Origin: Casimicrobiaceae bacterium
GTDB lineage: Bacteria > Pseudomonadota > Gammaproteobacteria > Burkholderiales > Casimicrobiaceae
Length of the DNA stretch: 64,000 nucleotides
Reading direction: 5' to 3'
Assembly (NCBI GenBank): GCA_036506975.1
Contig: DASXQW010000384.1
Span: forward strand, 125 to 64,124
This document shows, in pieces, positions 1 through 64,000 of the stretch. The notes beneath the pieces are model-generated. The model was not told where the DNA came from. It did not search any database and saw only the letters and a program-made list of their open reading frames with translations. The number at the start of each line of letters is the position of its first letter. The first letter of the stretch is position 1. The translations under genes were made by a program, and so were the position numbers.

Positions 1-57
1 ACCCGGCGCTGCCAGAAGCGCGTCGGAGCTCCTTGCAACTCAAATCCGGAGGAAAAC

Positions 58-660
58 GTGGCCTATCATCTCGAAGGACGGCTGCTCGAAGTTTGCAACT
101 GTCGCGTGCTCTGCCCGTGCTGGATCGGCGAAGATCCGGATTTCGGCACCTGTGACACTATCGTTTCCTGGCATTTCGACAAAGGCACAATCAACGGCGT
201 CGACGTCTCCGGGCGCACGATCTCACTGATCGCTCACATCCCCGGCAACATTCTCCAGGGCAACTGGCGCGCTGCGGTTTATCTCGACGACAAGGTGACG
301 CCGCAACAGGAGGAAGCGATCCTCGGCGTCTACACCGGCAAGCTCGGAGGCCCGGTCGCCGACCTCGCCAAGCTGATCGGCGAGGTCGTCTCTGTCGAAA
401 AGGTGCCGATCCAGTTCGATGTTCAGGGCGCCAAGGGAACGCTCAAGGTCGGCAGCGCCGGCTACGCCGAGCTCGAGCCATATCAGGGTCCGTCCGGCAA
501 GGGCACGACACTGAGGGACACCGTTTTCTCGACGGTCCCCGGCGCTCCGGTCTTTGTCGGGAAGAGCCCGCGCTATCGCTCGAAGAACGAGAAGCTGGGA
601 ATCAACCTGGACATGAGTGGCCACAACGCGCTGCAAAGCACGTTCGTGTTCGACGCGTGA
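58..660 (+). CDS. DUF1326-like cysteine-rich protein
   Basis: 200-aa ORF with the N-terminal CNCRVLCPCW motif typical of DUF1326. It is followed directly by a DUF2182-type membrane partner, a pairing I recall as recurrent. Confidence 0.7.
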   Translation: MAYHLEGRLLEVCNCRVLCPCWIGEDPDFGTCDTIVSWHFDKGTINGVDVSGRTISLIAHIPGNILQGNWRAAVYLDDKVTPQQEEAILGVYTGKLGGPVADLAKLIGEVVSVEKVPIQFDVQGAKGTLKVGSAGYAELEPYQGPSGKGTTLRDTVFSTVPGAPVFVGKSPRYRSKNEKLGINLDMSGHNALQSTFVFDA

Positions 661-1543
661 AACGGGCCCGGCTGACCCGAGCGTAGCGACTCCCGCCGTG
701 GCTGCGTCAGGCCCCGAAGCGAGCGCGCCGGTAATCGCTGGCGCTAGTCGACCGGCGCGCGTGCTTGACCGGCACGCGCTGCGTTTGGGACTGATCGTCG
801 CGCTCTCCGCCTTCGCGTGGGCCGCGCTCGCCCTCTGGAGCGCGAGCCCTTATGGGCGCTATCTCGAACACGCAGGCTGGGGCGATCCCGGTCTGCTTGC
901 CGCGCTATGTCGCAGCGTACCGCAGGGCGAGCTCCTGATCCCGGCGCTGCTCTACGCCTCGGCGTGGCTGTTGATGATCGCGGCGATGATGTTACCCACG
1001 ACGTTGCCGCTCCTCGGCATCTTCAGTCGCATCACCACGTCCCGGCCCGAAGCCGGCGGGCTGTTGAGGCGCGTCGTCCTGGGCTACGCGGTCGCATGGC
1101 TGGGATTCGGTCTCCTCGCTCACGGCCTCGACAGCGCGCTTCACGTCGCCGCCGCAGATACCAGTTGGCTTGTGGCGCGCGGCTGGCTCATCGGCGCATT
1201 GATCCTGGCCGGCGCCGGGGCGTTTCAATTCAGCGCGCTGAAGTATCGCTGCCTCGAGCGCTGCCGTACGCCGTTTGCTTTCGTCAACGCGCGCTGGCAC
1301 GGTCACAAGCCATACCGCGAGGCATTTCGCATCGGCTTCGATCACGGCGTGTTCTGCGTCGGCTGCTGCTGGGCGCTGATGCTCGTCATGTTCGTCGTCG
1401 GCATGGGTAACCTGGGCTGGATGCTCCTCGTCGCCGCTGCGATGGCCGCCGAGAAGAACCTGTCCTGGGGCCGACGGCTCCGCACTCCGCTCGGGCTGGG
1501 ACTGATCGCCTGGGCCGGCGCACTCGCCGCCGTCAACCTCTGA
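617..1543 (+). CDS. DUF2182-like predicted metal-binding integral membrane protein
   Basis: Multi-TM ORF with HGVFCVGCCWALM near the C-terminus. The start is uncertain: ATG 617 overlaps the upstream gene by 44 nt, and in-frame GTG 761 (VLDRHALRLG...) is an alternative. Confidence 0.65.
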   Translation: MATTRCKARSCSTRETGPADPSVATPAVAASGPEASAPVIAGASRPARVLDRHALRLGLIVALSAFAWAALALWSASPYGRYLEHAGWGDPGLLAALCRSVPQGELLIPALLYASAWLLMIAAMMLPTTLPLLGIFSRITTSRPEAGGLLRRVVLGYAVAWLGFGLLAHGLDSALHVAAADTSWLVARGWLIGALILAGAGAFQFSALKYRCLERCRTPFAFVNARWHGHKPYREAFRIGFDHGVFCVGCCWALMLVMFVVGMGNLGWMLLVAAAMAAEKNLSWGRRLRTPLGLGLIAWAGALAAVNL

Positions 1544-1667
1544 GCCGGCGGGGGTGGGCCGAGCGCGGCTTTGGACCATTGCGCCCGCGCCACTTCCCCG
1601 CGGCCGGGCTCGTCCGTCAAATCGCTCGCATCGCGAGCCTGCGCGGTGCACAATGCGGCCCTAGCGA

Positions 1668-1704
1668 GGGGTGTGGCCTCCGGCCTGACACCCCGCTTTC
1701 TTTT
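1668..1704 (+). terminator. GC-rich hairpin plus T-run (intrinsic terminator or leader attenuator)
   Basis: GGGGTGTGGCC-TCC-GGCCTGACACCCC is followed by GCTTTCTTTTGG. It lies about 125 nt after the DUF2182 stop and 18 nt before the decarboxylase ATG. Confidence 0.4.
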
Positions 1705-1721
1705 GGCGCAGGAGCAGTTGC

Positions 1722-4025
1722 ATGAAATTCCGTTTCCCCATCGTCATCATCGACGAAGATTTCCGCTCCGAAAACGCTTCGGGGCTGGGCATTCGCGCCC
1801 TTGCCGCGGCGATCGAGAAGGAGGGCATGGAAATCCTTGGTGTAACAAGCTACGGCGATTTGTCGCAGTTCGCCCAGCAGCAGTCGCGCGCTTCGGCGTT
1901 CATCCTGTCGATCGACGACGAAGAGTTCACGCCGGGTCCAGAGCTCGACCCGGCAGTGCTCAAGGTGCGCGCCTTCATCGAGGAAATCCGGTTCAAGAAC
2001 GCCGAAATCCCGATCTACCTGTACGGAGAGACGAGAACCTCGCGGCATATCCCGAACGACATTCTGCGCGAGCTGCACGGTTTCATTCACACGTTCGAGG
2101 ACACGCCCGAATTCGTCGCGCGCCATATCATCCGCGAGGTGAAGGCGTATCTCGACTCGCTGGCGCCGCCGTTCTTTCGCGCGCTGGTCGACTACGCACA
2201 GGACGGCTCGTACTCGTGGCATTGCCCGGGTCACTCCGGCGGCGTCGCGTTCCTGAAGAGCCCCGTCGGCCAGATGTTCCACCAATTCTTCGGCGAGAAC
2301 ATGCTGCGCGCCGACGTCTGCAACGCGGTCGACGAGCTGGGCCAGCTGCTCGACCACACCGGCCCCGTGGGCAAGGCCGAGCGCAACGCGGCGCGCATCT
2401 TCAACGCCGACCACTGTTTTTTCGTCACCAACGGCACGTCGACGTCTAACAAGATGGTGTGGCACGCCAACGTCGCGCCGGACGACATCGTCGTGGTCGA
2501 TCGCAACTGCCACGTGTCGATCCTGCACGCGATCACGATGACCGGTGCGATTCCCGTATTTCTGATGCCCACGCGCAATCATCTCGGCATCATCGGCCCG
2601 ATTCCGCTCGACGAGTTCAAGCCCGAAAGCATCCGGCGGCGGATCGAGGCCAACCCGTTCGCGCGCGCGGCCAAGAACAAGAAGCCGCGCATCCTCACGA
2701 TCACGCAGAGTACGTACGACGGCGTCGTCTACAACGTCGAGATGCTCAAGCAAACGCTGAACGGTACCATCGAGACTTTGCACTTCGACGAAGCATGGCT
2801 GCCGCACGCGGCGTTCCACGAGTTCTACAAGGACATGCACGCGATCGGCAAGGACCGGCCTCGCAGCAAGGACTCAATGATCTTCGCCACACACTCGACG
2901 CACAAGCTGCTGGCTGGCATCTCGCAGGCGTCACAGATCCTGGTGCAGGAATCCGAGACGCGCAAGCTCGACCGGCACATCTTCAACGAGGCGTATCTGA
3001 TGCACACCTCGACATCGCCGCAGTACGCGATCATCGCCTCGTGCGACGTGTCCGCGGCGATGATGGAGCCGCCGGGCGGCACGGCGCTGGTCGAGGAGTC
3101 GATCACCGAGGCGCTCGACTTCCGCCGCGCGATGCGCAAGGTCGACGACGAGTGGGGCAAGGATTGGTGGTTCAAGGTCTGGGGACCCGAAAAACTCGCG
3201 GCCGAGGGCATGGGCAAGCGCGACGACTGGATGCTGAAGGCGAACGAGAAGTGGCACGGCTTCGGCAACCTCGCGCCCGGCTTCAACATGCTCGACCCGA
3301 TCAAGGCGACCGTGATCACGCCGGGACTCGACGTATCGGGAAAATTCGCCAAGACCGGCATCCCGGCGTCGATCGTCACCAAGTACCTGGCCGAGCACGG
3401 CGTCATCGTCGAGAAGACCGGCTTGTACTCGTTCTTCATCATGTTCACCATCGGGATCACCAAGGGTCGGTGGAACACGCTGGTGACTGCGCTGCAGCAA
3501 TTCAAGGACGACTACGATAAGAACCAGCCGCTGTGGAAGATCCTGCCCGAGTTCTGCGCGCAGCAGCCCTCCTACGAGCGCGTGGGCCTGCGCGACCTGT
3601 GCCGGCAGATCCATGACATGTACAAGGCGAACGACGTCGCGCGCGTGACGACGGTAATGTATCTGTCCGATATGCTCCCGGCGATGAAGCCCTCGGATGC
3701 CTTCGCCTGCATGGCGCATCGCGAGATCGACCGCGTCGAGATCGATCGGCTCGAAGGCCGCGTGACCAGCGTCCTCTTGACGCCGTATCCACCGGGCATT
3801 CCGCTGCTGATTCCCGGCGAGCGGTTCAACCGCACCATCGTGCAGTTCCTGCAGTTCGCGCGCAGCTTCAACCAGCAGTTCCCCGGATTCGACACCGACA
3901 TCCATGGTCTCGTCGAGGAAAACGATGGCGGGAAGCTTCGCTATTTCATCGACTGCGTCAGACCGCCGGCAGAGGTGTCGATGGGTCGTAAGCCTGCCAA
4001 GGTGACTGCAGGTGAGAGCCTCTAA
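1722..4025 (+). CDS. Large PLP-dependent Orn/Lys/Arg decarboxylase (wing domain plus major domain)
   Basis: 767 aa. N-terminus MKFRFPIVIIDEDF (response-regulator-like wing domain). PLP-lysine motif FATHSTHKLLAG. Length and layout match the AdiA/LdcC/SpeF family. Substrate cannot be called from the sequence. Confidence 0.9.
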   Translation: MKFRFPIVIIDEDFRSENASGLGIRALAAAIEKEGMEILGVTSYGDLSQFAQQQSRASAFILSIDDEEFTPGPELDPAVLKVRAFIEEIRFKNAEIPIYLYGETRTSRHIPNDILRELHGFIHTFEDTPEFVARHIIREVKAYLDSLAPPFFRALVDYAQDGSYSWHCPGHSGGVAFLKSPVGQMFHQFFGENMLRADVCNAVDELGQLLDHTGPVGKAERNAARIFNADHCFFVTNGTSTSNKMVWHANVAPDDIVVVDRNCHVSILHAITMTGAIPVFLMPTRNHLGIIGPIPLDEFKPESIRRRIEANPFARAAKNKKPRILTITQSTYDGVVYNVEMLKQTLNGTIETLHFDEAWLPHAAFHEFYKDMHAIGKDRPRSKDSMIFATHSTHKLLAGISQASQILVQESETRKLDRHIFNEAYLMHTSTSPQYAIIASCDVSAAMMEPPGGTALVEESITEALDFRRAMRKVDDEWGKDWWFKVWGPEKLAAEGMGKRDDWMLKANEKWHGFGNLAPGFNMLDPIKATVITPGLDVSGKFAKTGIPASIVTKYLAEHGVIVEKTGLYSFFIMFTIGITKGRWNTLVTALQQFKDDYDKNQPLWKILPEFCAQQPSYERVGLRDLCRQIHDMYKANDVARVTTVMYLSDMLPAMKPSDAFACMAHREIDRVEIDRLEGRVTSVLLTPYPPGIPLLIPGERFNRTIVQFLQFARSFNQQFPGFDTDIHGLVEENDGGKLRYFIDCVRPPAEVSMGRKPAKVTAGESL

Positions 4026-6366
4026 ATACGGGCGGTTCGGCAGCGGACAGTCGGTGCTCCGCGTCGAGGACGACCGGCTTCTCAGCGGAACGGGGACCTT
4101 TGCCGACGACGTATCCTCGCCGGGCCAGGCGCAGGTTTGTTTCTTAAGATCGCCGCATCCGCACGCGCGGATTCTCGGCATCGACAAGACCGCCGCCGCA
4201 GCGTTGCCGGGCGTGCTTGCGATCGTCACCGGCGACGATCTCGTTCGCGCGCAGGTGAAGCCGCTGCCGTCGTCGACGGACTTCAAGCGCGCGGACGGTT
4301 CGCCGAGCGCTTCGCCGCCGCGGCACGCGCTTGCGGTGGGCGCGGTGCGCTTCGTCGGCGAAGCCGTCGCCGCAGTAATCGCAGAGAGCGCCGCACAGGC
4401 GCGTGACGCCGCGGAGGCCATCGACGTCCGTTACGAAACGCTGCCGATGGTCGCCGACACCGTCGATGCAATCGCCAAGGATGCCCCGCTGGTATGGCCG
4501 GCAGCGCCGGGCAACATCGCGGCCGAGATTCGTCACGGCAGCGCGGGCGCTGCTGCGGCCGCATTCGACAAGGCCGCGCATGTCGTCTCGCTGGATCTCG
4601 TCAATCAACGCGTCGCGCCGTGCCCGATCGAGCCGCGCGCGGTTCTGGCGAGTTACGACGCCGCGACCGATCGCATCACCCTGCGCGTGAGTTGCCAGTG
4701 CCCGACGGGACTGCGCGACGACTTGTGCAACGAAGTGCTCGGGATACCGCCGGAAAAGGTGCGCGTGCTGGTCGGCGACGTTGGCGGCGGTTTCGGCATG
4801 AAGACGAGCCTTTATCCGGAAGATGTCGTGCTCGCGTTCTGCGCGCGCGAGCTCAAGCGCCCGCTCAAGTGGTGCGCCGAGCGCATCGAGGAATTCCTCG
4901 CGGCGACGCATGGGCGCGATCTGACGAGCAAGGCCGAGCTTGCGCTCGACGCCTCCGGGCGCATCCTCGCGCTGCGCGTTTCCTCGCTTGCGAACCTCGG
5001 GGCGTACGCCACGCCCGCGGGGGTGGTCATCCAGTTGATGATCGGACCGTGGGTGTCGACCAGCATCTATGACATCGGCACCATCGACATCTGCATCCAG
5101 GGCGTGCTCACGCACACCGCACCGACCTCCGCGTACCGCGGCGCGGGCCGCCCCGAAGCGATCTACATCATCGAGCGGCTGATGGACGCGGCCGCGCGCA
5201 AGACCGGCATCGATCCGGTGGAGCTCCGCCGGCGCAACATGATCCGCCCCGAGCAGATGCCGTACAAGAACGCGATGCACAAGACCTACGACAGCGGACA
5301 GTTCGAGCTGGTAATGAACAAGGCGATCGCGCTTGCCGAGTGGGACGGCTTTGCCGCGCGCGCCGCCAACGCGAAAAGGCGCGGACGCCTGCGCGGGCGA
5401 GGCATGGCGACGTTTCTCGAATGGACCGGCGCCGATGTCTTCGAAGAACGCGTCACGGTCACCGTGAGCAGCGAAGGAGAGATCGAGATCTTCAACGCGC
5501 TGCAAGGGATGGGTCAGGGGCTCGCGACCACGTTTGCGCAAGTGGCCGTCGACGTCTTCGGCGTGCCGATCGACAAGATCAAGATCGTCCAAGGCGACAC
5601 CGACCGCGGCACCGGATTCGGCAGCGCCGGCTCGCGCTCGCTGTTCGTCGGCGGCTCTGCGGTGCGTGTCGCCGCCGAGCGAACGGTTGACAAGGCGCAG
5701 CAGTTGGCCGGTGCCGAGCTCGAGGCGGCGGTTGCCGACATCGAATATGCCGACGGCTTCTTCAGCATCGCGGGAACCGACCGATCGATCGGCTTGTTCG
5801 AGGTCGCGCGCAGACAGCCGTCGCGGCAGATTGTCCTCGACTCGACGAGTTCCGTCGCCGGTCCGACGTGGCCCAACGGCTGTCATATCTGCGAAGTCGA
5901 GGTCGACCCGGACACCGGCGCGGTCGAGGTCGCGGCGTACTGGTCGGTCAACGATGTCGGCCGGGTCGTCAATCCGATGATCGTCATCGGGCAGCTCGAA
6001 GGCGGTGCGGCGCAGGGCATCGGGCAGGCGCTGTGCGAGCGCTTCGTCTACGACCGCGAATCCGGCCAGGCGCTGACGGCGAGCTTTCTCGACTATGCCA
6101 TTCCGCACTCCAAGATGATCCGGCATTTCGCGATGACGATGGACGAGTCGACGCCCTGCGTGAACAATGCGATGGGGGTGAAAGGCGTCGGCGAGCTCGG
6201 GACGATCGGAGCCACACCCGCGGTGGTCAATGCCGTGATCGACGCGCTCGCGCGCGACGGCTTGGGAAGCCGCGCGCAAGCGCTGCAAATGCCGCTGACT
6301 TCCGAGCGGGTCTGGCGTGCTCTGCACGAAGCGGGATCGGCGGCCGACGCGCAGGCGAAGCGTTGA
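4012..6366 (+). CDS. Xanthine dehydrogenase/aldehyde oxidase family molybdopterin-binding large subunit (CoxL form-II-like), orphan
   Basis: 784 aa. N-terminus GQSVLRVEDDRLLSGTGTFADD. Active-site loop reads AYRGAGR, not the CODH AYxCSFR. GTG start overlaps the decarboxylase by 14 nt. No FAD (CoxM) or 2Fe-2S (CoxS) subunit genes are adjacent. Confidence 0.85.
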   Translation: MRASKYGRFGSGQSVLRVEDDRLLSGTGTFADDVSSPGQAQVCFLRSPHPHARILGIDKTAAAALPGVLAIVTGDDLVRAQVKPLPSSTDFKRADGSPSASPPRHALAVGAVRFVGEAVAAVIAESAAQARDAAEAIDVRYETLPMVADTVDAIAKDAPLVWPAAPGNIAAEIRHGSAGAAAAAFDKAAHVVSLDLVNQRVAPCPIEPRAVLASYDAATDRITLRVSCQCPTGLRDDLCNEVLGIPPEKVRVLVGDVGGGFGMKTSLYPEDVVLAFCARELKRPLKWCAERIEEFLAATHGRDLTSKAELALDASGRILALRVSSLANLGAYATPAGVVIQLMIGPWVSTSIYDIGTIDICIQGVLTHTAPTSAYRGAGRPEAIYIIERLMDAAARKTGIDPVELRRRNMIRPEQMPYKNAMHKTYDSGQFELVMNKAIALAEWDGFAARAANAKRRGRLRGRGMATFLEWTGADVFEERVTVTVSSEGEIEIFNALQGMGQGLATTFAQVAVDVFGVPIDKIKIVQGDTDRGTGFGSAGSRSLFVGGSAVRVAAERTVDKAQQLAGAELEAAVADIEYADGFFSIAGTDRSIGLFEVARRQPSRQIVLDSTSSVAGPTWPNGCHICEVEVDPDTGAVEVAAYWSVNDVGRVVNPMIVIGQLEGGAAQGIGQALCERFVYDRESGQALTASFLDYAIPHSKMIRHFAMTMDESTPCVNNAMGVKGVGELGTIGATPAVVNAVIDALARDGLGSRAQALQMPLTSERVWRALHEAGSAADAQAKR

Positions 6367-6387
6367 GGCAGCTCCGCGTGGCAACGA

Positions 6388-7905
6388 TCAGCCGAACCGG
6401 CTGGTCACGATCGGCTGGGCGATGATCCACAGGCTCAGCATCGTATAGCCGACCATGAGCGCGAGCATCGGCCATTGGCTGCGCACCGCCGCGCGGCGCC
6501 CGGCGAATTCCCGCAACGAGAGCAAGTGGGCGAGGTAGAGCGCGGCCACGTGGCCCGTCACGATCGCGGTTACCGACACGTACCAGACGAGCCGCGCATC
6601 GACGAGACCCGGGCCGATGAAACGATTCGCAGTCCCGAAGAGGTTCCAGCCCAGGCCGAGCGGATCGGAGGCGAGCGCGATGAAGTATTGGCCGGCCATC
6701 GCCAGGAAGGAGAAATAGTGGGCGACCTGGTAGGCGATGGCGATCGGCACCAACGTGAAGACGAAGAGCCCAGCGACCCGCTTCGCGGATACGCCCCCGT
6801 CGCGCGATCCGCTCGAGCGGCCGCACCACGCGATAAGGCCGCAGAAGACTCCATAGATCGCAAAAAACAGAAGTGATGCGGCCAGTAAGCCCAGCGTCTG
6901 CGTCGCGACATGAAAATCCGGCTTGCCCGCATCACGGGCCGTCATCGAGGCGAAGGTTTCGGCGATCGCGGCCCACGCGGGCGTTTCCATGAAACCGTCG
7001 AAGCTGACCGCCGCGAGCATGAGAAGGATCAAAGCGATCTCGGAAGGGCCGACCGGCTCGCGCGCGAGGAGGCCGACCGCGTAGGGGCGCAATTCCAATT
7101 CGGCAACGCGTCCATTCTCGATGCGAATCCGTGTGGGAGCGAAGCGCGCAAGGACCCCGAAGACGCGGTTGAAGACCTCCCCCGCATCAAGCCAGTGCGA
7201 CCGGCCGAAGGCGAACATCCCGGTCCACGTCAGGGCAGAATAGCCGAGGATCGCGGCCGCAAGGCGGGCAGGGTGATCGCTCTCTTCCCACGCTATTTCC
7301 ATCCAAAGGAAGACGAGAAAGAGTCCGACGGCGGGCCACGCACCCACCCATTCGGCAAGGGTCCAGGCCGGGCCGAAGGATTTTCCGGGACGCCAACGCG
7401 AATGCAGGCGCTCGACCGCCATGAAGATCGAATCGATCGGGTTCACGAGCTTCCATACGTCGCCGAACAGCGCCGAAACGTATCCCATGCCTACCCACCA
7501 CAGCGCCCAAATCGTGACGGGCGTGATGTTCTTGAGAGGGCTCTGGTTTCCGAAGAGGCCCGCGACGACAACAAGAACATAGAGCGCGACCCCGACGATT
7601 CGCAAGCCCGCAAGGAGCAGCGGTGCGACGAGCGCACGCCCCGGGGTCGACCGCCGCAGAGCGAGGACCGCCGCGATGCCGCCTGCCGGGGCTGCGCGCA
7701 CGAAGACGACCAGCATCACGCAGGAGATGGCGACCGTGATCGCCGCGCCACCGATGTAGAGCGAGAGAGGAATCGGCAGATCGTAGCGCTGGCCGAAACC
7801 GTGCGCCTGCGCCGAAGCCGAAATCGCCGCTGCCGCGGATGCGAATCCCGAGAAGACGACTTGCCGCGAACGCGGCGTGCGAGCATTCGCGGCGCGGGAC
7901 GTCAC
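6388..7905 (-). CDS. Polytopic membrane protein of unknown function with cleavable signal peptide
   Basis: 505 aa with about 12 hydrophobic segments. Predicted signal cleavage ASAQA/HGFGQRYD would leave an N-terminal His. There is a 4-nt overlap with the upstream cupredoxin-like gene. Confidence 0.6.
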   Translation of the reverse strand: MTSRAANARTPRSRQVVFSGFASAAAAISASAQAHGFGQRYDLPIPLSLYIGGAAITVAISCVMLVVFVRAAPAGGIAAVLALRRSTPGRALVAPLLLAGLRIVGVALYVLVVVAGLFGNQSPLKNITPVTIWALWWVGMGYVSALFGDVWKLVNPIDSIFMAVERLHSRWRPGKSFGPAWTLAEWVGAWPAVGLFLVFLWMEIAWEESDHPARLAAAILGYSALTWTGMFAFGRSHWLDAGEVFNRVFGVLARFAPTRIRIENGRVAELELRPYAVGLLAREPVGPSEIALILLMLAAVSFDGFMETPAWAAIAETFASMTARDAGKPDFHVATQTLGLLAASLLFFAIYGVFCGLIAWCGRSSGSRDGGVSAKRVAGLFVFTLVPIAIAYQVAHYFSFLAMAGQYFIALASDPLGLGWNLFGTANRFIGPGLVDARLVWYVSVTAIVTGHVAALYLAHLLSLREFAGRRAAVRSQWPMLALMVGYTMLSLWIIAQPIVTSRFG

Positions 7906-8333
7906 TCCGGAAGGACTTCGAGGTAGAATAGGGTGGGCTCGCGAAAGTGTTTGCGCGCCGGGGCCGTGCTCGTGGATGAATCGTGGATATGCGCGGTGAC
8001 CGGAAATCGGCCGGCGAAACGCGCTGCGATCGCCATCGTCGCAGTCATTCCCGGAATCAATGGCGTTTCGATGTCGTATCCGTGCACGTGAACCGTCATC
8101 GGCTCGTCTGAAGTCAAGCGTAGCGTCGCCTTCTCGCCTCGAACGAGCCGTATGGTTTCTAAACCGCCTTCGACGCGCCGCGCGACGATCCGCAACTCGA
8201 TCGCGCGGCCCGCGTCGGGGGCATCAATCCCCGCGGCGAATGCGTCGATCAACAGCAGCGCTGCGCAGGTCGCGAACGCGAGGTCGCGCATCGCAGGCCC
8301 GGACCATTTGCGCTCGCTCCTTCGGAGGTTCAT
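7902..8333 (-). CDS. Small exported cupredoxin-fold-like protein (no Cys ligand)
   Basis: 143 aa with a signal peptide and a beta-rich pattern (LRIVARRVEGG...VRGEKATLRLTSDEPMTVHVHGYD...FPVTAHIHD). His-rich, resembling EfeO-type cupredoxin-like domains. Assigned by eye only. Confidence 0.45.
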   Translation of the reverse strand: MNLRRSERKWSGPAMRDLAFATCAALLLIDAFAAGIDAPDAGRAIELRIVARRVEGGLETIRLVRGEKATLRLTSDEPMTVHVHGYDIETPLIPGMTATMAIAARFAGRFPVTAHIHDSSTSTAPARKHFREPTLFYLEVLPE

Positions 8334-8390
8334 AGTTTACATCTCTCGCCGCCGCTCGCTCGGGCGGCCGAATTTTCCCGGAGGACGATC

Positions 8391-9575
8391 ATGAGACTCA
8401 CTTTCGAACTGCAACGGTGCGCGGCGGCGGCGCTTCTGATCCTGCCCGGATTCGCGTTCGGCCAGATTCACGCGATGCTCAATTATGAGACGAAGTCGCC
8501 GGAATCGCTGAAGGTGCTCAAGACGCCGGTGGCCACGGGCGAGCGCAAGGAAGGCATCGCGGTCATCGACGTCGACCCGAAATCGAAGACGTACGGGCAG
8601 ATCGTAGAGGACATACCGCTACCCGCCGACCTCGTGGCGCATCACATCTTCTACAACCGCGATCAGAGCAAGGCCTATGTCACCGCTCTCGGCAAGAGCG
8701 AGCTGCGCATGATCGACATGAAGAAGCAGCCTTACACCCTCAAAGTGATCGAAGTCCCGGGCTGCAATGTCGGCGAAGACGTGGTGTTTTCCGAAGACAA
8801 CAAGAAGTGGTACCTGAGCTGCATGGGTACGCAGACGATGATCGTCGGCGACGCCGTCGCGGACAAGCCCTTGGGCAACGTAAAGGTGGCCGCTCCCTAT
8901 CCGCATGGCATTGCGATCCATAACGGCATCGACCGGATCCTGCTCACGAGCACGGTGCGGGCTTCGGACCTCGGCGACGCCGGGGAAGTGATCAGTGCGG
9001 TGGAAGCAAGCAGCGGAAAGGTGCTCGGCACCTACAAGGTCTCGAAGAAGCCGTCGCCGTCGGGAGAGGCGCCGGTGGAGATCCTTTTCGTTCCAGGCGC
9101 GAATCCGCCGGTGGCCTACGTCACCAACATGTACGGCGGCACGCTATGGACGGCCACGTGGAATCCGGCGAAAAAGGACTTCGAGGTCGCGCAGGCCTAT
9201 GACTTCTCCACGCAAAACGCGGGCGTTCCGTTGGAGATCTACTTCAACAAGAAAGCGGATCGCATGTACGTCACTACCGCGAAGCCGGGACATCTTCACA
9301 TCTTCGACCTGAGCGCCGGGCCGTCGCAGCCGAAGCTCGTCAAATCGATCGCCACGGCCGAGGGCGCGCACCACGTTGCGTTCACCAAGGACTGGCGCTA
9401 CGCCTTCGTGCAGAACGCTCTCCTCAACCTGCCGGGAATGAGCGATGGATCGGTAACCATCGTCGATTTGAATACGGAAGCCGTGGTCGGCAGCATGGAC
9501 ACGCTCAAGATGAAGGGCTTCAACCCCAACAGCATGGTGCTGCTGCCGCAGTGGAACGATCTCGCGGGGCATTGA
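8391..9575 (+). CDS. Secreted beta-propeller protein (YVTN/lactonase-like repeats)
   Basis: 394 aa with a signal peptide (LLILPGFAFGQ). Repeated motif of the type 'hydrophobic-Y/F-V-T/S-N' (AYVTAL, WYLSCM, ILLTST, AYVTNM, MYVTTA, YAFVQN). Confidence 0.55.
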   Translation: MRLTFELQRCAAAALLILPGFAFGQIHAMLNYETKSPESLKVLKTPVATGERKEGIAVIDVDPKSKTYGQIVEDIPLPADLVAHHIFYNRDQSKAYVTALGKSELRMIDMKKQPYTLKVIEVPGCNVGEDVVFSEDNKKWYLSCMGTQTMIVGDAVADKPLGNVKVAAPYPHGIAIHNGIDRILLTSTVRASDLGDAGEVISAVEASSGKVLGTYKVSKKPSPSGEAPVEILFVPGANPPVAYVTNMYGGTLWTATWNPAKKDFEVAQAYDFSTQNAGVPLEIYFNKKADRMYVTTAKPGHLHIFDLSAGPSQPKLVKSIATAEGAHHVAFTKDWRYAFVQNALLNLPGMSDGSVTIVDLNTEAVVGSMDTLKMKGFNPNSMVLLPQWNDLAGH

Positions 9576-9664
9576 AGGCCTCGCTCAACCCGGCTTGAGA
9601 GACAGGAACAGGAATGCTTGGTCGATGCGGGCGAGGAGCAGTGCCCCGGCCTAAGGTTCCCTAA

Positions 9665-10651
9665 CTAGGCGGCGACGCCGACGACGGCCGCGGCGGACGG
9701 CTGAGGCTTCTGCTCAGCGGTGCCCGCGGCGGCGCGCGGCACGTGCGCGGCAACCAGCGACGCCAGCACGCAGGCGGCCATGCGGACCTCCATCGATTCG
9801 CCGCGGCTGGACAAGACAACAGGGACTGTCGCGCCCAAGGTCACACCGGCCGCGAGCGCGCCAAACATGCCGGTAATCGCGCGCAGCAGCAGCGCGCCCG
9901 CCTCGAGCCCGGGCACGATAAGCACATCCGCGTGGCCGGCAACCTTCGACTCGACGCCGTTGGCGCGCGCCGCGGCGAGGGAAATCGCGCTGTCGGCAGT
10001 CAGCGGCCCGTCGACGGCTCCACCAGTGATCATGCCTTGCGCCGCCATCTTAGCGAGCGCTGCGGCATCCCCGGTAGCCGGCAGCGCCGGCGTCACGCCC
10101 TCAACCGCGCTTAAGACCGCGACCTGCGGTGTCGTGATACCAAGTGCGTGCGCAAAATGGATCGCGTTCTGGACGATGTCGCGCTTGGCAGCGAGCGTTG
10201 GCGCGATGTTCAGCACCGCGTCGGAGAGCACGAACGCGCGCGGGTAGCCGGGCACGTCGATGAAGAACGCGTGCGTCAGCCGACGCTCGCCGCGGAGCCC
10301 TGATTCGGGCGTGGCCACCGCGCGCATGAGGTCGTCGGGATAGAGGCTGCCCTTGATGAGCGCGCGGACTTCGCCGCTCTTGGCCAGCGCCACCGCGCGT
10401 TGTGCTGCCGCAAAGGGTTCGTCCGGGGTGTCGATGAGGTCGATTCGGGAAAGGTCCAGTCCCGCCTGCGCCGCGGCGTCGGCGATACGTTTTTCCGGCC
10501 CGACCAGCACCGGCGCCAGATAACCCGCAAATCGGCCCGACAACGCGATCTGCAGCGAATCGCTGTCGCAGGGGTAAACCATGGCCGCGGGTAGCGGCGG
10601 CAAGTTCCGCACCCGATCGACGAGCTTCTGGAAATGCGGGCGAACGACCAT
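9665..10651 (-). CDS. pta: Phosphate acyltransferase of the PTA_PTB family (phosphate acetyl/butyryltransferase-like), last gene of the taurine operon
   Basis: 328 aa. Matches the PTA_PTB core (GSLYPDDLMRAV..., LSDAVLNIAPT, ADVLIVPGLEAGALL). Lies downstream of tauC in the same orientation. Confidence 0.75.
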   Translation of the reverse strand: MVVRPHFQKLVDRVRNLPPLPAAMVYPCDSDSLQIALSGRFAGYLAPVLVGPEKRIADAAAQAGLDLSRIDLIDTPDEPFAAAQRAVALAKSGEVRALIKGSLYPDDLMRAVATPESGLRGERRLTHAFFIDVPGYPRAFVLSDAVLNIAPTLAAKRDIVQNAIHFAHALGITTPQVAVLSAVEGVTPALPATGDAAALAKMAAQGMITGGAVDGPLTADSAISLAAARANGVESKVAGHADVLIVPGLEAGALLLRAITGMFGALAAGVTLGATVPVVLSSRGESMEVRMAACVLASLVAAHVPRAAAGTAEQKPQPSAAAVVGVAA

Positions 10652-10793
10652 CCAGTGAGCGTGGCAAATGGAGGCGAGGCTGTCAACCCTGCGCCGATGA
10701 CCGGCGCACGGCGGCGGGCAGCCGTCGTCCCGCGGCGTGTTCCGCCGGGGCGTTTGCGCTCCGAGGACTCGCTAACCGACCCCCGCTCGCTGC

Positions 10794-11627
10794 TCACACC
10801 TTCCCCTTCCACGGTACGACGAGGTGCTCGACGTAACGCATCAGCAGGTCGAAGAGGTAGGCGACCGCGCCGATGACCACGATGCCCATGATGACGATGT
10901 CGGTGCGCAGGAAGTTCGACGCATTGAGCACCATCTGCCCCAGGCCCTTCGTGGCCGCGACCATTTCCGCGGCGACCAGCGTGGTCCAGCCGAAACCGAT
11001 CGCGATGCGCATCGCGGTCAGAATCTCGGGCATCGCCGCCGGGACGATGACGTGCCGGATCACCTGCCATTTCGACGCGCCCATGGAATACGCGGCCTGG
11101 ATCTGCTCCTGCGCTACCGAGCGGACGCCAGCGCGAGCGCTCATCGCCAGCGGAGCGAAACAGGCGAGATAGATCAGCAGCACCTTGGACAGCTCGTCGA
11201 TACCGAACCAGATGACGATCAGCGGCAGATACGCAAGCGGCGGCAGCGGCCGGTAGAACTCGATCGGGGGGTCGAAGACGCCGCGCGCGATGCGCGATAC
11301 GCCCATCGCGATGCCGACGGGAATGGCGGTGACGCAAGCGGCGATAAACGCGGTAAAAACCCGGAATATGGACCAGCCGAAATGTTCCGCCAGCGGCGCA
11401 TCGGTCAGCTTGCCGAGCGCGGATTCGTACAAACGCTCGAACACCGTTTCCGGCGTCGGCAGGAACAGCGGCGGCAGCCAGCGGAAATGGCTGGCGAGCC
11501 ACCACAGCGCGACGATGGCGACCATCGTCAACACGCTGATCGCCTTGGCCGATCCCTCGCCGAGCGTTGCGAACCTGGAAGTCTTGGGGCGCTCGTTGCC
11601 GGCGCCGGCTTCTTCGGCCGTCGTCAT
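10794..11627 (-). CDS. tauC: Taurine/sulfonate ABC transporter permease
   Basis: The real start is MTTAEEAG... within the 501-aa track ORF. ATGA overlap with the tauB stop. EAA-like loop ([22 protein letters not shown]) and BPD_transp_1 topology. Confidence 0.85.
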
Positions 11628-12427
11628 GCGTCGAGTACGGCAGCCGCGGCATCGGGCTCGCGATGCTGTATGACGGCGAGCACCTCCTCGCGTACGCCGA
11701 TGAAATCGGGCGCCGACTTGATCGCCCGGGCGTTGCGCGTGTCGATAAAGCGCCGGCCGAAGTCGATGCGGTATTCGTGCGAGATGCGGCCCGGGCGCGG
11801 CGTCATGACGACCAGATGCGTCGCGAGGAACAACGCCTCCTCGACCGAGTGGGTGATGAAGAAGACCATCTTGCCGGTGCGATGCCAGACGTCGAGGATC
11901 AGCTCCTGCATCGATTCGCGCGTGAACGCGTCGAGCGCGCCCAGCGGCTCGTCCATAAGCATCAGCTCGGGATCGGAGGCGAGCGCCCGGGCGATGCCGA
12001 CGCGCTGCTGCATCCCGCCGGAGAGCTCGTAGATCGCACGCTCGGCGAAATCCTCGAGGCCGACGAGCGTGAGCTTCTCCAGCGCGACCTGGCGCCGCGA
12101 GGCGGCGTCGACCCCGCGCATGCGCAAGCCGAATTCCACGTTGTCGATGACATTGAGCCAGGGCATCAGCGCATGCTTCTGGAACACGACGCCGCGGTCG
12201 GCGCCCGGACCGGTCACGGGCCTGCCATCGAGCTCGATCGTGCCTGCGGTGGCGGGCAGGAAGCCGGCGATGCAATTGAGCAGCGTCGTCTTGCCGCAAC
12301 CCGAGGCGCCGATGGCGACGACGAATTCCCCGGCCTGCATGACAAGGTTGACGTCGGAGAGCGCCTCGACCGTGCCGGTCTTGGTCGCGTAACGGACGCC
12401 GAGATGACCGATGTCGAGCTGGGGCAA
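11624..12427 (-). CDS. tauB: Taurine/sulfonate ABC transporter ATP-binding protein
   Basis: Walker [10 protein letters not shown], signature [15 protein letters not shown], Walker B LMLMDEP. Length is typical of the NitT/TauT family. Confidence 0.9.
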
Positions 12428-12470
12428 GTCAATATCCCGAGGTAGGTATCAGCGAGGCGGACTGTCCTTC

Positions 12471-12493
12471 GTAGGTGCGAATTTATTCGCACC
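12471..12493. repeat. REP-like palindrome GTAGGTGCGAAT-TT-ATTCGCACC
   Basis: Read directly from the sequence. Same family as the copies at 12679-12726 and 16858-16953. Confidence 0.7.
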
Positions 12494-12632
12494 TCGGCGT
12501 GAACACAAATCGGCGCCGCCTCCGCCGCGCGCGCCCGTTCATAGACGCACGCAGCTACAGGTTGCGCGCGGCCGGCCTCCTCCGGCGGTCACGAGCTTCG
12601 CTCTTCCGCGCTCCGGAGGCCGTAATTCGGCC

Positions 12633-12664
12633 AGAAAAACGGCGGCGCACTTCGCGCCGCCGTT
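12633..12664 (-). terminator. Intrinsic terminator between tauA and tauB
   Basis: The minus strand reads AACGGCGGCGC-GAAGT-GCGCCGCCGTT followed by TTTCTGG, an 11-bp GC stem plus T-run. It lies about 60 nt after the tauA stop and about 200 nt before the tauB start. Confidence 0.6.
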
Positions 12665-12678
12665 GGTGTATCGACGCC

Positions 12679-12726
12679 GTAGGTACGAATTCGCACGCGG
12701 CGCGGGCCGAATAAATTCGGCCCTAC
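12679..12726. repeat. Two REP-like palindromes
   Basis: GTAGGTACGAATTCGCAC is a partial copy. GGGCCGAATAAATTCGGCCCTAC is a full copy in inverted orientation, and it contains the TAG stop codon of tauA on the minus strand. Confidence 0.7.
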
Positions 12727-13724
12727 TTCGCCTTGGTCACCCACTCGGTGGTGACGTTCTTGCTGAAGTCGGGCGCGACCGAAGTGAGCCGTCCCTGCTC
12801 CTTGAGGAAGTTTGCCTGCTGCGCGAGCGCCTTGGTCGCCGCGCCGTTGGCGCCGCCGCCGAGCCATGCCGGGGAGGCCTGTTCCTGCAAACTCGGGAAG
12901 CCGTAGAGCGCCATCGAATCGGGGACATCTTCGGGCTTGGCGCCCGACCACTTGGCGACTGCGGCGACCTTGGCTGGATCGGCGGTCCATCCCTTGGGAT
13001 TGGCGCGATAGTCCGCATCGGCCTTCGCGAGCGCTTTCACCAGCGCGACCATGAACTCCGGGTTCTCCTTGGCGAATTTCTTGGTCACGATCAACCCGTC
13101 GAACGTGCACGCGCCTTTCTTGCAGATGTCGCCCGAGGTCATCAGCACCTTGCCGGTTTTCTTGACTTGGGTCAGTACCGGATCCCAGATGAATGTCGCA
13201 TCGAGGTCCCCGCGCCCCCACGCCGCGGCGATCTCCGGCGGCCGCATGTTGAGCACCTGTGCATCCGTTGCCTTGAGCCCCGCCTGTTGCATCGCATAGA
13301 GCAGTTGGAAATGCGAGGTTGACACGAACGGCGTGCCGATCTTCTTGCCCTTGAGATCGGCGATCGTATTGACGCCGCTCCCGTTGCGGGCAACCAGCGC
13401 TTCCGCCGCGGCGATGTCCTCGAGAATCCAGAACAGGTCGACGTCCATGCCCTGGCTGATCGCGGTCGCTATCCCCGTAGAGCCGACCTCGCCCAACTGC
13501 ACGTCGCCCGAAGCCATCGCCCGGATCACGTCGCCGCCGCCGCCGAACTGGCGCCAGTTGATCTTGAAGCCGGTCGCTTTCTCGATTTCCTGGCTCTGCT
13601 GCACCCAGCGCCATGGATTCATCATGTCCTGATAGGCGAAGGTCACGGTCTTTTGCGCCCACGCAGGCGCTGCAGTCATCACCGTTACCGCCACGAAAAT
13701 CAGTCCTGCCAGCAAGCGTTTCAT
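12723..13724 (-). CDS. tauA: Taurine/sulfonate ABC transporter periplasmic binding protein
   Basis: The real start is MKRLLAGLIFVAVTVMTAAPAWAQ (signal peptide) inside the 432-aa track ORF. NMT1/TauA-like body (TVTFAYQDMMNPW..., GDVQLGEVGSTG). Confidence 0.85.
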   Translation of the reverse strand: MKRLLAGLIFVAVTVMTAAPAWAQKTVTFAYQDMMNPWRWVQQSQEIEKATGFKINWRQFGGGGDVIRAMASGDVQLGEVGSTGIATAISQGMDVDLFWILEDIAAAEALVARNGSGVNTIADLKGKKIGTPFVSTSHFQLLYAMQQAGLKATDAQVLNMRPPEIAAAWGRGDLDATFIWDPVLTQVKKTGKVLMTSGDICKKGACTFDGLIVTKKFAKENPEFMVALVKALAKADADYRANPKGWTADPAKVAAVAKWSGAKPEDVPDSMALYGFPSLQEQASPAWLGGGANGAATKALAQQANFLKEQGRLTSVAPDFSKNVTTEWVTKAK

Positions 13725-13774
13725 GCTCCCTCCATCGGTTGATCCCATCGCCCGTTTTTCCGGTGCCGGTGACG

Positions 13775-15118
13775 CTAGACGGCAGCCAGAGTTGTGCGCA
13801 AGCATTCGACGATCCTGTCGACGTGCTGCTTTTCCGCGATCAACGGCGGCGCAACGATCGCCGAGTCGCCCGTCGTCTTGAGATGCAGTCCGTTGTCGAA
13901 AAGCTTCTTCTGCAGCAGATGGCCGCGCACACCGGGTCCGCCCACGGGATGCAGCTCGATCGCTGCCAGCATGCCGTACCCGCGAAGATCGGCGACGGCG
14001 GGCAGGTCCTTGAGCGTCCACAGGCCGTCGAGGAAATAGGGAGACAAGGCCGCGCCGCGCTCGAACAATCCCTCGTTTCGATAGATGTCGAGAGTCGCCA
14101 AAGCCGCCGCGCAGGGCGCGGGATGCCCCGAGTACGTGTAGCCGTGAAAGAACTCGATCGCGCCTTCCTGCGCCGCGGCGACGATCGTGTCGTGAATGCG
14201 CTCGCTGATCGCAACCGCGCCCATCGGCTGCGCGCCGTTAGTGAGGCCCTTGGCCATGGTCATGACGTCGGGCGTGACGCCGAAGCTCTGCGCCGCGAAC
14301 GCTTTGCCCGTGCGGCCGAAGCCGCAGATCACCTCGTCGAACACGAGCAAAATGCCGTGCTGGTCGCAGATCTCGCGCACGCGATTCAAGTAACCCTTGG
14401 GCGGCACGAGGCAGCCCGTCGATCCCGCAATCGGCTCGATGAAACAGGCGGCGATATTCTCGGCGCCATAGAGCGCAACGAAGCGCTGCAGATCGTCGGC
14501 GAGCTCCGCGCCCTGGAGAGCTTCGCCCCGGGTGAAATAGTTTTCCTTGAGGTGCGTGTGACGCATGTGCGCGATGCCAGGCAGGGTCGGGCCGAACTTG
14601 CGCCGGTTGTTGACGATGCCGGACAGCGCCACGCCGCCGAAGTTGACGCCGTGATAGGCGCGCTCGCGCGAGACAAACATGTTGCGGCCACCCTGGCCGC
14701 GCGCCTGGTGGTAGGCCAATGCGACCTTCATCGCCGTGTCCACCGCTTCCGACCCGGAGTTGACGAAGAAGATGCGGTTCAGATCGCCGGGTGTCAGCTC
14801 CGCGATCCGCCCGGCGAGCTCGAAGCTCTTCGGATGCGCGCGCAGGAACGGCGCGATAAAGTCGAGCTCCAGGAGCTGCCGGTGCACCGCATCGGCAATC
14901 TCCTTCCGGCCGTGACCCGCGTTGACGCAGAACAGGCCCGACGACGCGTCGATGAGCTTCTCGCCGCGATCGTTCCAGTAGTACATACCTTCGGCCCGCA
15001 CGACCATCTTGGGGTCTGACTTGAAGTCGCGGTTCGGCGTGAACGGCATCCAGTACTCGTCGAGCGAGATCCGGCGCGGTTGCAGCTGGTCGCGAAGCGT
15101 GAATTCGGCATGGCCCAT
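13775..15118 (-). CDS. tpa: Class-III (omega) aminotransferase, taurine:pyruvate aminotransferase candidate
   Basis: Start MGHAEFTLRD preceded by a GGAGGA RBS. Motifs DEVICGFGRTG and PLP-Lys MTMAKGLTNG. Resembles omega-amino-acid:pyruvate aminotransferases. First gene of the tau operon, divergent from tauR. Confidence 0.8.
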   Translation of the reverse strand: MGHAEFTLRDQLQPRRISLDEYWMPFTPNRDFKSDPKMVVRAEGMYYWNDRGEKLIDASSGLFCVNAGHGRKEIADAVHRQLLELDFIAPFLRAHPKSFELAGRIAELTPGDLNRIFFVNSGSEAVDTAMKVALAYHQARGQGGRNMFVSRERAYHGVNFGGVALSGIVNNRRKFGPTLPGIAHMRHTHLKENYFTRGEALQGAELADDLQRFVALYGAENIAACFIEPIAGSTGCLVPPKGYLNRVREICDQHGILLVFDEVICGFGRTGKAFAAQSFGVTPDVMTMAKGLTNGAQPMGAVAISERIHDTIVAAAQEGAIEFFHGYTYSGHPAPCAAALATLDIYRNEGLFERGAALSPYFLDGLWTLKDLPAVADLRGYGMLAAIELHPVGGPGVRGHLLQKKLFDNGLHLKTTGDSAIVAPPLIAEKQHVDRIVECLRTTLAAV

Positions 15119-15337
15119 CGTGGTCTCCTCCTGCGGCAAGAGCCGGGGCGGCCGAGAGCTCGGCCGCGGGACAGCCCCTTTGTAGCCCCAATGCGCCGTC
15201 GCGGCTAGAGCCAGTTGTCGGCGCAGCGGTGGGCCAGGGCCGGCGATTTGCCGAGTCGGACGCACATGCGGCATGATGCACCGACGCCGGAACGGCTAGT
15301 CTTAGCCGCGAATCTAGCCCCAGCCCGCTCGCCTCGC

Positions 15338-16852
15338 ATGTCACGCTCTCAAGCACCGATGTGGAACCAGCTGATCCAGCTCACGTTCAAGAGCCAGATC
15401 AGCCTGCAGGCACAGATTCGCGAAATGCTAGTCGCGGCGATCCTCGACGGACACATCCCGGTCGGAGTGCCGCTGCCTTCGACGCGTGCGCTCGCCCAGC
15501 AGCTCGGAGTCGCCCGCAACACGGTCGCGCTCGCCTATGAATTGCTCGTCAACGAGGGCTATCTGCGGACCAAGAGCCGCAGCGGCCACTTCGTCAACGC
15601 CGAAATCCTCGCCGGCCGTGCGGCGCCGCGTCCCCGGCCGGCGGCGCTGCTGGACGCGCCCCCGGCGGCCGCTTGGGAAACGAGAATGCGCTTCTCGGTT
15701 TCGCGTCAGCGCAACATCGTCAAGCCCAAGGATTGGCAGAAATACCCGTATCCGTTCATCTACGGCCAGTTCGATCCGGCGCAGATACCTGTCCCCGGCT
15801 GGCGGGAATGCAGCATGCAGGCGTTGTCGACGGTCGAAGTCCGCGGCTGGGCCGGCGATCTTATCGACGGCGACGATACGCTGCTGGTCGAGCAGATCCA
15901 GACGCGGCTTCTCGGCCGGCGCGGCGTCTGGGCGGCGCCGGACGAGATCCTGGTCACCGTTGGCGCGCAGCATGCACTGTTTCTGCTCGCGACGCTCTTG
16001 GTCGGTACCGCGACAACCGTCGGCGTCGAGGATCCGGGCTATCCCGACGCGCGCAACATCTTCGCTGCGCGCACGCCCAGCGTTGTTGCGTTGCCGCTCG
16101 ACGGCGACGGTCTGGCGCTCTCGGCGGGACTCGACGCCTGCGAGTACGTGTACGTCACGCCTTCGCATCAATGCCCGACGAATGTGACCATGCCGCTCGA
16201 GCGGCGCGCGGCTTTGCTCGACTGGGCCGAGCGTCGAGACCGCGTATTGATCGAGGACGACTACGAGATCGAGCTGGGGTTCGAAGGGCGCGCGCAACCG
16301 GCGTTGAAGAGCCTCGATCGGACTGGCCGCGTTCTCTACGTCAGCAGCCTGTCGAAGACGCTGGCGCCCGGCATCCGGCTGGGATACATCGTCGCCAGCC
16401 GCGAGCTCATCCGCGAGTTGCGGGCTCTGCGGCGCTTGATGCTGCGCCACCCTGCGGCGAACAATGAGCGCTCGGTCGGGCTGTTCCTGGCGATGGGGTA
16501 TCACGATGCCTTGCTCCGCCGCCTCAAGCAGACCTACGCCGAGCGCGCGCCGGCGGTCGCTTCTGCGCTGGCAAGGCACCTGCCGGACGTGGCGTTCCGG
16601 ACTGTGGCCGGGGCGTCGTCGTTCTGGCTCAGATTCCCCGACGATGTCGATACCCGGGCGCTCGCGGCGGCCGCTGAGCGCCATGGCGTTTTGATCGAGC
16701 CGGGAGACGTGTTTTTCGCTACCGACCGACCGCCAAGAAACTACGCGCGTCTGGGCTTTGCATCCATTGCGAACGAGCGCATCGAGCCGGGCCTCGCTGC
16801 ATTGGCGGCGGCCTACGCGCAGGTCACCGCGACCCACGCTGCCGCGCGGTGA
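15338..16852 (+). CDS. tauR: MocR/GntR-family PLP-domain transcriptional regulator (TauR-like)
   Basis: N-terminal wHTH (STRALAQQLGVARNTVALAYELLVNEGYL) fused to an aminotransferase-like domain with SSLSKTLAPGIRLGY. The start may be ATG 15338 or 15359. Confidence 0.8.
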   Translation: MSRSQAPMWNQLIQLTFKSQISLQAQIREMLVAAILDGHIPVGVPLPSTRALAQQLGVARNTVALAYELLVNEGYLRTKSRSGHFVNAEILAGRAAPRPRPAALLDAPPAAAWETRMRFSVSRQRNIVKPKDWQKYPYPFIYGQFDPAQIPVPGWRECSMQALSTVEVRGWAGDLIDGDDTLLVEQIQTRLLGRRGVWAAPDEILVTVGAQHALFLLATLLVGTATTVGVEDPGYPDARNIFAARTPSVVALPLDGDGLALSAGLDACEYVYVTPSHQCPTNVTMPLERRAALLDWAERRDRVLIEDDYEIELGFEGRAQPALKSLDRTGRVLYVSSLSKTLAPGIRLGYIVASRELIRELRALRRLMLRHPAANNERSVGLFLAMGYHDALLRRLKQTYAERAPAVASALARHLPDVAFRTVAGASSFWLRFPDDVDTRALAAAAERHGVLIEPGDVFFATDRPPRNYARLGFASIANERIEPGLAALAAAYAQVTATHAAAR

Positions 16853-16857
16853 TCACC

Positions 16858-16953
16858 GTGCGAATCAATTCGCAGCTGCCAGATTCCGAACGGCCCTCGT
16901 AGGGCGGAATTTATTCGGCCGCGGCGGCTGTGTGCGAATGACTTCGCATCTAC
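16858..16953. repeat. Cluster of three REP-like palindromes in the tauR/ahpD convergent spacer
   Basis: GTGCGAATCAATTCGCAG (16858-16875), GTAGGGCGGAATTTATTCGGCC (16899-16920) and GTGCGAATGACTTCGCATCTAC (16932-16953). The last copy carries the ahpD stop codon. Confidence 0.7.
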
Positions 16954-17498
16954 GGGGTCGCGACCGCTTCCGGCGTTTCGACGCGCTCAACCGCCAAAAC
17001 TTGGGCGACAGCGTTGACGACGGCGGCGATGCGTCCGACATCGCGCAGTTGCTCCGTGCTGAAGCCGTTTTCGCGCAGCAGCTTGTAGTGCGACTGGATG
17101 CAGAACTCACACTTGCCGACGATCGACGCCGCAAGCGCGTAGAGCTCGAAGCTCGGCCTGTCGACACCGCCGTGCGTAGCGTAGGCGTTCATGCGCAGTT
17201 CCGGCCGCACTGTCTTCAGCGCGGGGTCGGCCGCCATTTCTACATACGGATACCAGACGTTGTTCATGCCCATGAGTGCGGCGGCGGTCAGTGCGGCCTG
17301 TGCCTGCGCCGGGTCGGATGCGCCGTCGCGCAAGGCCGCAACCAGCGACGCCGATTTCGCCGCAAAAGCTGCAGCCAGCGCCGCGCCGTTCGCCTGCGCC
17401 GGCGTCAAGCTCGAGCGGTTGAGCACCGCGTCGAGGTTGAGCCGCAGATCCTTGGCATAGTCGGGGATGCGATCCTTGATCGATTGCAAGGTTTCCAT
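16950..17498 (-). CDS. ahpD: Alkyl hydroperoxide reductase AhpD (carboxymuconolactone decarboxylase fold)
   Basis: 182 aa. CxxC motif GKCEFCIQSH. Lies downstream of ahpC. Confidence 0.9.
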   Translation of the reverse strand: METLQSIKDRIPDYAKDLRLNLDAVLNRSSLTPAQANGAALAAAFAAKSASLVAALRDGASDPAQAQAALTAAALMGMNNVWYPYVEMAADPALKTVRPELRMNAYATHGGVDRPSFELYALAASIVGKCEFCIQSHYKLLRENGFSTEQLRDVGRIAAVVNAVAQVLAVERVETPEAVATP

Positions 17499-17562
17499 GA
17501 GTAGTCCTTGGTTGGATGCGATTCTTTATCTACGAGGCGCCTTGGAAAGCGTAACGAGCGGG

Positions 17563-17648
17563 CCGGGTGCAAGGCGTCCCGCAGCGAGCCGCGAGACAGT
17601 ACAGAGACGTACGGCGAGCGGCGAGCGAGGAAACAACGCCGCACCCGG
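17563..17648. repeat. Long-range inverted repeat in the ahpC-ahpD spacer
   Basis: CCGGGTGC ... GCACCCGG encloses GCGAGC-type short tandem units and the GTAC-N6-GTAC element (GTACAGAGACGTAC). The spacer of about 164 nt is unusually long. Confidence 0.45.
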
Positions 17649-17662
17649 CACGCGCAGTAGCT

Positions 17663-18211
17663 TTACAAGGTGCCGCCGCCGACTGTCCGGTTGCAGGGGC
17701 ATAGCTCGTCGGTTTGCAGTCCATCGAGCACGCGCAGCACTTCCTCGGGGCTGCGGCCGACATTGAGGTTGTTGACCGAGACGTGCTGGATCACGTTGTC
17801 GGGGTCGACGATGAACGTCGCGCGCAACGCTACGCCTTCCTTCGGATCTCGCACCCCGAGTTGATCGACCAGCGATCCGGTCACGTCGGCGAACTGCCAT
17901 TGGTTAAGGCTCTTCAGCTCCGCGTGATCGCGGCGCCACCCAAGCTTGGAGAACTCGTTGTCGGTCGAACCGCCGAGCACGACCGCATCGCGATCCTCGA
18001 AGTCCTTGGCGAGCTTGGCGAAGCCGACGATCTCGGTCGGGCAGACGAAAGTGAAGTCCTTGGGATAGAAGTAGATGACCTTCCATTTGCCCGGAAAGGA
18101 CCTTTCGTCGATCGGCGCGAAGGCCGATTCGCCGTTTTCCTCGTGGCGGTTGAAGCCGGGTTTCACACCGACGACGTTGAACGACTCAAGTTTCTGACCC
18201 ACGGTTTTCAT
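17663..18211 (-). CDS. ahpC: Peroxiredoxin AhpC (AhpD-dependent type)
   Basis: 182 aa with peroxidatic Cys motif DFTFVCPTE. Confidence 0.9.
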   Translation of the reverse strand: MKTVGQKLESFNVVGVKPGFNRHEENGESAFAPIDERSFPGKWKVIYFYPKDFTFVCPTEIVGFAKLAKDFEDRDAVVLGGSTDNEFSKLGWRRDHAELKSLNQWQFADVTGSLVDQLGVRDPKEGVALRATFIVDPDNVIQHVSVNNLNVGRSPEEVLRVLDGLQTDELCPCNRTVGGGTL

Positions 18212-18269
18212 GCGTTGCTCCTATCGTGGGCGGTGCCTGCGAAGGCGCCGCCGGTTGTCCAGGTTCTGG

Positions 18270-18360
18270 TAATGAGAACGATTCGTATATTATGGCGTTG
18301 CTAATGATAATTCAATTTGTTTATTATGATGACCTCATTAAGCATTCTTTATGAGCTTGC
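18270..18360. promoter_or_regulatory. AT-rich divergent promoter/operator region between ahpC and ald
   Basis: The stretch GTAATGAGAACGATTCGTATATTATGGCGTTGCTAATGATAATTCAATTTGTTTATTATGATGACCTCATTAAGCATTCTTTATGAG stands out against the GC-rich background. Confidence 0.5.
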
Positions 18361-18421
18361 TGCGGGCGCTAGTTAAACGCGCGACTTCGCGTTACCTTGT
18401 GGTGCAGCGGAGGAGAGCGAC

Positions 18422-19534
18422 ATGCGCGTCGGTGTGCCGAAGGAAGTCAAGGTATTGGAGAACCGGGTCGGATTGACGCCTGGAAGCGTGCGCGAAGCCG
18501 CTCATCTCGGCCACGAAGTGATCGTCGAGCACAATGCCGGGCAAGGCATCGGGATGGACGATGAGGCGTACCGCCGCGCGGGCGGCAGGGTCGTCGACAC
18601 CGCAGCGGAGGTATTCGCCGCCGCCGACATGATCGTCAAGGTCAAGGAGCCGCAGGCGAGCGAACGCAAGATGTTGCGCCAGGGCCAGGTGCTGTTCACA
18701 TACCTGCATCTGGCGCCCGATCCCGAACAGGCGAAGGACCTGATCGCCAACGGTGCGGTATGCATCGCGTACGAAACGGTGACCTCGCCGTCGGGCGGCC
18801 TACCGCTGCTCGCGCCGATGTCGGAGGTCGCCGGTCGCATGGCGGTCCAGGCAGGCGCGTACTACTTGGAAAAGCCGCACGGCGGGATCGGCATACTGCT
18901 CGGCGGCGTGCCGGGCGTCGATCCAGCTAAGGTGGTTATTCTCGGCGGCGGGGTGGTCGGCTCGCACGCCTGCCACATCGCGCTCGGCATGGGCGCCGAT
19001 GTGTGGGTCCTGGACCGCAGCGTCGACGTGCTGCGGGCGCTGTGGCGGCAGTTCGGCCGGCCGCTGAACACGGTCTATTCGACGCGCGACGCCGTGGAGC
19101 AGCACGTGACGACTGCCGATCTCGTCATTGGCGGCGTGCTCATCCCCGGGGCTTCGGCGCCAAAACTCGTCTCGCGCGAGCTGATCGCGCGGATGAAACC
19201 GGGCGCAGTTGTCGTCGACGTGGCGATCGATCAGGGCGGTTGTTTCGAAACGTCGCGACCCACGACGCATGCCGATCCGGTGTACGTCGTCGACGGCGTG
19301 ACGCATTACTGCGTGGCCAACATGCCGGGCGGCGTGCCGCGCACGTCGACGTTCGCGCTCAATAACGCCACGTTGCCGTTCGTGCTCGCGCTGGCGAACA
19401 AGGGCTGGCAGAAAGCGCTCGCCGACGACCGTCACCTCAAGAACGGCCTCAACGTCGCCTTCGGCAAGGTGACGTGCAAACCGGTGGCCGAGGCGCTGGG
19501 CTACAAATACGTCCCGCCGGAAGCGGTCATGTAG
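18422..19534 (+). CDS. ald: L-alanine dehydrogenase
   Basis: 370 aa. [20 protein letters not shown], Rossmann motif [31 protein letters not shown]. Classic Ald sequence. Confidence 0.95.
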
Positions 19535-19653
19535 CCCGGGTTGAGCGCCCTTCGACTTCGCTCTGGGCAGGCTTCGCGATACCTGGAGCGGCATCGCAGC
19601 GGAGCGTGCCCCCGGGCATCCCCTGGATCAAGTCCGGGATCAGCCCGGGCTAC
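19531..19653. repeat. MITE-like repeat, copy A (123 bp) with 14-bp terminal inverted repeats
   Basis: GTAGCCCGGGTTGA...TCAGCCCGGGCTAC. The ends are near-identical to copy B. The left TIR contains the ald TAG stop. Confidence 0.8.
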
Positions 19654-19755
19654 ACTGGCGACGCTGGCACTAACTGCGACCGTAGGCTGGCACCAGCCCG
19701 AGCCGCGACGCGCGGCGACAATGCAATCTGCAGCGGATCTTTGCGAGGAATCGAT

Positions 19756-21558
19756 ATGAACACCATGACTGAAACCAGGAATCTCGCGGTCGCCGGCAGG
19801 CAAAAGATGACGCCCTCGGAAGCGTTCGTCGAAACGCTCGTCGCGCAGCGCGTGACGGACGTATTCGGGATCGTGGGCTCCGCGTACATGGATGCGCTCG
19901 ATCTCTTTCCGCTGGCGGGAATACGCTTCATCTCGGTGGCGCACGAGCAGGGCGCGGGGCACATGGCCGACGGCTACGCCCGGGTGTCGGGCCGCCACGG
20001 CGTATGCATCGCGCAGAACGGGCCGGGCGTCACGAACTTCGTCACCTCGACCGCGGCGGCGTACTGGGCGCACTCGCCGGTGGTCGTCGTAACACCGGAG
20101 ACCGGGTCGACGACGCTCGGCCTGGGCGGATTCCAGGAGACCGAACAGCTGCCAATCTTCTCGAAGATCACCAAGTATCAGGCGCACGTGAACAACCGCG
20201 CGCGGATGGCCGAGCTGACGGCACGTGCCTTCGATCGCGCGCGGCTCGAGCTGGGGCCCACACAGCTCAACATCCCGCGCGACTTCTTCTACGGCGATAT
20301 CGAGTGCGAGATTCCGCGTCCGGTCGCCATCGAGCGCGGCGCTGGCGGAGAGCAGGCATTGAACGCGGCGGCCGAGCTTCTCGCCACAGCGCAGTTTCCC
20401 GTGATCCTCTGCGGCGGCGGCGTGATCATGGCCGATGCGCTGGCCGAAGCGATCCGCCTTGCCGAATTGCTGCAGGCACCCGTTTGCAATTCGTATCTGC
20501 ACAACGACTCGTTCCCGGCGGGGCACGCCCTGTGGTGCGGCCCGCTCGGCTATCAAGGCTCCAAGGCGGCGATGAAGCTGATCGCAAAGGCCGACGTCGT
20601 GCTCGCGCTGGGCACGCGGCTGGGTCCGTTCGGTACGCTGCCGCAACACGGCCTCGACTACTGGCCGAAGGATGCGCAAATCGTTCAAATCGACGCCGAC
20701 GCAAAGATGCTGGGCCTGGTCAAGCCGGTTTCGGTGGGCATCTGCGGCGATGCGAGGGCCGCGACGCTGGCGTTGATCGCGCGGCTGAGCGGCAGAACCC
20801 TCGCGTGCCAGGCGAACCGGGACACCCGCCTCGACGCGATCAGATGCGAGAAAGCCACGTGGGAGGCCGAGCTCGACGGCTGGTCGCACGAGACGGATGC
20901 GTGGTCGGTCGAAGTCGCGAAAGACTCGAGCCATATGCATCCGCGCCAGATGCTGCGCGAGCTCGAGCGCGCGATGCCCGATAACGCCATGGTATCGACC
21001 GACATCGGTAACATCTGCTCGGTCGCGAATTCGTATCTCCGCTTCGAGCGCCCGCGCTCGATGCTCGCGGCGATGAGCTTCGGCAACTGCGGCTACGCGT
21101 TTCCGACCATCGTCGGTGCCAAGGTGGCCGCGCCCGAGCGGCCGGCGATCGCCTACGTCGGCGACGGCGCGTGGGGCATGAGCTTCGGCGAGTTGCAGAC
21201 CTGTGTCCGCGAAGGCATTCCGGTCACCGCCGTCGTCTTCAACAACGGCCAATGGGGCGCGGAAAAGAAGAACCACGTCGATTTCTACGCCAAGCGCTTC
21301 GTCGGCGTGAATCTCGACAAGCAGCCGTCCTGGGCTGCCGTGGCGAAGGCGATGGGGGCGGACGGTCAGCGCGTCGACGCCCTGTCGGACGTCGGGCCGG
21401 CGTTGCGTGCTGCGGCCAAGGCACAGGGCGAGGGCAGGACGACGGTGTTGGAGATGATGGTCACGCGCGAGCTCGGCGACCCGTTCCGCCGCGACGCGCT
21501 GGCACTGCCGACACGGCATCTCGCGAAGTACAAGTCGACCGCGGCGCAGGCGGCGTAG
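19756..21558 (+). CDS. xsc: Sulfoacetaldehyde acetyltransferase (ThDP-dependent)
   Basis: The real start is MNTMTETRN (600 aa) within the 694-aa track ORF. N-terminus MTPSEAFVETLVAQRVTDVFGIVGSAYM..., QNGPGVTNF, ThDP motif GDGAWGMSFGELQ...VVFNNGQWG. Close to remembered Xsc sequences. Confidence 0.9.
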   Translation: MNTMTETRNLAVAGRQKMTPSEAFVETLVAQRVTDVFGIVGSAYMDALDLFPLAGIRFISVAHEQGAGHMADGYARVSGRHGVCIAQNGPGVTNFVTSTAAAYWAHSPVVVVTPETGSTTLGLGGFQETEQLPIFSKITKYQAHVNNRARMAELTARAFDRARLELGPTQLNIPRDFFYGDIECEIPRPVAIERGAGGEQALNAAAELLATAQFPVILCGGGVIMADALAEAIRLAELLQAPVCNSYLHNDSFPAGHALWCGPLGYQGSKAAMKLIAKADVVLALGTRLGPFGTLPQHGLDYWPKDAQIVQIDADAKMLGLVKPVSVGICGDARAATLALIARLSGRTLACQANRDTRLDAIRCEKATWEAELDGWSHETDAWSVEVAKDSSHMHPRQMLRELERAMPDNAMVSTDIGNICSVANSYLRFERPRSMLAAMSFGNCGYAFPTIVGAKVAAPERPAIAYVGDGAWGMSFGELQTCVREGIPVTAVVFNNGQWGAEKKNHVDFYAKRFVGVNLDKQPSWAAVAKAMGADGQRVDALSDVGPALRAAAKAQGEGRTTVLEMMVTRELGDPFRRDALALPTRHLAKYKSTAAQAA

Positions 21559-21678
21559 CCCGGGCCGAGCGCCCTTCGACTTCGCTCAGGACGGGCTTCG
21601 CGCGATGCCCGGGGCGACATCGCAATGAAACGCAGCCCGGGCATCCCCCGGATCAAATTCGGGGTCAGCCCGGGCTAC
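21555..21678. repeat. MITE-like repeat, copy B (124 bp)
   Basis: GTAGCCCGGGCCGA...TCAGCCCGGGCTAC. The left TIR contains the xsc TAG stop. The centre has diverged from copy A. Confidence 0.8.
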
Positions 21679-21680
21679 AC

Positions 21681-21710
21681 CAGAACACGTGGCATGGCAC
21701 AATTGTTCTG
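21681..21710. promoter_or_regulatory. Inverted repeat CAGAACA-N16-TGTTCTG upstream of the sauS-like operon
   Basis: Read directly from the sequence. It sits between repeat copy B and the sauS-like gene. Candidate operator; the regulator is unknown. Confidence 0.3.
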
Positions 21711-21828
21711 CTCCGCTCCGAAATCAACGAGAGACGTTCGATGACCCGCGCCCGCGCCACCGTTTTCTTGTTTCTCTCGGCGCTCCTGTGCGCAAGTCCG
21801 GCGCTCGCGAAGATCAAGGCTGAATGAC

Positions 21829-23289
21829 ATGGGCGGCAAGGACCGGCTACCGGTGACCGGCGATGCGGCGGCGACCATCGCCGCGCTCGTTGCCCGCGCG
21901 CGCGCCGCGCAGGCGACGGTCGACGCCGCGACGCAGGACGAGGTCGACGAGATCGTCACCGCAGCGGGCTGGGCAATCGTCGATCCGGAGCACAACCGCG
22001 CGCTCGCCGAGCTTGCGGTGACGGACACGGGGCTCGGCAACGTCAAAGACAAGATGGCGAAGAACCGCCGCAAGACGATGGGCCTCTTGCGCGACCTCGC
22101 GGGCGTCAAGTCAGTGGGCGTCATCGCGGAACTGCCTGAGAAAGGTCTCGTCGAGATCGCCCGGCCCGTCGGCGTCGTCGCGGCGATCACGCCTTCGACG
22201 AACCCCGCAGCCACTCCGGCCAACAACATCATCAACGCGCTGAAAGGTCGGAACGCGATCATCGTCGCGCCCTCGCCCAAAGGGGCGTCGACGCTGTCGC
22301 TGCTGCTCGCGTACATCCATGCCGAGCTCGACCGCGTCGGTGCGCCGCTCGATCTCGTGCAGCAGGTACCCTCGCCGGTGACGCGCGAGATGACCGCGGA
22401 GCTGATGCGCCAGGCCGACCTGGTCGTCGCCACGGGCTCGCAGACCAACGTGCGCGCGGCTTACGCGAGCGGCACGCCGGCGATCGGTGTGGGCGCCGGG
22501 AACGTCGCGGTCATCGTCGACGAGACCGCCGACCTCGCGGATGCGGCGGACAAGATCGCGCGCTCCAAGACTTTCGACAACGCGACCAGCTGCTCGTCGG
22601 AGAACAGCGTTATCGCCGTCGAAGAGATCGCGGATGCCCTGCTTGCCGCGCTCTCTGCCACAGGCGGTGTCGTGCTCGACGAAGGCGAAGCGCGTCAGCT
22701 CGAGCGCGCGATGTTCGCCGCCGGCCGGCCCGGGTCGACGTTCGTTGCCCAGGACGCACCGGCGATCGCTCTGCGCGCCGGGCTTGCGCGCCCCGCGCTG
22801 CTGGACGCGCGTTTCCTGATCGTTGCCGAGACCGGGGTCGGCGAGGCGCATCCTTTTTCGGGCGAGAAGCTCTCGCCCGTGCTCACGTTCTACCGCGCCG
22901 CCGACTTTGCCGCCGCTACGGCGTTGGCGGAGCGGCTGCTGCGCTATCAGGGAGCCGGTCATTCCATCGGGCTGCATACGCGCGATGAAAAGCGCGCGCT
23001 CGCACTGGGACTCACGCTGCCGGTATGCCGCGTGATCGTCAATCAGGCGCACTGCTTCGCGACGGGAGGCTCGTTCGACAACGCGTTGCCGTTCTCGCTG
23101 TCGATGGGCTGCGGAACCTGGGGCCGCAACAGCATCTCGGACAACCTGAATTACCGGCACTTCCTCAACATCACGCGGGTCGTGCGGCCGCTCGCGCCCG
23201 AGCTCGTGAGCGAACCGACCGAGGAAGCCCTGTTCGGCACCTATCTGCGCAAGTACGCACGCAAATCCGGGCGCCGCTCCGGCGCTTAA
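21829..23289 (+). CDS. sauS: CoA-acylating aldehyde dehydrogenase, sulfoacetaldehyde dehydrogenase (acylating) candidate
   Basis: 486 aa, SucD/PduP/EutE-like (VVAAITPSTNPAATPANNIINALKGRNAII). Catalytic Cys in FDNATSCSSENSV. Position is directly after xsc and before an AMP-forming ligase. Confidence 0.7.
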   Translation: MGGKDRLPVTGDAAATIAALVARARAAQATVDAATQDEVDEIVTAAGWAIVDPEHNRALAELAVTDTGLGNVKDKMAKNRRKTMGLLRDLAGVKSVGVIAELPEKGLVEIARPVGVVAAITPSTNPAATPANNIINALKGRNAIIVAPSPKGASTLSLLLAYIHAELDRVGAPLDLVQQVPSPVTREMTAELMRQADLVVATGSQTNVRAAYASGTPAIGVGAGNVAVIVDETADLADAADKIARSKTFDNATSCSSENSVIAVEEIADALLAALSATGGVVLDEGEARQLERAMFAAGRPGSTFVAQDAPAIALRAGLARPALLDARFLIVAETGVGEAHPFSGEKLSPVLTFYRAADFAAATALAERLLRYQGAGHSIGLHTRDEKRALALGLTLPVCRVIVNQAHCFATGGSFDNALPFSLSMGCGTWGRNSISDNLNYRHFLNITRVVRPLAPELVSEPTEEALFGTYLRKYARKSGRRSGA

Positions 23290-23305
23290 AGCAGCGCGAG
23301 GCACG

Positions 23306-24826
23306 ATGCGTACGTTCCGCGATGCGATCGACGCGCACGCCGTCGCGCGCCCCGACGCGCCTTGCGTCATCGCCCCGGAGCCCGAAGCAGTCCTGACCTA
23401 CGGCGATCTCGCGCGAATCGGCGCAGAGCTCGGCGCCTTCCTGGCGCAGCAGGGGATCGCGCCGGGAACGGTCGTATCGTTCATGCTGCCCAACGGCGTG
23501 GCGGCCGCGAGCATTTTCCTGGGCGCAATGTATGCGGGTTACATCATCTCGCCGGTCAACCTGCTCGCGCAGGACACGCAGCTCGAATATACGCTTGCGC
23601 ACTCGGGCACGCGGCTCATCTTCGCCGCGCCGGAATTTGTCGACCGGTTACGCGCGCTGCTTCGCCGCACGAACCATCCGGCGCTCGTGCACGCGACCGG
23701 CGCCGACCGCCTGGAGCTGTCGGAGGAGCCGGCGGCGCCGCTCGCCGCAGTCGATCCGCACACGCCGGCGATGCTCATGTACACCTCAGGCACGACCGGA
23801 GAGCCGAAGGGCGTACTGCTGTCGCACTGGAACCTGATCTACGCCGGGCGCGTCGTCGCCGAAGCGCTGGCGCTGCGCGCGGAAGATCGCGTGCTTTCTT
23901 CCTTGCCGCTTTATCACATCAACGGCCAAAGCATCGCGACGGTCAGCCCCGTCGTGTCGGGCGGCAGCATCGTGATGCCGCACCGGTTCAGCGCGTCGCA
24001 GTGGTGGCCGCTGGTCGAGCGTTATCGTCCGACCTGGCTCAACATGGTGCCGACGATCATCGCCTATCTCCTCAACGGCCCGGAGCTCACGCCGTCGCAG
24101 GCCGGGGCGTGTCGTGCGCTTCGCTTCGGCCGGACGGCTTCCGCGCCGCTGCCGCTCGAGCAGCACCGCGCGTTCGAGGCGCGCTTTGGAATCTCGGTCA
24201 TCGAGGCGATGGGGCTGACCGAGACCGCCTCGATCGCGTTCGCCAATCCACTCGATCCCAAAAAGCGAAAATACGGCTCCGCCGGTGTGCCGTTGGGGGT
24301 GGAGGCGCGCGTTGTCGCCGCCGATGGCGCCGTGCTCGGCGCGGGCGAGCAGGGCGAGATCGAGCTCCGCGGTGAGGCCGTGATGACAGGCTATTACCGC
24401 AACGCGGAGCTCACCGCCCAGGTGCTCTCGCCCGACGGCTGGCTTGCCACGGGCGATCTCGGCTATCGGGACGGCGATGGTTTTTATTTCATCACCGGCA
24501 GGCGCAAGGAGCTGATCATCAAGGGCGGCGAGAATATTGCGCCGCGCGAGATCGACGAGGCGCTGCTCTCCCACCCGGCGGTACTCGAGGCCGCGGCGGT
24601 CGGCATTCCCGATTCGAATTACGGCCAGGACATCCTCGCCTGCATCGTCCTCAAACCGGGGGCATGTTGCGACGAAGCGGAATTGCGCGCGCATTGTCTG
24701 ACGCAACTCGGACGGTACAAGACGCCGCGTCTGCTCCGCTTCGTCGCCGCGCTGCCCAAGGGTCCCTCGGGCAAGGTGCAGCGCCTGAAGCTCGCCGCGC
24801 TGAGAGGAGAAGGCGATGACGAATGA
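23306..24826 (+). CDS. sauT: AMP-forming acyl-CoA ligase, sulfoacetate-CoA ligase candidate
   Basis: 506 aa. AMP-binding motif LMYTSGTTGEPKGVLLSH, GDLGYRDGDGFYFITGRRKELII, C-terminal PKGPSGKVQR. Confidence 0.65.
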   Translation: MRTFRDAIDAHAVARPDAPCVIAPEPEAVLTYGDLARIGAELGAFLAQQGIAPGTVVSFMLPNGVAAASIFLGAMYAGYIISPVNLLAQDTQLEYTLAHSGTRLIFAAPEFVDRLRALLRRTNHPALVHATGADRLELSEEPAAPLAAVDPHTPAMLMYTSGTTGEPKGVLLSHWNLIYAGRVVAEALALRAEDRVLSSLPLYHINGQSIATVSPVVSGGSIVMPHRFSASQWWPLVERYRPTWLNMVPTIIAYLLNGPELTPSQAGACRALRFGRTASAPLPLEQHRAFEARFGISVIEAMGLTETASIAFANPLDPKKRKYGSAGVPLGVEARVVAADGAVLGAGEQGEIELRGEAVMTGYYRNAELTAQVLSPDGWLATGDLGYRDGDGFYFITGRRKELIIKGGENIAPREIDEALLSHPAVLEAAAVGIPDSNYGQDILACIVLKPGACCDEAELRAHCLTQLGRYKTPRLLRFVAALPKGPSGKVQRLKLAALRGEGDDE

Positions 24827-25961
24827 AGACACCGAAAAGATCGAACTCCATCGCGGGCTCAAGGGGGTGTACTTCGATCGCTCGCGCGTCTGCTTCATCG
24901 AGGGGCGCAGGGGCGAACTGCTCTACCGCGGCTATTCGATTCACGATCTCGCCGAGCGCTCCACCTTCGAGGAGGCCTGCTATCTGCTGCTCAAGGGGGA
25001 ATTGCCGGAGCGGGCCCAGCTCGAGGCCTTCGAGGCCGAGTTGAAGTCGGCGCGCATGCTGCCCGCGGCGGTGTACGACATCATCGGCACGGTGCAGCGC
25101 GCGCACCCGATGGACGTGCTGCGCACGGCGGTGTCGGCGCTCGCCGCCTTCGACCCGGAGGTCGCGGACAAATCGCCGGAAGCGACTCTGCGCAAGGGGG
25201 TGCGGCTCACCTCGCAGGTGCCGATGATCGTCGCTGCGCACGAACACATCCGCAACGGCCGCGCGCCGGTGCCGCCCGAACCGAGTCTCGGGCACGCCGC
25301 CAATTTCCTCTACATGTTGAAGGGCAAGGCGCCGAGTGCCGACGCTGCACGGCTGATGGATACCGACATGATCCTGCACGCCGAGCACGGCTCGAACGCA
25401 TCGTCGTTCACTGCGCGCGTGGTAGCCGGCACCGAGGCCAACCTGCACGCCGCCGTCACTGCGGCGATCGCAGCGCTCTCCGGACCGGCTCACGGCGGCG
25501 CGGCCGAGAACGTAATGCGCATGGCGCAGGAGATCGGCGACGCCTCGAAGGCGGGCGATTACGTGCGGCGCAAGCGTGCCAACAAGGAGCCGGTGATGGG
25601 GTTCGGCCACCGCGTCTACCGCGCTGAGGATCCTCGCGCGCGTCACATGCGCGCCGGCGTGGAGCGGCTTTCCCATGAAATGGGCCAGCCGCAGTGGTAC
25701 CAGATTCTCGAGGCGCTGGTCGAGGCGATGAAACCCTACGCGCGCCACGGCGTTAACGTCAACGTGGATTTCTACGCCGGGGTGGTCTACTTTCTGAACG
25801 ACATCGCCGCGGACCTGTTCGTTCCGATCTTCGCCGTCGGCCGCGTGCCCGGCTGGACGGTGCAGGTGCTCGAGCAGATGGAGAACAACATTCTGATCCG
25901 TCCGCTCACGCTCTACAGCGGCCCCGGGCCCCGCGCCTACGTGCCGATCGAAAAGCGCTAG
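24816..25961 (+). CDS. Citrate synthase / 2-methylcitrate synthase family enzyme (short type)
   Basis: 381 aa. Catalytic-triad contexts are present (SGPAHGGAAE, GFGHRVYRAEDPR, NVDFYAG). The 11-nt overlap with sauT implies translational coupling. Confidence 0.85.
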   Translation: MTNEDTEKIELHRGLKGVYFDRSRVCFIEGRRGELLYRGYSIHDLAERSTFEEACYLLLKGELPERAQLEAFEAELKSARMLPAAVYDIIGTVQRAHPMDVLRTAVSALAAFDPEVADKSPEATLRKGVRLTSQVPMIVAAHEHIRNGRAPVPPEPSLGHAANFLYMLKGKAPSADAARLMDTDMILHAEHGSNASSFTARVVAGTEANLHAAVTAAIAALSGPAHGGAAENVMRMAQEIGDASKAGDYVRRKRANKEPVMGFGHRVYRAEDPRARHMRAGVERLSHEMGQPQWYQILEALVEAMKPYARHGVNVNVDFYAGVVYFLNDIAADLFVPIFAVGRVPGWTVQVLEQMENNILIRPLTLYSGPGPRAYVPIEKR

Positions 25962-25967
25962 GTCTGC

Positions 25968-26870
25968 TCAGGACTGGGCGAGAACGATCGCGGCGGTGGC
26001 GACGATGTCCTCCACGCTCGCGCCGCGTGACAGGTCGCTCAAGGGTCGCGCAAAGCCCTGCAGCACCGGTCCGATGGCTTGCGCTCCGCCCAGGTACTGG
26101 CTGAGCTTGTAGGCGATATTGCCGGCATCGAGGTCGGGGAAGACGAGCACGTTCGCCCTTCCCGCGACCGGCCCGGCTTCCTTCAGCTTCTTCGCCGCGA
26201 CTGAGGGAATCAGTGCCGCATCGGCCTGCAGCTCGCCGTCGATCGCGAGCGAAGGTGCCCGACGGCGCGCAATCTCCAACGCGCGAACCACCTTCTCGAT
26301 GTGAGGGTGCTTGGCGCTCCCTTTGGTGGAGAACGAGAGTAGCGCGACGCGCGGCTCCTCGCGCAGCAGCCGGCGGCAACTTTCCGCCGACGCCAGCGCG
26401 ATGTCGGCGAGCTGCTCGGGGGTCGGGTCGGCGTTCACCGCGCAATCGGCAAAGACGAGGACCCGGTCCCGAAAGACCATGAGGAAGAAGCTCGAAGGCG
26501 TGTCGATACCCGGCGCAAGACCGATCGTCATCATCCCCGCCTCGATCACCCGCGCGGTCGGGGCCGCGACCCCGGCCACCATGGCATGCGCATCGCCCGC
26601 CTTCACCATCAGCCCGGCATGAAACAGCGGCTTCGCGGCCAGCCGCCGCGCCACCTTCGGGTTCGTGTCCGGACGGTGCTGCAGGTAAAGCGCAGCATAC
26701 GCATCGAGCCGGTCGCTCGATTCCGGGTTCGCCGGAAGAATCGGGTCGGCGAGGTCCTCGTCGCGCAGGCGGCGTGCCGCGGCGAGGATCCGCTCGTCCT
26801 CTGCTTCCGGGAACACGACCCGTAAGCCGCGGCCTCGGATCTGCGCCAGACAGGTTTCGACAATACTCAT
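25968..26870 (-). CDS. pta: Phosphate acetyltransferase (short Pta)
   Basis: 300 aa. [58 protein letters not shown]. Convergent with the xsc-sauST operon. Confidence 0.9.
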
Positions 26871-26932
26871 GGAAAAGCAGATTCCATGCAGAGCCGTATG
26901 AGCGACTTTGTTGCTCGGCCTCTCTCGGGAGG

Positions 26933-27643
26933 CTAGGCCGCTATCTTGCGCGAGCGCTCGCGCAGGATCTCCCGAATCGCTTCCTGCGATCCGGTAACGA
27001 GCTGTCGCATCGCCTGTTCGGCCATCGCGGTATCCCGCGTCTCGATCGCGCGAACGAGCCGCCTCCAGCCCTGCGCCGATTTGCGGCGCCGCTCGACGCC
27101 GCGCAGCGACAGCCGCGTGTAGCGCGCGACCTGTTCCGAAAACGAACGGATCAGCGCTGCGAGCCGCTCGCTGCCGGCGCCTTCGGCGATCAACTGCGAC
27201 AGCGCGTACACCGCCTCGAAATATCTGCCGTGGCTCGCGTCGGACGTGTGTTGCACGGCTTGGGCGAGCAGCGTTCGTGCCTCATCGAGCAGACCAGGAT
27301 CCGCCCGGGCGGCGACGCGCCGTGCCGCGACGGCGAGCAGGCTCGCCCGGATCTCGTAGAGGTCGTCGACCTCGTCGGCCGATAGCTGGGTGACGCTCGC
27401 GCCGCGGCGCGGTTCGATCCACACCAGCCCGCGCTTGTCGAGAAGACGAAGCGCTTCGCGGATCGACGCGCGACTGACACCGTACATCGTCGCCAGATCC
27501 ACCTCCTTGAGCCTGGCGCCCGAGGCAAACCGCTCGTTCAGGATCTCGTCGGCGATGCGCTGCGCAACCTGCTCGGAGAGCGTGAGGAACAGCGCCGTGT
27601 CGGCCGCCACGATCTGAACATCGGGCGCTTTTCGTCTTGGCAT
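26933..27643 (-). CDS. GntR-family (FadR/FCD subfamily) transcriptional regulator
   Basis: The likely start is MPRRKAPDV (236 aa) inside the 275-aa track ORF. w[28 protein letters not shown] plus an all-helical C-terminal domain. Confidence 0.85.
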
Positions 27644-27743
27644 CGTCGTCCTGTCCGTGAGCGTTCCGCCGACCGACGGCCGGCTTGCGTCGTGCGCGTT
27701 CCAGCCGGCAACGCCACGAGCCTGCGCAAGTCGACCCGATTTC

Positions 27744-27766
27744 TGTATGAATGTCGACATTATACA
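27744..27766. promoter_or_regulatory. Candidate GntR operator
   Basis: Perfect 12-bp palindrome AATGTCGACATT (27750-27761) flanked by TGTATG/ATACA. It fits the GT-N-AC core of GntR/FadR operators and lies in the divergent GntR/dctP spacer. A TATAGT -10-like hexamer follows. Confidence 0.5.
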
Positions 27767-27822
27767 CCCAGCGCAGTATAGTGGGCGCTCAAACGCGTCA
27801 GTCCGCTAGAGAGGAGAACGTC

Positions 27823-28869
27823 ATGAAGCAGCTCAAATCCCTGTTGCCGATGGTCGCGCTCGCCGCGTTCGTGATCGCCGGCGTCGATGACGCAGGCGCG
27901 CAGCAGCCGGTGCGCCTGACCGCCGCGACCGGCATCGCGCCCACGGTGCCGACGGCTTGGTGGTTCAGCGATTACATCGGGCCCAAGCTCAAGGAATACT
28001 CCAGCGGACGGATCGCGCCGAACGTCCAGATCAATGGCACGCTGTGCAACGAGCACAAGTGCGTCGAGCAGGCTCGGCTCGGTCAGATCGACATCGGGTC
28101 GGTCTCGGGCGGCAACATCGGCTCGTTCGGACACACGTTCGACATCCTCAACCTGCCCTACATCTTCAAGGACGATGCCGCGGCTGAGAAGCTGATCAAC
28201 GGCTGGCTCGGCGAGGAGCTCAAGAAGCGCGCGGAAAAGGAGATGGGCCTGCATGTGCTCGCGATCATTCCTTCGTACAGTTTCCGGAATATCGACAACT
28301 CGAGGCGCGAGATCCGCGTCCCGGGTGACATGGCGGGCATCAAGTTCCGAGTCACCAAGACGGAAGTCGAGCTGACGCTGATCAACACCTGGGGGGGCAC
28401 CGCGGTCCCGTACGACTGGGGTCAGCTCTACGAGGGGCTGCAGACCAAGGTCGTCGACGGCATGTACATCCCGGACGCCTACGTCGCCGCGCAGAAGTTC
28501 TACGAGGTCGCGCCGTATATCACGAAGACGGGCGGCGGCTGGAACTCCCACATCATCTTCATGGACCTCAAGCGCTACCAGCAGCTTCCCGACTGGGCGC
28601 GCCAAGTCGTCGATCGCGTCGGCAAGGAAGTCGAGGCACGCGGCTTCGCGGTCGATGCCGAATGGATGGCGAAGTATACGAAGCAGCTCGAAGGCAAGGT
28701 GAAAGTCTACACGCCCACGGCGAGCGAGCTCAGTCTGTGGTATGCCGGCGCGCCGCCGGCGTGGCGTGCCGTGAGGAATACATACGACCCGGCGCTCGCA
28801 CGGCGCGCGCTGCAGGACCAGGGGCAGCAGGAGCTGATCGCGAAGCTCGAGCGGGTTGGCGCGCTCTAA
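27823..28869 (+). CDS. dctP: TRAP transporter substrate-binding protein (DctP family)
   Basis: Start MKQLKSLLPMVALAAF (signal peptide) after a GAGGAG RBS. DctP-like body, including an Arg in the conserved position (SYSFRNID) that binds substrate carboxylate in this family. Confidence 0.85.
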   Translation: MKQLKSLLPMVALAAFVIAGVDDAGAQQPVRLTAATGIAPTVPTAWWFSDYIGPKLKEYSSGRIAPNVQINGTLCNEHKCVEQARLGQIDIGSVSGGNIGSFGHTFDILNLPYIFKDDAAAEKLINGWLGEELKKRAEKEMGLHVLAIIPSYSFRNIDNSRREIRVPGDMAGIKFRVTKTEVELTLINTWGGTAVPYDWGQLYEGLQTKVVDGMYIPDAYVAAQKFYEVAPYITKTGGGWNSHIIFMDLKRYQQLPDWARQVVDRVGKEVEARGFAVDAEWMAKYTKQLEGKVKVYTPTASELSLWYAGAPPAWRAVRNTYDPALARRALQDQGQQELIAKLERVGAL

Positions 28870-28877
28870 GTAGACTG

Positions 28878-29396
28878 ATGTTCATCGCGGAGTCGACCGC
28901 CGACGCGGCGGCAGCACAGGCATTCTCGCTCGCGCATCGCGGGGCGTGCGAGCTGTTCGCGGAGCCGCAGAGGACTCACTGTCTCGCGCTCGTGTCGGAC
29001 GCGAGCGGCGACGAAGCCGCGTGGACGTTTACGCCGGTCCAGCCGCTGTTCGAAGGCGGACGCCACGGTCCCGGCGCAGGCGAATGGCTGCTCTGCGTCG
29101 GCCTGTGGGTGCCCGCCGATCAGCGCGGCGAGTTCCTCGCGTGGTACAAGCAGGAGCACCTACCCATTCTGCTCGAGTGCCCGATGTGGGACGGCTGCCG
29201 TTTCGTCGAGGCGCCGCACGCGCAGGGCTGCCAGTTCTTCGCGCTGCATCAGCTCTCGGACCGGGCGGCGCTCGACTCTGCCGAGCGCGCACGCTCACGC
29301 GCAACTCCGTGGTTCCGGCGGCTCAAGCGATTCGAATGGTTCGACGAACCGTTCACCCGCATACTGTATCGCCGTGTCGAGAGCAACGAATCCTGA
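28878..29396 (+). CDS. Hypothetical protein (about 172 aa)
   Basis: In-frame ATG 9 nt after the dctP stop. No family recognised. The C-terminal half (FLAWYKQEHLPILLECPMWDGCRFVEA...) may adopt a ferredoxin-like alpha/beta fold. Coding is inferred from the tight operon spacing. Confidence 0.45.
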   Translation: MFIAESTADAAAAQAFSLAHRGACELFAEPQRTHCLALVSDASGDEAAWTFTPVQPLFEGGRHGPGAGEWLLCVGLWVPADQRGEFLAWYKQEHLPILLECPMWDGCRFVEAPHAQGCQFFALHQLSDRAALDSAERARSRATPWFRRLKRFEWFDEPFTRILYRRVESNES

Positions 29397-29874
29397 CGCG
29401 CATCGTGGCTGCAGCGCCGGCGCCGCTTCGTTGCGTCGCGATGCGATAACACTGCCGCTGCCGCCGCACCTTCGCCCCGAGCTGCGGGGGATTGCAGGCG
29501 AATACTGGCGCGGCGCCGCTCGCGGCGAGTTGCGGCTTCCGCGCTGCCGCAGCTGCGCGTCGCTCACATGGCCGCCGAGAAGCGGCTGCCCGGTCTGCGG
29601 TGCGAGCGAGATCGAGTGGGTGTGCGCGTCCGGCCACGGTGTCGTCCACACGTTTACCGTCGTCAGGCAGGCCGCCGACCCCTACTTCAACGCCAGGCTT
29701 CCTTACGTGGTTGCGATGGTGCAGCTCGACGAAGGCCCGCGTCTGATGAGCAACATCACGGATTGCGACGTCGAGGCCGTTCACATCGGTATGCCGGTCG
29801 CGGTCGCGTTCGTCGACGCCGGCGACGGTCTGGCGGTGCCCGTGTTCACGCCGTCTAGCGCGCCTACGCGATGA
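29374..29874 (+). CDS. DUF35 OB-fold/zinc-ribbon protein (thiolase-fold partner)
   Basis: Zn-ribbon CRSC...CPVC followed by an OB-fold segment (GHGVVHTFTVV...PYVVAMVQLDEGPRLMSNI). ATGA overlap with the downstream thiolase-fold gene. The start is uncertain (GTG 29374 or TTG near 29431). Confidence 0.8.
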   Translation: MSRATNPDAHRGCSAGAASLRRDAITLPLPPHLRPELRGIAGEYWRGAARGELRLPRCRSCASLTWPPRSGCPVCGASEIEWVCASGHGVVHTFTVVRQAADPYFNARLPYVVAMVQLDEGPRLMSNITDCDVEAVHIGMPVAVAFVDAGDGLAVPVFTPSSAPTR

Positions 29875-31004
29875 CCGCACCGCCGCTCGCAGGACGCGTG
29901 GCGATCGCAGGTGCTGCGACCGCGGGCATCGGGTGGTCGACCGAGGCCACGCCCGTCGAGCTGATGGCCCAGGCGACACGCGCCGCGCTGGCCGATGCCC
30001 GGCTGCGCCTCGCGGAGGTCGACGCGGTGTTCGCGGTGACACCGTATTACTGGATGCCGTCGATAGCCCTAGCCGACGAACTCGGAATCCGGCCGCGCGT
30101 CACCGACTCGACTAACATCGGCGGCGCATCGGTCGTCGCGCACGTCGGCCATGCGCTGCGCGCGATCGTGACCGGCGGCGCCGACGTCGCGGTAATCGCT
30201 TACGCGAGCACGCAGCGATCGGATAGCGGTCGGCTGGTGACACGGGCCGAAGTGCCGCCATACGAGCAGCCATACGGCGCGCTGTTCCCGATCTCGGCTT
30301 ACGCGATGGTAGCGCAGCGCCACATGCACGAGTACGGCACGACACGCGCGCAGCTCGCGCAGGTTGCGGTGGCCGCCAGCCAATGGGCTTCGCTCAATCC
30401 CGAGGCGCTGCGCCGCGAGCCGCTGACGATCGATGACGTGATCGCGTCACCGGCGGTGAGCGATCCGTTGCGCAAGCTCGACTGCTGCCTGGTGACCAAC
30501 GGCGGCGGCGCGATCGTGTTGACCGCCGCCGAGCGCCGCACGCGCAAGCCGGTGAAGGTTCTCGGGGTCGGGGAGTCGCACAGCCACTGCTACGCGTCGA
30601 GCATGCGCAGCTTCACGCGCACCGACGCTGTCGAATCGAGCCACGCGGCGTACGAGATGGCGGGCACGGGCCCGGAGGACATCGACGTCGTCCAGGTCTA
30701 CGATGCGTTCACGATCAACGTCGTCGTCGGACTCGAGGACACGGGGTTTTGCGCCAAAGGCGACGGCGGCAGGCTCGTCGAGCGAGGCATCGGACCCGGC
30801 GGCGCGCTGGCAGTCAACACCTCGGGCGGCGGGCTGCGCTACTGTCACCCGGGGATGTTCGGCATCTTCCTGCTGATCGAGGCGGTGCGGCAATTGCGCG
30901 CTGAAGCCGGCGAGCGCCAGGTGATGAAGGCGCGGCGCGCGCTCGTCCACGGCTACGGCGGCATCTTCGCCGGCAACGCGACCGTCGTCCTCGGTCGCGG
31001 CTGA
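29871..31004 (+). CDS. SCP-x/Ltp-type thiolase-fold protein, apparently lacking the N-terminal nucleophilic Cys
   Basis: 377 aa with thiolase-like architecture (LDCCLVTNGGGAIVL, NTSGGGLRYCHPG). Where thiolases carry C(A/S)(S/T)G, this protein reads TNIGGASVV. That alignment was made by eye. Confidence 0.8.
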   Translation: MTAPPLAGRVAIAGAATAGIGWSTEATPVELMAQATRAALADARLRLAEVDAVFAVTPYYWMPSIALADELGIRPRVTDSTNIGGASVVAHVGHALRAIVTGGADVAVIAYASTQRSDSGRLVTRAEVPPYEQPYGALFPISAYAMVAQRHMHEYGTTRAQLAQVAVAASQWASLNPEALRREPLTIDDVIASPAVSDPLRKLDCCLVTNGGGAIVLTAAERRTRKPVKVLGVGESHSHCYASSMRSFTRTDAVESSHAAYEMAGTGPEDIDVVQVYDAFTINVVVGLEDTGFCAKGDGGRLVERGIGPGGALAVNTSGGGLRYCHPGMFGIFLLIEAVRQLRAEAGERQVMKARRALVHGYGGIFAGNATVVLGRG

Positions 31005-31026
31005 CCCGTCGATCGGAACGTAGGCC

Positions 31027-32559
31027 ATGCCCCAGATCCACCTCATCGATGTCACGATGCGCGACGGACACCAGTGCCTGTGGTCGACGCGGATGACCAA
31101 CGCCATGATCGCGCCGGTGCTCGATCTAGCCGACGACGCCGGCTTCCACACGATCGACCTCGTCGGCGGCGCCGTCTTCGACGTGTGCGTGCGCTACCTG
31201 CAGGAGAACCCGTGGGCGCGCATGCGAATGGCCGCGCAGCGGCTGCAGCGCACGCCGATCAACGTCTGGATGCGCGGAGCGAGCCTGTTCACGTTCGAGT
31301 ACTTCCCGCACGACGTGGTCGAGCTGACGATCGCTCATCTCGCCGCGAACGGCGTGCACCATCTGACGACCTACGACGCGCTGAACGACAACCGGAACCT
31401 CGCGGGCTCGGTGCAGGCCGCGCGCTCGGCCGGCATCGGCGTCACCGGCGCCGTCGTGTACACGCTGAGCCCGGTCCATACCGACTCGTATTTCCAGGCC
31501 CGCGCGCGCGAGCTCGTCGCGCTCGGCGTCGATCGGATCTGCCTCAAGGATCCGAGCGGATTGCTCACGCCAGAACGCATACGAACGCTTGCGCCCGCGC
31601 TGCTCGCGGCCGCGCCCGGCATCCCGCTCGAGTTGCATTCGCACTGCCTGTCGGGCCTCGCACCGCACGTGTATCGCGACGCGCTGGACGCCGGCATCAC
31701 GTTCTTCCACACGGCGGTGAGACCTCTTGCCAACGGCGCTTCGCTGCCACCGGCCGAAGACTTCAACGCGACGGCGCTCTCACGCGGGTACCGCACGGGC
31801 ATTCGCGCCGAGCGGCTCGACGAGATGTCGGCGTATTTCGCATGGGTCGCGTGGCGCGAGGGCAAGCCCACGGGAAAACCGGCGACGCTTGATCCGCGGA
31901 TGTACGAGCACCAGGTGCCGGGCGGGATGATCTCGAACCTGCGCACGCAGCTTTGCGCCGCCGGCATCGAGCACCGGCTCGATGAGATCCTCGACGAAGT
32001 CGCGCAAGTACGCAAGGATCTGGGCTATCCGATCATGGTGAGCCCGTTCGCGCAGTTCCTGATCACGCAGGCGACACTCAATGTGGTCCAGGGCGAGCGT
32101 TATTGCATGATCCCCGACGAGCTGCGCAAGTACGCGCTCGGCCATTACGGGCGTGCTGCGGGACCTCTCGCGCCCGAGTTCCTCGAGCGCGCGACGCGAG
32201 GCGAGCCTGTCGTGCAGGAGGCGCCGGCCGAGTTACTCCCGCCCGCGCTGCCACGTCTGCGCGCGGAGCGCGGAGCGCACGCGGGCAACGACGAGATCCT
32301 GCTCGCCGCTTATTACGACGATTCGCTCGTGCGGCCGGTGCTCGCACGTACGCGCGATGCGGTGGCGGGGCTGCGATTCCGCACGACGCCGCTGCGCGAG
32401 CTCGTCGCCTATCTCGCCGGGGCGGCGGACATCGAAAAGCTGCGCGTCGCGATCTCGGGCGTCGATCTTGCGCTCGGCAGCGCCGCTGCGGCGAGCGACG
32501 CGGTGCGACCGGCGATGGCGACGACCGCCCCCGATACTGCGAACGGCAATCTGCGATGA
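31027..32559 (+). CDS. 5S-type carboxyltransferase / oxaloacetate decarboxylase alpha-like (DRE-TIM) protein without a biotinyl domain, copy 1
   Basis: 510 aa. IDVTMRDGHQCLWSTRM, ICLKDPSGLL (Lys-Asp), LELHSHC. No (A/V)MKM biotinylation motif at the C-terminus. Roughly half the residues are identical to the 44760-46235 paralog by eye. Confidence 0.85.
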   Translation: MPQIHLIDVTMRDGHQCLWSTRMTNAMIAPVLDLADDAGFHTIDLVGGAVFDVCVRYLQENPWARMRMAAQRLQRTPINVWMRGASLFTFEYFPHDVVELTIAHLAANGVHHLTTYDALNDNRNLAGSVQAARSAGIGVTGAVVYTLSPVHTDSYFQARARELVALGVDRICLKDPSGLLTPERIRTLAPALLAAAPGIPLELHSHCLSGLAPHVYRDALDAGITFFHTAVRPLANGASLPPAEDFNATALSRGYRTGIRAERLDEMSAYFAWVAWREGKPTGKPATLDPRMYEHQVPGGMISNLRTQLCAAGIEHRLDEILDEVAQVRKDLGYPIMVSPFAQFLITQATLNVVQGERYCMIPDELRKYALGHYGRAAGPLAPEFLERATRGEPVVQEAPAELLPPALPRLRAERGAHAGNDEILLAAYYDDSLVRPVLARTRDAVAGLRFRTTPLRELVAYLAGAADIEKLRVAISGVDLALGSAAAASDAVRPAMATTAPDTANGNLR

Positions 32560-34667
32560 CACAGGTGCACCCGCTCGACGCACTGCTACGACCGCGCAGC
32601 ATCGCGATCGCGGGCGCTTCGGACAATCCGGCCAAGCTCGGCTCGCTTCCGCTGCAATTCCTGCGCAAGTTCGCGTACGACGGCGACATCTACCCCATCA
32701 ACGCCAAGCTCGACGAGGTGATGGGCTGCAAATGCTACCCGTCGCTCGCGAGCATCGGCCGGCCGATCGACTTGATGATCGCCGCGGTCGCCGCCGAACG
32801 CATTCCGGCCCTGCTCGAGGACTCGGTGCCGGGTCAGGTCCGCTTTGCGCTCGTGTTGGCGTCGAACTACGCCGAGGCGGGTGCGGAGGGCATGCGCCTC
32901 CAGCGCGAGCTCGTCGAGCTTGCCAACCGCAAGGGCATCCGTCTCGTCGGTCCCAACTCGGTCGGTATCGTCAATCTGTGGGACAAAGCGGTGGCGTCGA
33001 TCAGCCAGGTGTTCGACCGGACCGATCTCGAGCCGGGGCCGGTGGCGTTCGTCACGCAGAGCGGCGCGGTCGGCACCGCGATCACCGCGCTCGCGCACGA
33101 GCAAGGCCTCGGCATCGGATATTTCATCAGCACCGGCAACGAGGCTGACCTCGAGTTCAGCGACTTCTGCGACGCCTTCATCGACGACCCGAAGGTGACG
33201 GTCATCGCGGGCTATCTCGAGAGCGTGCGCGACGGCGCGAAATTCCAGCGCATCGCGCGCCGGGCGCTCGAGGCGGGCAAGCCGATCGTGCTGGTCAAGG
33301 TCGGGACGACCGACGTGGGGGGTCGCGCCGTGCGGTCACATACCGGCGCGCTTGCCGGTTCGGACGACGTCTACCGAGCGGTTTTCGCGGCTCACGGCGT
33401 CGTGCGCGCCGACGGCATCGAGTCGCTGATCGATTATCTGAAGATGTTCGTCGCGTATCCGCGCACCGCGAACCAGGCGGATACAAGCCACGTAGCGGTG
33501 CTGAGCCACTCCGGCGGCGCCGGCGTCATGATGGCAGACGCCGCAGTGAGCCTGGGCCTCGAGATGCCGCCGCCGTCGCCGGGCCTCGTGCGCACGCTGC
33601 AAGCGCGGCTGCCCGCATACGCGGCGCTCAACAACCCGATCGACATGACAGCGAACGTCATCTTCGATCCGCAGGTGATGGCGGGCAGCGTGCTCGATGC
33701 CGCGCAAAGCGGCGAGTACGACGCGGTCATGCTGTGCGTCAACCTGATCTGGCGGCAGGGCGAAGCGCTCGCCGACGCGCTCGCTGCCGCGCGCAGCGCT
33801 ACAGACCGCATGCTCGCCGTCACCTGGATCGCCGCTCTTCCCGGCCCGCTGCAGCGGCTCGCCCACGCCGGTGTCCCGGTGTTCAGCGACCCAATGCGCT
33901 GCGTGCGCGCCGTGGCCGCGCGTCTTCATTGGGAGCGCGCGCGCCGCGTGGCGCTCGATAGCACGCCCGTCACAGTAGCGCCCAAATCCCGCACGGCCGG
34001 CGCCGACGGCTACCTCGGCCAGCAATCGCTACTCGAGCAGCACGGCATCAACGTCGCGCCGTCGCGGCTCGTAAGCAAGCACGAGGACGCACGTCGTCAA
34101 GCGCAGCAGCTCGGCTATCCCGTCGTCGCCAAGCTCATGGCAGCGTCACTGCCGCACAAGAGCGACATTGGCGGCGTCGTCCTCGGCATCGCCACTGACG
34201 ACGCGCTGGCACGCGCCGTCGACAGGCTGTTCAAAATCCCTTGCGAGGGTCGCGAAGGCGTGCTGATCCAGAAGATGGTCGACGACGCCGACGCGATCGA
34301 GCTCTTCGCCGGGTTCACGCAGGATCGCGTGTTTGGGCCCGTGGTGCTGTTCGGGCTGGGGGGCCTGTTTGTCGAGATCCTGCGCGACGTCGTCATGCGT
34401 CCCGCGCCCTTCGGCATCGACGTCGCCACACGGATGATTCGTGGTGCGCGCTTCTTCCCGTTGTTGCACGGCGCCCGTGGCCGCAAACCGTGCGATCTGC
34501 ACGCGCTCGCGCAACTCCTCGCCCGTGTGTCCACGCTCGCCGCCGCGGAACCGTCGCTGCTCACGCTCGATCTCAACCCCGTGCTCGCTTCGCCGCGCGG
34601 CGTGATCGTGGTCGACTTCAAGCTCGAGCTCCGTGGCCAAATGCTGCGCGAGCGATCGCCCGCCTAA
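32556..34667 (+). CDS. ADP-forming (NDP-forming) acyl-CoA synthetase, fused alpha/beta
   Basis: The real start is MTQVHPLDALLRPRSIAIAGAS (703 aa), with an ATGA overlap upstream. Contains a CoA-binding domain, phosphohistidine loop RSHTGALAGSD and a C-terminal ATP-grasp domain. Confidence 0.85.
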   Translation: MTQVHPLDALLRPRSIAIAGASDNPAKLGSLPLQFLRKFAYDGDIYPINAKLDEVMGCKCYPSLASIGRPIDLMIAAVAAERIPALLEDSVPGQVRFALVLASNYAEAGAEGMRLQRELVELANRKGIRLVGPNSVGIVNLWDKAVASISQVFDRTDLEPGPVAFVTQSGAVGTAITALAHEQGLGIGYFISTGNEADLEFSDFCDAFIDDPKVTVIAGYLESVRDGAKFQRIARRALEAGKPIVLVKVGTTDVGGRAVRSHTGALAGSDDVYRAVFAAHGVVRADGIESLIDYLKMFVAYPRTANQADTSHVAVLSHSGGAGVMMADAAVSLGLEMPPPSPGLVRTLQARLPAYAALNNPIDMTANVIFDPQVMAGSVLDAAQSGEYDAVMLCVNLIWRQGEALADALAAARSATDRMLAVTWIAALPGPLQRLAHAGVPVFSDPMRCVRAVAARLHWERARRVALDSTPVTVAPKSRTAGADGYLGQQSLLEQHGINVAPSRLVSKHEDARRQAQQLGYPVVAKLMAASLPHKSDIGGVVLGIATDDALARAVDRLFKIPCEGREGVLIQKMVDDADAIELFAGFTQDRVFGPVVLFGLGGLFVEILRDVVMRPAPFGIDVATRMIRGARFFPLLHGARGRKPCDLHALAQLLARVSTLAAAEPSLLTLDLNPVLASPRGVIVVDFKLELRGQMLRERSPA

Positions 34668-34676
34668 CCTCTGATC

Positions 34677-35963
34677 ATGGAACTGCTGCTTCTCGTCGGC
34701 TCGCTGGTGCTGCTGATCCTCGTCGGCGCCCCGATCGGAGTGACGATGGCGGTGCTTCCGATGATCTATATCGCCTTCACTGGCGATTTGCCACTGAGTA
34801 CCGTGCCGTACCAGATGTATGAAGCGCTCGCGCACGCGCCACTGGTCGCGGTCCCGTTCTTCCTGCTGACCGGCGAACTGATGAACAGCGGTCAGATCAC
34901 CGAGCGGCTGCTCGTGCTCAGTCGCGAGCTGGTCGGTCGCTTTCGCGGCGGGCTCGCTCAGGTCACGATCATGGTGAGCATGCTGTTCGCGGGAATGAAC
35001 GGCTCGGTGGTCGCCGACACGGCGGCCGTGGGCAGCGTGCTGATTCCGCCGATGAAGAAAGCCGGCTATTCCGCCGCGTTCGCGGCCGCCATTACTGCGG
35101 TGGCAGGAACGATCGGCGGCATCATTCCGCCGAGCATCGCGATGATCCTGCTCGCGAGCGGGCTCGGCCTTTCGGTCGGCGGATTGTTCGCCGGCGGCAT
35201 CCTCCCGGGCGTGCTGATCGGGCTCATGCTGATGGCGGTGACGTACGTGATCGCGACCCGCCGCGGCTACGAGCGGCTCGAGGAGCCGTTCAGCCTGCGC
35301 AAGCTGTGGCTTGCCTTTCGCGGCGCGATGCTGCCGCTGACGATCCCGATCATCATCGTCGGTGGCATGGTGTTGGGCGTGTTCACGTCGACCGAGGCCG
35401 GTGCGGTCACCGCGATCGTTGCGGCGCTCATCAGCGCAGTTGCCTACCGCACGCTCAACCGGTCGAACGTTCGCTCGGTGCTCACAAAGTCGGTCGAGAT
35501 GACGGCGTCGGTGTTCATCATCATCGCCGCCGCCGGCCCCTTCAGCTGGCTGCTGAACCAGATCGGTGCACTGCAGGGCTTGGGCGACTGGCTGACGGGG
35601 TTCGCAGGCGATCGCGTCATGTTCATCACTGCGCTGGTCGGCTTCATCTTCGTCGCAGGCATGATCATGGATGCCGTCGCCAACATCATCGTGCTCGGCC
35701 CGACGCTCGTGACCGCCTGCGTTGCCGCCGGCTTTCCGCCGATCCAGGCCGGTCTCGTCGTGACCGTCGGCTTCCTGATGGGAACGGTGACGCCGCCGGT
35801 CGGCATCAGCTATTTCATGGCTTCTTACATCGCCGACGAACGGCTCGAGCGTGTGGCGGTTGCGCTCATTCCGTTCATCCTCGTCGAAGTGGTCGCGCTC
35901 GTGCTGATGCTGCTCTGGCCCGGCCTCACGATGTGGGTTCCGAGCCTGATGGGATTGACATGA
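34677..35963 (+). CDS. dctM: TRAP transporter large permease
   Basis: 428 aa, polytopic, with typical DctM sequence (FFLLTGELMNSGQITERL, MFAGMNGSVVADTAA). Confidence 0.9.
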   Translation: MELLLLVGSLVLLILVGAPIGVTMAVLPMIYIAFTGDLPLSTVPYQMYEALAHAPLVAVPFFLLTGELMNSGQITERLLVLSRELVGRFRGGLAQVTIMVSMLFAGMNGSVVADTAAVGSVLIPPMKKAGYSAAFAAAITAVAGTIGGIIPPSIAMILLASGLGLSVGGLFAGGILPGVLIGLMLMAVTYVIATRRGYERLEEPFSLRKLWLAFRGAMLPLTIPIIIVGGMVLGVFTSTEAGAVTAIVAALISAVAYRTLNRSNVRSVLTKSVEMTASVFIIIAAAGPFSWLLNQIGALQGLGDWLTGFAGDRVMFITALVGFIFVAGMIMDAVANIIVLGPTLVTACVAAGFPPIQAGLVVTVGFLMGTVTPPVGISYFMASYIADERLERVAVALIPFILVEVVALVLMLLWPGLTMWVPSLMGLT

Positions 35964-36475
35964 ACGGCGACGCTACACGTGCGCTGCTCGCGTTCGAGCG
36001 CCGCGCGCAAGGATTCCTGGAGATCCTGTGCAGCGTTTTGCTCGTCGCGATGGTGCTTGTCACCGGCTACACGGTCATCATGAGATACGCGTTCCACAAT
36101 CCGCCATTCTGGGGCGACACGCTGACTATGTTCTGCAACATCTGGCTCGTGCTGATCGCATACGCGATCTCGGTTCGCAAGCGCGATTACATCGCCATGC
36201 AAGGCGTCTACGGGCTGCTGCCGTCGGGCTGGCCTTTCGCGCTCAACTTTATCTGGAACGTGATGACCGCTCTCTTCGGCGCATTCCTCTTCTGGTTCGG
36301 CATCGGCGCCGCGATCAACGTGCCGGGAAGCTATTGGGAGCTGGGCGGGTTGCCCAACAAGGTGCCGATGGCGATCATGCCGATCGCTGGCGCGCTGATC
36401 ATGTTGGCAGCGCTGCGCAACGTCGCAGAGGACCTCGCCGTTCGTCGCGCGAAACGCGAATTGCGGGGGCCGTGA
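35960..36475 (+). CDS. dctQ: TRAP transporter small permease
   Basis: 171 aa with 4 TM segments. ATGA overlap with dctM. The order M-then-Q is atypical. Confidence 0.75.
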   Translation: MNGDATRALLAFERRAQGFLEILCSVLLVAMVLVTGYTVIMRYAFHNPPFWGDTLTMFCNIWLVLIAYAISVRKRDYIAMQGVYGLLPSGWPFALNFIWNVMTALFGAFLFWFGIGAAINVPGSYWELGGLPNKVPMAIMPIAGALIMLAALRNVAEDLAVRRAKRELRGP

Positions 36476-36476
36476 C

Positions 36477-37121
36477 GTGATCCTCCTCGGTCGCTATCGC
36501 TCACCGTTTACCCGCCGCGTGGCGATCAGCCTGCGCTGCCTCGGCATCGACTACGAGCACCGGCCGATCACCGCCTGGACGCAGCTTGACGACGTCCGTG
36601 CCGTCAATCCGGTGGGCCGCATCCCGGCGCTGATCCTCGATTCCGGAGAGCGGCTCTTCGACAGCGCGGCCATTCTCGACTACCTCGATCACCTGGTGGG
36701 CCCCACTCGCGCGCTCGTGCCGGCAGACGAGCCCGAGCGGCGCCAAGTGTTGCGCGTGGTTGCCTGCGCGATGGGCGCACTGGAAAAAGTCGTCGCCGCG
36801 CTGTACGAGCACACGATGCGTCCGGCCGCGAAGGTGCATCAGCCGTGGATCGCGCACAATGAGGCGCAGGCGCGCGGCGGCATCGAATGGCTCGACGCGC
36901 GACCAGGCGAGCGCTGGCTCGCGGCGGACCGCCTGACGCAGGCGGACGTCACGACGACGGCGATGTTCGACTTCACGCGCATCGTCAACCCCGGGCTGGT
37001 CCCGGCAGGCGCGTACCCTCGGCTCGACGGGTTGTCGGCGTATTGCAACACGCTGCCGGCGTTCGCCGAAACGCAGCCGACCAGCGCAGTGGATCGCGCC
37101 AATCCCGGACTGCCGGCGTAG
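36477..37121 (+). CDS. Glutathione S-transferase family protein
   Basis: 214 aa. GTG start 1 nt after the dctQ stop. N-terminal thioredoxin-like motif (YRSPFTRRVAISL, RIPALILDSGERLFDSAAILDYL). Confidence 0.8.
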   Translation: MILLGRYRSPFTRRVAISLRCLGIDYEHRPITAWTQLDDVRAVNPVGRIPALILDSGERLFDSAAILDYLDHLVGPTRALVPADEPERRQVLRVVACAMGALEKVVAALYEHTMRPAAKVHQPWIAHNEAQARGGIEWLDARPGERWLAADRLTQADVTTTAMFDFTRIVNPGLVPAGAYPRLDGLSAYCNTLPAFAETQPTSAVDRANPGLPA

Positions 37122-37126
37122 CCGCC

Positions 37127-37933
37127 TCAGCCCACCGGCTGTCCTTCGACGTCGGCCTGCCTGCTCTCGAACACCTGCTGACGGAGCCAGCGCTTGACCT
37201 CGGCGGCGAGGTGCACGATCGCGGGGTCGGTCGCATCGCGCGGACGCGCGAATTCGACGGACTTGATCTCTTCGACGCGCCCCGGCCGCGGCGCCATGAT
37301 CGCGATGCGGTCGGACAGCTTGATCGCCTCGTCGATGCTATGGGTGACGAAAATCACCGTCTTCGGCTCGCGCTGCCAGATTTTGAGCAGCTCGTCCTGC
37401 ATGTACTCGCGCGTCTGGATGTCGAGCGAGCCAAACGGCTCGTCCATCAGCAGGATCGAAGGGTTGACGGCGAGTGCGCGCGCGATGCTCACGCGCTGGC
37501 GCATGCCGCCGGAGAGCTCTCGCGGGTAGCGCGACTCGAATCCGCGCAGGCCGACGAGGCCGATATAATGCTCGGCGATCCGCCGCTGCTCGGCTTCCGG
37601 CAGGCGTTTGCGCTGCAGCCCGTAGCAGATGTTGTCGCGCACCGTGTACCAGGGAAAGAGCGCGTATTCCTGGAACACGACGGCGCGCTCCCATCCCGGC
37701 TCCGCGATCGGCTCGCCGCCGACGCGAAGCTCGCCGCGCGACGGCTGTTCGAAACCCGCGAGAAGGTTGAGCAACGTCGTCTTGCCGCAGCCGCTTGGAC
37801 CGACGATCGAAAAGAACTCGTTGTTCTCGACGCAGAAGGTGACGTCGAGCAGCGCGAGCAGCGGCTCGCCCTGCATCGAGAAGTGCACCTTGCTGACGTT
37901 GTCGACGCTGACCTGCGACGTGCGCGCGCTCAT
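37127..37933 (-). CDS. NitT/TauT-family ABC transporter ATP-binding protein
   Basis: Walker [10 protein letters not shown], signature [15 protein letters not shown], Walker B LLMDEP. Confidence 0.9.
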
Positions 37934-37943
37934 GGCCGTCGAT

Positions 37944-38828
37944 CTACTTGCCGTGGTACCACGGCATCGCGATGCGCATCGCCTGCCGCATCAGGAAGTC
38001 GAGCACCAGACCGAGAACGCCGATCAGCACCATGCCGAGCAGGATGTAATCGCTGCGGAACAGCGTGCGCGCATTGTTGATCATGAAGCCGAGCCCGCTC
38101 GGCGCCGCGACCAGCTCGCCGGCGACCAGCGCCATCCAGCCGATGCCGAGCCCGATGCGCACGCCGGTGAAGATCTGCGGCAGCGCCGCCGGCAGCACGA
38201 CGGTGCGGAACAGCTCGCCACGGCGCGCGCCGAGGCTCAAGCCCGCGCGAACGAGATACGTGTCGACGTCGCGCGCGCCCGCCATCGAGTTCAGCACGAC
38301 GGGAAAGAACGCTGCGAGGAAGATGATGTAGACGATCTGCATGTCGCCGATGCCGAACCACAGGATCGACAGCGGAATCCAGGCGAGCGGCGGAATCGGC
38401 CGTATGAACTCGAGAACCGGGTCGACAGCGGCGCGGAAGCGCGCCGACCATCCCATCGCTAGACCGAGCGGTACGCCGAGCGCCGTCGCTGCGCCGACGG
38501 CGGCCAGCACGCGCTTGAGGCTGTCGAGGATGTGGGTGAAGAGCACGCCGCGCTGGAACAAGTCGATGGCGGCGGACACGACCGCGGTGGGCGGCGGCAT
38601 CATCACATCGAGCTGCGGATTGATCCGCTGTCCGTAGACGCTGATGACTTCCCAAACGACGACGAATGCCGCAAGCAGCCACCAGTGACCGATGCGTACG
38701 AGCGCACGGCGCCAGCGTGGCTGCGGCGGCGCCACCATCGACGCAGTAATCCGCGCCACCGCGTCGGGCGCCGGCGCCGGACCGGGCTGCGTCGCGGTCC
38801 GCGCGGGCGTCTCGACGACGTGTTGCAT
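37944..38828 (-). CDS. NitT/TauT-family ABC transporter permease
   Basis: 294 aa with a BPD_transp_1 pattern similar to tauC ([19 protein letters not shown]). Confidence 0.85.
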
Positions 38829-38837
38829 GGCGCTCGC

Positions 38838-40214
38838 TTACGGCGTGTACGTCTTGCCCATGAACGTCCACGGCTTCTTCAACTCGCCGGGCTCGGGAAA
38901 CGTAGCCGGTCCGTTCAGCAAAGCGGCCGCGTACGGCTTGTAGGGCAGGTTGCCGACGCCGCCGAAGTCCTTCGGCAGGAACGGCGGGCGTTCGGGCACG
39001 GCCCAGCCGAGCTTGTCGAACGTCGCCTTCATGTAGCTGGTGCGGCGCACGTTCTTCCAGTCGTCGTTCGTCACCTTGTTCTTCGACGCGCCGGTCTCGA
39101 ACGCCCAGTCGCTGATCCGCGACTCCTCCTTCGGCCAGATGCCATTCGCATCGTCGAACGGGTAGTACACAGTCGGCTTCGGCCAGAACAGGTAGCGCTC
39201 AGACATCTTGGTCAACAGCGGCCGCCCGAGCCGCCCATAGGCCGCCTGGCTCAACAGCGCATCGATCGCCTTGTCCGGATTCGCTTTCGCCCACAGTACC
39301 GCTTCGATGAACGCGTCGGTGAGCAGTTGCACGACGTCGGGCGCGTTGTCCTCGATCTCCTGTCGCGCGTAGTAGTAGCCGCTGTAGATGTAATACGGAT
39401 CGAGCGGCTCGAGCAGTCGCGTGACCTTCAGCACTTCGGTCGAGTACGAGACGTGCGGCTCCCAGATCGTGAAGACGTCGATGCCTTTCGGACCCGAAGC
39501 GAGATCGCCGGGTGGCGTACTGCGCAACGTATAGTCCTCGTCCTGCTTGAGCCCCAGATAGTGCGCCGCCGCGATGAAGCCGAAGTGATTCGTCGAGCCG
39601 GTCGTCGTACCGACGACAGCAGGGCGCTTCAGCACCTTCTGCCCCTTGAGATCGGCGAGGCTTTTGAGCGGCGAGTCCAGCGGAACCGTCGCCGCGTGCG
39701 TGAGACCGGGCGAATGCGTGGCGACCGCGCGCGTGGGCACCTTGTTGCTGAGCAGCGCAAGCACGCCGAGCGCGCCGGTGTTCGCGATCTGGATGCGCCC
39801 GGGGATGAACGCCTCGTTCGAGAAGCCGGCGGCAACGAACGTCTGCCATTGAATCTCGATGCCGCGCTTTTCGAGCAGCTTCTGCGTCTGCAGCGTGTTG
39901 CCGATCATCTCCTCGCTCGCCCACACGACGATCCACGCGGCGTTGAGCGGCCACCAACCCTTGCTTTGCAGCCACTGCTTGGACTTCGCCGAGATCTGCT
40001 CGTACGGCAGCGGCCAGCCCCAATCGGTGAACTTCTGCGAGGTGACCGCCGGGGCCGCGGTCTGCGCGCTCGCCGCGCTCGCGGCAGCGAGATCGCCGAG
40101 CAGCAGACCGCCGGCGGCCTTGACGACGGTACTCAGGAACTCACGGCGTGGCAGCGCGGTGGCGGGTTCAGCCGGCACGATCGCGCCGCTGTCGTGCGAT
40201 TTCGAAGCATCCAT
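38838..40214 (-). CDS. NMT1/TauA-like periplasmic binding protein with Tat-type signal
   Basis: The real start is MDASKSHD... (458 aa) after an AAGGAGGA RBS, inside the 836-aa track ORF. Twin-arginine motif PRREFLSTVVKAAGG. Confidence 0.75.
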   Translation of the reverse strand: MDASKSHDSGAIVPAEPATALPRREFLSTVVKAAGGLLLGDLAAASAASAQTAAPAVTSQKFTDWGWPLPYEQISAKSKQWLQSKGWWPLNAAWIVVWASEEMIGNTLQTQKLLEKRGIEIQWQTFVAAGFSNEAFIPGRIQIANTGALGVLALLSNKVPTRAVATHSPGLTHAATVPLDSPLKSLADLKGQKVLKRPAVVGTTTGSTNHFGFIAAAHYLGLKQDEDYTLRSTPPGDLASGPKGIDVFTIWEPHVSYSTEVLKVTRLLEPLDPYYIYSGYYYARQEIEDNAPDVVQLLTDAFIEAVLWAKANPDKAIDALLSQAAYGRLGRPLLTKMSERYLFWPKPTVYYPFDDANGIWPKEESRISDWAFETGASKNKVTNDDWKNVRRTSYMKATFDKLGWAVPERPPFLPKDFGGVGNLPYKPYAAALLNGPATFPEPGELKKPWTFMGKTYTP

Positions 40215-40351
40215 GGCGTCTCCTCCTTGCTCAGTGGGTTTTGATGTAGCTTCGGCTGCTAACGGCTGCCATGACGAAGCCGCGCGCGAACCGGACGAAT
40301 TTTTTGCATGAAAGCTCGAGCAGCGATCCAATATAGCGCAATCGGATACTC

Positions 40352-41101
40352 CTAGCGCGTGAGATAGCCCCCGTCCACCGGAATCGTCGCCCCGTTGACG
40401 TAACCGAGCGCATCCGAGGCGAGCAGCGCGACCGTGGACGCGATATCGTCCGGTACGGCGAAACGGCCAGCCGGGATTGCGGCAAGCACATCGCGACGGC
40501 GCTCGGGCGTGAGCAGCGGGCCCGTCATCCCGGTCTCGGTCACGCCGGGTGCGATCGCATTGACGTTGATGCCATGCGGCGCGAGCTCGCGCGCGAGGCC
40601 CTTCGTGAGGGCGACCACACCCGCCTTCGTCGTGCCGTACAGCACGTTGCCGAACGAGCCGCCACCCTTCGCCGCGGATACCGAAGCAATGTTGACGATC
40701 TTGCCGTAGCGTTGCGCGATCATCGCCGGCAGCACCGCCTTGCAGCAGTAATAAACGCCCGAGAGGTTCACGCGGCAGACATCGTCCCAGTCGGCGATGG
40801 TCGCCTCGGCGACTGGCCCCGTCTTCAGAATCCCTGCATTGTTGACCAGGATATCGATGCGGTTGCGCTCGCGCACGACCCGCCCGACCGCGTCGGCCGC
40901 CGCACTGGCGACGCCGACGTCGAGCGCGATCGGATAACCAAGCCCCCGACACTCGGCAGCGACTTTGCTCGCCGCAGCGACATTGGTGTCGCCCAGGTAC
41001 ACGGTGCAGCCGTGGACGGCGAGTGTGGTCGCAATGGCGGCACCGATGCCGCCGCCGGCACCGGTCACCAGCGCGATCTTCCCGCCGAGTTTCAAATCCA
41101 T
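40352..41101 (-). CDS. Short-chain dehydrogenase/reductase (FabG-like)
   Basis: TGAGGGIG, NNAG, S...YGTTK catalytic motif. Confidence 0.9.
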   Translation of the reverse strand: MDLKLGGKIALVTGAGGGIGAAIATTLAVHGCTVYLGDTNVAAASKVAAECRGLGYPIALDVGVASAAADAVGRVVRERNRIDILVNNAGILKTGPVAEATIADWDDVCRVNLSGVYYCCKAVLPAMIAQRYGKIVNIASVSAAKGGGSFGNVLYGTTKAGVVALTKGLARELAPHGINVNAIAPGVTETGMTGPLLTPERRRDVLAAIPAGRFAVPDDIASTVALLASDALGYVNGATIPVDGGYLTR

Positions 41102-41113
41102 CGAAGCTCCTGT

Positions 41114-41947
41114 TCAGTGGACCGGAGGCAGCCCGAGAATCTGCCGCGCTTCCGCCGGCGTGGCCGGCCGGCGGCCGTAGTGCGGACACGCATCGACGAT
41201 CTTGCGCACCAGCTCGGCGTTGCTCGCCGCGAGCCGGTCGGGCTCGATGCGCAGATTGTCCTCGAGTCCCGTGCGGCAATGCCCGCCCGCCTCCAAGCAC
41301 CACTGGTTGACCTCCCATTGATGGCGGCCGACGCCTGCGGCGACCCACGTCGCACCGGGCAGCACCGCCTCGAGCTCCGAGCGCAGGAAGTCGAAGATCG
41401 TGCGGCGCGCAGGCATCGCATTCGGCACGCCCATGACGAACTGCACGTGCGGCCGCACGTTGACGAGTCCCTTCTTCACGAGATTCGCCGCGTTATAGAG
41501 CATCGCGAGATCGAACACCTCGATCTCCGGCTTGACACCGTGTTCGAGCATCGTTTGAGCGAGCGCCGCGATAAAATCGGGCGGGTTCTCGTAGATGCCG
41601 TTCGGGAAGTTGACCGAGCCGGTTGCCAGCGACGCCATATCGGGCTTCAGGTGCAGCATCGCACCGCGCATCGCGTGCTCGCGGCCGCGGCCGCCGGTGG
41701 AGAACTGCACGATCATGCCGGGGCAGTGCTTGCGCACGCCCTCGCACACGCGCGCGTAGAGTTCCGGATCGGAGCCGGGCGACTCGTCGGGATTGCGCAC
41801 GTGGATGTGCACGAGCGACGCGCCCGCCTCGAATGCCTCGTGCGTCGATGCGATCTGCTCTTTGGGCGTCACCGGCACCGCCGGGTTGTCCTTCTTGCGC
41901 GGCAATGCGCCGGTGATCGCGACCGTGATGATGACGGGCTCCGTCAT
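41114..41947 (-). CDS. BKACE-family beta-keto acid cleavage enzyme (3-keto-5-aminohexanoate cleavage enzyme-like, DUF849)
   Basis: 277 aa. IITVAITGALP, zinc-ligand context LVHIHVRNPDE and RTGLEDN. Confidence 0.9.
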   Translation of the reverse strand: MTEPVIITVAITGALPRKKDNPAVPVTPKEQIASTHEAFEAGASLVHIHVRNPDESPGSDPELYARVCEGVRKHCPGMIVQFSTGGRGREHAMRGAMLHLKPDMASLATGSVNFPNGIYENPPDFIAALAQTMLEHGVKPEIEVFDLAMLYNAANLVKKGLVNVRPHVQFVMGVPNAMPARRTIFDFLRSELEAVLPGATWVAAGVGRHQWEVNQWCLEAGGHCRTGLEDNLRIEPDRLAASNAELVRKIVDACPHYGRRPATPAEARQILGLPPVH

Positions 41948-42807
41948 GCGGCAATCCGTTTGGTTCGTGCCGCCTGCGTCTTCGGAAGCGGCGCCGGGAC
42001 GCTCGCGCCCGCCGGCACCAGCATGGCCGCGATCGCTTGAGCCGCTTCACGCATCGCCGGCAGAAAGGTATAGCTCCTTTTCAGCGTCATCCGCGGCGCC
42101 GGCCCGTGCACGGCAATCGCCGCGCACATCCGTCCGCGCGGATCGCGCACCGGCACGGCGAGGCACACCGATCCGTCGAGGAACTCGCCGGCGTCGGTGG
42201 CCACGCCGGTCGCGCGGACCTTCGCGAGCTCTCGCTCGAGCGCATCGACGCTCACGATCGTGCGCTCGGTGTAGCGCGCCAGCGGCCCCGGGCCGAGCAA
42301 CCGCCGCCGCTGTTCGTGCGACATGTCGGAGAGCAGCAGCTTGCCGCTCGCCGTGCAGTGCAACGGCACCCGCGAGCCGGCCTTCATGTGCAGACGCACG
42401 TTCGCCGATGTCTCGACGCGATCGACATAGACGACCTCTCGGCCGTCGAGCATCGTGAAGTTGCACGTCTCGCCGATCGCTTCGACCAGCCGCGCGAGGA
42501 TCGCGTGCCGCTCACGTCGCCGCGGCCAGCGCATCTGCACGGCGAGCGACAGCGTGCACAGGCGGGCGCCGATCGCGTAGCGCTTGTCGTGCACTTCACG
42601 CTCGACGAGCCCGCCACACATCAAGAGCCGCAGGATCCGGTACACGGTGGGCTTCGGCAGCCCGGTCGCGCGCGTCAGCTCCTCGAGCGTGGGCGGCTCG
42701 TCGGCCGCCGCAATCCGTTCGAGCAGCGCAAAGGCACGTAGCGCCGACGACGGGGCCCCGTCAGGACCGGGGGACACGGCACGTAATTTCATTGAGCGAA
42801 ATGCCAC
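41944..42807 (-). CDS. IclR-family transcriptional regulator
   Basis: wHTH LEELTRATGLPKPTVYRILRLL plus an IclR effector domain. ATGA overlap with the BKACE gene. The start is GTG 42807 or ATG 42792. Confidence 0.9.
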   Translation of the reverse strand: MAFRSMKLRAVSPGPDGAPSSALRAFALLERIAAADEPPTLEELTRATGLPKPTVYRILRLLMCGGLVEREVHDKRYAIGARLCTLSLAVQMRWPRRRERHAILARLVEAIGETCNFTMLDGREVVYVDRVETSANVRLHMKAGSRVPLHCTASGKLLLSDMSHEQRRRLLGPGPLARYTERTIVSVDALERELAKVRATGVATDAGEFLDGSVCLAVPVRDPRGRMCAAIAVHGPAPRMTLKRSYTFLPAMREAAQAIAAMLVPAGASVPAPLPKTQAARTKRIAA

Positions 42808-42916
42808 GTTTCATTATTGCAATGTTTTTCCTGCCGTGCAATGATGGCCGCGGTCGGCGCGATGCCGGCGGCGGGACGTTGGCGCGCGCCCGCCACGCCT
42901 CTTCCCGGAGTTTCGC
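42808..42916. promoter_or_regulatory. Divergent control region (iclR operon / biotin-carboxylase operon) with repeated TGCAATG and TTTCATT motifs
   Basis: GTTTCATTATTGCAATG-N14-GTGCAATGATGG contains the 8-bp palindrome ATTGCAAT. A second TTTCATT copy lies just inside the 5' end of iclR. Confidence 0.4.
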
Positions 42917-43399
42917 TTGGCCCACGACAATCTCACGTACGACGACCTGCTGCGAATCGTCGAGCTGATCAAGACTTCGGAGCAGTTTTCCGAGTTCCGG
43001 CTGAAGATCGGCGAGATCGAGGTCGAGCTGCGCCGCCGTGGTGCGGCGGGCGCGCCGGCGCCACTAGCGTCGTCGAGCCCGCCGGCGCCGGTTGCGCAGC
43101 CCGCCGAGCCGGTGCCGGCGCGCGAGGCGCCGAGCTGGCCCGAAGGCTCGATCGTCATCCGCTCCCCGATGGTCGGAACGTTCTATCGCGCCCCCGAGCC
43201 GGGCGCGCGGCCGTTCATCGATGTCGGCCAAGCCGTGGAACCCGACACGACGGTGTGCATCATCGAGGTCATGAAGCTGATGAACTCGATTCCCGCCAGC
43301 GCATGGGGGACGGTCATGCAAATCCTCGTCCAGGACGCGGCCGCGGTCGAAGCCGGGCAGCCGCTGATCGTGCTGCAGCCGGAAGCCGAGCCGGAATGA
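42917..43399 (+). CDS. Biotin carboxyl carrier protein (AccB-like)
   Basis: 160 aa with a TTG start. Ala/Pro-rich linker. Biotinyl-Lys motif IIEVMKLMNSIPA. Confidence 0.85.
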   Translation: MAHDNLTYDDLLRIVELIKTSEQFSEFRLKIGEIEVELRRRGAAGAPAPLASSSPPAPVAQPAEPVPAREAPSWPEGSIVIRSPMVGTFYRAPEPGARPFIDVGQAVEPDTTVCIIEVMKLMNSIPASAWGTVMQILVQDAAAVEAGQPLIVLQPEAEPE

Positions 43400-44763
43400 A
43401 GACCACCACACGTCCTTTTCGCCGCATCCTCGTCGCGAACCGCGGCGAAATCGCTCTTCGGATCATTCGCGCCTGTCACGAGGTTGACATCGAGGCGATC
43501 CAGGCTTACTCCGAGGCTGATCGCGATTCGCTTCCGGTACGGCTCGCCGACGGCTCGATCTGCGTCGGACCGCCGCCGCCGAGCCAGAGCTACCTCAGGA
43601 TCGATGCGTTGATCGCCGCGGCGCGCATGGCGAAGGCCGACGCGATCCACCCCGGCTACGGTTTCCTCTCCGAGAACGCGGCGTTTGCCCGGGCGTGCGA
43701 CGACGCCGGCATTGTGTTCATCGGTCCGCCCGAGCGCGCGATTGCGCTGATGGGCGACAAGGTGGCTGCGCGGCGAATGGCGGCGGAGGCAGGGGTGCCC
43801 GTCACGCCGGGATCGCCGGGAACGCTTCCGCACGCCGCGGCCGCGCGCGAGGTCGCAGCCACACTCGGTTACCCGGTGCTCCTCAAGGCGGCCGCCGGTG
43901 GGGGCGGGCGCGGCATGCGGGTGGTGCACGACGAAGCGCAGCTCGCGGCGCGCTTCACCGACGCCGCACGCGAGGCGCAAGCGGCGTTCGGAGACGGCGG
44001 CCTTTACGTCGAGAAGTTTCTCGAGCGCGTCCGCCACGTGGAGATCCAGGTGCTTTCCGACGGCGAGACCGTGTTGCACCTCGGCGAGCGCGACTGCTCG
44101 ATCCAGCGCCGCAATCAGAAGCTCGTCGAGGAAAGCCCGTCACCCGCGCTCGACGACGCCATGCGCGCGCGGATGGGCGAGGCGGCGGTGCGTGTCTGCC
44201 GGCATGTCGGATATCGCAGCGCCGGCACGATCGAGTTCGTCGTCGACGCTGCGAGCGGGGCCTTCTACTTCATGGAAATGAACACGCGTGTGCAGGTCGA
44301 ACATCCGGTCACCGAACTCGTCACCGGCATCGATATCGTCAAGGCGCAGATTCGCATCGCGCAGGGCGAGCGGCTGCAGATCGCGCAGGGCGACGTGCGG
44401 CTCACCGGCCACGCGCTCGAATGCCGGATCAACGCGGAGGATGCCGCGCGCGACTTCGCGCCCTCGCCCGGCGAGGTGCGCGCGCTGCGCCTGCCCGGGG
44501 GACCCGGCATCCGCATCGACTCGCATCTGTTCGCCGGGTATCGTGTTCCGCCCTACTACGATTCGCTGCTCGCGAAGGTGATCGCCTGGGGCCGCGACCG
44601 CGACGAAGCAATCGCGCGCATGCGCCGCGCCATCGGCGAGATGCAAGTCGAAGGCGTGCACACGACGCTGGCGTTCCACGCGCGGCTGCTCGCCGACGAG
44701 CGCTTCCGCCGCGGCGACGTGCATACGCGTTTTGTCGAAGACGAGCTTGCGAGGACAGCATGA
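43396..44763 (+). CDS. Biotin carboxylase (AccC-like)
   Basis: The real start is MKTTTRPFRRILVANRGEIALRIIRAC (455 aa), with an ATGA overlap with the BCCP gene. Also KAAAGGGGRGMRVV and MEMNTRVQVEHPVTE. Confidence 0.95.
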   Translation: MKTTTRPFRRILVANRGEIALRIIRACHEVDIEAIQAYSEADRDSLPVRLADGSICVGPPPPSQSYLRIDALIAAARMAKADAIHPGYGFLSENAAFARACDDAGIVFIGPPERAIALMGDKVAARRMAAEAGVPVTPGSPGTLPHAAAAREVAATLGYPVLLKAAAGGGGRGMRVVHDEAQLAARFTDAAREAQAAFGDGGLYVEKFLERVRHVEIQVLSDGETVLHLGERDCSIQRRNQKLVEESPSPALDDAMRARMGEAAVRVCRHVGYRSAGTIEFVVDAASGAFYFMEMNTRVQVEHPVTELVTGIDIVKAQIRIAQGERLQIAQGDVRLTGHALECRINAEDAARDFAPSPGEVRALRLPGGPGIRIDSHLFAGYRVPPYYDSLLAKVIAWGRDRDEAIARMRRAIGEMQVEGVHTTLAFHARLLADERFRRGDVHTRFVEDELARTA

Positions 44764-46235
44764 AGGCACGCAACGACGCCTCCGGAAGCGCTCCGCGCTT
44801 CGATTTCATCGACGTCACGCTGCGCGATGCGCACCAGTGTCTGTGGTCGACGCGGATGACCACCGCGATGATGACGCCGATCCTCGGCGCGATCGACCGC
44901 GCCGGTTATTCGTTCATCAACATCCTCGGCGGCGCCGTGTTCGACGTGTGCGTGCGCTACCTGCAGGAGAACCCGTGGGAACGCGTCGGCCTGCTCTGCG
45001 AGCGGCTCGCCACACCGTGCGACGGCCTCACCCGCGGGCAGAGCCTGTACACATTCGAGCTCTTTCCCGACGACATCGTCGCGCTCAACTCGCACGCGCT
45101 CGCCCGTCGCGGCATCGAGGTACTGACTGTCTACGACGCGCTGAACGACAACCGCAACATCGCCTCGTCGGTGCATTCGGGGCACGAGGCGGGGATGAAG
45201 GTCAACGCGATGATGACCTACACGCTGTCGCCGGTGCACACCGACGCCTACTATGTCGATTGCACGCGCGAGTTGGTCGCGCTCGACGTCGACTTCATCT
45301 CGATCAAGGATCCGACCGGCCTGCTCACTCCCGAGCGCGGCCGCACGCTGTTCCCGGCCGTCGTGCACGCCGCGGGCGGCATTCCGCTGCAGCTGCATTC
45401 GCATTGCCAGTCGGGGCTCTCGCCCGAGGTCTACGAGATCGCGATGCAAAGCGGGTTCCGGCTCGGCTATACGGCGAGCGAGCCGCTCGCCAATGGCGCC
45501 TCGTTGCCGGCGACCGAGGACGTGCTCGCGCGTGCGCGCCGGCTCGGTTTCGCGACGTCGATGAACGACGCGGCGCTCGCCGAGATCGCGGGCTACTTCA
45601 ACTGGGTGTGCGAGCGCGAGGCCAAGCCGCGCGGCGAGATCGCCGCCTACGACCCCGCGCTCTACGAGCACCAGATCCCGGGCGGAATGATCTCGAATCT
45701 GCGTTATCAGCTGGAGACGATGAAGCTCGAACACCGGCTGCCCGAGATCCTCGAGGAGGTTGCGCGCGTGCGGCAGGACCTCGGTTACCCGATCGTCGTG
45801 AGCCCGTTCGCGCAGTACATCGTCACGCAGGCGACGCTGAACGTCGTGCAGGGCGAGCGCTACAAAACGATCCCCGACGAGATCCGCAAGTACGCGCGCG
45901 GCTACTATGGCCGGCTCGCCGCGAAACCTTCGGACGAGTTCCTCGAGCGCGCGAACATCCGCGACTCGGAGTACGTGACCGAGGCGCCTGCAGCGCACCT
46001 CGAGCCGTGGGTCCCGCGCCTTCGTGCCGAGCTCGGATCGGCGGCGGGCGATGAAGACGTCCTGCTCGCGGCGTTCTATGCTCGCAAGCTGATCGAGCCG
46101 CTGCGCAATCCGGCGCCCGAATGCCGCTTTCGCACCACGCCGCTCACCGAGCTCGTCGGCTTCCTCGCGAGACGCACCGACATCGGCTACGCGCGCATCC
46201 GTTTCGCGGGCGCCGATATGATGGTTTCGGCGTAG
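44760..46235 (+). CDS. 5S-type carboxyltransferase (DRE-TIM) without a biotinyl domain, copy 2
   Basis: Start MKARNDASG (491 aa), with an ATGA overlap with the biotin carboxylase gene. IDVTLRDAHQCLWSTRM, ISIKDPTGLL, LQLHSHC. Shares an identical run of about 40 nt (TTCGACGTGTGCGTGCGCTACCTGCAGGAGAACCCGTGGG) with copy 1. Confidence 0.85.
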   Translation: MKARNDASGSAPRFDFIDVTLRDAHQCLWSTRMTTAMMTPILGAIDRAGYSFINILGGAVFDVCVRYLQENPWERVGLLCERLATPCDGLTRGQSLYTFELFPDDIVALNSHALARRGIEVLTVYDALNDNRNIASSVHSGHEAGMKVNAMMTYTLSPVHTDAYYVDCTRELVALDVDFISIKDPTGLLTPERGRTLFPAVVHAAGGIPLQLHSHCQSGLSPEVYEIAMQSGFRLGYTASEPLANGASLPATEDVLARARRLGFATSMNDAALAEIAGYFNWVCEREAKPRGEIAAYDPALYEHQIPGGMISNLRYQLETMKLEHRLPEILEEVARVRQDLGYPIVVSPFAQYIVTQATLNVVQGERYKTIPDEIRKYARGYYGRLAAKPSDEFLERANIRDSEYVTEAPAAHLEPWVPRLRAELGSAAGDEDVLLAAFYARKLIEPLRNPAPECRFRTTPLTELVGFLARRTDIGYARIRFAGADMMVSA

Positions 46236-46245
46236 CGGTTCGCGC

Positions 46246-46968
46246 TTGGACCTCGTCACGCTGACGGCAGCGGCCACGATCGCCGGCATCGCGGGCGTCG
46301 TGCGCGGGATCACGGGCTTCGGCGGCGCGCTGGTGATGTCGCCGCCGCTCGCGCTGCTGCTCGGCCCGCGGCTCGCGGTTCCCGTCGTGCTGCTGCTCGA
46401 GTCGGTCATCGCCGCGCCGATGCTCGTGCACACGCGCCACCTCGTGCACTGGCGTGTGATCGGCGCAATCCTCGCAGCCGCCTGCGCGACGGTGCCGCTC
46501 GGCACGCTCATCCTGGTCGCCACCGATCCGCAGATCATCCGGCGCGCGATCGCGGCGACGGTGATCGTGTTCGCGTTTGTGCTGCTGCGCGGCTGGCGCT
46601 ACACGGGCCGGCCGCGGCTCGTCACGTCGGTCGGGCTCGGCGCGGCGAGCGGGGCCATGCTCGGCGCGACGAGCGTCGGCGGCCCGCCGGTGATCCTCTA
46701 TCTGCTTTCCGGTCCCGACCCCATCGAGACCACGCGCGCGAATCTCACGCTGTACGTCACCGTCACCTCGCTCGTCGGCATCGTCATGCTGTGGCGCCAT
46801 GGCGTGTTCGACGCGCGCGCCGCGTGGACCTCATTGTGGCTCGCGCCGGCCTACTACGCCGGGCTCGGCGCCGGCGTGCGCCTGTTTCCGCGCTTCAGCG
46901 ACACGCGCTTCCGGCAGCTGACGCTGTCGCTGCTGATCGGCGTGTCGATCGTGATTCTGCTCGCGTGA
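46246..46968 (+). CDS. tauE: TauE/SafE-family anion (sulfite) exporter-like permease
   Basis: 240 aa with a TTG start and 7-8 TM segments. Internal duplication with G-rich motifs (GITGFGGALV, GATSVGGPPV) typical of DUF81/TauE. Confidence 0.75.
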   Translation: MDLVTLTAAATIAGIAGVVRGITGFGGALVMSPPLALLLGPRLAVPVVLLLESVIAAPMLVHTRHLVHWRVIGAILAAACATVPLGTLILVATDPQIIRRAIAATVIVFAFVLLRGWRYTGRPRLVTSVGLGAASGAMLGATSVGGPPVILYLLSGPDPIETTRANLTLYVTVTSLVGIVMLWRHGVFDARAAWTSLWLAPAYYAGLGAGVRLFPRFSDTRFRQLTLSLLIGVSIVILLA

Positions 46969-47018
46969 TCGATGCGGCCGGCTTGCCTTATGCGCATCCG
47001 TGACGCTACATTTGTTGC

Positions 47019-47453
47019 ATGAAGGTACTGGTCACCGGCGTCATCGGTTCCGACACGCATATCGTGGGCAACCGCATTCTTTCGATGGCGCTGGAACAGG
47101 CGGGATACAAGGTCATCGCCCTGGGCGCGCTGACTCCCGCCGACGAATTCATCAAGGCGGCGGTGGAAACCAACGCCGACGCGATCATGGTGTCCTCGCT
47201 CTACGGTCAGGGCGAGCTCGACTGTCGTGGCTTCCGTGACATGTGCGTCGAAGCCGGGCTCGACCACATCCTGCTATACATAGGTGGCAATCTCGTCGTG
47301 GGCAAGCAGTCGTGGCCCGAGGTGGAAAGGCGATTCCTCGACATGGGCTTCGATCGGGCTGCGCCGCCGGGGACGAGGATCGAGACAGTGCTCGCGTGGC
47401 TCGCGCAGGATTTCGCCTCGCGCGAGCGAGCGATGCAGGGTGGCGGGGATTGA
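47019..47453 (+). CDS. glmS: Glutamate mutase (methylaspartate mutase) sigma subunit, B12-binding
   Basis: 144 aa. [18 protein letters not shown] contains the DxHxxG cobalamin His-ligand motif. Length and sequence match MutS/GlmS of clostridial glutamate mutase. Confidence 0.9.
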
Positions 47454-47457
47454 CGCG

Positions 47458-48876
47458 ATGGAGAGCGCTGCGCTTCTGATCGACTTCGGCAGCACGTACA
47501 CCAAGCTGCGCGCAGTCGATCTCGATCGGCGTCGCATCCTCGGAGCCGGTCAGGGTCCCTCGACGGTCACCTCGGATATCATGGTCGGCATGAAAGCCGC
47601 GCTGCTGGATCTGGAACGGCGCCTGGGTGGTTTGCCCCGCTTCCGGTACCGGCTCGCATCGAGCAGCGCCGCGGGCGGACTGCGGATGGTGACTGTAGGT
47701 CTGGTCCGCGAGCTCACTGCGGAGGCGGCGCGCCGCGCCGCGCTGGGTGCTGGCGCGAAACTGGTCGGCACGTTCGCGCAGCGCCTCACTCAAGGCGACG
47801 TCGGGGCCATCGTGACGCGGGCGCCGGATATCCTTTTGCTGGCGGGCGGCACTGACGGCGGCAACAGCGACGTCATCCTGCACAACGCAGCCGCGCTCGG
47901 CCGAAGCGCCCTCTCGTGCCCGATCGTGCTCGCCGGCAACCGCAGCGCGACCGACGCCGCGCTGGCGCTGCTCGCGGGCAAGGACGTCATCGTGACCGAG
48001 AACGTCATGCCGGAGTTCAACGTCCTCAACATCGAGCCCGCGCGCGCGGCGATTCGCCAGGTGTTCATCGACCGCATCGTGCACGCCAAGGGCATCGACC
48101 GGGCGCAGGCCGAGTTCGATCAGATGCTGATGCCTACGCCCGCGGCCGTGTTGGAAGGAGCGCGGCTGCTCGCCGACGGCTGCGAAGGCGTGTCAGGCCT
48201 CGGGCCGCTGCTGGTGATCGATCCGGGCGGCGCAACCACCGACGTGCACTCGATAACAAGCGGCGAACCGTCGCTGCCCGGGGTCATCGTCCAGGGGCTG
48301 CCCGAGCCACGCGTCAAGCGCAGCGTCGAGGGCGACCTCGGCATGCGCCACAACGCGGCCAATATCGTGGAGGTTGCCGGGCTCGAAGCGATTGCAGCCG
48401 ATGCCGGGCTCGCGCCGGCGCGGGTCGCTGTCTTGGTCGCGGAGATCGCGCAGGATGTGGAACGCCTGCCACGGGCGACCGAGGAGATCGCGCTCGATCA
48501 GGCGCTGGCGCGGGCTGCGGTCGCTCAGGCGGTGATGCGGCACTGCGGCACGGTGGAAACGATTTACACGGTCGTGGGACCGGTCAGCGTGCAGCACGGC
48601 AAGGACTTGTCGATGGTCGGCACGGTCATCGGCACGGGCGGCGCTCTCGTACACAGCAGTGACCCGAAAGCGGTGCTGGCGATGGCGCTGGCCGAACCCT
48701 CGGCGCCGCAGTCGCTGCGACCCAGACGACCGAAGCTGTTGCTCGACCGCGGCTATCTGCTCTATGCCTGCGGCCTGCTCGGCGCCGTCGATCCCCCTGC
48801 CGCGCTCGGCCTCGCCTTGGCGAACCTCGAGCCGCTCGATGCGGAGCAAGCCCTTGAACGCACCCGCATCGCCTGA
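47458..48876 (+). CDS. glmL: Glutamate mutase accessory/reactivating protein (MutL/GlmL)
   Basis: The real start is MESAALLIDFGSTYTKLRAVDL (472 aa). Also SSSAAGGLRMVTVGLVRELTAEAARRAALGAGAK, LLAGGTDGGN, IDPGGATTDVHS. Strong resemblance to the remembered MutL sequence. Confidence 0.85.
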   Translation: MESAALLIDFGSTYTKLRAVDLDRRRILGAGQGPSTVTSDIMVGMKAALLDLERRLGGLPRFRYRLASSSAAGGLRMVTVGLVRELTAEAARRAALGAGAKLVGTFAQRLTQGDVGAIVTRAPDILLLAGGTDGGNSDVILHNAAALGRSALSCPIVLAGNRSATDAALALLAGKDVIVTENVMPEFNVLNIEPARAAIRQVFIDRIVHAKGIDRAQAEFDQMLMPTPAAVLEGARLLADGCEGVSGLGPLLVIDPGGATTDVHSITSGEPSLPGVIVQGLPEPRVKRSVEGDLGMRHNAANIVEVAGLEAIAADAGLAPARVAVLVAEIAQDVERLPRATEEIALDQALARAAVAQAVMRHCGTVETIYTVVGPVSVQHGKDLSMVGTVIGTGGALVHSSDPKAVLAMALAEPSAPQSLRPRRPKLLLDRGYLLYACGLLGAVDPPAALGLALANLEPLDAEQALERTRIA

Positions 48877-50350
48877 AGCTACCCGTACGCCGCTCTCCGA
48901 GGATCGCATCCCGGACGACGTGTTCGCCGTGATGCGCCGGGAGAATCTGGCGCGCTGGCCTTCAGGCGCCGCGGTCGATTTCGATGCCGCCGTCGACCTG
49001 CAGCGCGAGCTTCCGCGGCACAAGCAGCTCGGCTGGACGATGCGCCGTGCAGTCGCCGAGCGGCGCTGCCTGACGCAGCCGCGCGGCGGCTTCGCGACCT
49101 TCGAAATGCAGCGGGCGCTGATGGTGACGCTCGATCGCGAAGGGCTCGCCGACATCGTGCCGACCACCACCGACAGCTACACCCGCAACGAGCAGTGGCA
49201 GCTCGCGCAGAAGGGAGTCGAGGAGTCGGAGCGCGCCGGCCGTTCGATGCTCAACGGCTATCCGATCGTCAATTACGGGGTCGACTGCGCGCGCCAGCTC
49301 ATCGCCGCGATCGACAAGCCCGCGATCATGCTGACCGGCACGACGATGCCGAAGCTCACCAGCGAGATTGCCTTTGCCGGCGGCTACTCCGGGTATCTCG
49401 GGTCCGGCATCGCCTATACGACCTCGTATATCAAGGAGCTCTCGATCGAGGACGGGATCCGCAATTACCAGTATCTGGATCGCCTGGCCGCGCTCTACGG
49501 CGAGCACGGCGTCGAGCTGCACCGACGCCAGCCGGGTTTTCTCACCGGGACCAATATCCCTCCCTGCATCGCGATTGCCACGTGCGTCCTCGACTGCCTG
49601 CTCGCGGCGGCGCAAGGCGTCAAGAATTACGGCCTAGAGATGGGCGAGACGCTGCACCTCATCCAGGACGCCGCGGCCGTTGCGGCGTGCGGCGAGCTCG
49701 CCCAGGAGTATCTCGCCACAAAGGGCTACCACGACGTCTTCACCGCGGTGACGCTGCTGCATTGGATGAGCGCGTGGCCGCAGGACGACGCCCAGGCGGC
49801 GGCGCTGATCAGCTACGGCGGCACGCTCGCGGCGATCAGCGGCGCGGCGAGCGTGACCACCAAGAGCACTCACGAGGCGTTCGGCATCCCGACGCCGCAA
49901 GCCAATGCCGAAGGGCTGCGGATGACGCGCATGGCGATCTATCTCGCGCGCAACATCCGGCTCGACGGGCTGCCCGCGTACGAGCAGGAAAAAGCGCTGA
50001 TCGGGCGCGAGGTGCGCGCGATCGTCGACAAGGTCCTCGAGATGGGCGACGGCGATGTCGCCGTCGGCGCCGTGCGCGCGTTCGAGGCGGGGGTGCTCGA
50101 TGTTCCCTGGTCGCCGAATCGCCACTGTCGGAGCCGAGTCCTGCCGGCGCGCGATGTCGACGGTTACCTGCGCATCCTCGATCCGGGGCTGATGCCGTTT
50201 CCACGCGACATCATGGAGCTGCACGCCGAGCGACTGCGTAAACGCGCCGAGCGTGACAAGATCGCCTTCGGTCCGGACCTCGCGGTGAGCAGCGTGTACG
50301 AGATTGGGGAGCCCATCGGCAAGCTCCTGCCCGACAACTGGGCGCGCTAG
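48839..50350 (+). CDS. glmE: Glutamate mutase (methylaspartate mutase) epsilon subunit
   Basis: TQPRGGFATFE, TTDSYTRNEQW, ERAGRSMLNGYPIVNYGV and TKSTHEAFGIPT parallel the clostridial GlmE. The ATG 48839 start (38-nt overlap with glmL) is the only in-frame ATG upstream of the conserved N-terminus. Confidence 0.9.
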   Translation: MRSKPLNAPASPEATRTPLSEDRIPDDVFAVMRRENLARWPSGAAVDFDAAVDLQRELPRHKQLGWTMRRAVAERRCLTQPRGGFATFEMQRALMVTLDREGLADIVPTTTDSYTRNEQWQLAQKGVEESERAGRSMLNGYPIVNYGVDCARQLIAAIDKPAIMLTGTTMPKLTSEIAFAGGYSGYLGSGIAYTTSYIKELSIEDGIRNYQYLDRLAALYGEHGVELHRRQPGFLTGTNIPPCIAIATCVLDCLLAAAQGVKNYGLEMGETLHLIQDAAAVAACGELAQEYLATKGYHDVFTAVTLLHWMSAWPQDDAQAAALISYGGTLAAISGAASVTTKSTHEAFGIPTPQANAEGLRMTRMAIYLARNIRLDGLPAYEQEKALIGREVRAIVDKVLEMGDGDVAVGAVRAFEAGVLDVPWSPNRHCRSRVLPARDVDGYLRILDPGLMPFPRDIMELHAERLRKRAERDKIAFGPDLAVSSVYEIGEPIGKLLPDNWAR

Positions 50351-50393
50351 GAGCCGACCGCGCCCATCGTTCGGGACGCGACATCATCCGCGC

Positions 50394-51515
50394 ATGCAGC
50401 ACCTCGACAAGGTCACGGTATACCGCCTGCGCGTGCCGCTGGTAAGGCCGTATCGTCTGGCGTTCGGGGCGGTCGAACATTACGACACGATCGTCGTGGA
50501 GGCCATGCGCCCTGATGGGCAGCGGGGGTTCGGCGAGGCGACCGTGCTTACCGGCTACACCGATGAAACCATCGAGGATAGCTGGAGCGTCGCCCGTGAG
50601 TTCGCAGCCGAGCTGGCGGGTGTCGGCTGCGACAGCGCGGCCATCAAGGTAGCGCAGCTCGGGCTGAAGTTCCCGTTCACCGCGACGGCCTTCGGCACGG
50701 CGCTCGAGATGCTGGCGGGTAGCGAGACGCTCAAGGTCGGCGCCGGAACACGCGTTCCGCTGGTCGGGCTGCTGCACACCGAAGACGAGGGCGCGATGGC
50801 GGCCGAGTTCGAGCGGCTGCTCTGCGAGGGCTACCGGACGATCAAGGTGAAGGTCGGCTTCGACGTCGGCGCCGATCTGCGCCGCGTGCACCGCGTGCAG
50901 CGCGTCGCGGCAGGGCGCGCCCGGATTCGCATCGACGCCAACCAGGGGTACACGGCAGACGAAGGTCGTGCGTTCGCGACCGCGCTCGATCCGGCCGGCA
51001 TCGAGCTCTTCGAGCAGCCTTGCGCAGCGGGAGACTGGGACGCGCACCTGGCCGTGGCTCGCGCCTCGCCGGTGCCGATGATGCTCGACGAATCGATCTA
51101 CGGGCTGGCCGACATCGAGAAGGCCGCGGCGCTCCGCGCGGCGAGCTACATCAAGGTCAAGCTCATGAAGCTGGTGACGCTCGAGCGCCTGACCCAGGCG
51201 ATCGAGCGCATCGCCGCGCTGGGGATGCGGGCGGTGCTGGGCAACGGGGTCGCGTGCGATCTCGGCTGCTGGATGGAAGCGTGCGTCGCCGCGCGCCACA
51301 TCGACAACGCGGGCGAAATGAATGGCTTCTTGAAGGCGCGCTCCGGGCTCCTGACCGACGAGCTCGCAGTCGCCGGGGGCGCGATCGCGCTCAGCTCCGA
51401 CTTCGCGCCGCAGCTCGATCCGCAAGCGCTTGAGCGCTATCGCGTCGATTCCGTCAGTGGGGCGGCGCCCCCTGCACGCACCGCCGCAGCATGGACCGGG
51501 CCGGCGAGCGAATGA
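50394..51515 (+). CDS. Enolase-superfamily enzyme, MLE subgroup (dipeptide-epimerase/racemase-like); not methylaspartate ammonia-lyase
   Basis: 373 aa. KxK motif TIKVKVG. Metal-ligand contexts RIDANQGY, ELFEQP, MLDESI. Second catalytic Lys in YIKVKLMK. Confidence 0.85.
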   Translation: MQHLDKVTVYRLRVPLVRPYRLAFGAVEHYDTIVVEAMRPDGQRGFGEATVLTGYTDETIEDSWSVAREFAAELAGVGCDSAAIKVAQLGLKFPFTATAFGTALEMLAGSETLKVGAGTRVPLVGLLHTEDEGAMAAEFERLLCEGYRTIKVKVGFDVGADLRRVHRVQRVAAGRARIRIDANQGYTADEGRAFATALDPAGIELFEQPCAAGDWDAHLAVARASPVPMMLDESIYGLADIEKAAALRAASYIKVKLMKLVTLERLTQAIERIAALGMRAVLGNGVACDLGCWMEACVAARHIDNAGEMNGFLKARSGLLTDELAVAGGAIALSSDFAPQLDPQALERYRVDSVSGAAPPARTAAAWTGPASE

Positions 51516-52498
51516 AGGCGATCGCCATCGCCCGATTCGGTGGCCCCGAGGTCCTTAAGCTGATCGAGGTCCCTGACCCCGTCCCAGCCGCGGGTGAAGC
51601 GCTGGTGGCGCTCGAATACGCCGGCGTCAACTTCATCGATGTGTACATGCGCAGTGGCCACTATGCGCGCTCACACACGTATCGGACGGCTCTGCCGATG
51701 ACGATAGGTATGGAAGGTGGCGGTACGGTCGCAGCGCTGGGCGAAGGCGTGGCCGAGCTTGCCGTAGGCGATCGCGTCGCCTACTGCATCGTCCGCGGGA
51801 GCTATGCGCAATCCGCGGCCGTGCCGGCATGGCGGCTGGTCAAGATCCCGCCGCAAATACCGACGCCGGCGGCAACGGCGTTGATGTTGCAGGGTCTCAC
51901 CGCGCACTACCTGAGCCACTCCGCCTATGTGCTGGGACCGGGAAAGAGTTGCCTCGTGCATGCGGGAGCGGGTGGCGTGGGACAGCTTCTGATCCAGCTC
52001 GCCAAGCTGCGCGGCGCGACGGTTTTCGCCACCGTCGGCAGCGACGAAAAGGCTGTCGTCGCCCGGCAGCGCGGCGCCGACCATGTCATCCTTTACCGCG
52101 ACCAGGACTTTCGCGATGAGTTGATGCGCATCACCGGAGGCAAAGGCGTTGATGTCGTCTATGACGCGGTGGGAAAGGACACGATTGCACGCAGCGTCCG
52201 CTGCCTCGCCCGACGCGGCTTGTGCGTAAACTTCGGCGGCGCCTCCGGTCTGGTGCAGACCATCGACCCGCTGGAGCTGGCCGAGGCGGGGTCGGTGTTC
52301 TTTACGCGACCGCATCTTGCGGATTACATTGCCACACGTGCGCAACTGGTCGATCGCGCGGCCGACCTTTTTGCCGCGTACACCGCCGGCAAGCTCACCG
52401 TGACCATCGACTGCGAGTTTCCGCTCGAAGCCGCCGAAGAGGCGCATCGCCGTCTCGAAGGCCGCAGCACCCAGGGCAAACTGCTATTGCGAGTTTGA
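51512..52498 (+). CDS. MDR-family NAD(P)H:quinone oxidoreductase-like protein (zinc-free)
   Basis: 328 aa. ATGA overlap with the enolase gene. Rossmann motif VHAGAGGVGQLLIQLAK. C-terminal GRSTQGKLLL. Confidence 0.85.
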   Translation: MKAIAIARFGGPEVLKLIEVPDPVPAAGEALVALEYAGVNFIDVYMRSGHYARSHTYRTALPMTIGMEGGGTVAALGEGVAELAVGDRVAYCIVRGSYAQSAAVPAWRLVKIPPQIPTPAATALMLQGLTAHYLSHSAYVLGPGKSCLVHAGAGGVGQLLIQLAKLRGATVFATVGSDEKAVVARQRGADHVILYRDQDFRDELMRITGGKGVDVVYDAVGKDTIARSVRCLARRGLCVNFGGASGLVQTIDPLELAEAGSVFFTRPHLADYIATRAQLVDRAADLFAAYTAGKLTVTIDCEFPLEAAEEAHRRLEGRSTQGKLLLRV

Positions 52499-52566
52499 TT
52501 CGCGTCGAGTGCTTACCAAGAAAGCGCATCGGCGTTCGGAGACGATCACAGCCAAGGAGGTTCACG

Positions 52567-53535
52567 ATGAGACTTGCCTATCTACAGCAGCTGGGGCTGC
52601 GCGGTTTGCTGGCATTCCTGCTTGCGCTTGCAGGCGGTATCGCGGCCGCGCAGGAGAAATACCCGTCGCGTCCGATCGAATTCATTGTGCCCTGGGGCCC
52701 CGGAGGCGGAGCCGACCAGGTCGCCCGCAAATCCGGCAAGATGATGGAGGAAGACCTCAAGGTTTCCTTCCCGGTCGTCAACGTGCCTGGCGCGACGGGC
52801 AACACCGGCATGGCGAAGCTGCTGGCGGCTCCCGCCGATGGCTACTCGATCTCGGTGATGACCTGGGACACTTACGCGCTGCTTGCGACGACTAATACGC
52901 GCTGGAGTCTTAAGGACATCATCCCGGTCGCGCTGATGATCAAGCAGCCCTCCGCGTTCCTGTCCGCCACCAACAGCAACCTCAAGACCTGGGCCGATGT
53001 CGAGCGCGAAGCCAAGGCGCGGCCGCTCAAGGTCGCGATCACCGGGTTCGGCAGTCCGGACGACATCACGGTGAATTTCTTCGTGGCGCGCGGGCTGAAG
53101 CTGATCGCGGTGCCGTTCGCAAACCCGGGCGAGCGCTACACCTCGGTCCTCGGCGGGCATGCGGATCTGCTCTACGAGCAGCTCGGTGACGTAAGGAGTT
53201 TCCTCGACAGCAAGCAGATCCAGCCGGTGATCATCTTCGCGGCGAAACGCTTCGGCGTCTTCCCCGACGTTCCGGCGTCGCAGGAACTGGGCTACGACAT
53301 CACCCTGCCGCAGCGCCGCGCGGTGATCGTGAAGGCCGGAACCGATCCCGCGAAGGTCAAGGTGATCTCCGAGGCGCTGGCGAAGGTCGCCGCAAGCGCC
53401 GAGTACAAGGCCTATCTCCAGGAACAATACGCGACGGACGACAGCTACTTCGCGGCGCAGGACGCGGCGAAGATCATGGAGGAGGATCTCGACCAGATGA
53501 AGCGCATCGCAGGGCAGGCACCGGCGAAGAAGTAA
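52567..53535 (+). CDS. tctC: Tripartite tricarboxylate transporter substrate-binding protein (Bug/TctC family)
   Basis: Start MRLAYLQQ after an AAGGAGG RBS, with a signal peptide. YPSRPIEFIVPWGPGGGADQVAR is the hallmark Bug N-terminus. Confidence 0.85.
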   Translation: MRLAYLQQLGLRGLLAFLLALAGGIAAAQEKYPSRPIEFIVPWGPGGGADQVARKSGKMMEEDLKVSFPVVNVPGATGNTGMAKLLAAPADGYSISVMTWDTYALLATTNTRWSLKDIIPVALMIKQPSAFLSATNSNLKTWADVEREAKARPLKVAITGFGSPDDITVNFFVARGLKLIAVPFANPGERYTSVLGGHADLLYEQLGDVRSFLDSKQIQPVIIFAAKRFGVFPDVPASQELGYDITLPQRRAVIVKAGTDPAKVKVISEALAKVAASAEYKAYLQEQYATDDSYFAAQDAAKIMEEDLDQMKRIAGQAPAKK

Positions 53536-53597
53536 TCGGGCGCCAAGCGGCGGATCGGGGTACCAGTGGCAGGCAAGCGCATGCTCGGAGAACCGGC

Positions 53598-54158
53598 TTG
53601 CTAGCTCGCCTGCGCAAAATCGTGCCGTACGTGATCGTGCTGGCGGTTGCGGCGTTTCTGTACCTGCTCGCCAACCGGATCGAGTTCGTCGCGCCCGGCG
53701 GCCGCATCGGACCGGACTTCTGGCCGAAGGCGATCCTGCTCCTCGCGATGGCGACGTGCGCGTACGAGATCGTCAAGACATTGTTCCTCGGCCGCCCCGA
53801 TCAGGAGGTCGCGGGCGTGCTGGAAAGCATCATCGAGGAAGCGCCGGCTGACACCGAGGCGCAGCAGCCCCCGGCAAGATCCTATCTTCACCTGCTGCTG
53901 ATCGGCGTGGCCATGACGATCGCGTATGTGGTGCTGATCGAGCGGCTCGGGTTCTTTCTCTGCACTTTCCTCTACCTTGCTGGTTTCACGTGGGTCGGTC
54001 GCTATCGGCGGCTTGGCATCGTGCTCGCGAGCAGCCTCCTGGGCAGCCTCGTTTTCATGTTCGTCTTCATGAAGATCGTGTACGTCTCGTTGCCGCTGGG
54101 CCAGGAGCCGTTCTCGCAAGTATCGTTCCTGCTGATGCGGCTGATGAGCATTCGCTAG
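53598..54158 (+). CDS. tctB: Tripartite tricarboxylate transporter small membrane protein TctB
   Basis: 186 aa with 4 TM segments, positioned between tctC and tctA. TTG start is uncertain. Confidence 0.65.
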   Translation: MLARLRKIVPYVIVLAVAAFLYLLANRIEFVAPGGRIGPDFWPKAILLLAMATCAYEIVKTLFLGRPDQEVAGVLESIIEEAPADTEAQQPPARSYLHLLLIGVAMTIAYVVLIERLGFFLCTFLYLAGFTWVGRYRRLGIVLASSLLGSLVFMFVFMKIVYVSLPLGQEPFSQVSFLLMRLMSIR

Positions 54159-54167
54159 GGAAGTTCC

Positions 54168-55691
54168 GTGCTCGGGGTCGCGCAACAATTTGCCGCGGGC
54201 TTTCTGACCGTATTCGAGCCCATCAACCTGACGGCTCTGGTCATCGGGCTCGTTGTCGGCATGCTCGTGGCGGTGCTGCCGGGGCTGACGCTGGTCATGG
54301 GCGTCGTGCTGGCGCTGCCGTTCACCTATGGCATGCCGATCGCGCCGTCGATCATTCTGCTCACCGCGATGTACATCTCCGGCACCTACGGGGGAGCATT
54401 CACCTCGATCCTGTTCCGGATTCCGGGGGAGCCGCTCGACGTGCCGCTGTTGTGGGACGGCTACGCGATGGCGCACAAGGGCCAGCCGGCCAAGGCGCTC
54501 GGCTGGACGCTGTTCGCGGCCCTGACCGGCGGCTTGGTGTCCACACTCGCTGCGGTCACCATGGCGCACCCGTTCGCGACGTTCGCTCTCAAGTTCGATT
54601 CCCCCGAGTACTTCTCGATCATCCTGTTCGGGCTCACCAGCGTGGTTGCGCTCAGCGGCGCTTCGATCGTGAACGGCTTCATCAGCCTGTTCCTCGGACT
54701 GATGCTCGCGTGCGTCGGCGTCGATTCGATCTACGGCGCCGAACGCTTCACCTTCGGCGTACCCATGCTTGCCGACGGCATCGAGTACCTGACCGTGATG
54801 GTCGGCGCCTATGGCCTCGGCGAGGTGCTCGTGCGTCTGGAGCAGGGGTTTCAGACACCGCCCCTGCAGGCGGGCGGCAAAGTGGCCACGCGATTCCCGT
54901 CGCTGAAGGAAGTATGGGCGATCAAGCCCACGCTTGCGCGAAGCACGATCCTTGGCATCATTCTCGGGATCATCCCCGGCGCCGGAGCGACGATCGCGTC
55001 TTTCGTCTCCTACGGCACCGAAGCGCAGTACTGCAAGCGGCGCAACGAGCTCGGCAGCGGCATCGCCGAGGGCATCGTCGCGCCGCAAACCGCCTCGACC
55101 GCGACTGTCGCCGGCCATATGGTGCCGTTGCTCACGCTCGGCATACCCGGCAGCGGCGCGACCGCAGTCATCCTCGGTGCATTCCTGCTGCACGGGATGC
55201 AGCCGGGCCCGCAGGTGTTCATGCACAACCCGGGTCTGGTTTACGCGATTTTTGCTTCGCTGTTCGTGGGTGTGATCGGCATGTGCCTGATGGGCTACTT
55301 TGCGATCAAGGCGTTGATCAAGGTCCTGTACTTGCCGGAAGCGGTGACCTCGGCCTTCGTCGTGCTGTTCTGCTTCATCGGGGCGTTTTCCCAGCGCAAC
55401 AACGTCACCGATCTGTCGATGATCGTGATATTCGGCATCGTCGGTTACCTCTTCGAGAGGTTCAAGTTCCCGATTGCGCCGATGGTGCTCGGGTGCATCC
55501 TCGGCACGCAGGCGGAAAGCTCGTTCATGACCAGCATGATCAGTTACCAGAACGACTGGACCGTCTTCTTTACGCGGCCGATCAGCGGCGTGGTCATGGT
55601 GCTCGTCGTTGTCGCGCTCGTCTTCCCCCTCGTCCGCCATCTTCGCCACCGCTACGGGAAGCGGCTGCCGGCATCACACACCGGGGCTTGA
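54168..55691 (+). CDS. tctA: Tripartite tricarboxylate transporter large permease TctA
   Basis: 507 aa, polytopic. VLPGLTLVMGVVLALPFTYGM and IIPGAGATIASFVSYG are typical of TctA. Confidence 0.9.
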   Translation: MLGVAQQFAAGFLTVFEPINLTALVIGLVVGMLVAVLPGLTLVMGVVLALPFTYGMPIAPSIILLTAMYISGTYGGAFTSILFRIPGEPLDVPLLWDGYAMAHKGQPAKALGWTLFAALTGGLVSTLAAVTMAHPFATFALKFDSPEYFSIILFGLTSVVALSGASIVNGFISLFLGLMLACVGVDSIYGAERFTFGVPMLADGIEYLTVMVGAYGLGEVLVRLEQGFQTPPLQAGGKVATRFPSLKEVWAIKPTLARSTILGIILGIIPGAGATIASFVSYGTEAQYCKRRNELGSGIAEGIVAPQTASTATVAGHMVPLLTLGIPGSGATAVILGAFLLHGMQPGPQVFMHNPGLVYAIFASLFVGVIGMCLMGYFAIKALIKVLYLPEAVTSAFVVLFCFIGAFSQRNNVTDLSMIVIFGIVGYLFERFKFPIAPMVLGCILGTQAESSFMTSMISYQNDWTVFFTRPISGVVMVLVVVALVFPLVRHLRHRYGKRLPASHTGA

Positions 55692-55792
55692 GAATCTCCG
55701 GCAGGCGCTTGGGGATCCTGTCGCGCGTCAGGCATCAGGGACCCGTCGCGTCCCAACCGGGTTGACCCGGCGCCGCGGTCGAGCTCGCGCTA

Positions 55793-57622
55793 CTAGATGA
55801 AGTGGTGCACGGGAAGCTTCGACATCTGCCAGGCTCCCGTATTCGCGTCGTACCGCGACCCCGTGAACACGTGCCATGCGTCATCGTCGAGCTTCGGATG
55901 ATCGGCGCGGTAGTAGTAACCGGGCCAACGCGTCTCCTCGCGGAACAGCGTATGCCGTGCGACCGATTCCGCCGTCACTATCCGGTGGTGCAGCTCCCAA
56001 GCGCGCTGCAGCTGGTGCAGGTCCTCCGCACCGAGCTGTTGTGCATCTCGCTTCAGGTCGTCGAGGAGCTCCAGCGAGCGGTTGAGCAGCGGCTCGTTCG
56101 TCACGTAGAACATGCTGTAGCCGCCGACGTATTCGTCCATCAGCTTCTCCAGCCGTTGCAGGCCCTGCAGCGGGGTGATGAAATTCGGTGAAACGGTACC
56201 GGCGACGAACTCGTTGCGTCCGATTCGGTGGTTCTCCAACGGCTTGAAGACCGTCTCCTCGAGCTTGCGCGCGTTCGCCTCGTCGACGTGCGGCGCGTCG
56301 TTCTTCATGTCGAGGACGTAGCGGACGGCCGCCTTGCCCGCGAGCCGTCCCTCGGTGAACGATCCCGCGGAGAATTTGTGCGCCGATCCGCCGATCGTGT
56401 CGCCCGCGCCGAAGAGCCCGTTCACGGTAGTCATCCGGTTGTAGCCCCACTGGTAGTCGGTCGGCGCGCAATCCTCGGGACCGCTCGCCCACGCGCCCGA
56501 GCACGTCGCGTGCGAGCCCATGATGTACGGCTCCGAGGTCGTCAGCTCGGACGGCTGCTCCTTCGGGTCGATACCCTGCGCAGCCCAGACCACCGCCTGG
56601 CTGATCGTCATGTCGAGGAAGTCCTCCCAGCCAATCTCCTCCTTTTCCGCCGTGTCGAGCACCTTCTGCGTATGCATGTAGATCGGGCCCTTGCCCGCCT
56701 TGACCTCCTCGATCAGCGAGTGGTTGCGGAGGCATGTCGGCATCGGATGCAGCTCGGCGTACTTGCCGACGCGCGCCTTGATCTCGTCAAAGCGTGCGGC
56801 CTCATAGAGCTCACCCGCGGCATTCGTGACCTGCGCCTTCAGCAGCAGGAACCACGCCCCAACCGGACCGTACCCGTCCTTGAAGCGCGTCAGGACGATC
56901 TTGTTCTCCATCTGCGTCATCATTGCGCCCGTCGGTATCAGCAGGCCATAAGCGGACGCTGTGCTCCACGGAGCGTACCAGGTACGCCCCATGCCCTCGC
57001 CGACGGACCGCGGACGATAAATGTGCGAACCGCCGCCGGCGCCGACGATGACTGCCTTCGCGCGGAACACGTAGAACTCGCCGGTGCGCACATGGAAACC
57101 AACGGCGCCCGCGATGCGGTTCGCCTTCTCGCTGTCCATCAGCAGGTGCGTCACCATGATCCGGTTGTAGACCTCGGTGACGGACTTGCGTGCGGCCTCG
57201 GCGACGATCGGCTTGTAGCTCTCGCCGTGGATCATGATCTGCCACTTGCCTTCGCGCAGGTAGCGGCCGGTCTCCGGATTCTTGATGATCGGCAGGCCCC
57301 ATTCCTCGAACTTGTGTACCGTCGAGTCGACGTGGCGGGCGATGTCGTAGACCAGGTCCTCGCGCACCAGACCCATGAGGTCGCCGCGCGCGTAGCGCAC
57401 GAAGTCCTCGGGCTGGTTCTCGTTCCACTGCATGCCCATGTAGCAGTTGATCGCGGAGAGACCCTGCGCGACGGCCCCGCTACGCTCGATATTCGCCTTC
57501 TCCACGAGGACGATCTTGAGATCCCGGCCCCAGAAGCGCGACTCGTACGCCGCGCCGCACCCGCCGAAGCCGCCGCCTACGATCAGGATGTCCGAATCGA
57601 CGAAGCGAGTTCTTCTCGCCAT
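55793..57622 (-). CDS. aprA: Adenylylsulfate (APS) reductase alpha subunit
   Basis: 609 aa. FAD motif ILIVGGGFGGCGAA. The sequence is AprA-like throughout (GAVAQGLSAINCYMG, WQIMIHGESYKPIV, REETRWPGYYYRADHP). Confidence 0.9.
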   Translation of the reverse strand: MARRTRFVDSDILIVGGGFGGCGAAYESRFWGRDLKIVLVEKANIERSGAVAQGLSAINCYMGMQWNENQPEDFVRYARGDLMGLVREDLVYDIARHVDSTVHKFEEWGLPIIKNPETGRYLREGKWQIMIHGESYKPIVAEAARKSVTEVYNRIMVTHLLMDSEKANRIAGAVGFHVRTGEFYVFRAKAVIVGAGGGSHIYRPRSVGEGMGRTWYAPWSTASAYGLLIPTGAMMTQMENKIVLTRFKDGYGPVGAWFLLLKAQVTNAAGELYEAARFDEIKARVGKYAELHPMPTCLRNHSLIEEVKAGKGPIYMHTQKVLDTAEKEEIGWEDFLDMTISQAVVWAAQGIDPKEQPSELTTSEPYIMGSHATCSGAWASGPEDCAPTDYQWGYNRMTTVNGLFGAGDTIGGSAHKFSAGSFTEGRLAGKAAVRYVLDMKNDAPHVDEANARKLEETVFKPLENHRIGRNEFVAGTVSPNFITPLQGLQRLEKLMDEYVGGYSMFYVTNEPLLNRSLELLDDLKRDAQQLGAEDLHQLQRAWELHHRIVTAESVARHTLFREETRWPGYYYRADHPKLDDDAWHVFTGSRYDANTGAWQMSKLPVHHFI

Positions 57623-57626
57623 GACG

Positions 57627-58076
57627 TCAGGCCGACTTTATGGCTGTGAGTTGCGGAAGCGCTTCGATGTGAAGCGCCTCCGGCTCGTGCGCAAGCATCT
57701 GCGAGCCGAGCGCGCTCGCCGGCGGCGCCGCATAGTCGCTCGGCGCCTTGATCGATCCCCATGGCGTGGTCCGGATGGGAAACGTGAATTGCTTTTCGCG
57801 CCCGTCGCGGTATCTGATCTTCCACGAGACCGAGCCCTTTTCCGGCTCACGAAGCACGCGCACCTTGTGCCCGAGCGGCGCGAAGTCCGCGTAGCCGCGC
57901 ACATCGATCGCCTGCTGCGGGCAGTACTTCACACACGAGTAGCATTCCCAGCAGAAGTTCGGCTCGATGTTGTACGACCGCCGATAGACGGGGTCGATGT
58001 GCATGATGTTCGATGGACAGATATCCACGCATTCGCCGCAACCGTCGCAGCGGCTCATGTCGGCATAGGTCGGCAT
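57627..58076 (-). CDS. aprB: APS reductase beta subunit (2x[4Fe-4S])
   Basis: 149 aa. MPTYADMSRCDGCGECVDICP and CWECYSCVKYCP cluster motifs, plus the C-terminal tail typical of AprB. Confidence 0.9.
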   Translation of the reverse strand: MPTYADMSRCDGCGECVDICPSNIMHIDPVYRRSYNIEPNFCWECYSCVKYCPQQAIDVRGYADFAPLGHKVRVLREPEKGSVSWKIRYRDGREKQFTFPIRTTPWGSIKAPSDYAAPPASALGSQMLAHEPEALHIEALPQLTAIKSA

Positions 58077-58080
58077 GTCG

Positions 58081-58842
58081 TCAGCTCCTCACGATGAAAT
58101 TCTGGGTTGACGGCCTCGGCAGGTCCGAGGAGCCGTTCGCTTCCTCCACGCGGCGCTGATACGCCATTGCCGGCTTGAAGAACATATGTGCGAATTTCGA
58201 CCACGGCACGCTGACGAAGAGCAGCGTCGTGAAGAACATGTAGATGCCGAACAGGATGTAGGCCGCGGTCGAGCCCGGATAATTGGTCTGTCCGAAATGC
58301 CAGATGAGCGCAAACGCCATCGCCGCGATCAGCGAGCCGACGAAGAGATCGGCGCGTCCCAGATGCCACGGCGGGTCGCCGTCGTACGCGACGTTCGCGC
58401 GCAGGAAGAAGAAAAACCAGAGGCCGCCGACGAGCACCATTGCCGCGCCGAGCATCCACAGCGTAGAGACGATTGGCGGCGTGGCGGCTGCGGTCGGATA
58501 CACGAACACCATCAGAAAAGTCGTGATCATATTGATCAGAAAGCCGTACATCATCAGCAGGTGCGATATGCGACGGCGCGTCTTGTCGAACTCGCCCGAG
58601 ACGGCGGCTTCGGCGATCGTTGCAAGCGCGAGCGAAAAGGCTTCTCCGCTGCCGAGCGGATTGCGCGCGGACGCCTTCGATTTTTCGCGCCGTTGCGCGA
58701 AATAAATCCCGCTACCTTTGTGCCAAACATCGAACAGCGTTCCGATGATGACCGCGAGGATCATCAGAACGATGTAGACCTTCATGGCAAGCGGCGACCA
58801 GAACTCGGCCACCGCGGCGAAGGGATTCGTGCCCATCATCAT
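58081..58842 (-). CDS. aprM: APS reductase membrane anchor AprM-like protein
   Basis: 253 aa with 5-6 TM segments, immediately upstream of aprBA (4-nt gap). No qmoABC is present. Assigned by position and topology. Confidence 0.65.
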   Translation of the reverse strand: MMMGTNPFAAVAEFWSPLAMKVYIVLMILAVIIGTLFDVWHKGSGIYFAQRREKSKASARNPLGSGEAFSLALATIAEAAVSGEFDKTRRRISHLLMMYGFLINMITTFLMVFVYPTAAATPPIVSTLWMLGAAMVLVGGLWFFFFLRANVAYDGDPPWHLGRADLFVGSLIAAMAFALIWHFGQTNYPGSTAAYILFGIYMFFTTLLFVSVPWSKFAHMFFKPAMAYQRRVEEANGSSDLPRPSTQNFIVRS

Positions 58843-58949
58843 CTCCGTGTGAAGTCGCCCGGGCCAGTGGGTCGGGCGGGAAGTTGCATGCTAGCGCGGC
58901 AATCTGCCGTGTGCTCGATGACTTTGCCAATTCAAGTCGTCTATCCGGT

Positions 58950-59200
58950 GATAAGCCACGCCCCATGCTGCAAAGCACAATTCCAGTCCGGAAGCGGTCG
59001 GCGAAGGGTCTTGGGTTCACGATCATCTCACACGCCGCGGTCGACAAAGAAGCGCGTCTCGGGGACCTCGTGCGGATTCCTCTCGCACCGCGGCTCATCG
59101 GCCATCTTTGGGTTGTGTATCCGAAGGAACGGATTCACGCGGAAGTCGTGAACGAGTTCGTTCGCTTCGCCAAAGGGCGGCTGGCCGCGTCGCGAGGCGC
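58950..59200 (+). pseudogene. 5'-truncated LysR-family regulator remnant (C-terminal effector-domain fragment only)
   Basis: The ORF 58884-59282 translation contains AKGLGFTIISHAAVDKEARLGDLVRIPLAPRLIGHLWVVYPKERIHAEVVNEFVRFAKGRL, a typical LysR C-terminal end. No HTH domain is present, and the upstream space is occupied by aprM. Confidence 0.45.
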
Positions 59201-59259
59201 CGAAATCAACCTGCTCCCTGAACGCCTGATGCGCGTCGCACACGGCGCTCGCCGCGCGC

Positions 59260-60477
59260 CTAGCGCGCAGAGTGCCCGCTGAGCTTCACATCGACCTTCT
59301 CGTGAGCTTCGAGCGACGCGTAGTAGGCGCGCAGGACATCGAGCACTTCGGGTCGGCTGAATTCGGGCGGCACGGGGCTCCCCTCGGAAAGCCATTTGCG
59401 CAGCTTGGTACCCGAGACGAGCAGCCGATCGGCGTCATCATGCGGGCAGATGCGCGCTGACGCCATCCCTTCGCATTTGTAGCACCAGAACGTCCAGTCG
59501 ATCCGCATCGGCCGGATAGCCAGCGCGTCGCGTGGGATTTCATCGAAGATGCGGTGCGCGTCGAAGGGTCCGTAGTAATTGCCGACCCCCGCGTGATCGC
59601 GGCCGAGGATCTGATAGGCGCAGCCGAAATTCTGGCGAAACACCGCGTGCAGCAACGCCTCGCGCGGCCCGGCGTAGCGCATATCGAGGGGGTAACCCGC
59701 CTGCAGCACGGTCCCGGAGCGAAAATATTTCTCGATCAGCACGCCGATCGCGCGCGTGCGGACTTCGGCGGGAATGTCGCCGGGTTTCAGGTTGCCCAGG
59801 AGCGAATGGATCAGGACGCCGTCGCATACCTCGATGGCGACCTTCACCAGGTACTCGTGGGAGCGATGCATGGGATTGCGTGTCTGGAAAGCGGCGACCC
59901 GCGACCAGCCGAGCCGCTGGAATACGGCGCGTGTCTCCATTGGAGTCTTGAACAGCGACCCGTACTTCGACTTGAATCCGCCGTCGCCGAGCACGCGTAT
60001 CGGGCCTGCCAGGTTAACCTCGCCTTGCTCCATCACCATTCGCACGCCCGGATGGTCCGTATCGACCGTCTTGAACACCGACAGGCATTCGTGCGCCTTG
60101 TCGATGCGGTACTTTTCGGTCACCGAAATGACGGCGAGCAGCGCATCGTCATCGGGATCGACGAGCGCAACGTCCTCGCCGACCGCGATCGAGTCGGCGG
60201 CCGTGCGGTCAGTCGAAAGCGTGATCGGGATCGGCCAGAACAAGCCTTCGGAAGTTCGCATCTCGTCACAGACATGTTGCCAGTCCGCGTGGGTCATGAA
60301 ACCCGCGAGCGGCGTAAATCCGCCAATGCCCAACATCACGACATCGCCCTTCTCCCGCGACGTGATGCGTAGCTTGCGGAGCGTTTGCGCTCGGCGCTGC
60401 TCCTCTGCACGTGCATCGCTCTCGAGTTGCAGCGGCCGCAGGTCGCGGCCCCCATGGGGCGGTACGAGTCCGGTCAT
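59260..60477 (-). CDS. sat: Sulfate adenylyltransferase (ATP sulfurylase)
   Basis: 405 aa. [13 protein letters not shown] and [10 protein letters not shown] motifs. Confidence 0.9.
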
Positions 60478-60634
60478 GGCGAAAAGTTTGGCCTTCAGGT
60501 GACAGCCGTTAACGCTAGCTTACGCGCCTACGGGCGGCCGATGAAATTGCTGATGGGGTTATAAGCGTTGTCGATGCCGGGCGTCCAAAGCCAGATGGCG
60601 CCGCCAGGACGCATTGAACCGCGTGCGTTATGAT

Positions 60635-61153
60635 ATGGCGATGAAGCTATGCGTCGTCTCGGACAGTCACGACCGCGCGGATCCGCTGGCGGAAGCGGTG
60701 CGCAGCGGCGCAGCCGAAGGCGCCGACGTCGTGATCCATTGCGGAGACATCATAGGCACGCAAACGCTGCGCGCCGCGATGAGCGTCGGTTTGCCCATGC
60801 ACGTCATTCACGGCAACAACCTTGGTGACCCCATCTCCCTCAGCCGCTGGGCGCGGGACAGCAGCGGAATGCTCTGCTATCACGGTGCCGACGCCCGGCT
60901 CGATCTGGCGGGAAAGCGCGTTTTCGTCGTTCACTATCCGGAATACGGATACGCGATGGCGTGCACCGGCGACTGGGATCTCGTGTGCTGCGGCCACTCC
61001 CATGTTGCCGGCATCGAGCAGGTGCCCAACGTCAAGAGCGGCGTGACGTGGCTCGTGAATCCGGGCACGGTAGCCGGTCTTGCCGCGCCCGCCACGTGGA
61101 TCCTCGGCGACCTCGCCGAGATGCGATTCGACATCCGGATCGTAAATGCGTAG
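60635..61153 (+). CDS. YfcE/MJ0936-type metallophosphoesterase
   Basis: MKLCVVSDSHD, IHCGDI, GNN, GHSH motifs. The start may be ATG 60635 or 60641. Confidence 0.8.
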   Translation: MAMKLCVVSDSHDRADPLAEAVRSGAAEGADVVIHCGDIIGTQTLRAAMSVGLPMHVIHGNNLGDPISLSRWARDSSGMLCYHGADARLDLAGKRVFVVHYPEYGYAMACTGDWDLVCCGHSHVAGIEQVPNVKSGVTWLVNPGTVAGLAAPATWILGDLAEMRFDIRIVNA

Positions 61154-61265
61154 GCAGCACGGTCTTGACGGCGCCGTCGGGGAACTTGCAGAGTGACCAT
61201 TTGCTGGCCGTATAACCCACGTCATCATAAACAGGGGCCTGGTGCTCGCCCCGTGCTTACGTAGC

Positions 61266-64000
61266 ATGACTCGCGAAATTCCCCTCGAAGATCATTCGCG
61301 CCAGCAGACCAAGTTCACGACCTGCTACATGTGCGCGTGCCGCTGCGGGATCAAGGTCACGCTCGAAGACGGCAAGATCCGCTTCATCCAGGGCAACCGC
61401 AATCATCCGGTCAACCAGGGCGTGCTCTGCGCCAAGGGCGCGGCCGGGATCATGAAGCAGTACTCGCCCGCGCGATTGCGCAAACCGCTCGTGCGCCGCA
61501 CCGGGAGCGATCGCGGCGCGGGCGATTTCGTCGAGATCGAATGGGACGAAGCGCTCGACGTCCTGACCCGGCGCCTCGCGAAAATCCGCTCGACGAATCC
61601 CGCCGAGCTCGCGTTCTTCACCGGCCGCGACCAGATGCAGGCGCTGTCCGCTCTCTGGGCTCAGCAGTTCGGCACGCCGAACTGGGCCGCGCACGGCGGC
61701 TTCTGCGCGGTCAACATGGCGGTTGCCGGGCTGTATACGATTGGCTACTCATTCTGGGAATTCGGCGCGCCCGACTGGGATCATGCGAAATATTTTCTGC
61801 TCTGGGGCGTTGCCGAAGACCATTCGTCGAATCCGATCAAGATCGGGCTGGACAAGCTGAAGGGCCGGGGCGCGAAATTCGTCTCGATCAACCCGGTGCG
61901 CACCGGCTACTCCGCGATCGCCGACGAGTGGATCCCGATCCGGCCCGGCACCGACGGACTGTTCGCCCTCGCGCTCGTGCACGTGCTCATCAAACGAGGC
62001 CTGATCGACTGGGAATTCCTGATCAAATACACCAACGCACCCTGGCTGGTGGTGCAGACCCCTGGCATGCCGGGCGACGGCCTGTTCGCGCGCAACAGCG
62101 ACGGTAATCCGCTCGTCTGGGATACGCTCGACCACCGCTTCGCAAATGGCAATCTGCCCGACATTGCGCCGGCGTTGCTCGCGACCGTGGATCTGCCCGA
62201 CCGCCGGCGCGCCAAGACCGTGTTTTCCTTGGTCACCGAGCGTTATCTCGACGATCGTTATGCGCCGGAAACCGTCGCCGCCGAGTGTGGCGTGCCCGCC
62301 GGGACGATCCATCGCATCGCGCTGGAGATGGCGCAGATCGCGTTCAACGAGACGGTCGAGCTGCCGATCCGCTGGACCGACATGCACGGCCGCACGCACG
62401 ACAAGGTCATCGGCCGGCCGGTGGCGATACATGCCATGCGCGGCGTTTCCGCGCACTCCAACGGCTTTCACACCTGCCGTGCGCTGCACCTGCTGCAGAT
62501 GCTGCTCGGCGCGCTCGATGGACCGGGCAACTTCCGCGCGCGGGCGCCCTATCCGCGGCGCATCCCGATGCGCACGCTGCCCGAGAACGACCCCGCGGTC
62601 ATCTTCGCGCCCGATACCGCGCTCAATCGCACGACTTACGGTTACCCGACGCGGCCCGAAGAGCTCGTGATCGACAAGGACGGCAAGCCGCTGCGCATCG
62701 ACCGTGCTTATTCGTGGGAGTCGCCGCTCGCGGCGCACGGCATGATGCACATGGTGATCACCAACGCCGTCAACCGCGATCCTTATCCCATCGATACGCT
62801 GCTGCTCTTCATGGCCAACATGGCGTGGAACTCGACCATGAACACCGGCGAAGTGCGTGAGATGCTCGTCCGGAAAGACCCGGGCGGGGAGTACGTGATT
62901 CCGTTCATCGTCGTCGTCGATGCGTTCCATTCCGAGACGGTGGGCTTCGCCGATCTGGTGCTGCCGGACACGACCTATCTCGAGCGGCACGACACGATCT
63001 CGCTTCTCGACCGGCCGATCTCCGAGCCCGACGCCGCCGCCGATGCGGTACGCGTTCCTGTGCTCGAGCCCGACCGCGATGTGCGCCCGTGGCAGGAAGT
63101 GCTGGTCGAGCTCGCGTCCAGGCTCAAGTTTCCGGCGTTCACGCGAGCCGATGGCTCGCGCAAATTCAAGGACTACAAGGATTTCGTGGTCAACTACGAA
63201 AAGGTGCCGGGCGTGGGCTTTCTTGCGGGCTGGCGCGGCGCGGACGGAGAAAAGTCGTTGCGCGGCGAGCCCAATCCCCACCAGTGGGAGCGCTACGCCG
63301 AGAATCAGTGCTTTTTCACGTATCCGTGGCCGGAAAACATGCGCTACTACCGCTACGCGAACAAGGACTATCTCGAGTTCGCGGAAAAGCATGCGCTGTT
63401 CGGCACGCCGCCGGTGCAAGTGGTCCTGCAGATGTATTCGGAGCCGCTGCAGAAGTTCCGCCTCGCGGGGCAGGGACTCTACGACGGCCCGCAGCCGACC
63501 GCGCTCGTCGATTGCGAGCGGCTGGCGAAATACTTCGATCCCTTGCCCTTCTGGTACGCGCCGCTCGAGGGCGCGCAGGCGCAGATCGGCGCGGGCGGAG
63601 CGCTCGGGCGCACCATCGCCGAAGACTACCCGCTGCACGCGATCACGCAGCGGCCGATGATGATGTACCACTCGTGGGATTCGCAGAACGCGTGGCTCCG
63701 GCAGATACTCTCCGAGAACAGCTTGTACATGAATCGCGGCACGGCGCGCGAGCTCGAGCTCGAGGACGGCGACTGGATCTGGGTAGAGTCACACCACAGC
63801 CGGATCCGCTGCCGGCTGAAGACCATGGAAGGCGTCGAAGCACGCACCGTATGGACCTGGAACGCGGTCGGCAAGCAGCCGGGTGCATGGGGCCTTTCGC
63901 CCGACGCATCCGAGGCGACCGCCGGCTTTCTACTGAACCATCTCATCTCCGAGCTCCTGCCGTCGAGCGTGTCGGATGCGCGACGGCTCACCAATTCCGA
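61266..64000 (+). CDS. soeA: Cytoplasmic molybdopterin (bis-MGD) oxidoreductase catalytic subunit, SoeA-like (sulfite:quinone dehydrogenase candidate); 3' end beyond the window
   Basis: Not in the ORF track because it has no stop in the window. My hand translation of the 5', central and 3' portions of the frame found no stops (a short stretch near 62.1-62.5 kb was only read through once, quickly). N-terminus MTREIPLEDHSRQQTKFTTCYMCACRCGIKV...LCAKG (4Fe-4S CxxCxxxC...C) with no twin-arginine signal. C-terminal MGD-binding beta-barrel segment (GDWIWVESHHSRIRCRLKTMEGV). The family call is strong; the SoeA function is inferred from context. Confidence 0.75.
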   Translation, partial: MTREIPLEDHSRQQTKFTTCYMCACRCGIKVTLEDGKIRFIQGNRNHPVNQGVLCAKGAAGIMKQYSPARLRKPLVRRTGSDRGAGDFVEIEWDEALDVLTRRLAKIRSTNPAELAFFTGRDQMQALSALWAQQFGTPNWAAHGGFCAVNMAVAGLYTIGYSFWEFGAPDWDHAKYFLLWGVAEDHSSNPIKIGLDKLKGRGAKFVSINPVRTGYSAIADEWIPIRPGTDGLFALALVHVLIKRGLIDWEFLIKYTNAPWLVVQTPGMPGDGLFARNSDGNPLVWDTLDHRFANGNLPDIAPALLATVDLPDRRRAKTVFSLVTERYLDDRYAPETVAAECGVPAGTIHRIALEMAQIAFNETVELPIRWTDMHGRTHDKVIGRPVAIHAMRGVSAHSNGFHTCRALHLLQMLLGALDGPGNFRARAPYPRRIPMRTLPENDPAVIFAPDTALNRTTYGYPTRPEELVIDKDGKPLRIDRAYSWESPLAAHGMMHMVITNAVNRDPYPIDTLLLFMANMAWNSTMNTGEVREMLVRKDPGGEYVIPFIVVVDAFHSETVGFADLVLPDTTYLERHDTISLLDRPISEPDAAADAVRVPVLEPDRDVRPWQEVLVELASRLKFPAFTRADGSRKFKDYKDFVVNYEKVPGVGFLAGWRGADGEKSLRGEPNPHQWERYAENQCFFTYPWPENMRYYRYANKDYLEFAEKHALFGTPPVQVVLQMYSEPLQKFRLAGQGLYDGPQPTALVDCERLAKYFDPLPFWYAPLEGAQAQIGAGGALGRTIAEDYPLHAITQRPMMMYHSWDSQNAWLRQILSENSLYMNRGTARELELEDGDWIWVESHHSRIRCRLKTMEGVEARTVWTWNAVGKQPGAWGLSPDASEATAGFLLNHLISELLPSSVSDARRLTNS

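What the first reader, a model, noticed from the sequence alone, without database searches (positions are those of the whole stretch)
24816..25961. Citrate synthase paralog translationally coupled to the sulfoacetate-CoA ligase-like gene
Seen in the sequence: the 381-aa citrate/2-methylcitrate synthase-family ORF starts 11 nt before the sauT-like stop. It retains the His-His-Asp catalytic contexts (GPAHGGA, GFGHRVY, NVDFY).

Established knowledge: the described sulfoacetate pathway (SauT, SauS, Xsc, Pta) needs no citrate synthase. Citrate synthases can accept acetyl-CoA analogues, as in fluoroacetyl-CoA to fluorocitrate.

Two inferences are possible:
- It is a dedicated synthase that drains the acetyl-CoA made via Xsc/Pta into the TCA cycle.
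- More interestingly, it condenses sulfoacetyl-CoA (the SauT product) or another analogue with oxaloacetate. That could be a side-branch, a detoxification reaction or a regulatory-metabolite-forming reaction.
Basis: partly seen in the sequence, partly recalled or inferred. Interest (0 to 1): 0.6.

Follow-up and report, generated by a model that had tools for sequence, protein, structure and literature searches.

The report
Accessory citrate synthase paired with Pta
This is a normal-looking third citrate synthase that travels with a phosphotransacetylase gene in uncultured soil and groundwater Betaproteobacteria that break down C2-sulfonates, most likely feeding the resulting acetyl units into the TCA cycle; nothing indicates a new sulfoacetyl-CoA reaction.

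Summary
A 381-aa citrate synthase ORF ("CS3", 24816-25961, +) overlaps the stop of the upstream AMP-ligase by 11 nt, and its catalytic motifs are intact.

- **Not the only citrate synthase.** The genome also has GltA and PrpC. CS3 is a separate dimeric type-I lineage: 36-37% identical to both, and 48% to Thermus citrate synthase.
- **The stable partner is Pta, not sauT.** A convergent Pta lies within 1.5 kb in 53 of 70 related loci with enough DNA. A SauT-like ligase is nearby in 8 of 79, and in none of the 79 does it lie directly upstream on the same strand.
- **The overlap is recent.** It arose from a 128-nt deletion; a relative with 94% CS3 identity still has the spacer.
- **Genome-level link to sulfonate catabolism.** All 13 CS3 carriers among 301 sampled genomes of the order also carry Xsc and SauS.
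- **Ordinary active site.** Every catalytic, oxaloacetate-binding and acetyl-CoA-pocket residue checked is invariant and canonical.

Best reading: sulfoacetaldehyde goes through Xsc to acetyl phosphate, Pta makes acetyl-CoA, and CS3 makes citrate. Other first readers in this scan noted similar Xsc/Pta/citrate synthase groupings on other genomes (unchecked notes).

The finding is real but ordinary, of low to moderate interest.

The parts
24816..25961 (+). CS3: accessory dimeric-type (type I) citrate synthase, 381 aa
   Evidence: PF00285 at 408.9 bits and TIGR01800 at 440.7 bits, above the 421.3 cut-off. Closest solved structure is T. thermophilus citrate synthase 1IOM, 48% identity. It forms its own clade at 100/100 support, apart from GltA and PrpC. 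The 12 catalytic and substrate-binding motif positions checked are invariant in all 81 sequences.
25968..26870 (-). Pta, phosphate acetyltransferase, 300 aa. Convergent with CS3, with 6 nt between the two stop codons. This is the conserved partner.
   Evidence: PF01515 at 330 bits and NF007233 at 314 bits, above the 310 cut-off. A convergent Pta lies within 1.5 kb of CS3 in 53 of 70 related loci, and within the fetched flank in 59 of 70. CS3 and Pta pairwise identities correlate (Spearman 0.54, 57 loci).
23306..24826 (+). AMP-forming acyl-CoA ligase, SauT-like, 506 aa. Its last 11 nt overlap the CS3 start.
   Evidence: PF00501 and PF13193 match, but no specific NCBIfam model reaches its cut-off. 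A ligase at 49% identity or more lies next to SauS in the related loci that carry both. JGI names some homologs 'sulfoacetate-CoA ligase'. The overlap came from a 128-nt deletion relative to L144.
21829..23289 (+). SauS, acylating sulfoacetaldehyde dehydrogenase, 486 aa
   Evidence: NCBIfam NF047625 equivalog at 734.3 bits, cut-off 600.
19756..21558 (+). Xsc, sulfoacetaldehyde acetyltransferase, 600 aa. It is the source of acetyl phosphate and sulfite.
   Evidence: TIGR03457 at 940 bits, cut-off 676. It is the only copy in the genome. Start codon at 19756, preceded by GAGGA.
18422..19534 (+). Ald, alanine dehydrogenase, first gene of the ald-xsc-sauS-ligase-CS3 string
   Evidence: TIGR00518 at 505 bits, cut-off 392. 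A promoter-like site lies at 18298-18327 (consensus match only).
9665..10651 (-). Second, different Pta-family gene (328 aa) at the end of the taurine uptake/aminotransferase operon
   Evidence: PF01515 match at window 9764-10399 (after removing the contig offset of 124). Relatives of it sit upstream of CS3 in some other genomes, in the order Pta2-AckA-CS3.

Best explanation
CS3 is a bona fide acetyl-CoA:oxaloacetate citrate synthase of the small dimeric type. With its convergent Pta it forms a two-gene accessory module that turns acetyl phosphate into citrate.

In this genome the module ends the C2-sulfonate pathway:
1. Taurine (through the aminotransferase and Ald) and sulfoacetate (through the SauT-like ligase and SauS) are converted to sulfoacetaldehyde.
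2. Xsc splits sulfoacetaldehyde into sulfite and acetyl phosphate.
3. Pta makes acetyl-CoA.
4. CS3 condenses acetyl-CoA with oxaloacetate, which frees CoA and pulls the reversible Pta step forward.

**Shown here:** enzyme family and intact catalytic machinery; presence of separate GltA and PrpC; conserved Pta pairing; frequent adjacency to xsc or ackA; genome-level co-occurrence with xsc and sauS; the recent origin of the overlap with the ligase.

**Inferred, not tested:** acetyl-CoA is the substrate. Because CS3 lacks the N-terminal domain of hexameric GltA, it would escape the NADH inhibition known for that type and give an unregulated entry for C2 units during growth on sulfonates or acetate.
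For: - **Family and residues.** PF00285 and TIGR01800 score above their cut-offs. The nearest structures are true citrate synthases: Thermus 1IOM, then the S. tokodaii entry 1VGP (deposited as 'hypothetical citrate synthase') and Pyrococcus 1AJ8. The 12 motif positions checked are invariant in all 81 CS3 sequences. At the four positions where the local PrpC differs (Y, K, P, W), CS3 reads H188, A225, R266, F319, the same residues as GltA. The positions that correspond by motif offset to E. coli A267 and F383, which that paper shows matter for acetyl-CoA kinetics, are A229 and F339.
- **Paralogs.** GltA beside sdhB and a PrpC scoring 716 bits against a 550 cut-off are also present. All 10 other CS3 carriers examined also have both.
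- **Neighbours in 79 other species-level loci.** Convergent Pta within 1.5 kb in 53 of 70. AckA nearby in 10, directly upstream on the same strand in 7. Xsc in 14. Ligase directly upstream on the same strand in 0.
- **Same picture in metagenome contigs** at 84-90% identity.
- **Co-occurrence.** 13 of 13 CS3 carriers have Xsc, against 34 of 288 non-carriers. 13 of 13 have SauS, against 22 of 288.
- **C2 assimilation is possible.** The genome has one Xsc, an isocitrate lyase and an AckA.
Against: - No biochemical or expression data exist.
- About two thirds of the CS3-Pta loci show no acetyl-phosphate-forming enzyme within 10 kb, so the local link to Xsc or AckA is not universal.
- The co-occurrence comes from only six taxonomic families, and kin are not independent.
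- 22 of the 35 SauS-carrying genomes sampled lack CS3, so it is not needed for the pathway.
- Substrate preference cannot be read with certainty from sequence.
Confidence: 0.72

Rival explanations
1. CS3 is simply a second general-purpose citrate synthase. Its placement beside Pta and the sulfonate genes is inherited synteny or hitch-hiking on a mobile island, with no functional tie to sulfonate or acetyl-phosphate metabolism.
For: Many bacteria carry several citrate synthases. Most CS3-Pta loci have unrelated upstream genes, such as membrane proteins, transporters and zinc-ribbon proteins. Carriers come from only six families.
Against: The Pta pairing survives many different flanking contexts, and the pair sits next to xsc/sauST in at least four different arrangements. 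CS3 was found only in Xsc-positive and SauS-positive genomes, 13 of 13, with exact within-family concordance in three families: 4 of 6, 5 of 7 and 1 of 7.
Confidence: 0.15
2. CS3 condenses sulfoacetyl-CoA, the SauT product, with oxaloacetate. This would be a side branch, a detoxification route or a signal-forming reaction.
For: In this species the gene is translationally coupled to the SauT-like ligase. All 13 CS3 carriers have SauS, slightly more than expected given Xsc alone: 13 of 13 against 21 of 34, p = 0.009 without correction for phylogeny.
Against: - The overlap is a recent 128-nt deletion.
- The ligase is near CS3 in only 8 of 79 loci and is never directly upstream on the same strand.
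- Relatives run ald-xsc-sauS-ligase without CS3. One contig keeps the ligase but has CS3 truncated after about 33 codons.
- The pocket residues are canonical. The two apparent clade-specific alanines are common in ordinary type-I citrate synthases, and no new positive charge is visible for a sulfonate group.
- No gene for further metabolism of a sulfocitrate is apparent.
Confidence: 0.04
3. CS3 is a 2-methylcitrate synthase, or a broad-specificity synthase, used for propionyl-CoA.
For: The only NCBIfam model it passes is the mixed '2-methylcitrate synthase/citrate synthase II' subfamily. M. tuberculosis methylcitrate synthase is among the PDB hits at 279 bits.
Against: It scores 314 bits against a 550 cut-off on the proteobacterial PrpC equivalog. 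The genome's own PrpC scores 716. CS3 carries the GltA residues at the four motif positions where the local PrpC differs. None of the surveyed protein families in the fetched flanks is a prp gene, and its partners are acetyl-specific enzymes.
Confidence: 0.05
4. The pair runs in reverse: citrate is cleaved by CS3 to acetyl-CoA plus oxaloacetate, then Pta (and AckA) yield acetyl phosphate and ATP, as citrate synthase does in the reversed oxidative TCA cycle.
For: Some loci read Pta2-AckA-CS3 with a convergent Pta. Citrate synthase reversal is documented in some anaerobes, as in the abstract of PMC9768450 listed.
Against: The reaction is strongly unfavourable. In this window the upstream genes produce acetyl phosphate, which sets the direction towards citrate. 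The strict co-occurrence with Xsc fits the forward direction.
Confidence: 0.03

Closest known systems
Dimeric type-I citrate synthases of Thermus thermophilus (PDB 1IOM/1IXE), Pyrococcus furiosus (1AJ8) and S. tokodaii (1VGP)
   Same: Same length class (about 375 aa). End-to-end alignment at 48%, 40% and 41% identity. Identical catalytic His-His-Asp and oxaloacetate-binding His and Arg residues.
   Different: CS3 forms a tight, isolated clade: 76-100% identity among its members, while the nearest other 50%-cluster representative is at most 58% identical. It occurs in Betaproteobacteria, where it is an extra copy beside the usual hexameric GltA.
The xsc-pta pairing of taurine, isethionate and sulfoacetate degradation, and the sauSTU sulfoacetate pathway of Cupriavidus necator H16 as summarised in PMC10413351 (the pairing itself is recalled knowledge)
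   Same: Xsc, SauS, a SauT-like ligase and Pta are all present. The chemistry up to acetyl phosphate, and the recalled Pta step to acetyl-CoA, is the described one.
   Different: The described pathways stop at acetyl phosphate or acetyl-CoA and name no citrate synthase. Here a dedicated citrate synthase travels with a second Pta. No paper in the held library mentions xsc, pta, taurine and citrate synthase together.
Extra citrate synthase paralogs in other bacteria (B. subtilis CitA/CitZ, M. tuberculosis CitA/GltA2/PrpC; from general knowledge)
   Same: Several citrate synthase family genes in one genome, with one serving as the housekeeping enzyme.
   Different: To my knowledge, those paralogs are not embedded at the end of a catabolic operon, and they lack a conserved, tightly convergent Pta partner.
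PrpC, 2-methylcitrate synthase of the methylcitrate cycle
   Same: Same protein family and similar size. PrpC is likewise a pathway-dedicated synthase encoded in a catabolic cluster.
   Different: CS3 fails the PrpC equivalog cut-off, is 37% identical to the genome's own PrpC, and differs at four motif positions.

Membership tests
Citrate synthase family (PF00285); small dimeric type (TIGR01800 subfamily) | Full-length domain match above the curated cut-offs | tested here: met
   PF00285 at 408.9 bits (cut-off 27), covering 1-356 of 357 positions. TIGR01800 at 440.7 bits against 421.3.
Citrate synthase family (PF00285); small dimeric type (TIGR01800 subfamily) | Catalytic His, His and Asp, plus the oxaloacetate-binding His and three Arg | tested here: met
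   H226, H265, D318, H191, R274, R343 and R362 are present and invariant in all 81 CS3 sequences.
Citrate synthase family (PF00285); small dimeric type (TIGR01800 subfamily) | Acetyl-CoA pocket residues equivalent to E. coli A267 and F383 | tested here: met
   A229 and F339, mapped by motif offset. In 134 diverse representatives these positions read A in 132 and F in 125.
Citrate synthase family (PF00285); small dimeric type (TIGR01800 subfamily) | Measured citrate synthase activity with acetyl-CoA and oxaloacetate | not testable with these tools
   Needs an enzyme assay.
Hexameric NADH-regulated GltA (type II; TIGR01798) | Score above the equivalog cut-off, and presence of the extra N-terminal domain | tested here: not met
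   245.6 bits against a 485 cut-off. CS3 is 381 aa and the genome's GltA is 434 aa, with 36% identity between them.
PrpC 2-methylcitrate synthase (NF009006) | Score above the equivalog cut-off, and clade membership | tested here: not met
   314.4 bits against a 550 cut-off. The two form separate 100/100 clades in the tree.
Sulfoacetate (sau) gene cluster | Conserved adjacency or co-transcription with sauS and sauT across genomes | tested here: not met
   SauS lies nearby in 9 of 79 loci and the ligase in 8 of 79, with none directly upstream on the same strand. Relatives have the sau genes without CS3.
Sulfoacetate (sau) gene cluster | Genome-level co-occurrence with sauS | tested here: met
   13 of 13 CS3 carriers have SauS, against 22 of 288 non-carriers. 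The carriers come from six families only.
Xsc/Pta acetyl-phosphate module of C2-sulfonate catabolism | Adjacency to pta and co-occurrence with xsc | tested here: met
   Convergent Pta within 1.5 kb in 53 of 70 loci. Xsc is in 13 of 13 carriers and within 10 kb in 14 of 79 loci.
Xsc/Pta acetyl-phosphate module of C2-sulfonate catabolism | Induction by taurine, sulfoacetate or isethionate | not testable with these tools

The most novel reading that the evidence does not exclude
CS3 has a specialised property that the housekeeping GltA lacks. One form would be acceptance of sulfoacetyl-CoA to make a sulfocitrate. A milder form would be an NADH-insensitive, sulfite-tolerant synthase that keeps the TCA entry open while Xsc releases sulfite. 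The probability and interest given here are for the sulfoacetyl-CoA reading. The sequence data make that reading unlikely but cannot exclude it without kinetics.
Probability: 0.04. Interest if true: 0.8.

Novelty: new member of a known kind. Interest (0 to 1): 0.3.

Why it matters
Descriptions of Xsc-dependent sulfonate degradation stop at acetyl phosphate or acetyl-CoA. This analysis shows that a group of uncultured soil and groundwater Burkholderiales add a dedicated citrate synthase plus a second Pta, which takes the pathway one step further into central metabolism.

Three practical consequences follow:
- It gives an annotation rule: this clade next to a convergent Pta, in genomes that carry xsc and sauS.
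- It shows that operon adjacency in a single genome can mislead.
- It offers a simple case for testing why bacteria with an allosteric GltA keep an unregulated small citrate synthase.

It does not point to new chemistry.

Tried and rejected
- **Clade-specific residues near the active site.** A230 and A321 looked unique against a small reference set. They are common among 134 diverse type-I citrate synthases, at 20 and 51 of 134, so I dropped them as evidence for an altered pocket.
- **Palindromic operator.** Earlier notes from the scan reported TCTC-N7-GAGA between citrate synthase/pta and xsc/tctC regions in other genomes. It occurs 19 times in 1.26 Mb of my loci, about the chance level, and not at all in the window.
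- **Promoter and terminator scan of 18000-28000.** Nothing above the shuffled background.
- **Pta N-terminus.** A suspected missing N-terminus turned out to be my own error over the 124-nt contig offset. The 300-aa ORF holds the whole domain.
- **Other acetyl-phosphate sources.** I looked for phosphoketolase or pyruvate oxidase upstream of CS3 in loci without xsc or ackA. By eye (no family search was run on them), the large upstream ORFs I sampled looked like unrelated proteins, several of them membrane proteins, with no phosphoketolase- or pyruvate-oxidase-like protein among them.
- **Papers not held.** The original sau and xsc papers (PMC2975148, PMC1223080) are not in the library.
Full report
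**1. What is in the sequence**

The ORF at 24816-25961 (+) encodes 381 aa. The upstream AMP-binding ligase ORF ends at 24826, so the two overlap by 11 nt (ATGACGAATGA). A purine-rich GAGAGGAGAAGG lies just before the ATG. Pfam Citrate_synt matches end to end at 408.9 bits, and NCBIfam TIGR01800 is passed at 440.7 against 421.3.

The surrounding genes, by Pfam and NCBIfam, are:
- a class-III aminotransferase (13775-15274, -)
- a MocR-type regulator (15215-16852, +)
- CMD/AhpD and AhpC (-)
- Ald (18422-19534, +)
- Xsc (19756-21558, +; 940 bits against a 676 cut-off; start fixed)
- SauS (21829-23289, +; 734 against 600)
- the ligase (23306-24826, +)
- CS3 (24816-25961, +)
- Pta (25968-26870, -), convergent, with 6 nt between the stop codons
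- a GntR-FCD regulator and an unrelated TRAP-linked operon

**2. It is a third, distinct citrate synthase**

The genome holds three full-length family members:
- a 434-aa protein beside sdhB that scores 784 bits on the GltA equivalog
- a 386-aa protein that scores 716 bits on the PrpC equivalog (cut-off 550)
- CS3, which fails both models, at 246 of 485 and 314 of 550

CS3 is 36-37% identical to the other two. The closest solved structures are the dimeric citrate synthase of Thermus thermophilus (349 bits, 48% identity), then S. tokodaii and Pyrococcus.

I built a maximum-likelihood tree of 37 sequences: the three paralogs of this genome, the paralogs of 13 related genomes, and four PDB sequences. 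It gives three clades at 100/100 support. CS3 sits beside the Thermus enzyme at 94/85; this is a meeting of long branches, so that placement is only indicative.

In an all-against-library search, the nearest other representatives at the 50% cluster level are at most 58% identical. CS3 sequences are 76-100% identical to each other. The clade is therefore tight and isolated.

**3. The active site is ordinary**

I aligned 81 CS3 sequences with the GltA, PrpC and PDB sequences.
- Invariant in all CS3 sequences: H191, H226, H265, R274, D318, R343, R362 and N194.
- At the four motif positions where the local PrpC clade differs (Y, K, P, W), CS3 has the GltA residues H188, A225, R266 and F319.
- The positions equivalent to E. 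coli A267 and F383 are A229 and F339. Substitutions at those E. coli positions cripple acetyl-CoA kinetics (PMC11278746, read).

Two alanines near the catalytic residues, A230 and A321, looked clade-specific at first. They are common among 134 diverse representatives. Nothing suggests a pocket built for a sulfonate group.

**4. The real partner is Pta**

Three metagenome contigs with CS3 at 84-89% identity all keep a convergent Pta but differ upstream. One has AckA divergent. One has a TRAP transporter plus a HisD-family dehydrogenase that overlaps CS3 by 8 nt. One has an IclR regulator.

I then fetched 80 loci from one-genome-per-species contigs and mapped the window's proteins onto them. One locus from the same species was left out, leaving 79.

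| Neighbour | Count |
|---|---|
| Convergent Pta starting within 1.5 kb | 53 of 70 loci with enough downstream DNA |
| Pta within the fetched flank | 59 of 70 |
| Xsc | 14 of 79 |
| IclR-type regulator | 11 of 79 |
| AckA | 10 of 79 (directly upstream, same strand, in 7) |
| HisD-like gene after a TRAP system | 9 of 79 |
| SauS | 9 of 79 |
| SauT-like ligase at 45% identity or more | 8 of 79 |
| Ligase directly upstream on the same strand | 0 of 79 |

The gap between the CS3 and Pta stop codons is often between -8 and +20 nt. Pairwise identities of CS3 and Pta correlate (Spearman 0.54 over 57 loci), as expected if the pair is inherited together.

**5. The overlap with the ligase is young**

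A contig with CS3 at 94% identity has the same gene order, ald-xsc-sauS-ligase-CS3 followed by the convergent Pta. It has a 128-nt spacer between the ligase stop and the CS3 start, and CS3 has its own ribosome-binding site there. The window, a same-species MAG (L034) and one further contig (L148) lack the spacer. In these the ligase reads three codons into CS3. The coupling is therefore a deletion product within one species group.

In L148, CS3 is cut after about 33 codons. The contig then continues with DNA that lies about 30.8 kb further on in the window, with the sau genes intact. The two sides of that junction match the window at 88% and 97% identity, so an assembly chimera cannot be excluded.

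Two relatives whose ligase is 73% and 79% identical (L147 and L146; the L147 contig is 4.3 Mb) carry ald-xsc-sauS-ligase, in L147 preceded by the MocR regulator and ahpCD. In both the next genes encode a molybdopterin enzyme with Fe-S and membrane subunits, possibly a sulfite dehydrogenase. There is no citrate synthase.

**6. The module belongs with sulfonate catabolism at genome level**

In a sample of 301 genomes of the same order:
- CS3 (E no greater than 1e-100; all hits at least 79% identical) occurs in 13, from six families, and in none of six other genomes of the window's own family.
- Xsc above its cut-off occurs in 47, and SauS in 35 at E ≤ 1e-150 (33 of them above its curated cut-off).
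- All 13 CS3 carriers have both.
- In three families the CS3 and Xsc carriers are exactly the same genomes: 4 of 6, 5 of 7 and 1 of 7.

Fisher tests give 7e-12 for Xsc and 7e-14 for SauS. Within Xsc-positive genomes the extra association with SauS gives 0.009. These values ignore relatedness and are indicative only. The extra SauS signal probably reflects which Xsc lineage these families carry.

Conversely, 22 of the 35 SauS-carrying genomes lack CS3, so it is an optional addition.

The pair also lies next to xsc/sauST in at least four different arrangements: co-directional, divergent from sauS, divergent from xsc with or without IclR, and downstream of xsc. This argues for repeated selection for proximity.

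**7. Mechanism proposed**

Xsc gives acetyl phosphate and sulfite. Pta gives acetyl-CoA. CS3 condenses it with oxaloacetate.

This genome has a single Xsc, four PTA_PTB-domain genes (the CS3-linked Pta; one ending the taurine operon; one beside AckA; and a match inside a 777-aa open frame, likely a malic-enzyme fusion), an AckA and an isocitrate lyase. Growth on C2 units is therefore plausible.

Why a separate synthase is kept is inference. The small dimeric type lacks the N-terminal domain of hexameric GltA. From established knowledge of the two types, it is not subject to NADH inhibition. It would provide an unregulated drain for acetyl-CoA and recycle CoA for both Pta and the ligase. The loci with AckA directly upstream of CS3 fit a general 'acetyl phosphate to citrate' role.

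**8. Comparison with the literature**

The described aerobic sulfoacetate pathway is SauT, SauS and Xsc giving sulfite and acetyl phosphate (PMC10413351, read); it names no citrate synthase, and that paper does not mention citrate. No paper in the held library combines xsc, pta, taurine and citrate synthase. The five papers that hold both 'sulfoacetaldehyde' and 'citrate synthase' were not seen to link the two; in the one I read (PMC9169050) they are unrelated, and the other four were judged from titles and abstracts. The two founding papers are not held.

Other first readers of this scan noted Xsc/AckA/Pta/citrate synthase groupings on other genomes. These are unchecked notes that agree with the survey here.

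**9. Verdict**

The gene is a canonical citrate synthase of an isolated accessory clade. Its fixed partner is Pta, and its wider company is the Xsc/Sau sulfonate gene set.

The sulfoacetyl-CoA idea has no support, and several observations count against it, although only kinetics can close it. None of the 80 best loci comes from a cultured isolate, which may explain why the module has not been described.

Interest is low to moderate.

Noticed in passing
L148:3397-3621 compared with window 24816-24914 and 55715 onward: A metagenome contig keeps sauS, the ligase and the first ~33 codons of CS3, including the 11-nt overlap. It then continues with the FAD/Fe-S gene pair (APS-reductase-like) that lies about 30.8 kb downstream in the window. 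This is either a large deletion variant or an assembly chimera: the left side is 88% identical to the window and the right side 97%.
   Followed up: partly
L146:8598-13176 and L147:8617-13208: In relatives whose ligase is 73-79% identical to the window's, the ald-xsc-sauS-ligase string is followed by a 962-aa molybdopterin enzyme, a 4Fe-4S subunit and a DmsC-like membrane subunit. This may be a SoeABC-type sulfite dehydrogenase. It takes the place that CS3-Pta holds in the window.
   Followed up: no
L007:657-6177, and 9 of the 79 loci (for example L046, L052, L095): A TRAP transporter and a HisD-family dehydrogenase are followed directly by CS3, overlapping it by 8 nt in L007. The dehydrogenase might be an HpsN-like sulfopropanediol dehydrogenase, but this was not tested.
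   Followed up: no
L040, L062, L067 (Pta2-like, AckA, CS3, convergent Pta); L047, L084, L100, L107 (AckA directly upstream of CS3): Several genomes place AckA directly upstream of CS3 on the same strand, and some have a second Pta-family gene before AckA. Together these look like an acetate-to-citrate operon.
   Followed up: partly
L144:11311-15807; also L089 and L108 upstream of CS3: In a close relative, the B12-binding/MutL-like/Met_asp_mut_E/enolase-type operon directly follows the CS3-linked Pta. In the window that operon lies at about 43-52 kb. By eye, the large ORFs upstream of CS3 in two further loci look like subunits of this B12 mutase (no family search was run on them). In the window, about 16 kb of other operons lie between.
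   Followed up: no
window 25962-25967, and the related loci: CS3 and Pta are packed tail to tail with -8 to about +20 nt between stop codons in many genomes. That leaves no room for separate terminators, so their transcripts probably overlap at the 3' ends. Whether this has a regulatory effect is unknown.
   Followed up: no
the 80 loci: None of the 80 best CS3 loci comes from a cultured isolate; nearly all are metagenome-assembled genomes and the rest are uncultured-bacterium assemblies, and several MAG names point to soil or groundwater.
   Followed up: no

Follow-up and report, generated by a model that had tools for sequence, protein, structure and literature searches.

Organization of the operon and its control region

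The window, a 64,000-nt stretch of DNA from a Casimicrobiaceae bacterium, contains nine co-directional genes on the plus strand in the order DctP, hyp172, DUF35, thiolase fold, CT1, ACD, DctM, DctQ and GST, with a divergently transcribed gene for a GntR/FCD-family regulator (Table 1). This gene content agrees with the original prediction, and the families were verified with Pfam and NCBIfam. Adjacent genes share ATGA overlaps at three junctions (DUF35/thiolase fold, CT1/ACD and DctM/DctQ) and are separated elsewhere by spacers of 8 nt (DctP-hyp172), 22 nt (thiolase fold-CT1), 9 nt (ACD-DctM) and 1 nt (DctQ-GST), while the hyp172-DUF35 junction is a 23-nt overlap, which becomes a 34-nt spacer if DUF35 starts at TTG 29431, as may be the case, instead of at 29374. 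The palindromic operator predicted along with the regulator was also recovered: the putative operator TGTATGAATGTCGACATTATACA is a 23-nt near-palindrome at 27744-27766, overlapping the -35 hexamer of a predicted promoter (-35 TCGACA at 27754; -10 TATAGT, ending at 27782). No second sigma70-like promoter was predicted across the 10.6 kb scanned (26.8-37.4 kb), and the prediction scan gave no terminator-like site within the operon. Contigs L093, L095 and L096 carry the identical palindrome and L086 and L097 a copy that differs at one position, although the surrounding intergenic sequence differs between related contigs; the GntR/FCD gene itself adjoins dctP in L086 and L093-L099 (82-96% identity). 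Since the same operon gene order is repeated in independent metagenome/MAG contigs (L006, L086 and L093-L099) at 72-98% protein identity, the arrangement is not due to chance. The GST gene is confined to the closest relatives (L006, L086, L093 and L097-L099) and is a lineage-specific accessory gene. DctP carries the conserved arginine claimed earlier, within the motif EIRVP, and its ligand cannot be inferred because the nearest solved relatives are only of low similarity.

Table 1. Features of the operon and its surroundings in the window.
Feature	Position	Strand	Basis
GntR/FCD-family regulator, divergent from operon	26933-27643	-	Pfam GntR + FCD
Putative operator + predicted promoter	27744-27782	+	sequence reading, sigma70-like promoter prediction
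DctP, TRAP solute-binding protein	27823-28869	+	Pfam DctP 172 bits
hyp172 (hypothetical protein, ~170 aa)	28878-29396	+	no Pfam or NCBIfam match
DUF35 protein (rubredoxin-like zinc ribbon + OB fold)	29374-29874	+	zf-ChsH2 + OB_ChsH2_C
SCP-x-type thiolase-fold protein, without nucleophilic Cys	29871-31004	+	PDB comparison
CT1, 5S/PycB-like carboxyltransferase, no biotinyl domain	31027-32559	+	PYC_OADA + HMGL-like
ACD, fused alpha/beta NDP(ADP)-forming acyl-CoA synthetase	32556-34667	+	CoA_binding_2 + Succ_CoA_lig + ATP-grasp_5
DctM, TRAP membrane subunit	34677-35963	+	Pfam DctM 350 bits
DctQ, TRAP membrane subunit	35960-36475	+	Pfam DctQ 92 bits
Glutathione S-transferase (GST)	36477-37121	+	GST_N/GST_C domains
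NitT/TauT-type ABC transporter ATPase	37127-37933	-	Pfam
NitT/TauT-type ABC transporter permease	37944-38828	-	Pfam
SsuA-like binding protein, 468 aa	38838-40244	-	Pfam
FabG-like SDR	40352-41113	-	Pfam
BKACE	41114-about 41944	-	Pfam + NCBIfam equivalog
IclR regulator	41944-42810	-	Pfam
BCCP, stand-alone biotin carrier	42917-43399	+	Pfam
BC, biotin carboxylase	43396-44763	+	Pfam
CT2, carboxyltransferase paralogous to CT1	44760-46235	+	Pfam
TauE/SafE (TSUP) family anion permease	46246-46968	+	Pfam TauE
MutS, B12-binding	47019-47453	+	Pfam
MutL	ORF 47284-48876	+	Pfam
MutE-like subunit	ORF 48659-50350	+	Pfam
MR_MLE enolase-superfamily protein	50304-51515	+	Pfam
Zn-ADH/quinone-reductase-like protein	51491-52498	+	Pfam

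A thiolase-fold protein without the nucleophilic cysteine

Among PDB entries the thiolase-fold protein matched 4u4e best and TcLtp2 (6ok1) at 4e-34, and alignment to Ltp2 bore out the predicted loss of the nucleophilic Cys, as the nucleophile site reads NIGGAS with Gly at the nucleophile position of 6ok1. Without this Cys no acyl-enzyme can be formed. In the same alignment, Tyr294 and Tyr344 of Ltp2, whose catalytic roles are stated in PMC12329534, correspond to the Tyr of YDAF and of RYCHPG. Of 26 orthologue sequences, drawn from three lineages, 25 retain these aldolase-type motifs; in L132 YDAF was not found. The zinc ribbon of the DUF35 partner, read from the translation as C-x2-C-x10-C-x2-C, matches the canonical C4 pattern (PMC12329534). 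From these alignments the protein is predicted to be an Ltp2-type retro-aldolase, the direction of the reaction being likewise a prediction that is not legible from sequence. As carboxylase and ADP-forming ligase genes neighbour this aldolase, its substrate must be small and polar. The ligase, ACD, has the phosphohistidine motif SHTGA, and its homologues of at least 41% identity adjoin a CT in 12 of 15 cases, as compared to 4 of 65 below 41%.

A divergent carboxyltransferase and its probable biotin-enzyme partners

CT1 is about 45% similar to PycB (5KS8) over residues 1-432 and keeps all of the catalytic residues (RD..Q, R, KD, HSH and PGGMISN), but its loop RGASLFTFEYF differs from the RGQNLLGYRHY found at that position in the canonical enzymes PC, OadA and 5S. 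Among the 120 best CT homologues, the loop RG(Q/A/P)SL(F/Y/W)TFE was present in all 111 readable sequences, and by this comparison these CTs form a distinct clade with an altered active-site loop. The NCBIfam name 'pyruvate carboxylase subunit B' comes from the domain model NF006761, whose cut-off of 402 CT1 passes with 423 bits, whereas it falls below the cut-off of every equivalog model for PycB, OadA and 5S by wide margins.

Genes for BCCP (biotinylation motif EVMKLM), BC and CT2 (57% identical to CT1, with all catalytic residues present) are located 5.8 kb downstream of the operon and co-occur with operon genes in L001, L008/9, L085, L108, L121, L129 and L132. Because this co-occurrence extends across phyla, CT1 is best regarded as one subunit in a carboxylase that depends on ATP and biotin; the operon is not self-contained and CT1 is no lone 2-oxo-acid decarboxylase. 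In several loci (L003/L088, L090 and L011-L017) the visible 20 kb contain no BC, so that the CTs might instead serve in a transcarboxylase or decarboxylase.

The hyp172 protein has at least 193 homologues, all unnamed, and its AlphaFold2 model (pLDDT 94) resembles HmoB and anthrone-oxidase-like proteins (Foldseek, TM about 0.65), by which it represents a new family in which the ferredoxin-like (ABM) fold occurs in tandem. A CT gene adjoins hyp172 in 24 of 24 non-redundant loci, where hyp172 is found next to CT1 or else between BC and BCCP, and the protein is probably an accessory subunit of the carboxylase.

Conservation across lineages

With hyp172 as marker, counts over these 24 loci gave CT in 24, the aldolase in 17, BCCP in 12, BC in 9 and the SsuA-like binding protein in 15 (72-91% identical, including Rokubacteria; 40% in Nitrospirae); a CoA ligase is present in 19, if the 13 ACD and 6 AMP-forming ligase matches lie in different loci. 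The set around the DUF35/thiolase-fold/CT1/ACD quartet, for which neighbourhood conservation had been proposed as a test, thus recurs across phyla, reshuffled in Betaproteobacteria, Rokubacteria (BCCP-BC-CT-DUF35-aldolase-ACD-ABC) and Alphaproteobacteria (L011-L017 and L085), and with true thiolases in Nitrospirae and Firmicutes. L001 has CT2-BC-BCCP / IclR-SDR-ABC-hyp-DUF35-aldolase-CT1-ACD at 60-87% identity, and in L007 IclR-BKACE-SDR-ABC-hyp-DUF35-aldolase-CT1-ACD is one co-directional array. SDR, BKACE, the SsuA-like ABC transporter and the B12 mutase are part of the conserved set too, mutase-region genes lying in or adjoining the CT/aldolase operons of L090/91, L108 and L014. No cultured organism with the full gene set was found.

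It is very improbable that these genes have an ordinary function, with BC/BCCP/CT as an anaplerotic pyruvate carboxylase or an oxaloacetate decarboxylase in split form, ACD and the thiolase fold using acetoacetate or short fatty acids, and the clustering a mark of general carbon metabolism and not of one pathway. The NF006761 name, which CT homologues also bear in their sources, would suit it, as would the activation and cleavage required by acetoacetate from BKACE; against it stand the missed equivalog models, the loop altered throughout the CT clade, the thiolase fold incapable of an acyl-enzyme, the tight linkage of CT to hyp172 and the joint movement of the whole set across phyla.

Proposed pathway and alternative substrates

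The operon is one arm of a larger, widely conserved, uncharacterised bacterial pathway, which appears to add CO2 via a new kind of biotin enzyme to a small organic acid taken up by the cell and to split the product into acetyl-CoA and a second fragment. Our preferred reading, to which we give slightly less than an even chance, is that the three adjacent transcription units at about 26.9-52.5 kb would serve the carboxylation-dependent catabolism of a small imported organic anion. BC, BCCP and the CT1/CT2 pair, probably with hyp172, would constitute an ATP- and biotin-dependent carboxylase placing CO2 onto the carbon beside the carbonyl of a methyl-ketone-type acceptor X-CO-CH3, with the beta-keto acid X-CO-CH2-COO- as product. 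This product could be converted by BKACE and acetyl-CoA to X-CO-SCoA and acetoacetate, or could be reduced by the FabG-like SDR, activated by the ADP-forming synthetase to a 3-hydroxyacyl-CoA and cleaved by the Cys-less thiolase fold/DUF35 pair to acetyl-CoA and the aldehyde X-CHO. Thiolysis would take the place of the retro-aldol step in lineages with a true Cys-His-Cys thiolase, whose simpler operons display the same pathway logic, namely BCCP-BC-CT-BKACE-ABC-SDR-acetate/acetoacetate-type CoA ligase-true thiolase in Nitrospirae and BCCP-ACD-BC-CT-true thiolase-SCFA transporter in Ferviditalea.

In the lineage of the window we infer that X is anionic. BKACE passes the 3-oxoadipate:acetyl-CoA acetyltransferase equivalog (NCBIfam, 466 bits against a cut-off of 350) and its homologues at 59-68% identity adjoin maleylacetate reductase or pcaG, so that its closest contextual evidence points to 3-oxoadipate. 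Our first choice is levulinate or 4-hydroxyvalerate, which would lead via 3-oxoadipate to succinyl-CoA or succinate semialdehyde, and our second a sulfonate isostere feeding SauS and Xsc; we know of no natural sulfonated methyl ketone. Several points count against this preferred reading: it gives no step to the B12 mutase, the enolase-superfamily protein, hyp172 or GST; levulinate leaves the SsuA-like transporter and the TauE, TauD and Xsc neighbours unexplained; and two or three CTs per locus exceed the need of a single carboxylation. It also assumes co-regulation of SDR and BKACE, encoded on the opposite strand in the window, with the operon, which is unproven. The original prediction is thus partly supported: its gene content, the Cys loss and its general logic of uptake through TRAP, C-C cleavage of a CoA ester and carboxyl transfer of the biotin type stood, but the operon is not self-contained and CT1 is not a lone decarboxylase, and in keeping with its statement that the genes match no known pathway, no counterpart was found in HMM libraries or literature searches.

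The sulfoacetaldehyde idea can be refined to a C3-C4 sulfonate substrate (sulfoacetone, 2-hydroxypropanesulfonate or 3-hydroxy-4-sulfobutanoate), which we consider unlikely. Carboxylation or oxidation would give 3-oxo-4-sulfobutanoate, from which BKACE would produce sulfoacetyl-CoA and SauS sulfoacetaldehyde, or retro-aldol cleavage would yield sulfoacetaldehyde directly; Xsc would then free sulfite for export by TauE. The reaction logic is that of the preferred reading, with X specified. Immediately upstream are genes for a true Xsc (TIGR03457, 940 bits), a true SauS (NF047625, 734 bits), Pta and an AMP-forming ligase, and an aldehyde-yielding retro-aldolase would make sense since Xsc needs an aldehyde. 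The BKACE/BCCP-CT2/TAXI/SDR/TauE module adjoins Xsc-SauS-ligase in L003/4 and L088 too, Xsc/SauS/TauE adjacency being found in two betaproteobacterial arrangements (window type and L003/L088), and L134 has an Xsc-like TPP enzyme, Pta, ligase and CT. TauE-family genes, present also in L002, L003/4, L085, L088 and L116, occur in five arrangements and TauD-family genes in L014 and L085. The binding proteins most resemble SsuA and TauA, but their SsuA-family scores are far under the family cut-off (70 bits on SsuA_fam for the window protein, with weak PDB matches to SsuA/TauA). Furthermore, at the thresholds applied Xsc and TauE were each seen in only 1 of the 24 non-redundant loci with hyp172, the sulfonate genes are lineage-specific neighbours, and the contexts of the BKACE homologues are 3-oxoadipate-producing. 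Literature searches found no paper linking BKACE or biotin carboxylases to sulfonates, and no natural source of such C3-C4 sulfonates is known to us.

A 2-oxo-acid route on the pattern of malate thiokinase and malyl-CoA lyase is more doubtful still. The carboxylase would act on a 3-substituted 2-oxo acid (R-CH2-CO-COO-), the SDR would turn the substituted oxaloacetate into a substituted malate, ACD would form the CoA ester and the aldolase would release glyoxylate and R-CH2-CO-SCoA, while the B12 mutase might interconvert C5 skeletons, e.g. 2-hydroxyglutarate and 3-methylmalate. Both CT1 and CT2 retain the metal ligands known from pyruvate/oxaloacetate carboxyltransferases and their Arg/Gln/Arg triad, which in pyruvate carboxylase structures binds the 2-oxo-acid carboxylate, and hence a 2-oxo acid would fit better than the ketone of the preferred reading. 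The genes include HIBADH-type or SDR dehydrogenases as well as a ligase of the succinyl-CoA-synthetase superfamily, L090/91 have the mutase genes in one operon with CT, and a citrate-synthase-like gene recurs nearby. However, BKACE or a true thiolase stands in for the aldolase in L146/147 and L002, and on a substituted oxaloacetate either would give oxalyl-CoA, which makes little sense; the CT loop is also unlike that of all canonical 2-oxo-acid enzymes aligned. MutE (439 bits on TIGR01503; 469 residues aligned with 1CB7_B) keeps R66, R100 and Y181 of C. cochlearium GlmE and has R149L, H150T and E171L, its orthologues sharing these replacements by L, T/S and L. In glutamate mutase R149, H150 and E171 hold the glycyl moiety of glutamate, and thus the MutE substrate is probably not glutamate; a pocket lacking R149 and E171 speaks against a dicarboxylic substrate of the amino- or hydroxy-acid type.

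Comparison with known systems

Like two-subunit pyruvate carboxylase (PycA/PycB), the oxaloacetate decarboxylase alpha subunit and transcarboxylase 5S, CT1 and CT2 are DRE-TIM + PYC_OADA carboxyltransferases partnered by BC and a biotin carrier, and they have the same metal ligands, carbamylated-Lys motif, R/Q/R triad and PGGMxSN segment. They differ from these systems in that biotin is carried by a distinct protein of 160-185 aa, a C-terminal segment peculiar to the family stands where the biotinyl domain would be, two or three CTs occur at a locus along with an additional ABM-fold protein, and the loop reads RG(Q/A)SL(F/Y)TFE(L/F/Y)F in place of RGQNLLGYRHY. The steroid side-chain retro-aldolases Ltp2-ChsH2(DUF35) and Sal-Shy(DUF35) likewise have the SCP-x thiolase fold with Gly for Cys, Tyr at both catalytic positions (YDxF and Tyr344) and an obligate-looking DUF35 partner with a C4 zinc ribbon, but here DUF35 is free-standing without MaoC hydratase fusion, no steroid genes are near the operon, and YDAF replaces the YDHF of Ltp2, so that the oxyanion-hole His296 is absent. 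Glutamate mutase (GlmS/GlmE/MutL) has all its counterparts in the MutS, MutL and MutE of the window, apart from the replaced residues of MutE.

In SDR + BKACE pathways (carnitine, lysine fermentation, deoxyribonate) a dehydrogenase makes the beta-keto acid, which BKACE splits with acetyl-CoA into acetoacetate and acyl-CoA (for deoxyribonate, bioRxiv 10.1101/205583); literature searches found no pathway that combines BKACE with a B12 mutase, a biotin carboxylase or a DUF35/aldolase pair. Pathways based on acetone or acetophenone carboxylase carboxylate beside the carbonyl, activate with CoA and release acetyl-CoA, the same logic as would apply here and plainest in L002 and L146. Their carboxylases are biotin-independent and of hydantoinase type (PMC5543143, PMC5214803), in contrast to the biotin-dependent 5S-type system described here, and where they use a thiolase the window has a predicted retro-aldolase or BKACE.

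Organization of the operon and its transcription signals

The genes were called by ORF listing with inspection of start codons and assigned to families by Pfam and NCBIfam scans (see the table), and the gene content within 26933-37121, with its divergent GntR regulator, is as originally predicted. The tight spacing also described there applies to all junctions, where genes either overlap by ATGA or lie 1-22 nt apart, except that between hyp172 (a 172-aa hypothetical protein) and the DUF35 gene, which has either a 23-nt overlap or, with TTG 29431 as the DUF35 start, a 34-nt spacer. A single sigma70-like promoter is predicted in the 10.6 kb scanned, immediately 5' of dctP, and the same scan returned no terminator-like sites in the operon interior. 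The expected palindrome on the GntR side was found as a 23-nt near-palindrome overlapping the -35 hexamer of this promoter, and it is kept in related contigs despite divergent flanking sequence. Identical gene order, with 72-98% protein identity, was observed in soil metagenome contigs and in one Casimicrobiaceae MAG. A megablast search of the operon against plasmids gave 150 nt of the thiolase gene as its sole match.

The DctPQM set is complete according to Pfam and NCBIfam, with the anion-binding Arg of the P subunit in an EIRVP motif. The idea of deducing the ligand from the TRAP binding protein was abandoned, since its nearest solved relatives are too distant. The fused ADP-forming acyl-CoA synthetase (ACD) contains CoA-binding, ligase-CoA and ATP-grasp domains (Pfam) and the phosphohistidine loop RSHTGALAGS at residue 257, and scores below the NCBIfam cut-offs of the acetate, 3-hydroxypropionate and 4-hydroxybutyrate equivalogs.

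Features of the window
Feature	Position	Strand	Assignment or remark
Taurine/sulfoacetate island, classical	13775-26870		omega-aminotransferase (AptA equivalog), MocR-type regulator, alanine dehydrogenase, Xsc, SauS, AMP-forming ligase, citrate-synthase-II/2-methylcitrate-synthase-like, Pta
Citrate synthase-like gene	24816-25961		between SauT-like ligase and pta
GntR/FCD regulator	26933-27643	minus	divergent from operon; Pfam/NCBIfam
Near-palindrome	27744-27766		23 nt
DctP	27823-28869	plus	Pfam/NCBIfam
hyp172, 172 aa	28878-29396	plus	no family match (Pfam, NCBIfam)
DUF35 protein	29374/29431-29874	plus	Pfam zf-ChsH2 and OB_ChsH2_C
SCP-x-type thiolase-fold protein	29871-31004	plus	Pfam/NCBIfam
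CT1, 510 aa	31027-32559	plus	PYC_OADA/HMGL-like, without biotinyl domain; Pfam/NCBIfam
ACD	32556-34667	plus	Pfam/NCBIfam
DctM, DctQ, GST	34677-37121	plus	Pfam/NCBIfam
Stand-alone BCCP	42917-43399	plus	biotinylation motif EVMKLM
Biotin carboxylase (BC)	43396-44763	plus	flank scan
CT2, second carboxyltransferase	44760-46235	plus	flank scan
MutS, MutL, MutE	47019-50350	plus	MutE passes methylaspartate mutase E HMM
Flavoprotein, 614 aa, and small ORF	55793-58088	minus	FAD_binding_2/Succ_DH_flav_C; downstream of TctCBA transporter

The thiolase-fold protein and its DUF35 partner

In phmmer searches against the PDB, the best match of the thiolase-fold protein is 4u4e, an uncharacterised 'thiolase', and it aligns with TcLtp2 (6ok1) at 4e-34. 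Alignment with 6ok1_A places NIGGAS at the nucleophile site, with Gly at the Cys position (GGGAA in Ltp2), and pairs Tyr294 of Ltp2 (YDHF) with the Tyr of YDAF and Tyr344 with the Tyr of RYCHPG; the SCP-x HDCF motif, with its His and acid/base Cys, is replaced by this YDAF. None of the 26 orthologues, drawn from Betaproteobacteria, Rokubacteria and Alphaproteobacteria, has the nucleophilic Cys; all contain the Tyr-x-His segment GGGLxY[C/L]H[P/A]G, and YDAF occurs in 25, the motif not being found in the remaining one (L132). Ltp2-type aldolases have Gly at the thiolase nucleophile site and are incapable of thiolysis, Tyr294 and Tyr344 serve as the catalytic base and acid of Ltp2, and the canonical DUF35 zinc ribbon is C-x2-C-x10-C-x2-C (the 2025 Sal paper, PMC12329534), a pattern that the window DUF35 protein reproduces as CRSC-x10-CPVC. 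Since the Cys is absent and the Tyr residues are kept, the proposal of a Cys-less enzyme was correct and the predicted active site is of the Ltp2 type. Judged by its predicted active site, the protein falls outside the functional thiolases, whether degradative, biosynthetic or SCP-x. True thiolases do occur in two of the related loci, L002 (Ferviditalea) and L146 (Nitrospirae), with NRNCASG and NKVCGSG at the nucleophile and a Cys-His-Cys set in both.

A predicted biotin-dependent carboxylase with two carboxyltransferases, and hyp172

CT1 had been described as a biotin-domain-less 5S protein; it indeed lacks a biotinyl domain, but it is no orphan, since BCCP, BC and CT2 are encoded downstream. 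The biotinyl domain is fused to neither CT1 nor CT2, which are 57% identical. RD..Q, the RG-loop Arg, KD (carbamyl-Lys), HxH and PGGMxS/TN do not vary among CT1, CT2 and four relatives, the catalytic residues align with 5KS8, 2NX9 and 1RQB, and the Arg/Gln/Arg triad is retained. However, the loop reads RGASLFTFEYF in CT1 and RGQSLYTFELF in CT2 as against RGQNLLGYRHY in the solved pyruvate/oxaloacetate enzymes, and RG(Q/A/P)SL(F/Y/W)TFE is found in 111/111 readable loops among the 120 best CT database homologues. CT1 scores 292-391 bits with the PycB, OadA and 5S equivalogs, whose cut-offs are 718-1182, and an exact-protein look-up of CT1 found no record. From sequence comparison, neither CT1 nor CT2 would be assigned PycB, OadA or transcarboxylase 5S as its specific function, and the CTs constitute a separate clade that divides into CT1-type and CT2-type subgroups. 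Loci carry two to three CT paralogues each, L111 and L116 having three. BC was not found in several 20-kb neighbourhoods, and loci without a nearby BC might conceivably use a transcarboxylase-like shuttle. Plasmid p2 of Burkholderia sp. THE68 (L087, 122289-133154) encodes a more distantly related three-part carboxylase, CT with accB and accC, its CT being 42% identical to CT2 with the loop RSKNLMTF and its neighbours including DUF485/ActP acetate symporter genes, carbonic anhydrase and a full bioAFDB set.

At least 193 homologues of hyp172 exist, all unnamed and about 170 aa long, with invariant residues that include several Arg and a Cys/His/Glu set. Searching the PDB by sequence with hyp172 returned nothing; the AlphaFold2 model is confident (pLDDT 94) and has a tandem ferredoxin-like (ABM) fold, like HmoB and anthrone-oxidase-like proteins. 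In other loci hyp172 lies on both sides of CT1 (hyp'-CT1-hyp) or between BC and BCCP, and from this placement we infer a carboxylase accessory role. A hydratase function was set aside, because the fold is ABM-like and the gene tracks the CT and BCCP genes rather than the aldolase. In L116, L118, L121 and L129 the order is BCCP-CT2-DUF35-aldolase-AMP-forming ligase-hyp'-CT1-hyp-ABC, where 'aldolase' denotes the thiolase-fold protein; two hyp172 paralogues thus flank CT1 and an AMP-forming ligase occupies the position of the ACD in the window.

Downstream transporter, BKACE and mutase genes

The minus strand 3' of the GST gene encodes an ABC transporter whose 468-aa binding protein is SsuA-like, together with a FabG-like SDR, a BKACE and an IclR regulator; the plus strand encodes BCCP, BC, CT2, TauE, MutS/MutL/MutE, an enolase-superfamily protein and a Zn-ADH-like protein. 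The BKACE scores 466 bits with the 3-oxoadipate:acetyl-CoA acetyltransferase equivalog NF053568 (cut-off 350), and its homologues of 59-68% identity adjoin maleylacetate reductase or pcaG, that is, 3-oxoadipate-producing contexts. A cultured strain supplies the context of a close BKACE in one case only, plasmid pNK82 of Caballeronia sp. NK8 (L145, 18639-39409), where a 78% identical BKACE lies beside BCCP; this copy is apparently decayed, with the BC in fragments and transposase genes close by. The 468-aa binding protein matches SsuA/TauA, scoring below the SsuA-family threshold, and a dedicated bicarbonate ABC importer was set aside because the match is not to NrtA/CmpA.

Compared with GlmE of C. 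cochlearium, MutE keeps R66, R100 and Y181 and carries R149L, H150T/S, N170Y and E171L, which the orthologues of L090/L091 (12719-16072) and L108 (3-3263) share. We take Arg66, Arg100 and Arg149 to be substrate-binding and Glu171 to be amino-group-binding in glutamate mutase, where the residues lost in MutE presumably hold the glycyl fragment. These replacements suggest that MutS/MutL/MutE probably acts as a mutase on some other, less polar substrate; more speculatively, migration of a neutral acyl-like group on a propionate moiety, e.g. levulinate/2-methylacetoacetate, would fit. The 614-aa flavoprotein encoded further along the window might be an APS-reductase-like or fumarate-reductase-like enzyme.

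Conservation across related loci

Related loci came from neighbourhood look-ups, from a genome scan anchored on the ACD and from a metagenome scan anchored on hyp172, and tblastn served to compare the two scans with the window proteins. ACD homologues of at least 41% identity have a CT nearby in 12/15 loci, more distant ones in 4/65. As contigs are short, counts in the 24 non-redundant hyp172 loci of at least 8 kb are minimum values: CT is present in all 24, the aldolase in 17, the SsuA-like binding protein in 15, ACD in 13, BCCP in at least 12, BC in at least 9 and an AMP-forming ligase in 6. The DUF35, thiolase-fold, CT and ACD genes recur together in Betaproteobacteria, Rokubacteria and Alphaproteobacteria. 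L001 has CT2-BC-BCCP / IclR-SDR-ABC-hyp-DUF35-aldolase-CT1-ACD, and L007 unites IclR-BKACE-SDR-ABC-hyp-DUF35-aldolase-CT1-ACD in one co-directional array. The order in Rokubacteria is BCCP-BC-CT-DUF35-aldolase-ACD-ABC, where the binding protein shares 73-75% identity with that of the window, and L090/91 have DUF35-aldolase-hyp-ABC-CT-MR_MLE-MutS-MutL-MutE-ABC with SDR, BCCP and ACD divergent. Alphaproteobacteria (L011-L017, L085) contain the same gene set with HIBADH/SDR, TauD-family and Rieske genes. Amidase, Rieske oxygenase and reductase, and TauD-family dioxygenase genes are interleaved in L014 (9760-15339) and L085 (4469-5893 and 20334-20495), a hint that another upstream reaction feeds the pathway in this class.

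Two Nitrospirae contigs (L146, 2692-19299; L147, 5233-16712) carry an operon under a sigma54/PAS activator in the order (2-oxoacid:ferredoxin oxidoreductase)-BCCP-BC-CT-BKACE-SsuA-like ABC-SDR-Acs/AACS-like ligase-true thiolase, with a CT 65% identical to CT2, a 3-hydroxybutyrate-dehydrogenase-like SDR and an acetate/acetoacetate-type ligase. This operon is a compact anaerobic version of the system, with a BKACE from another subfamily (34% identity). In Ferviditalea the order is BCCP-ACD(57%)-BC-CT-thiolase-SCFA transporter-TauE. A strict correlation of SDR with the aldolase type was dropped, as the Nitrospirae BKACE/thiolase operons carry an SDR too.

Proposed pathway and candidate substrates

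The simpler relatives in Nitrospirae and Ferviditalea make the reaction logic readable. Carboxylation would come first, a step common to these systems and the window, after which either BKACE would move the acyl part to CoA, or the new carboxylate would be CoA-activated and acetyl-CoA cleaved off. As the cleavage enzyme of the window is unable to thiolyse, SDR reduction followed by retro-aldol cleavage of a 3-hydroxyacyl-CoA is the most economical route and would be the one used there. Gene content thus points, tentatively and at slightly less than an even chance, to a pathway of carboxylation followed by BKACE transfer or by reduction and retro-aldol cleavage. The earlier interpretation of the operon is supported in part, and has to be widened to take in the BCCP/BC/CT2, SDR/BKACE and mutase genes further downstream.

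Levulinate carboxylated at its methyl group would become 3-oxoadipate, and within the proposed pathway a levulinate/3-oxoadipate substrate is somewhat more likely than a sulfonate. The latter, which we regard as unlikely, draws on a true Xsc and a true SauS (both above equivalog cut-offs), a ligase and Pta directly upstream of the operon, on the module of BKACE, BCCP-CT2, TAXI, SDR and TauE that again adjoins Xsc-SauS in L003/4 and L088, on the SsuA/TauA-like binding proteins, and on recurrent TauE-family genes along with the TauD-family genes of L014 and L085; an aldehyde-releasing cleavage would moreover suit Xsc. However, sulfonate genes are missing from most related loci (Xsc in 1/24 and TauE in 1/24 hyp172 loci), the transporter scores are sub-threshold, and we know of no natural sulfonated methyl ketone. 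Xsc and SauS recur in L088 and L095. In the taurine/sulfoacetate island of the window, inserted CMD-family and AhpC-family genes separate the regulator from ald. A citrate-synthase-like gene recurs near related loci, and an 80% identical copy lies in a sulfonate island of L088 (1-545), beside an HpsN-like dehydrogenase.

The CT clade, hyp172, the aldolase and the MutE variant each fall outside their nearest characterised families in the tests applied, and the system is classed as carboxylation-initiated catabolism whose components all come from known superfamilies. More broadly, it is possible, if rather doubtful as a whole, that the CT1/CT2 clade with the ABM-fold protein, free BCCP and BC represents an unrecognised class of biotin-dependent carboxylase for a ketone-type acceptor (not pyruvate, oxaloacetate or 2-oxoglutarate), which would start a pathway of carboxylation, reduction, CoA activation and retro-aldol cleavage with the first non-steroid Ltp2-type aldolase, and which many genomes would pair with a new adenosylcobalamin mutase, derived from glutamate mutase and migrating a neutral (acyl-like) group.

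Significance and comparison with known systems

Soil and freshwater Betaproteobacteria, Rokubacteria, Alphaproteobacteria, Nitrospirae and Firmicutes, mostly of uncultured lineages, share the gene set. The literature on DUF35 aldolases, BKACE, levulinate, sulfonates and biotin-dependent ketone carboxylation yielded no paper on this enzyme combination, and the NetSyn BKACE and RB-TnSeq dicarboxylate preprints make no mention of a carboxylase link; by this search, no described pathway combines these components, in agreement with the original prediction. To our knowledge, all known ketone carboxylases are biotin-independent, so that a biotin-dependent enzyme would solve the reaction in a new way. 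The system bears on four enzyme families at once: if the proposal is true, it adds a carboxylase with new acceptor specificity, also a candidate CO2-fixing biocatalyst, a new small subunit family, an Ltp2-type retro-aldolase acting on a small polar metabolite and a glutamate-mutase relative with a different substrate. Knowing whether the substrate is levulinate/3-oxoadipate or an organosulfonate would close a gap in the carbon or sulfur cycling of mostly uncultured lineages, and would set right thousands of annotations that read 'pyruvate carboxylase subunit B', 'acetyl-CoA acetyltransferase' or 'methylaspartate mutase'.

Both catalytic Tyr residues and a DUF35 partner with a Cys4 zinc ribbon are shared with Ltp2-type retro-aldolases, enzymes defined by retro-aldol activity on a 3-hydroxyacyl-CoA, whereas Ltp2 systems stand in a steroid-catabolic context with a MaoC hydratase, and neither MaoC hydratase nor steroid genes were seen in the window or related loci. 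With glutamate mutase, MutE of the window shares Arg66 and Arg100 but has lost the binding residues Arg149 and Glu171. Pathways combining SDR and BKACE follow the same logic (bioRxiv 10.1101/205583). The acetone and acetophenone pathways also share this reaction logic, differing in that their carboxylases are biotin-independent (PMC5543143, PMC5214803).

Follow-up and report, generated by a model that had tools for sequence, protein, structure and literature searches.

The best structural relative of the two carboxyltransferases considered here, CT1 and CT2, is the two-subunit pyruvate carboxylase PycA/PycB of Methylobacillus flagellatus (5ks8; E = 2.5e-92 for CT1 and 2.5e-83 for CT2), which has a separate biotin carboxylase (BC) subunit and a PGGMISNL motif like the present system. 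However, PycB is about 600-620 aa long with a C-terminal BCCP domain, whereas CT1 (510 aa) and CT2 (491 aa) are shorter and carry a family-specific tail instead. The transcarboxylase 5S subunit of Propionibacterium shermanii (1rqb; HMMER E = 1e-69 for CT1 and 4e-63 for CT2) is likewise a DRE-TIM carboxyltransferase without a biotinyl domain that comes with a separate small carrier, the free 1.3S protein, and its metal and substrate residues are the same as those of CT1 and CT2. The P. shermanii transcarboxylase has a 12S crotonase-fold partner and no BC, while on the contig of our window (the whole 64,000-nucleotide stretch of Casimicrobiaceae DNA that was analysed) there is no 12S-type partner and a BC is coupled to CT2 by an ATGA overlap. 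V. cholerae OadA (2nx9), the alpha subunit of Na+-pumping oxaloacetate decarboxylase, has the same fold and metal ligands, but its complex includes the membrane subunit OadB, and PF03977 is without match in the 96% complete host genome. In the Enterococcus-type oxaloacetate decarboxylase complex the biotin carrier is a separate protein, a feature in which it resembles the window system. In actinobacterial acyl-CoA carboxylases, several carboxyltransferases (AccD4/5/6) depend on the same BC-BCCP subunit, AccA3. This is similar to what we propose below, as a single carrier and carboxylase are common to paralogous transferases of different specificity, but AccD-type transferases have a crotonase fold and act on acyl-CoAs, whereas CT1 and CT2 are of the DRE-TIM pyruvate-carboxylase type with carrier and carboxylase as separate proteins. 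An example of an actinobacterial acyl-CoA carboxylase is the mycobacterial long-chain enzyme (bioRxiv 10.64898/2026.02.06.704326). No publication describing the present transferase system was found in the literature.

CT1 (31027-32559, + strand) and CT2 (44760-46235, + strand), identified by Pfam, BLASTP, HMMER and tree as carboxyltransferases without a BCCP domain, are true, anciently diverged paralogues. A preliminary description of this DNA had them aligning end to end with about half of their residues identical, which BLASTP bears out: 276 of 485 residues are identical (57%), with 70% positives and 6 gaps, and synonymous sites between the copies are saturated. The identical run of about 40 nt which it mentioned is exactly 40 nt long (31177-31216 = 44940-44979) and codes for FDVCVRYLQENPW. 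Given that this peptide is family-invariant, that GC3 of the host genome is ~ 85% and that the two genes are 66% identical overall and 56% at third positions, the run needs no recent gene conversion. The DRE-TIM metal and lysine contexts, also described before, are present in both copies as MRDGHQC, LKDPSG and LHSHC in CT1 and LRDAHQC, IKDPTG and LHSHC in CT2. On HMMER alignment these motifs fall on Asp17, Lys178, His207 and His209 of V. cholerae OadA, which we take to be the OadA metal ligands, as the numbering fits. Compared with PycB, OadA and 5S, both copies retain Arg12/Asp13/Gln16, Arg83, Lys174, His204/His206 and the Ser/Thr of PGGM(I/L)(S/T)N; CT1, for which a lack of essential catalytic residues had been considered, thus keeps all metal and substrate residues. 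Furthermore, among the 181 positions identical in PycB, OadA and 5S, 92 are retained in CT1 and 96 in CT2, so that CT1 is no more degenerate than CT2. Both copies are under purifying selection (dN/dS of 0.13-0.17 for CT1 and 0.10-0.12 for CT2). The similar, non-biotinylated tail reported for the pair is confirmed as well: T453, P455, L456 and E458 do not vary among 14 family members, and Pfam gives no Biotin_lipoyl match in either protein.

Both proteins have the PYC_OADA domain (113-115 bits) and the aligned Asp / carbamyl-Lys / His-x-His site, as in PycB, together with an HMGL-like score under the cut-off of 29 (28.1 bits for CT1 and 20.3 for CT2). The preliminary description had framed them as 5S-type enzymes of pyruvate/oxaloacetate. 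Judged from their sequences, they rather belong to a distinct, undescribed clade that is not PycB, OadA or 5S. Indeed, they fail all NCBIfam equivalog cut-offs, namely those for 5S (NF008984, 292 and 272 bits vs 827), PycB (NF010644, 379/365 vs 734; NF010645, 304/282 vs 1182) and OadA (TIGR01108, 391/384 vs 756.5; NF008985, 371/357 vs 718), and pass only the domain-level model NF006761 (423 vs 402). The clade is separated from the references with an SH-aLRT of 100, a weak test given that only three references are in the tree. Its motifs RDxHQC, GGAVFDVC, RGxSLxTFE, KDP[ST]G, HSHC and the tail RFRTTPLxELV are found in both copies, and every one of them is built around residues shared by all of 14 members, CT1 and CT2 among them. 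Relative to the PycB signature, the Ser of RDxHQS is changed to Cys, the Thr of GGAT to Val, RGQNLLGYRHY to RGxSLxTFExF and KDM to KDP. None of the 92 family sequences examined has a biotinyl domain fused to it or, in the tail, an MK[ML] motif, and gene context suggests that both copies work with a free small carrier, as 5S does. The remaining 85-89 of the 181 canonical positions are changed equally in both copies, which argues for a substrate other than pyruvate; the CT1 and CT2 substrates are probably not simply pyruvate/oxaloacetate.

CT2 lies in operon C, behind a free-standing, AccB-like BCCP (42917-43399, +; Biotin_lipoyl 67.9 bits; TIGR00531 130.8 bits vs a cut-off of 115.2) with the biotinylation motif EVMKLM, in CIIEVMKLM, and a BC (43396-44763, +; Biotin_carb_N, CPSase_L_D2 and Biotin_carb_C by Pfam). 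The BCCP/BC and BC/CT2 gene pairs each overlap by ATGA. Neither BCCP nor BC is encoded within operon A, where CT1 is ATGA-coupled to a downstream ADP-forming (NDP-forming) acyl-CoA synthetase (32556-34667, +; CoA_binding_2, Succ_CoA_lig and ATP-grasp_5 by Pfam); coupling to BC/BCCP is therefore confined to copy 2, as previously stated. Genome-wide, no PYC_OADA protein other than CT1 and CT2 is encoded, and the only free-standing BCCPs are the window BCCP and AccB. Three BCs are encoded: the window BC, AccC adjoining AccB on contig C386 and one by a crotonase-fold transferase on C329, the latter two having their own partners. Carboxyl_trans matches are located on C329, C90, C158 and C242 and none on the window contig; a PEP carboxylase, for anaplerosis, is also encoded. 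From this inventory the window BCCP is the only predicted dedicated carrier for CT1 and CT2.

Operon A starts with the TRAP solute-binding protein DctP (27826-28869, +; Pfam 171.5 bits), divergent from a GntR/FCD-type regulator (26933-27760, -) that is 82% identical by tblastn to an L089 gene with PF00392/PF07729; this regulator also stands first in the CT1-type module of L007 and of L091. Next comes U172 (28878-29396, +), a conserved 172-aa protein without sequence match in Pfam, NCBIfam or PDB. Its AF2 model (mean pLDDT 92.8) has a tandem ferredoxin-like (ABM/HmoB-like) fold, with Foldseek matches to HmoB and ABM monooxygenase-like folds at a TM of 0.6-0.68. U172 is a recurrent neighbour of CT1-type transferases, its homologues flanking transferase paralogues in L006, L007, L017, L028, L036, L037 and L052. 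It is followed by a DUF35 protein with zinc ribbon and OB fold of the ChsH2 C-terminal type (29374-29874, +; OB_ChsH2_C 85 bits, zf-ChsH2 44.9 bits), whose gene overlaps by ATGA that of an SCP-x-type thiolase-fold protein (29871-31004, +; Thiolase_C_1 191 bits; NF004811 482 bits vs a cut-off of 421). The latter, closest in PDB to 4u4e, has Gly at the nucleophilic Cys position, its NIGGAS being aligned to the C-A-S-G of Cys-containing homologues. Behind CT1 and the acyl-CoA synthetase, which an AMP-forming ligase replaces in L028, are the TRAP large permease DctM (34677-35963, +; Pfam 349.7 bits) and, at the end of the CT1-type module, a conserved glutathione S-transferase-family protein (36477-37121, +; GST_N_3, GST_C_2). 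A GST is at the equivalent place in L089 and after BC in L093.

Between the two operons, on the minus strand, are an ABC importer ATPase (37127-37933) and permease (37944-38828), both assigned via Pfam-annotated genes at equivalent positions in L006, and a 458-aa SsuA/TauA-like binding protein (38838-40214; weak OpuAC Pfam match; nearest structures SsuA and TauA, E 4e-8 to 1e-6) that is 75-92% identical across related loci. A short-chain dehydrogenase (40352-41101, -; adh_short, adh_short_C2 by Pfam), a BKACE (41114-41947, -; Pfam 327 bits) and an IclR-type regulator divergent from BCCP (41944-42807, -; HTH_IclR, IclR_C) complete this segment. The BKACE passes NF053568, the '3-oxoadipate:acetyl-CoA acetyltransferase' model (466.7 bits vs a cut-off of 350). 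In our comparison set of 41 well-flanked loci from other genomes the dehydrogenase is present in 26 and BKACE in 30, and the BKACE linkage persists for transferases of different clades (42-88% identity) and for different BKACE subfamilies (36-87%). Gene context thus identifies BKACE as the conserved, presumably functional, partner of CT2, rather than the glutamate-mutase-like genes, a connection which the preliminary description had not drawn. In ObcA/Obc1 of Burkholderia oxalate biosynthesis (4nna, 5iky) a BKACE-like domain joins acetyl-CoA and oxaloacetate and yields acetoacetate. ObcA, which the window BKACE matches with E = 4e-12, thereby offers an earlier case of BKACE-type chemistry applied to what a pyruvate-type carboxylase makes; unlike ObcA, the window protein is of standard size (277 aa) and closest to 3no5 and the NF053568 model, and no ObcB-like hydrolase was seen.

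In 39 of the 41 loci a free-standing BCCP lies beside the transferase, whereas a BC is present in 25 and missing from 14 of the 39 BCCP-containing ones; no locus has BC without BCCP. Two to three transferase paralogues with a single BCCP and at most one BC were observed in 7/41 loci. Close CT1 orthologues (83-86% identical; loci L006, L015 and L089/L090) always keep operon A beside IclR|BCCP-BC(-CT2): operons A and C are contiguous in L006 and L015, and L089/L090 have the layout of the window within different outer flanks. The BCCP, 10 kb from CT1 in the window, is in the gene cluster of CT1 itself in L006, L015 and L089. Moreover, CT1-type transferases have a BCCP, and in some loci also a BC, in their own module in L093, L061, L007 and L036/L037, the order in L061 being BCCP-BC-CT-DUF35-thiolase-ACS as written on one strand. 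In L093, a more distant relative, the CT1-type module holds a BCCP and the only BC, while the BKACE-linked transferase has a BCCP only, an arrangement that is the reverse of the window. Taken together, the gene neighbourhoods show that several transferases would routinely share a single BCCP and that the two operons travel together. Genome-wide, the only BCs of Polynucleobacter (G003) and G004, both with BCCP, CT2 and BKACE, are one of AccC size and a long one of the acyl-CoA-carboxylase type; as dedicated BCs are often missing in this way, use of parts in trans appears to be normal for this transferase family.

Two explanations had been offered for the lack of a carrier in operon A, borrowing of BC/BCCP in trans by CT1 or biotin-independent action. 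The co-travel of the operons, the BCCPs in CT1-type modules elsewhere and the loci with several transferases and one BCCP speak for the former: most probably, CT1 relies on the BCCP and BC of operon C, supplied in trans. We lean, with slightly better than even confidence, towards CT1 and CT2 being two functional transferase subunits within a single modular biotin enzyme system made up of several subunits. The adjacent BC would carboxylate the single AccB-like BCCP, and carboxy-BCCP would then supply any transferase present, with CT2 served in cis and CT1 in trans; we propose that this makes operons A and C parts of one functional unit. Each transferase would carboxylate an oxo-acid at the position adjoining its carbonyl, giving an oxaloacetate-like beta-keto acid. 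BKACE would then cleave the CT2 product with acetyl-CoA into acyl-CoA and acetoacetate, while the CT1 product, or the oxo-acid received by CT1, would enter a CoA-dependent branch formed by the acyl-CoA synthetase, the Cys-less thiolase-fold/DUF35 pair, the ABM-fold protein and a non-canonical GlmE-like B12 mutase. A simple ligase-then-thiolysis route for this branch is argued against by the Cys-less thiolase fold. As the regulators differ (GntR and IclR) and no operator motif common to both operons' promoter regions was found, co-expression of operons A and C is not assured. Carrier specificity may also matter, since L093 has a separate BCCP for each transferase, to which the window BCCP is 45% and 40% identical.

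The biotin-independent alternative, with CT1 as a DRE-TIM metal-dependent decarboxylase/lyase that no longer requires a carrier and has only the operon-A thiolase-fold/DUF35 pair and CoA ligase as partners, is disfavoured by the intact, selectively constrained CT1 and seems quite unlikely to us. The carrier-less operon A and the coupling of CT1 to a CoA ligase rather than BC would fit it, as would the G071 genome, where neither BCCP nor BC was found within about 8 kb of a related clade of five paralogues (43-45% identical to CT2 by tblastn), so that carrier-independent relatives may exist. The HMGL-like score of CT1, just under the cut-off, could be added, but that of CT2 is lower still; furthermore, canonical positions are as well conserved in CT1 as in CT2, the family-specific tail is retained by both, and a BCCP was present at all examined loci with a CT1-type or thiolase-linked transferase. 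It is even less probable that the AccB/AccC pair on C386, and not the operon-C proteins, serves CT1. Genomes with BCCP and CT2 but no dedicated BC must use AccC, and the passing of TIGR00531, an acetyl-CoA carboxylase BCCP model, by the window BCCP makes cross-talk with AccB/AccC plausible. However, CT1 orthologues always co-travel with the family's own carrier, and its retention even at BC-less loci implies that the transferases need it.

Shared use of the carrier would also be compatible with two other relationships between the copies. One, a doubtful one in our view, is that CT1 and CT2 are isozymes with the same reaction and substrate under different regulators and with one common BCCP. 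Thiolase-linked transferases are polyphyletic within the family, and the other members, mostly BKACE-linked and alphaproteobacterial, most often share the CT1 residue at seven of the 18 positions by which the CT1 and beta-CT2 clades differ; Ser177, Leu208 and Phe88, adjacent to the active site, are among the seven. Clade-specific residues fail to separate BKACE-linked from thiolase-linked transferases, which leaves 'different substrates' unproven. Against isozymes stand the age of the paralogues, their differing and separately conserved enzymatic contexts, and the two Gln near the catalytic motifs of CT2 (RGQS, HSHCQ) that are Ala and Leu in CT1. The other, somewhat less probable still, is a transcarboxylase in which CT1 and CT2 carry out half-reactions of an ATP-independent carboxyl shuttle (beta-keto acid to BCCP to a second oxo-acid), with BC only for priming or back-up. 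It would account for the frequent absence of BC, for L017, L028 and L052, where three transferases accompany one BCCP and the locus lacks a BC, and for the transferase plus free BCCP architecture of the P. shermanii 5S/1.3S pair. But most loci have a single transferase and BCCP, an arrangement unable to shuttle, and BC is present wherever both modules are fully seen (window, L006, L089 and L093). In the L028 and L052 genomes, too, Biotin_carb_C matches lie about 12 and 20 kb from the transferases on the same contig; they comprise one partial match, within a frame of 406 aa, and three fragments.

Downstream of CT2, a TauE/SafE-family anion permease (46246-46968, +; Pfam 95.4 bits), which comes after CT2-type genes in many loci, precedes a GlmS-like B12-binding subunit (47019-47453, +), MutL (47458-48876, +) and the GlmE-like mutase (about 48839-50350, +), all found by Pfam. 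The mutase passes TIGR01503 (431.6 bits vs a cut-off of 390.1) and keeps Arg66 and Arg100, but active-site mapping gives Arg149Leu, His150Thr and Glu171Leu; in the window, L007 and L037 alike, Arg149 and Glu171 are replaced by Leu and His150 by Thr/Ser. Canonical glutamate mutase has three substrate arginines and an active-site Glu171. A canonical glutamate mutase was rejected on the replacement of Arg149 and Glu171. More speculatively, and with considerable doubt, the locus could represent a new modular biotin enzyme in which several pyruvate-carboxylase-type transferases on one free BCCP, with optional BC, feed or exchange carboxyls between the BKACE and ligase/Cys-less thiolase-DUF35 routes of an undescribed B12-dependent dicarboxylate pathway. 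If so, the mutase, having lost the amino-group-binding Glu171 and Arg149, would rearrange a non-amino substrate. It could, for example, convert 2-oxoglutarate to 3-methyloxaloacetate, which a transferase would interconvert with 2-oxobutyrate, in the manner of the propionyl-CoA carboxylase / epimerase / methylmalonyl-CoA mutase route but at the level of 2-oxo-acids. The glm-like genes are followed by an MR_MLE enolase-superfamily enzyme (50394-51515, +) and an MDR/quinone oxidoreductase (QOR; 51491-52498, +), both from Pfam. These glm-like, MR_MLE and QOR genes, behind CT2 here, belong to the CT1-type module of L007, L091 and L037, a difference in placement that suggests one module split over both window operons. 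A probable TctC/TctB/TctA tripartite tricarboxylate transporter, judged from translations, comes next (52567-55691, +), and the related clusters of L006 and L007 end in TctC genes.

CT1 (31027-32559, 510 aa) and CT2 (44760-46235, 491 aa), the two carboxyltransferases of the window, align end to end with 276 of 485 residues identical (57%) and six gaps, in agreement with the preliminary description, which had put the identity at roughly half. Both display a strong PYC_OADA match and a weak match to the HMGL-like barrel, and the metal, Lys and His motifs named earlier are present in the two copies, where HMMER places them on residues that bind metal and substrate in V. cholerae OadA, M. flagellatus PycB and P. 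shermanii 5S. No biotinyl domain is present in CT1 or CT2, as had been read from their tails. The nucleotide run shared by the two genes, first estimated at about 40 nt, is exactly 40 nt long (31177-31216 and 44940-44979) and encodes FDVCVRYLQENPW, a peptide invariant across the transferase family. Given this invariance, third codon positions of ~ 85% GC in the window's genome and an identity between CT1 and CT2 of just 56% at third positions (66% over all nucleotides), the run reflects constraint and codon bias, and a recent gene conversion is rejected as its cause in view of the same third-position identity and invariant peptide. ATGA overlaps are found between BCCP (42917-43399) and BC (43396-44763) and between BC and CT2, which bears out the claim that CT2 alone is coupled to the biotin carboxylase and free-standing BCCP; CT1 overlaps instead with the ADP-forming acyl-CoA synthetase gene that follows it, and an ATGA overlap also joins the DUF35 and thiolase-fold genes. 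CT1 (dN/dS of 0.13-0.17 against orthologues) is under purifying selection and is not more degenerate than CT2 (0.10-0.12). The specificity positions of thiolase-linked and BKACE-linked transferases were also compared, and no residue pattern separated the two consistently.

In NCBIfam, CT1 and CT2 pass just the domain-level PycB model, while both fail the equivalog models for PycB, OadA, 5S and pyruvate carboxylase with scores about 2-fold or more short. Among 181 positions identical in all three enzymes of a reference set (PycB, 5ks8; OadA, 2nx9; 5S, 1rqb), 92 are kept by CT1, 96 by CT2 and 103 by an alphaproteobacterial relative. Many of the changes are common to the whole family and adjoin catalytic motifs, among them RDxHQS to RDxHQC, GGAT to GGAV, RGQNLLGYRHY to RGxSLxTFExF and KDM to KDP. 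The phylogeny against PycB, OadA and 5S envisaged in the preliminary description was run on 91 family sequences and separates the references from the family by a branch with SH-aLRT 100, which with three references only is a weak test. Related loci, about 90 in number, come from Beta-, Alpha- and Gammaproteobacteria, Actinobacteria and Rokubacteria, and 3324 metagenome proteins with generic annotations were retrieved at E <= 1e-30. Cultured strains with such loci include Trinickia mobilis DHG64 (L014), Polynucleobacter sp. AP-Kaivos-20-H2 (L059, which lacks a dedicated BC) and Roseovarius halotolerans CECT 8110 (L086). No literature describing the transferase family or its gene set was found. 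CT1 and CT2 represent a known kind of enzyme, in a variant that is widespread, modular and uncharacterised.

For the gene neighbourhoods, 80 loci from species-representative genomes were annotated using the window's proteins and neighbours were counted in the 41 loci whose two flanks each span at least 6 kb. A free BCCP lies near the transferase in 39 of these 41 loci, BKACE in 30, SDR in 26 and BC in 25; BCCP occurs without BC in 14 loci and BC without BCCP in none of the 41. According to these counts, CT2-type loci share a conserved core of IclR, BKACE, BCCP, CT and SDR, to which BC and TauE are often added. Furthermore, the linkage to BKACE extends to more distant transferases and to a different BKACE subfamily (genome G102, contig C1; locus L093), and a fused biotinyl domain is found in none of the family transferases examined. 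Glutamate-mutase-like genes were ruled out as the conserved partner of CT2, since only a few loci have them near the transferase and their place is in the CT1-type module. In two genomes with BCCP, CT2 and BKACE, one of them a 2.3-Mb Polynucleobacter, the only BCs genome-wide are an AccC-sized one and a long one of the acyl-CoA-carboxylase type; hence, with no dedicated BC, the carboxylase must act in trans. In seven loci, 2-3 transferases are found per single BCCP.

The assembly of the window's genome (386 contigs, 96% complete) encodes no PYC_OADA proteins other than CT1 and CT2. Its biotin carboxylases are three, namely the window's, AccC adjoining AccB on contig C386 and one on contig C329, which the crotonase-fold transferase alongside marks as an acyl-CoA carboxylase; free-standing BCCPs number two, that of the window and AccB. 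PEP carboxylase is encoded as well, so that the CT genes are not needed for anaplerosis, and no OadB pump subunit was found in this 96%-complete genome. A role of CT2/BC/BCCP as a housekeeping pyruvate carboxylase is unlikely in light of the PEP carboxylase, the failed curated models and the tight linkage to BKACE, SDR and IclR.

Regarding CT1, operon A lies beside the IclR/BCCP-BC unit in all loci that carry a close orthologue of CT1. In L006 and L015 all genes form a single contiguous cluster, with BCCP, BC and CT2 running in one direction and IclR, (BKACE), SDR, ABC, U172, DUF35, thiolase-fold, CT1 and ACS, in this order, in the other, while L089/L090 display the same layout as the window with suf genes, not sulfoacetate genes, outside. 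On the tree, CT1 and the L006, L015 and L007 sequences form a small clade whose sister is the betaproteobacterial CT2 clade, and among 301 sampled genomes of the same order the CT1 type was observed in the window's genome only, where CT2 is also found. A more distant record (L091-L094), whose CT-Y is 64% identical to CT1, shows the reverse of the window: its sole BC and a BCCP are in the CT1-type module (GntR, ACS, BCCP, SDR, degenerate BCCP, BC and GST, in order) and the BKACE-linked transferase has a BCCP only. L061 carries BCCP-BC-CT-DUF35-thiolase-ACS in order on one strand. Moreover, the glm-like, MR_MLE and QOR genes, which stand behind CT2 in the window, accompany CT1-type genes in L007, L091 and L037, so that one module is split over both window operons. 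Based on the orthologue synteny, the L091-L094 reversal, the L061 order, the loci with a shared BCCP and the split module, the most economical reading is that CT1 would use the single BCCP and BC in trans. Of the two possibilities first proposed, synteny thus supports the borrowing, and a biotin-independent CT1 is disfavoured given that CT1 is not more degenerate than CT2. Caveats are that operons A and C of the window have different regulators, that no common operator was found in their two promoter regions, that in L093 each transferase has a separate BCCP, and that no BCCP lies near the related transferases of genome G071. The nearest precedent is AccA3, which serves several AccD transferases in actinobacteria; none is known to us for transferases of the DRE-TIM kind, and the system bears on whether the carrier sharing of actinobacterial acyl-CoA carboxylases extends to them.

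BKACE converts a beta-keto acid and acetyl-CoA into acyl-CoA and acetoacetate, and transferases of the CT1/CT2 fold carboxylate the position adjacent to a carbonyl, which gives a beta-keto acid. From these two reactions, the SDR of the CT2 module would make or remove a keto group, BC/BCCP/CT2 would carboxylate and BKACE would then cleave. In NCBIfam, the BKACE of the window scores above the cut-off of the 3-oxoadipate:acetyl-CoA acetyltransferase model, and it also matches the BKACE-like ObcA, which acts on oxaloacetate; together, these matches give candidate substrates from pyruvate to longer oxo-acids, e.g. levulinate. In the CT1 module, a CoA ligase (ADP-forming in the window, AMP-forming in L028), a thiolase-fold protein lacking the nucleophilic Cys, a DUF35 protein and an ABM-fold protein are always present, and this constant set suggests a CoA activation followed by a C-C cleavage that would yield or consume the oxo-acid of CT1. 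The TauE gene, the SsuA/TauA-like binding protein and flanking taurine, sulfoacetate and sulfite genes would fit a sulfonate as substrate, but this possibility is weakened by L089, where the same gene unit sits between the unrelated suf genes.

Pyruvate-carboxylase-type biotin enzymes are usually seen as assemblies of fixed composition whose substrates are pyruvate, oxaloacetate or 2-oxoglutarate, and few physiological substrates of BKACE are known. Our results point to a transferase clade that differs from such assemblies, being widespread, unstudied, always served by a separate carrier, often without a carboxylase of its own, present in 2-3 copies per carrier and wired to BKACE. Identification of the substrate would give functions to three orphan families (the transferase clade, a large BKACE subgroup and the thiolase-fold/DUF35/ABM-fold set) and could reveal a new ATP-dependent carboxylation useful in pathway design.

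Several further observations were made in related genomes. G102, of the same family as the window's genome, has two BKACE-linked modules, CT-BCCP-BC-BKACE (C1, L100) and BCCP-CT2...BKACE without BC (C14, L101), and is a further genome where transferases outnumber carboxylases. G071, of the window's order, encodes five BCCP-less transferase paralogues of a sister clade (L095-L099), 43-45% identical to CT2 by tblastn, with no BCCP or BC found within ~ 8 kb. In L093, a BCCP-like gene (10787-11287) immediately upstream of BC has a degenerate biotinyl-lysine motif, IKIIRRTK compared to IEVMKLMN; with this motif, the BCCP paralogue is non-biotinylatable and resembles the BADC proteins of plants.

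Among the window's neighbouring genes, the thiolase-fold protein (29871-31004) displays Gly-Gly (NIGGAS) at the position of the acyl-accepting Cys, as in its best structural relative 4u4e, and probably acts with its DUF35 partner as a lyase/aldolase, not as a thiolase; aldolase-type Ltp2 proteins likewise have no nucleophilic Cys. U172 (28878-29396, 172 aa) is predicted to adopt a tandem ferredoxin-like/ABM (HmoB-like) fold (pLDDT 92.8) and has a conserved EH(L/M)PxLL..P.W.GC motif; no sequence match was found in Pfam, NCBIfam or PDB, and a fold search gave the generic ABM/ferredoxin-like fold only. Two homologous copies flank a transferase paralogue in L017 and L028, and both copies are frameshifted in L052. 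The SsuA/TauA-like ABC binding protein (38838-40214, 458 aa) is unusually conserved, with 75-92% identity among homologues from Beta- and Alphaproteobacteria and from a Rokubacteria MAG; it is found with either module and presumably binds the pathway substrate. The GlmE-like gene (48839-50350, 'methylaspartate mutase E') passes TIGR01503, and compared to C. cochlearium GlmE (1cb7_B) its product shows Arg149Leu, His150Thr/Ser and Glu171Leu while Arg66, Arg100, Tyr177 and Tyr181 are kept, with the changes alike in three cluster-associated homologues (window, L007:13805-15187 and L037:3274-4653). Given the roles of these residues in GlmE, the gene may encode a B12 mutase whose substrate has no amino group. 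Finally, an inverted repeat, TATAC-N10-GTATA, lies within 27755-27790 in the GntR-DctP intergenic region and is a plausible operator of the GntR/FadR type.
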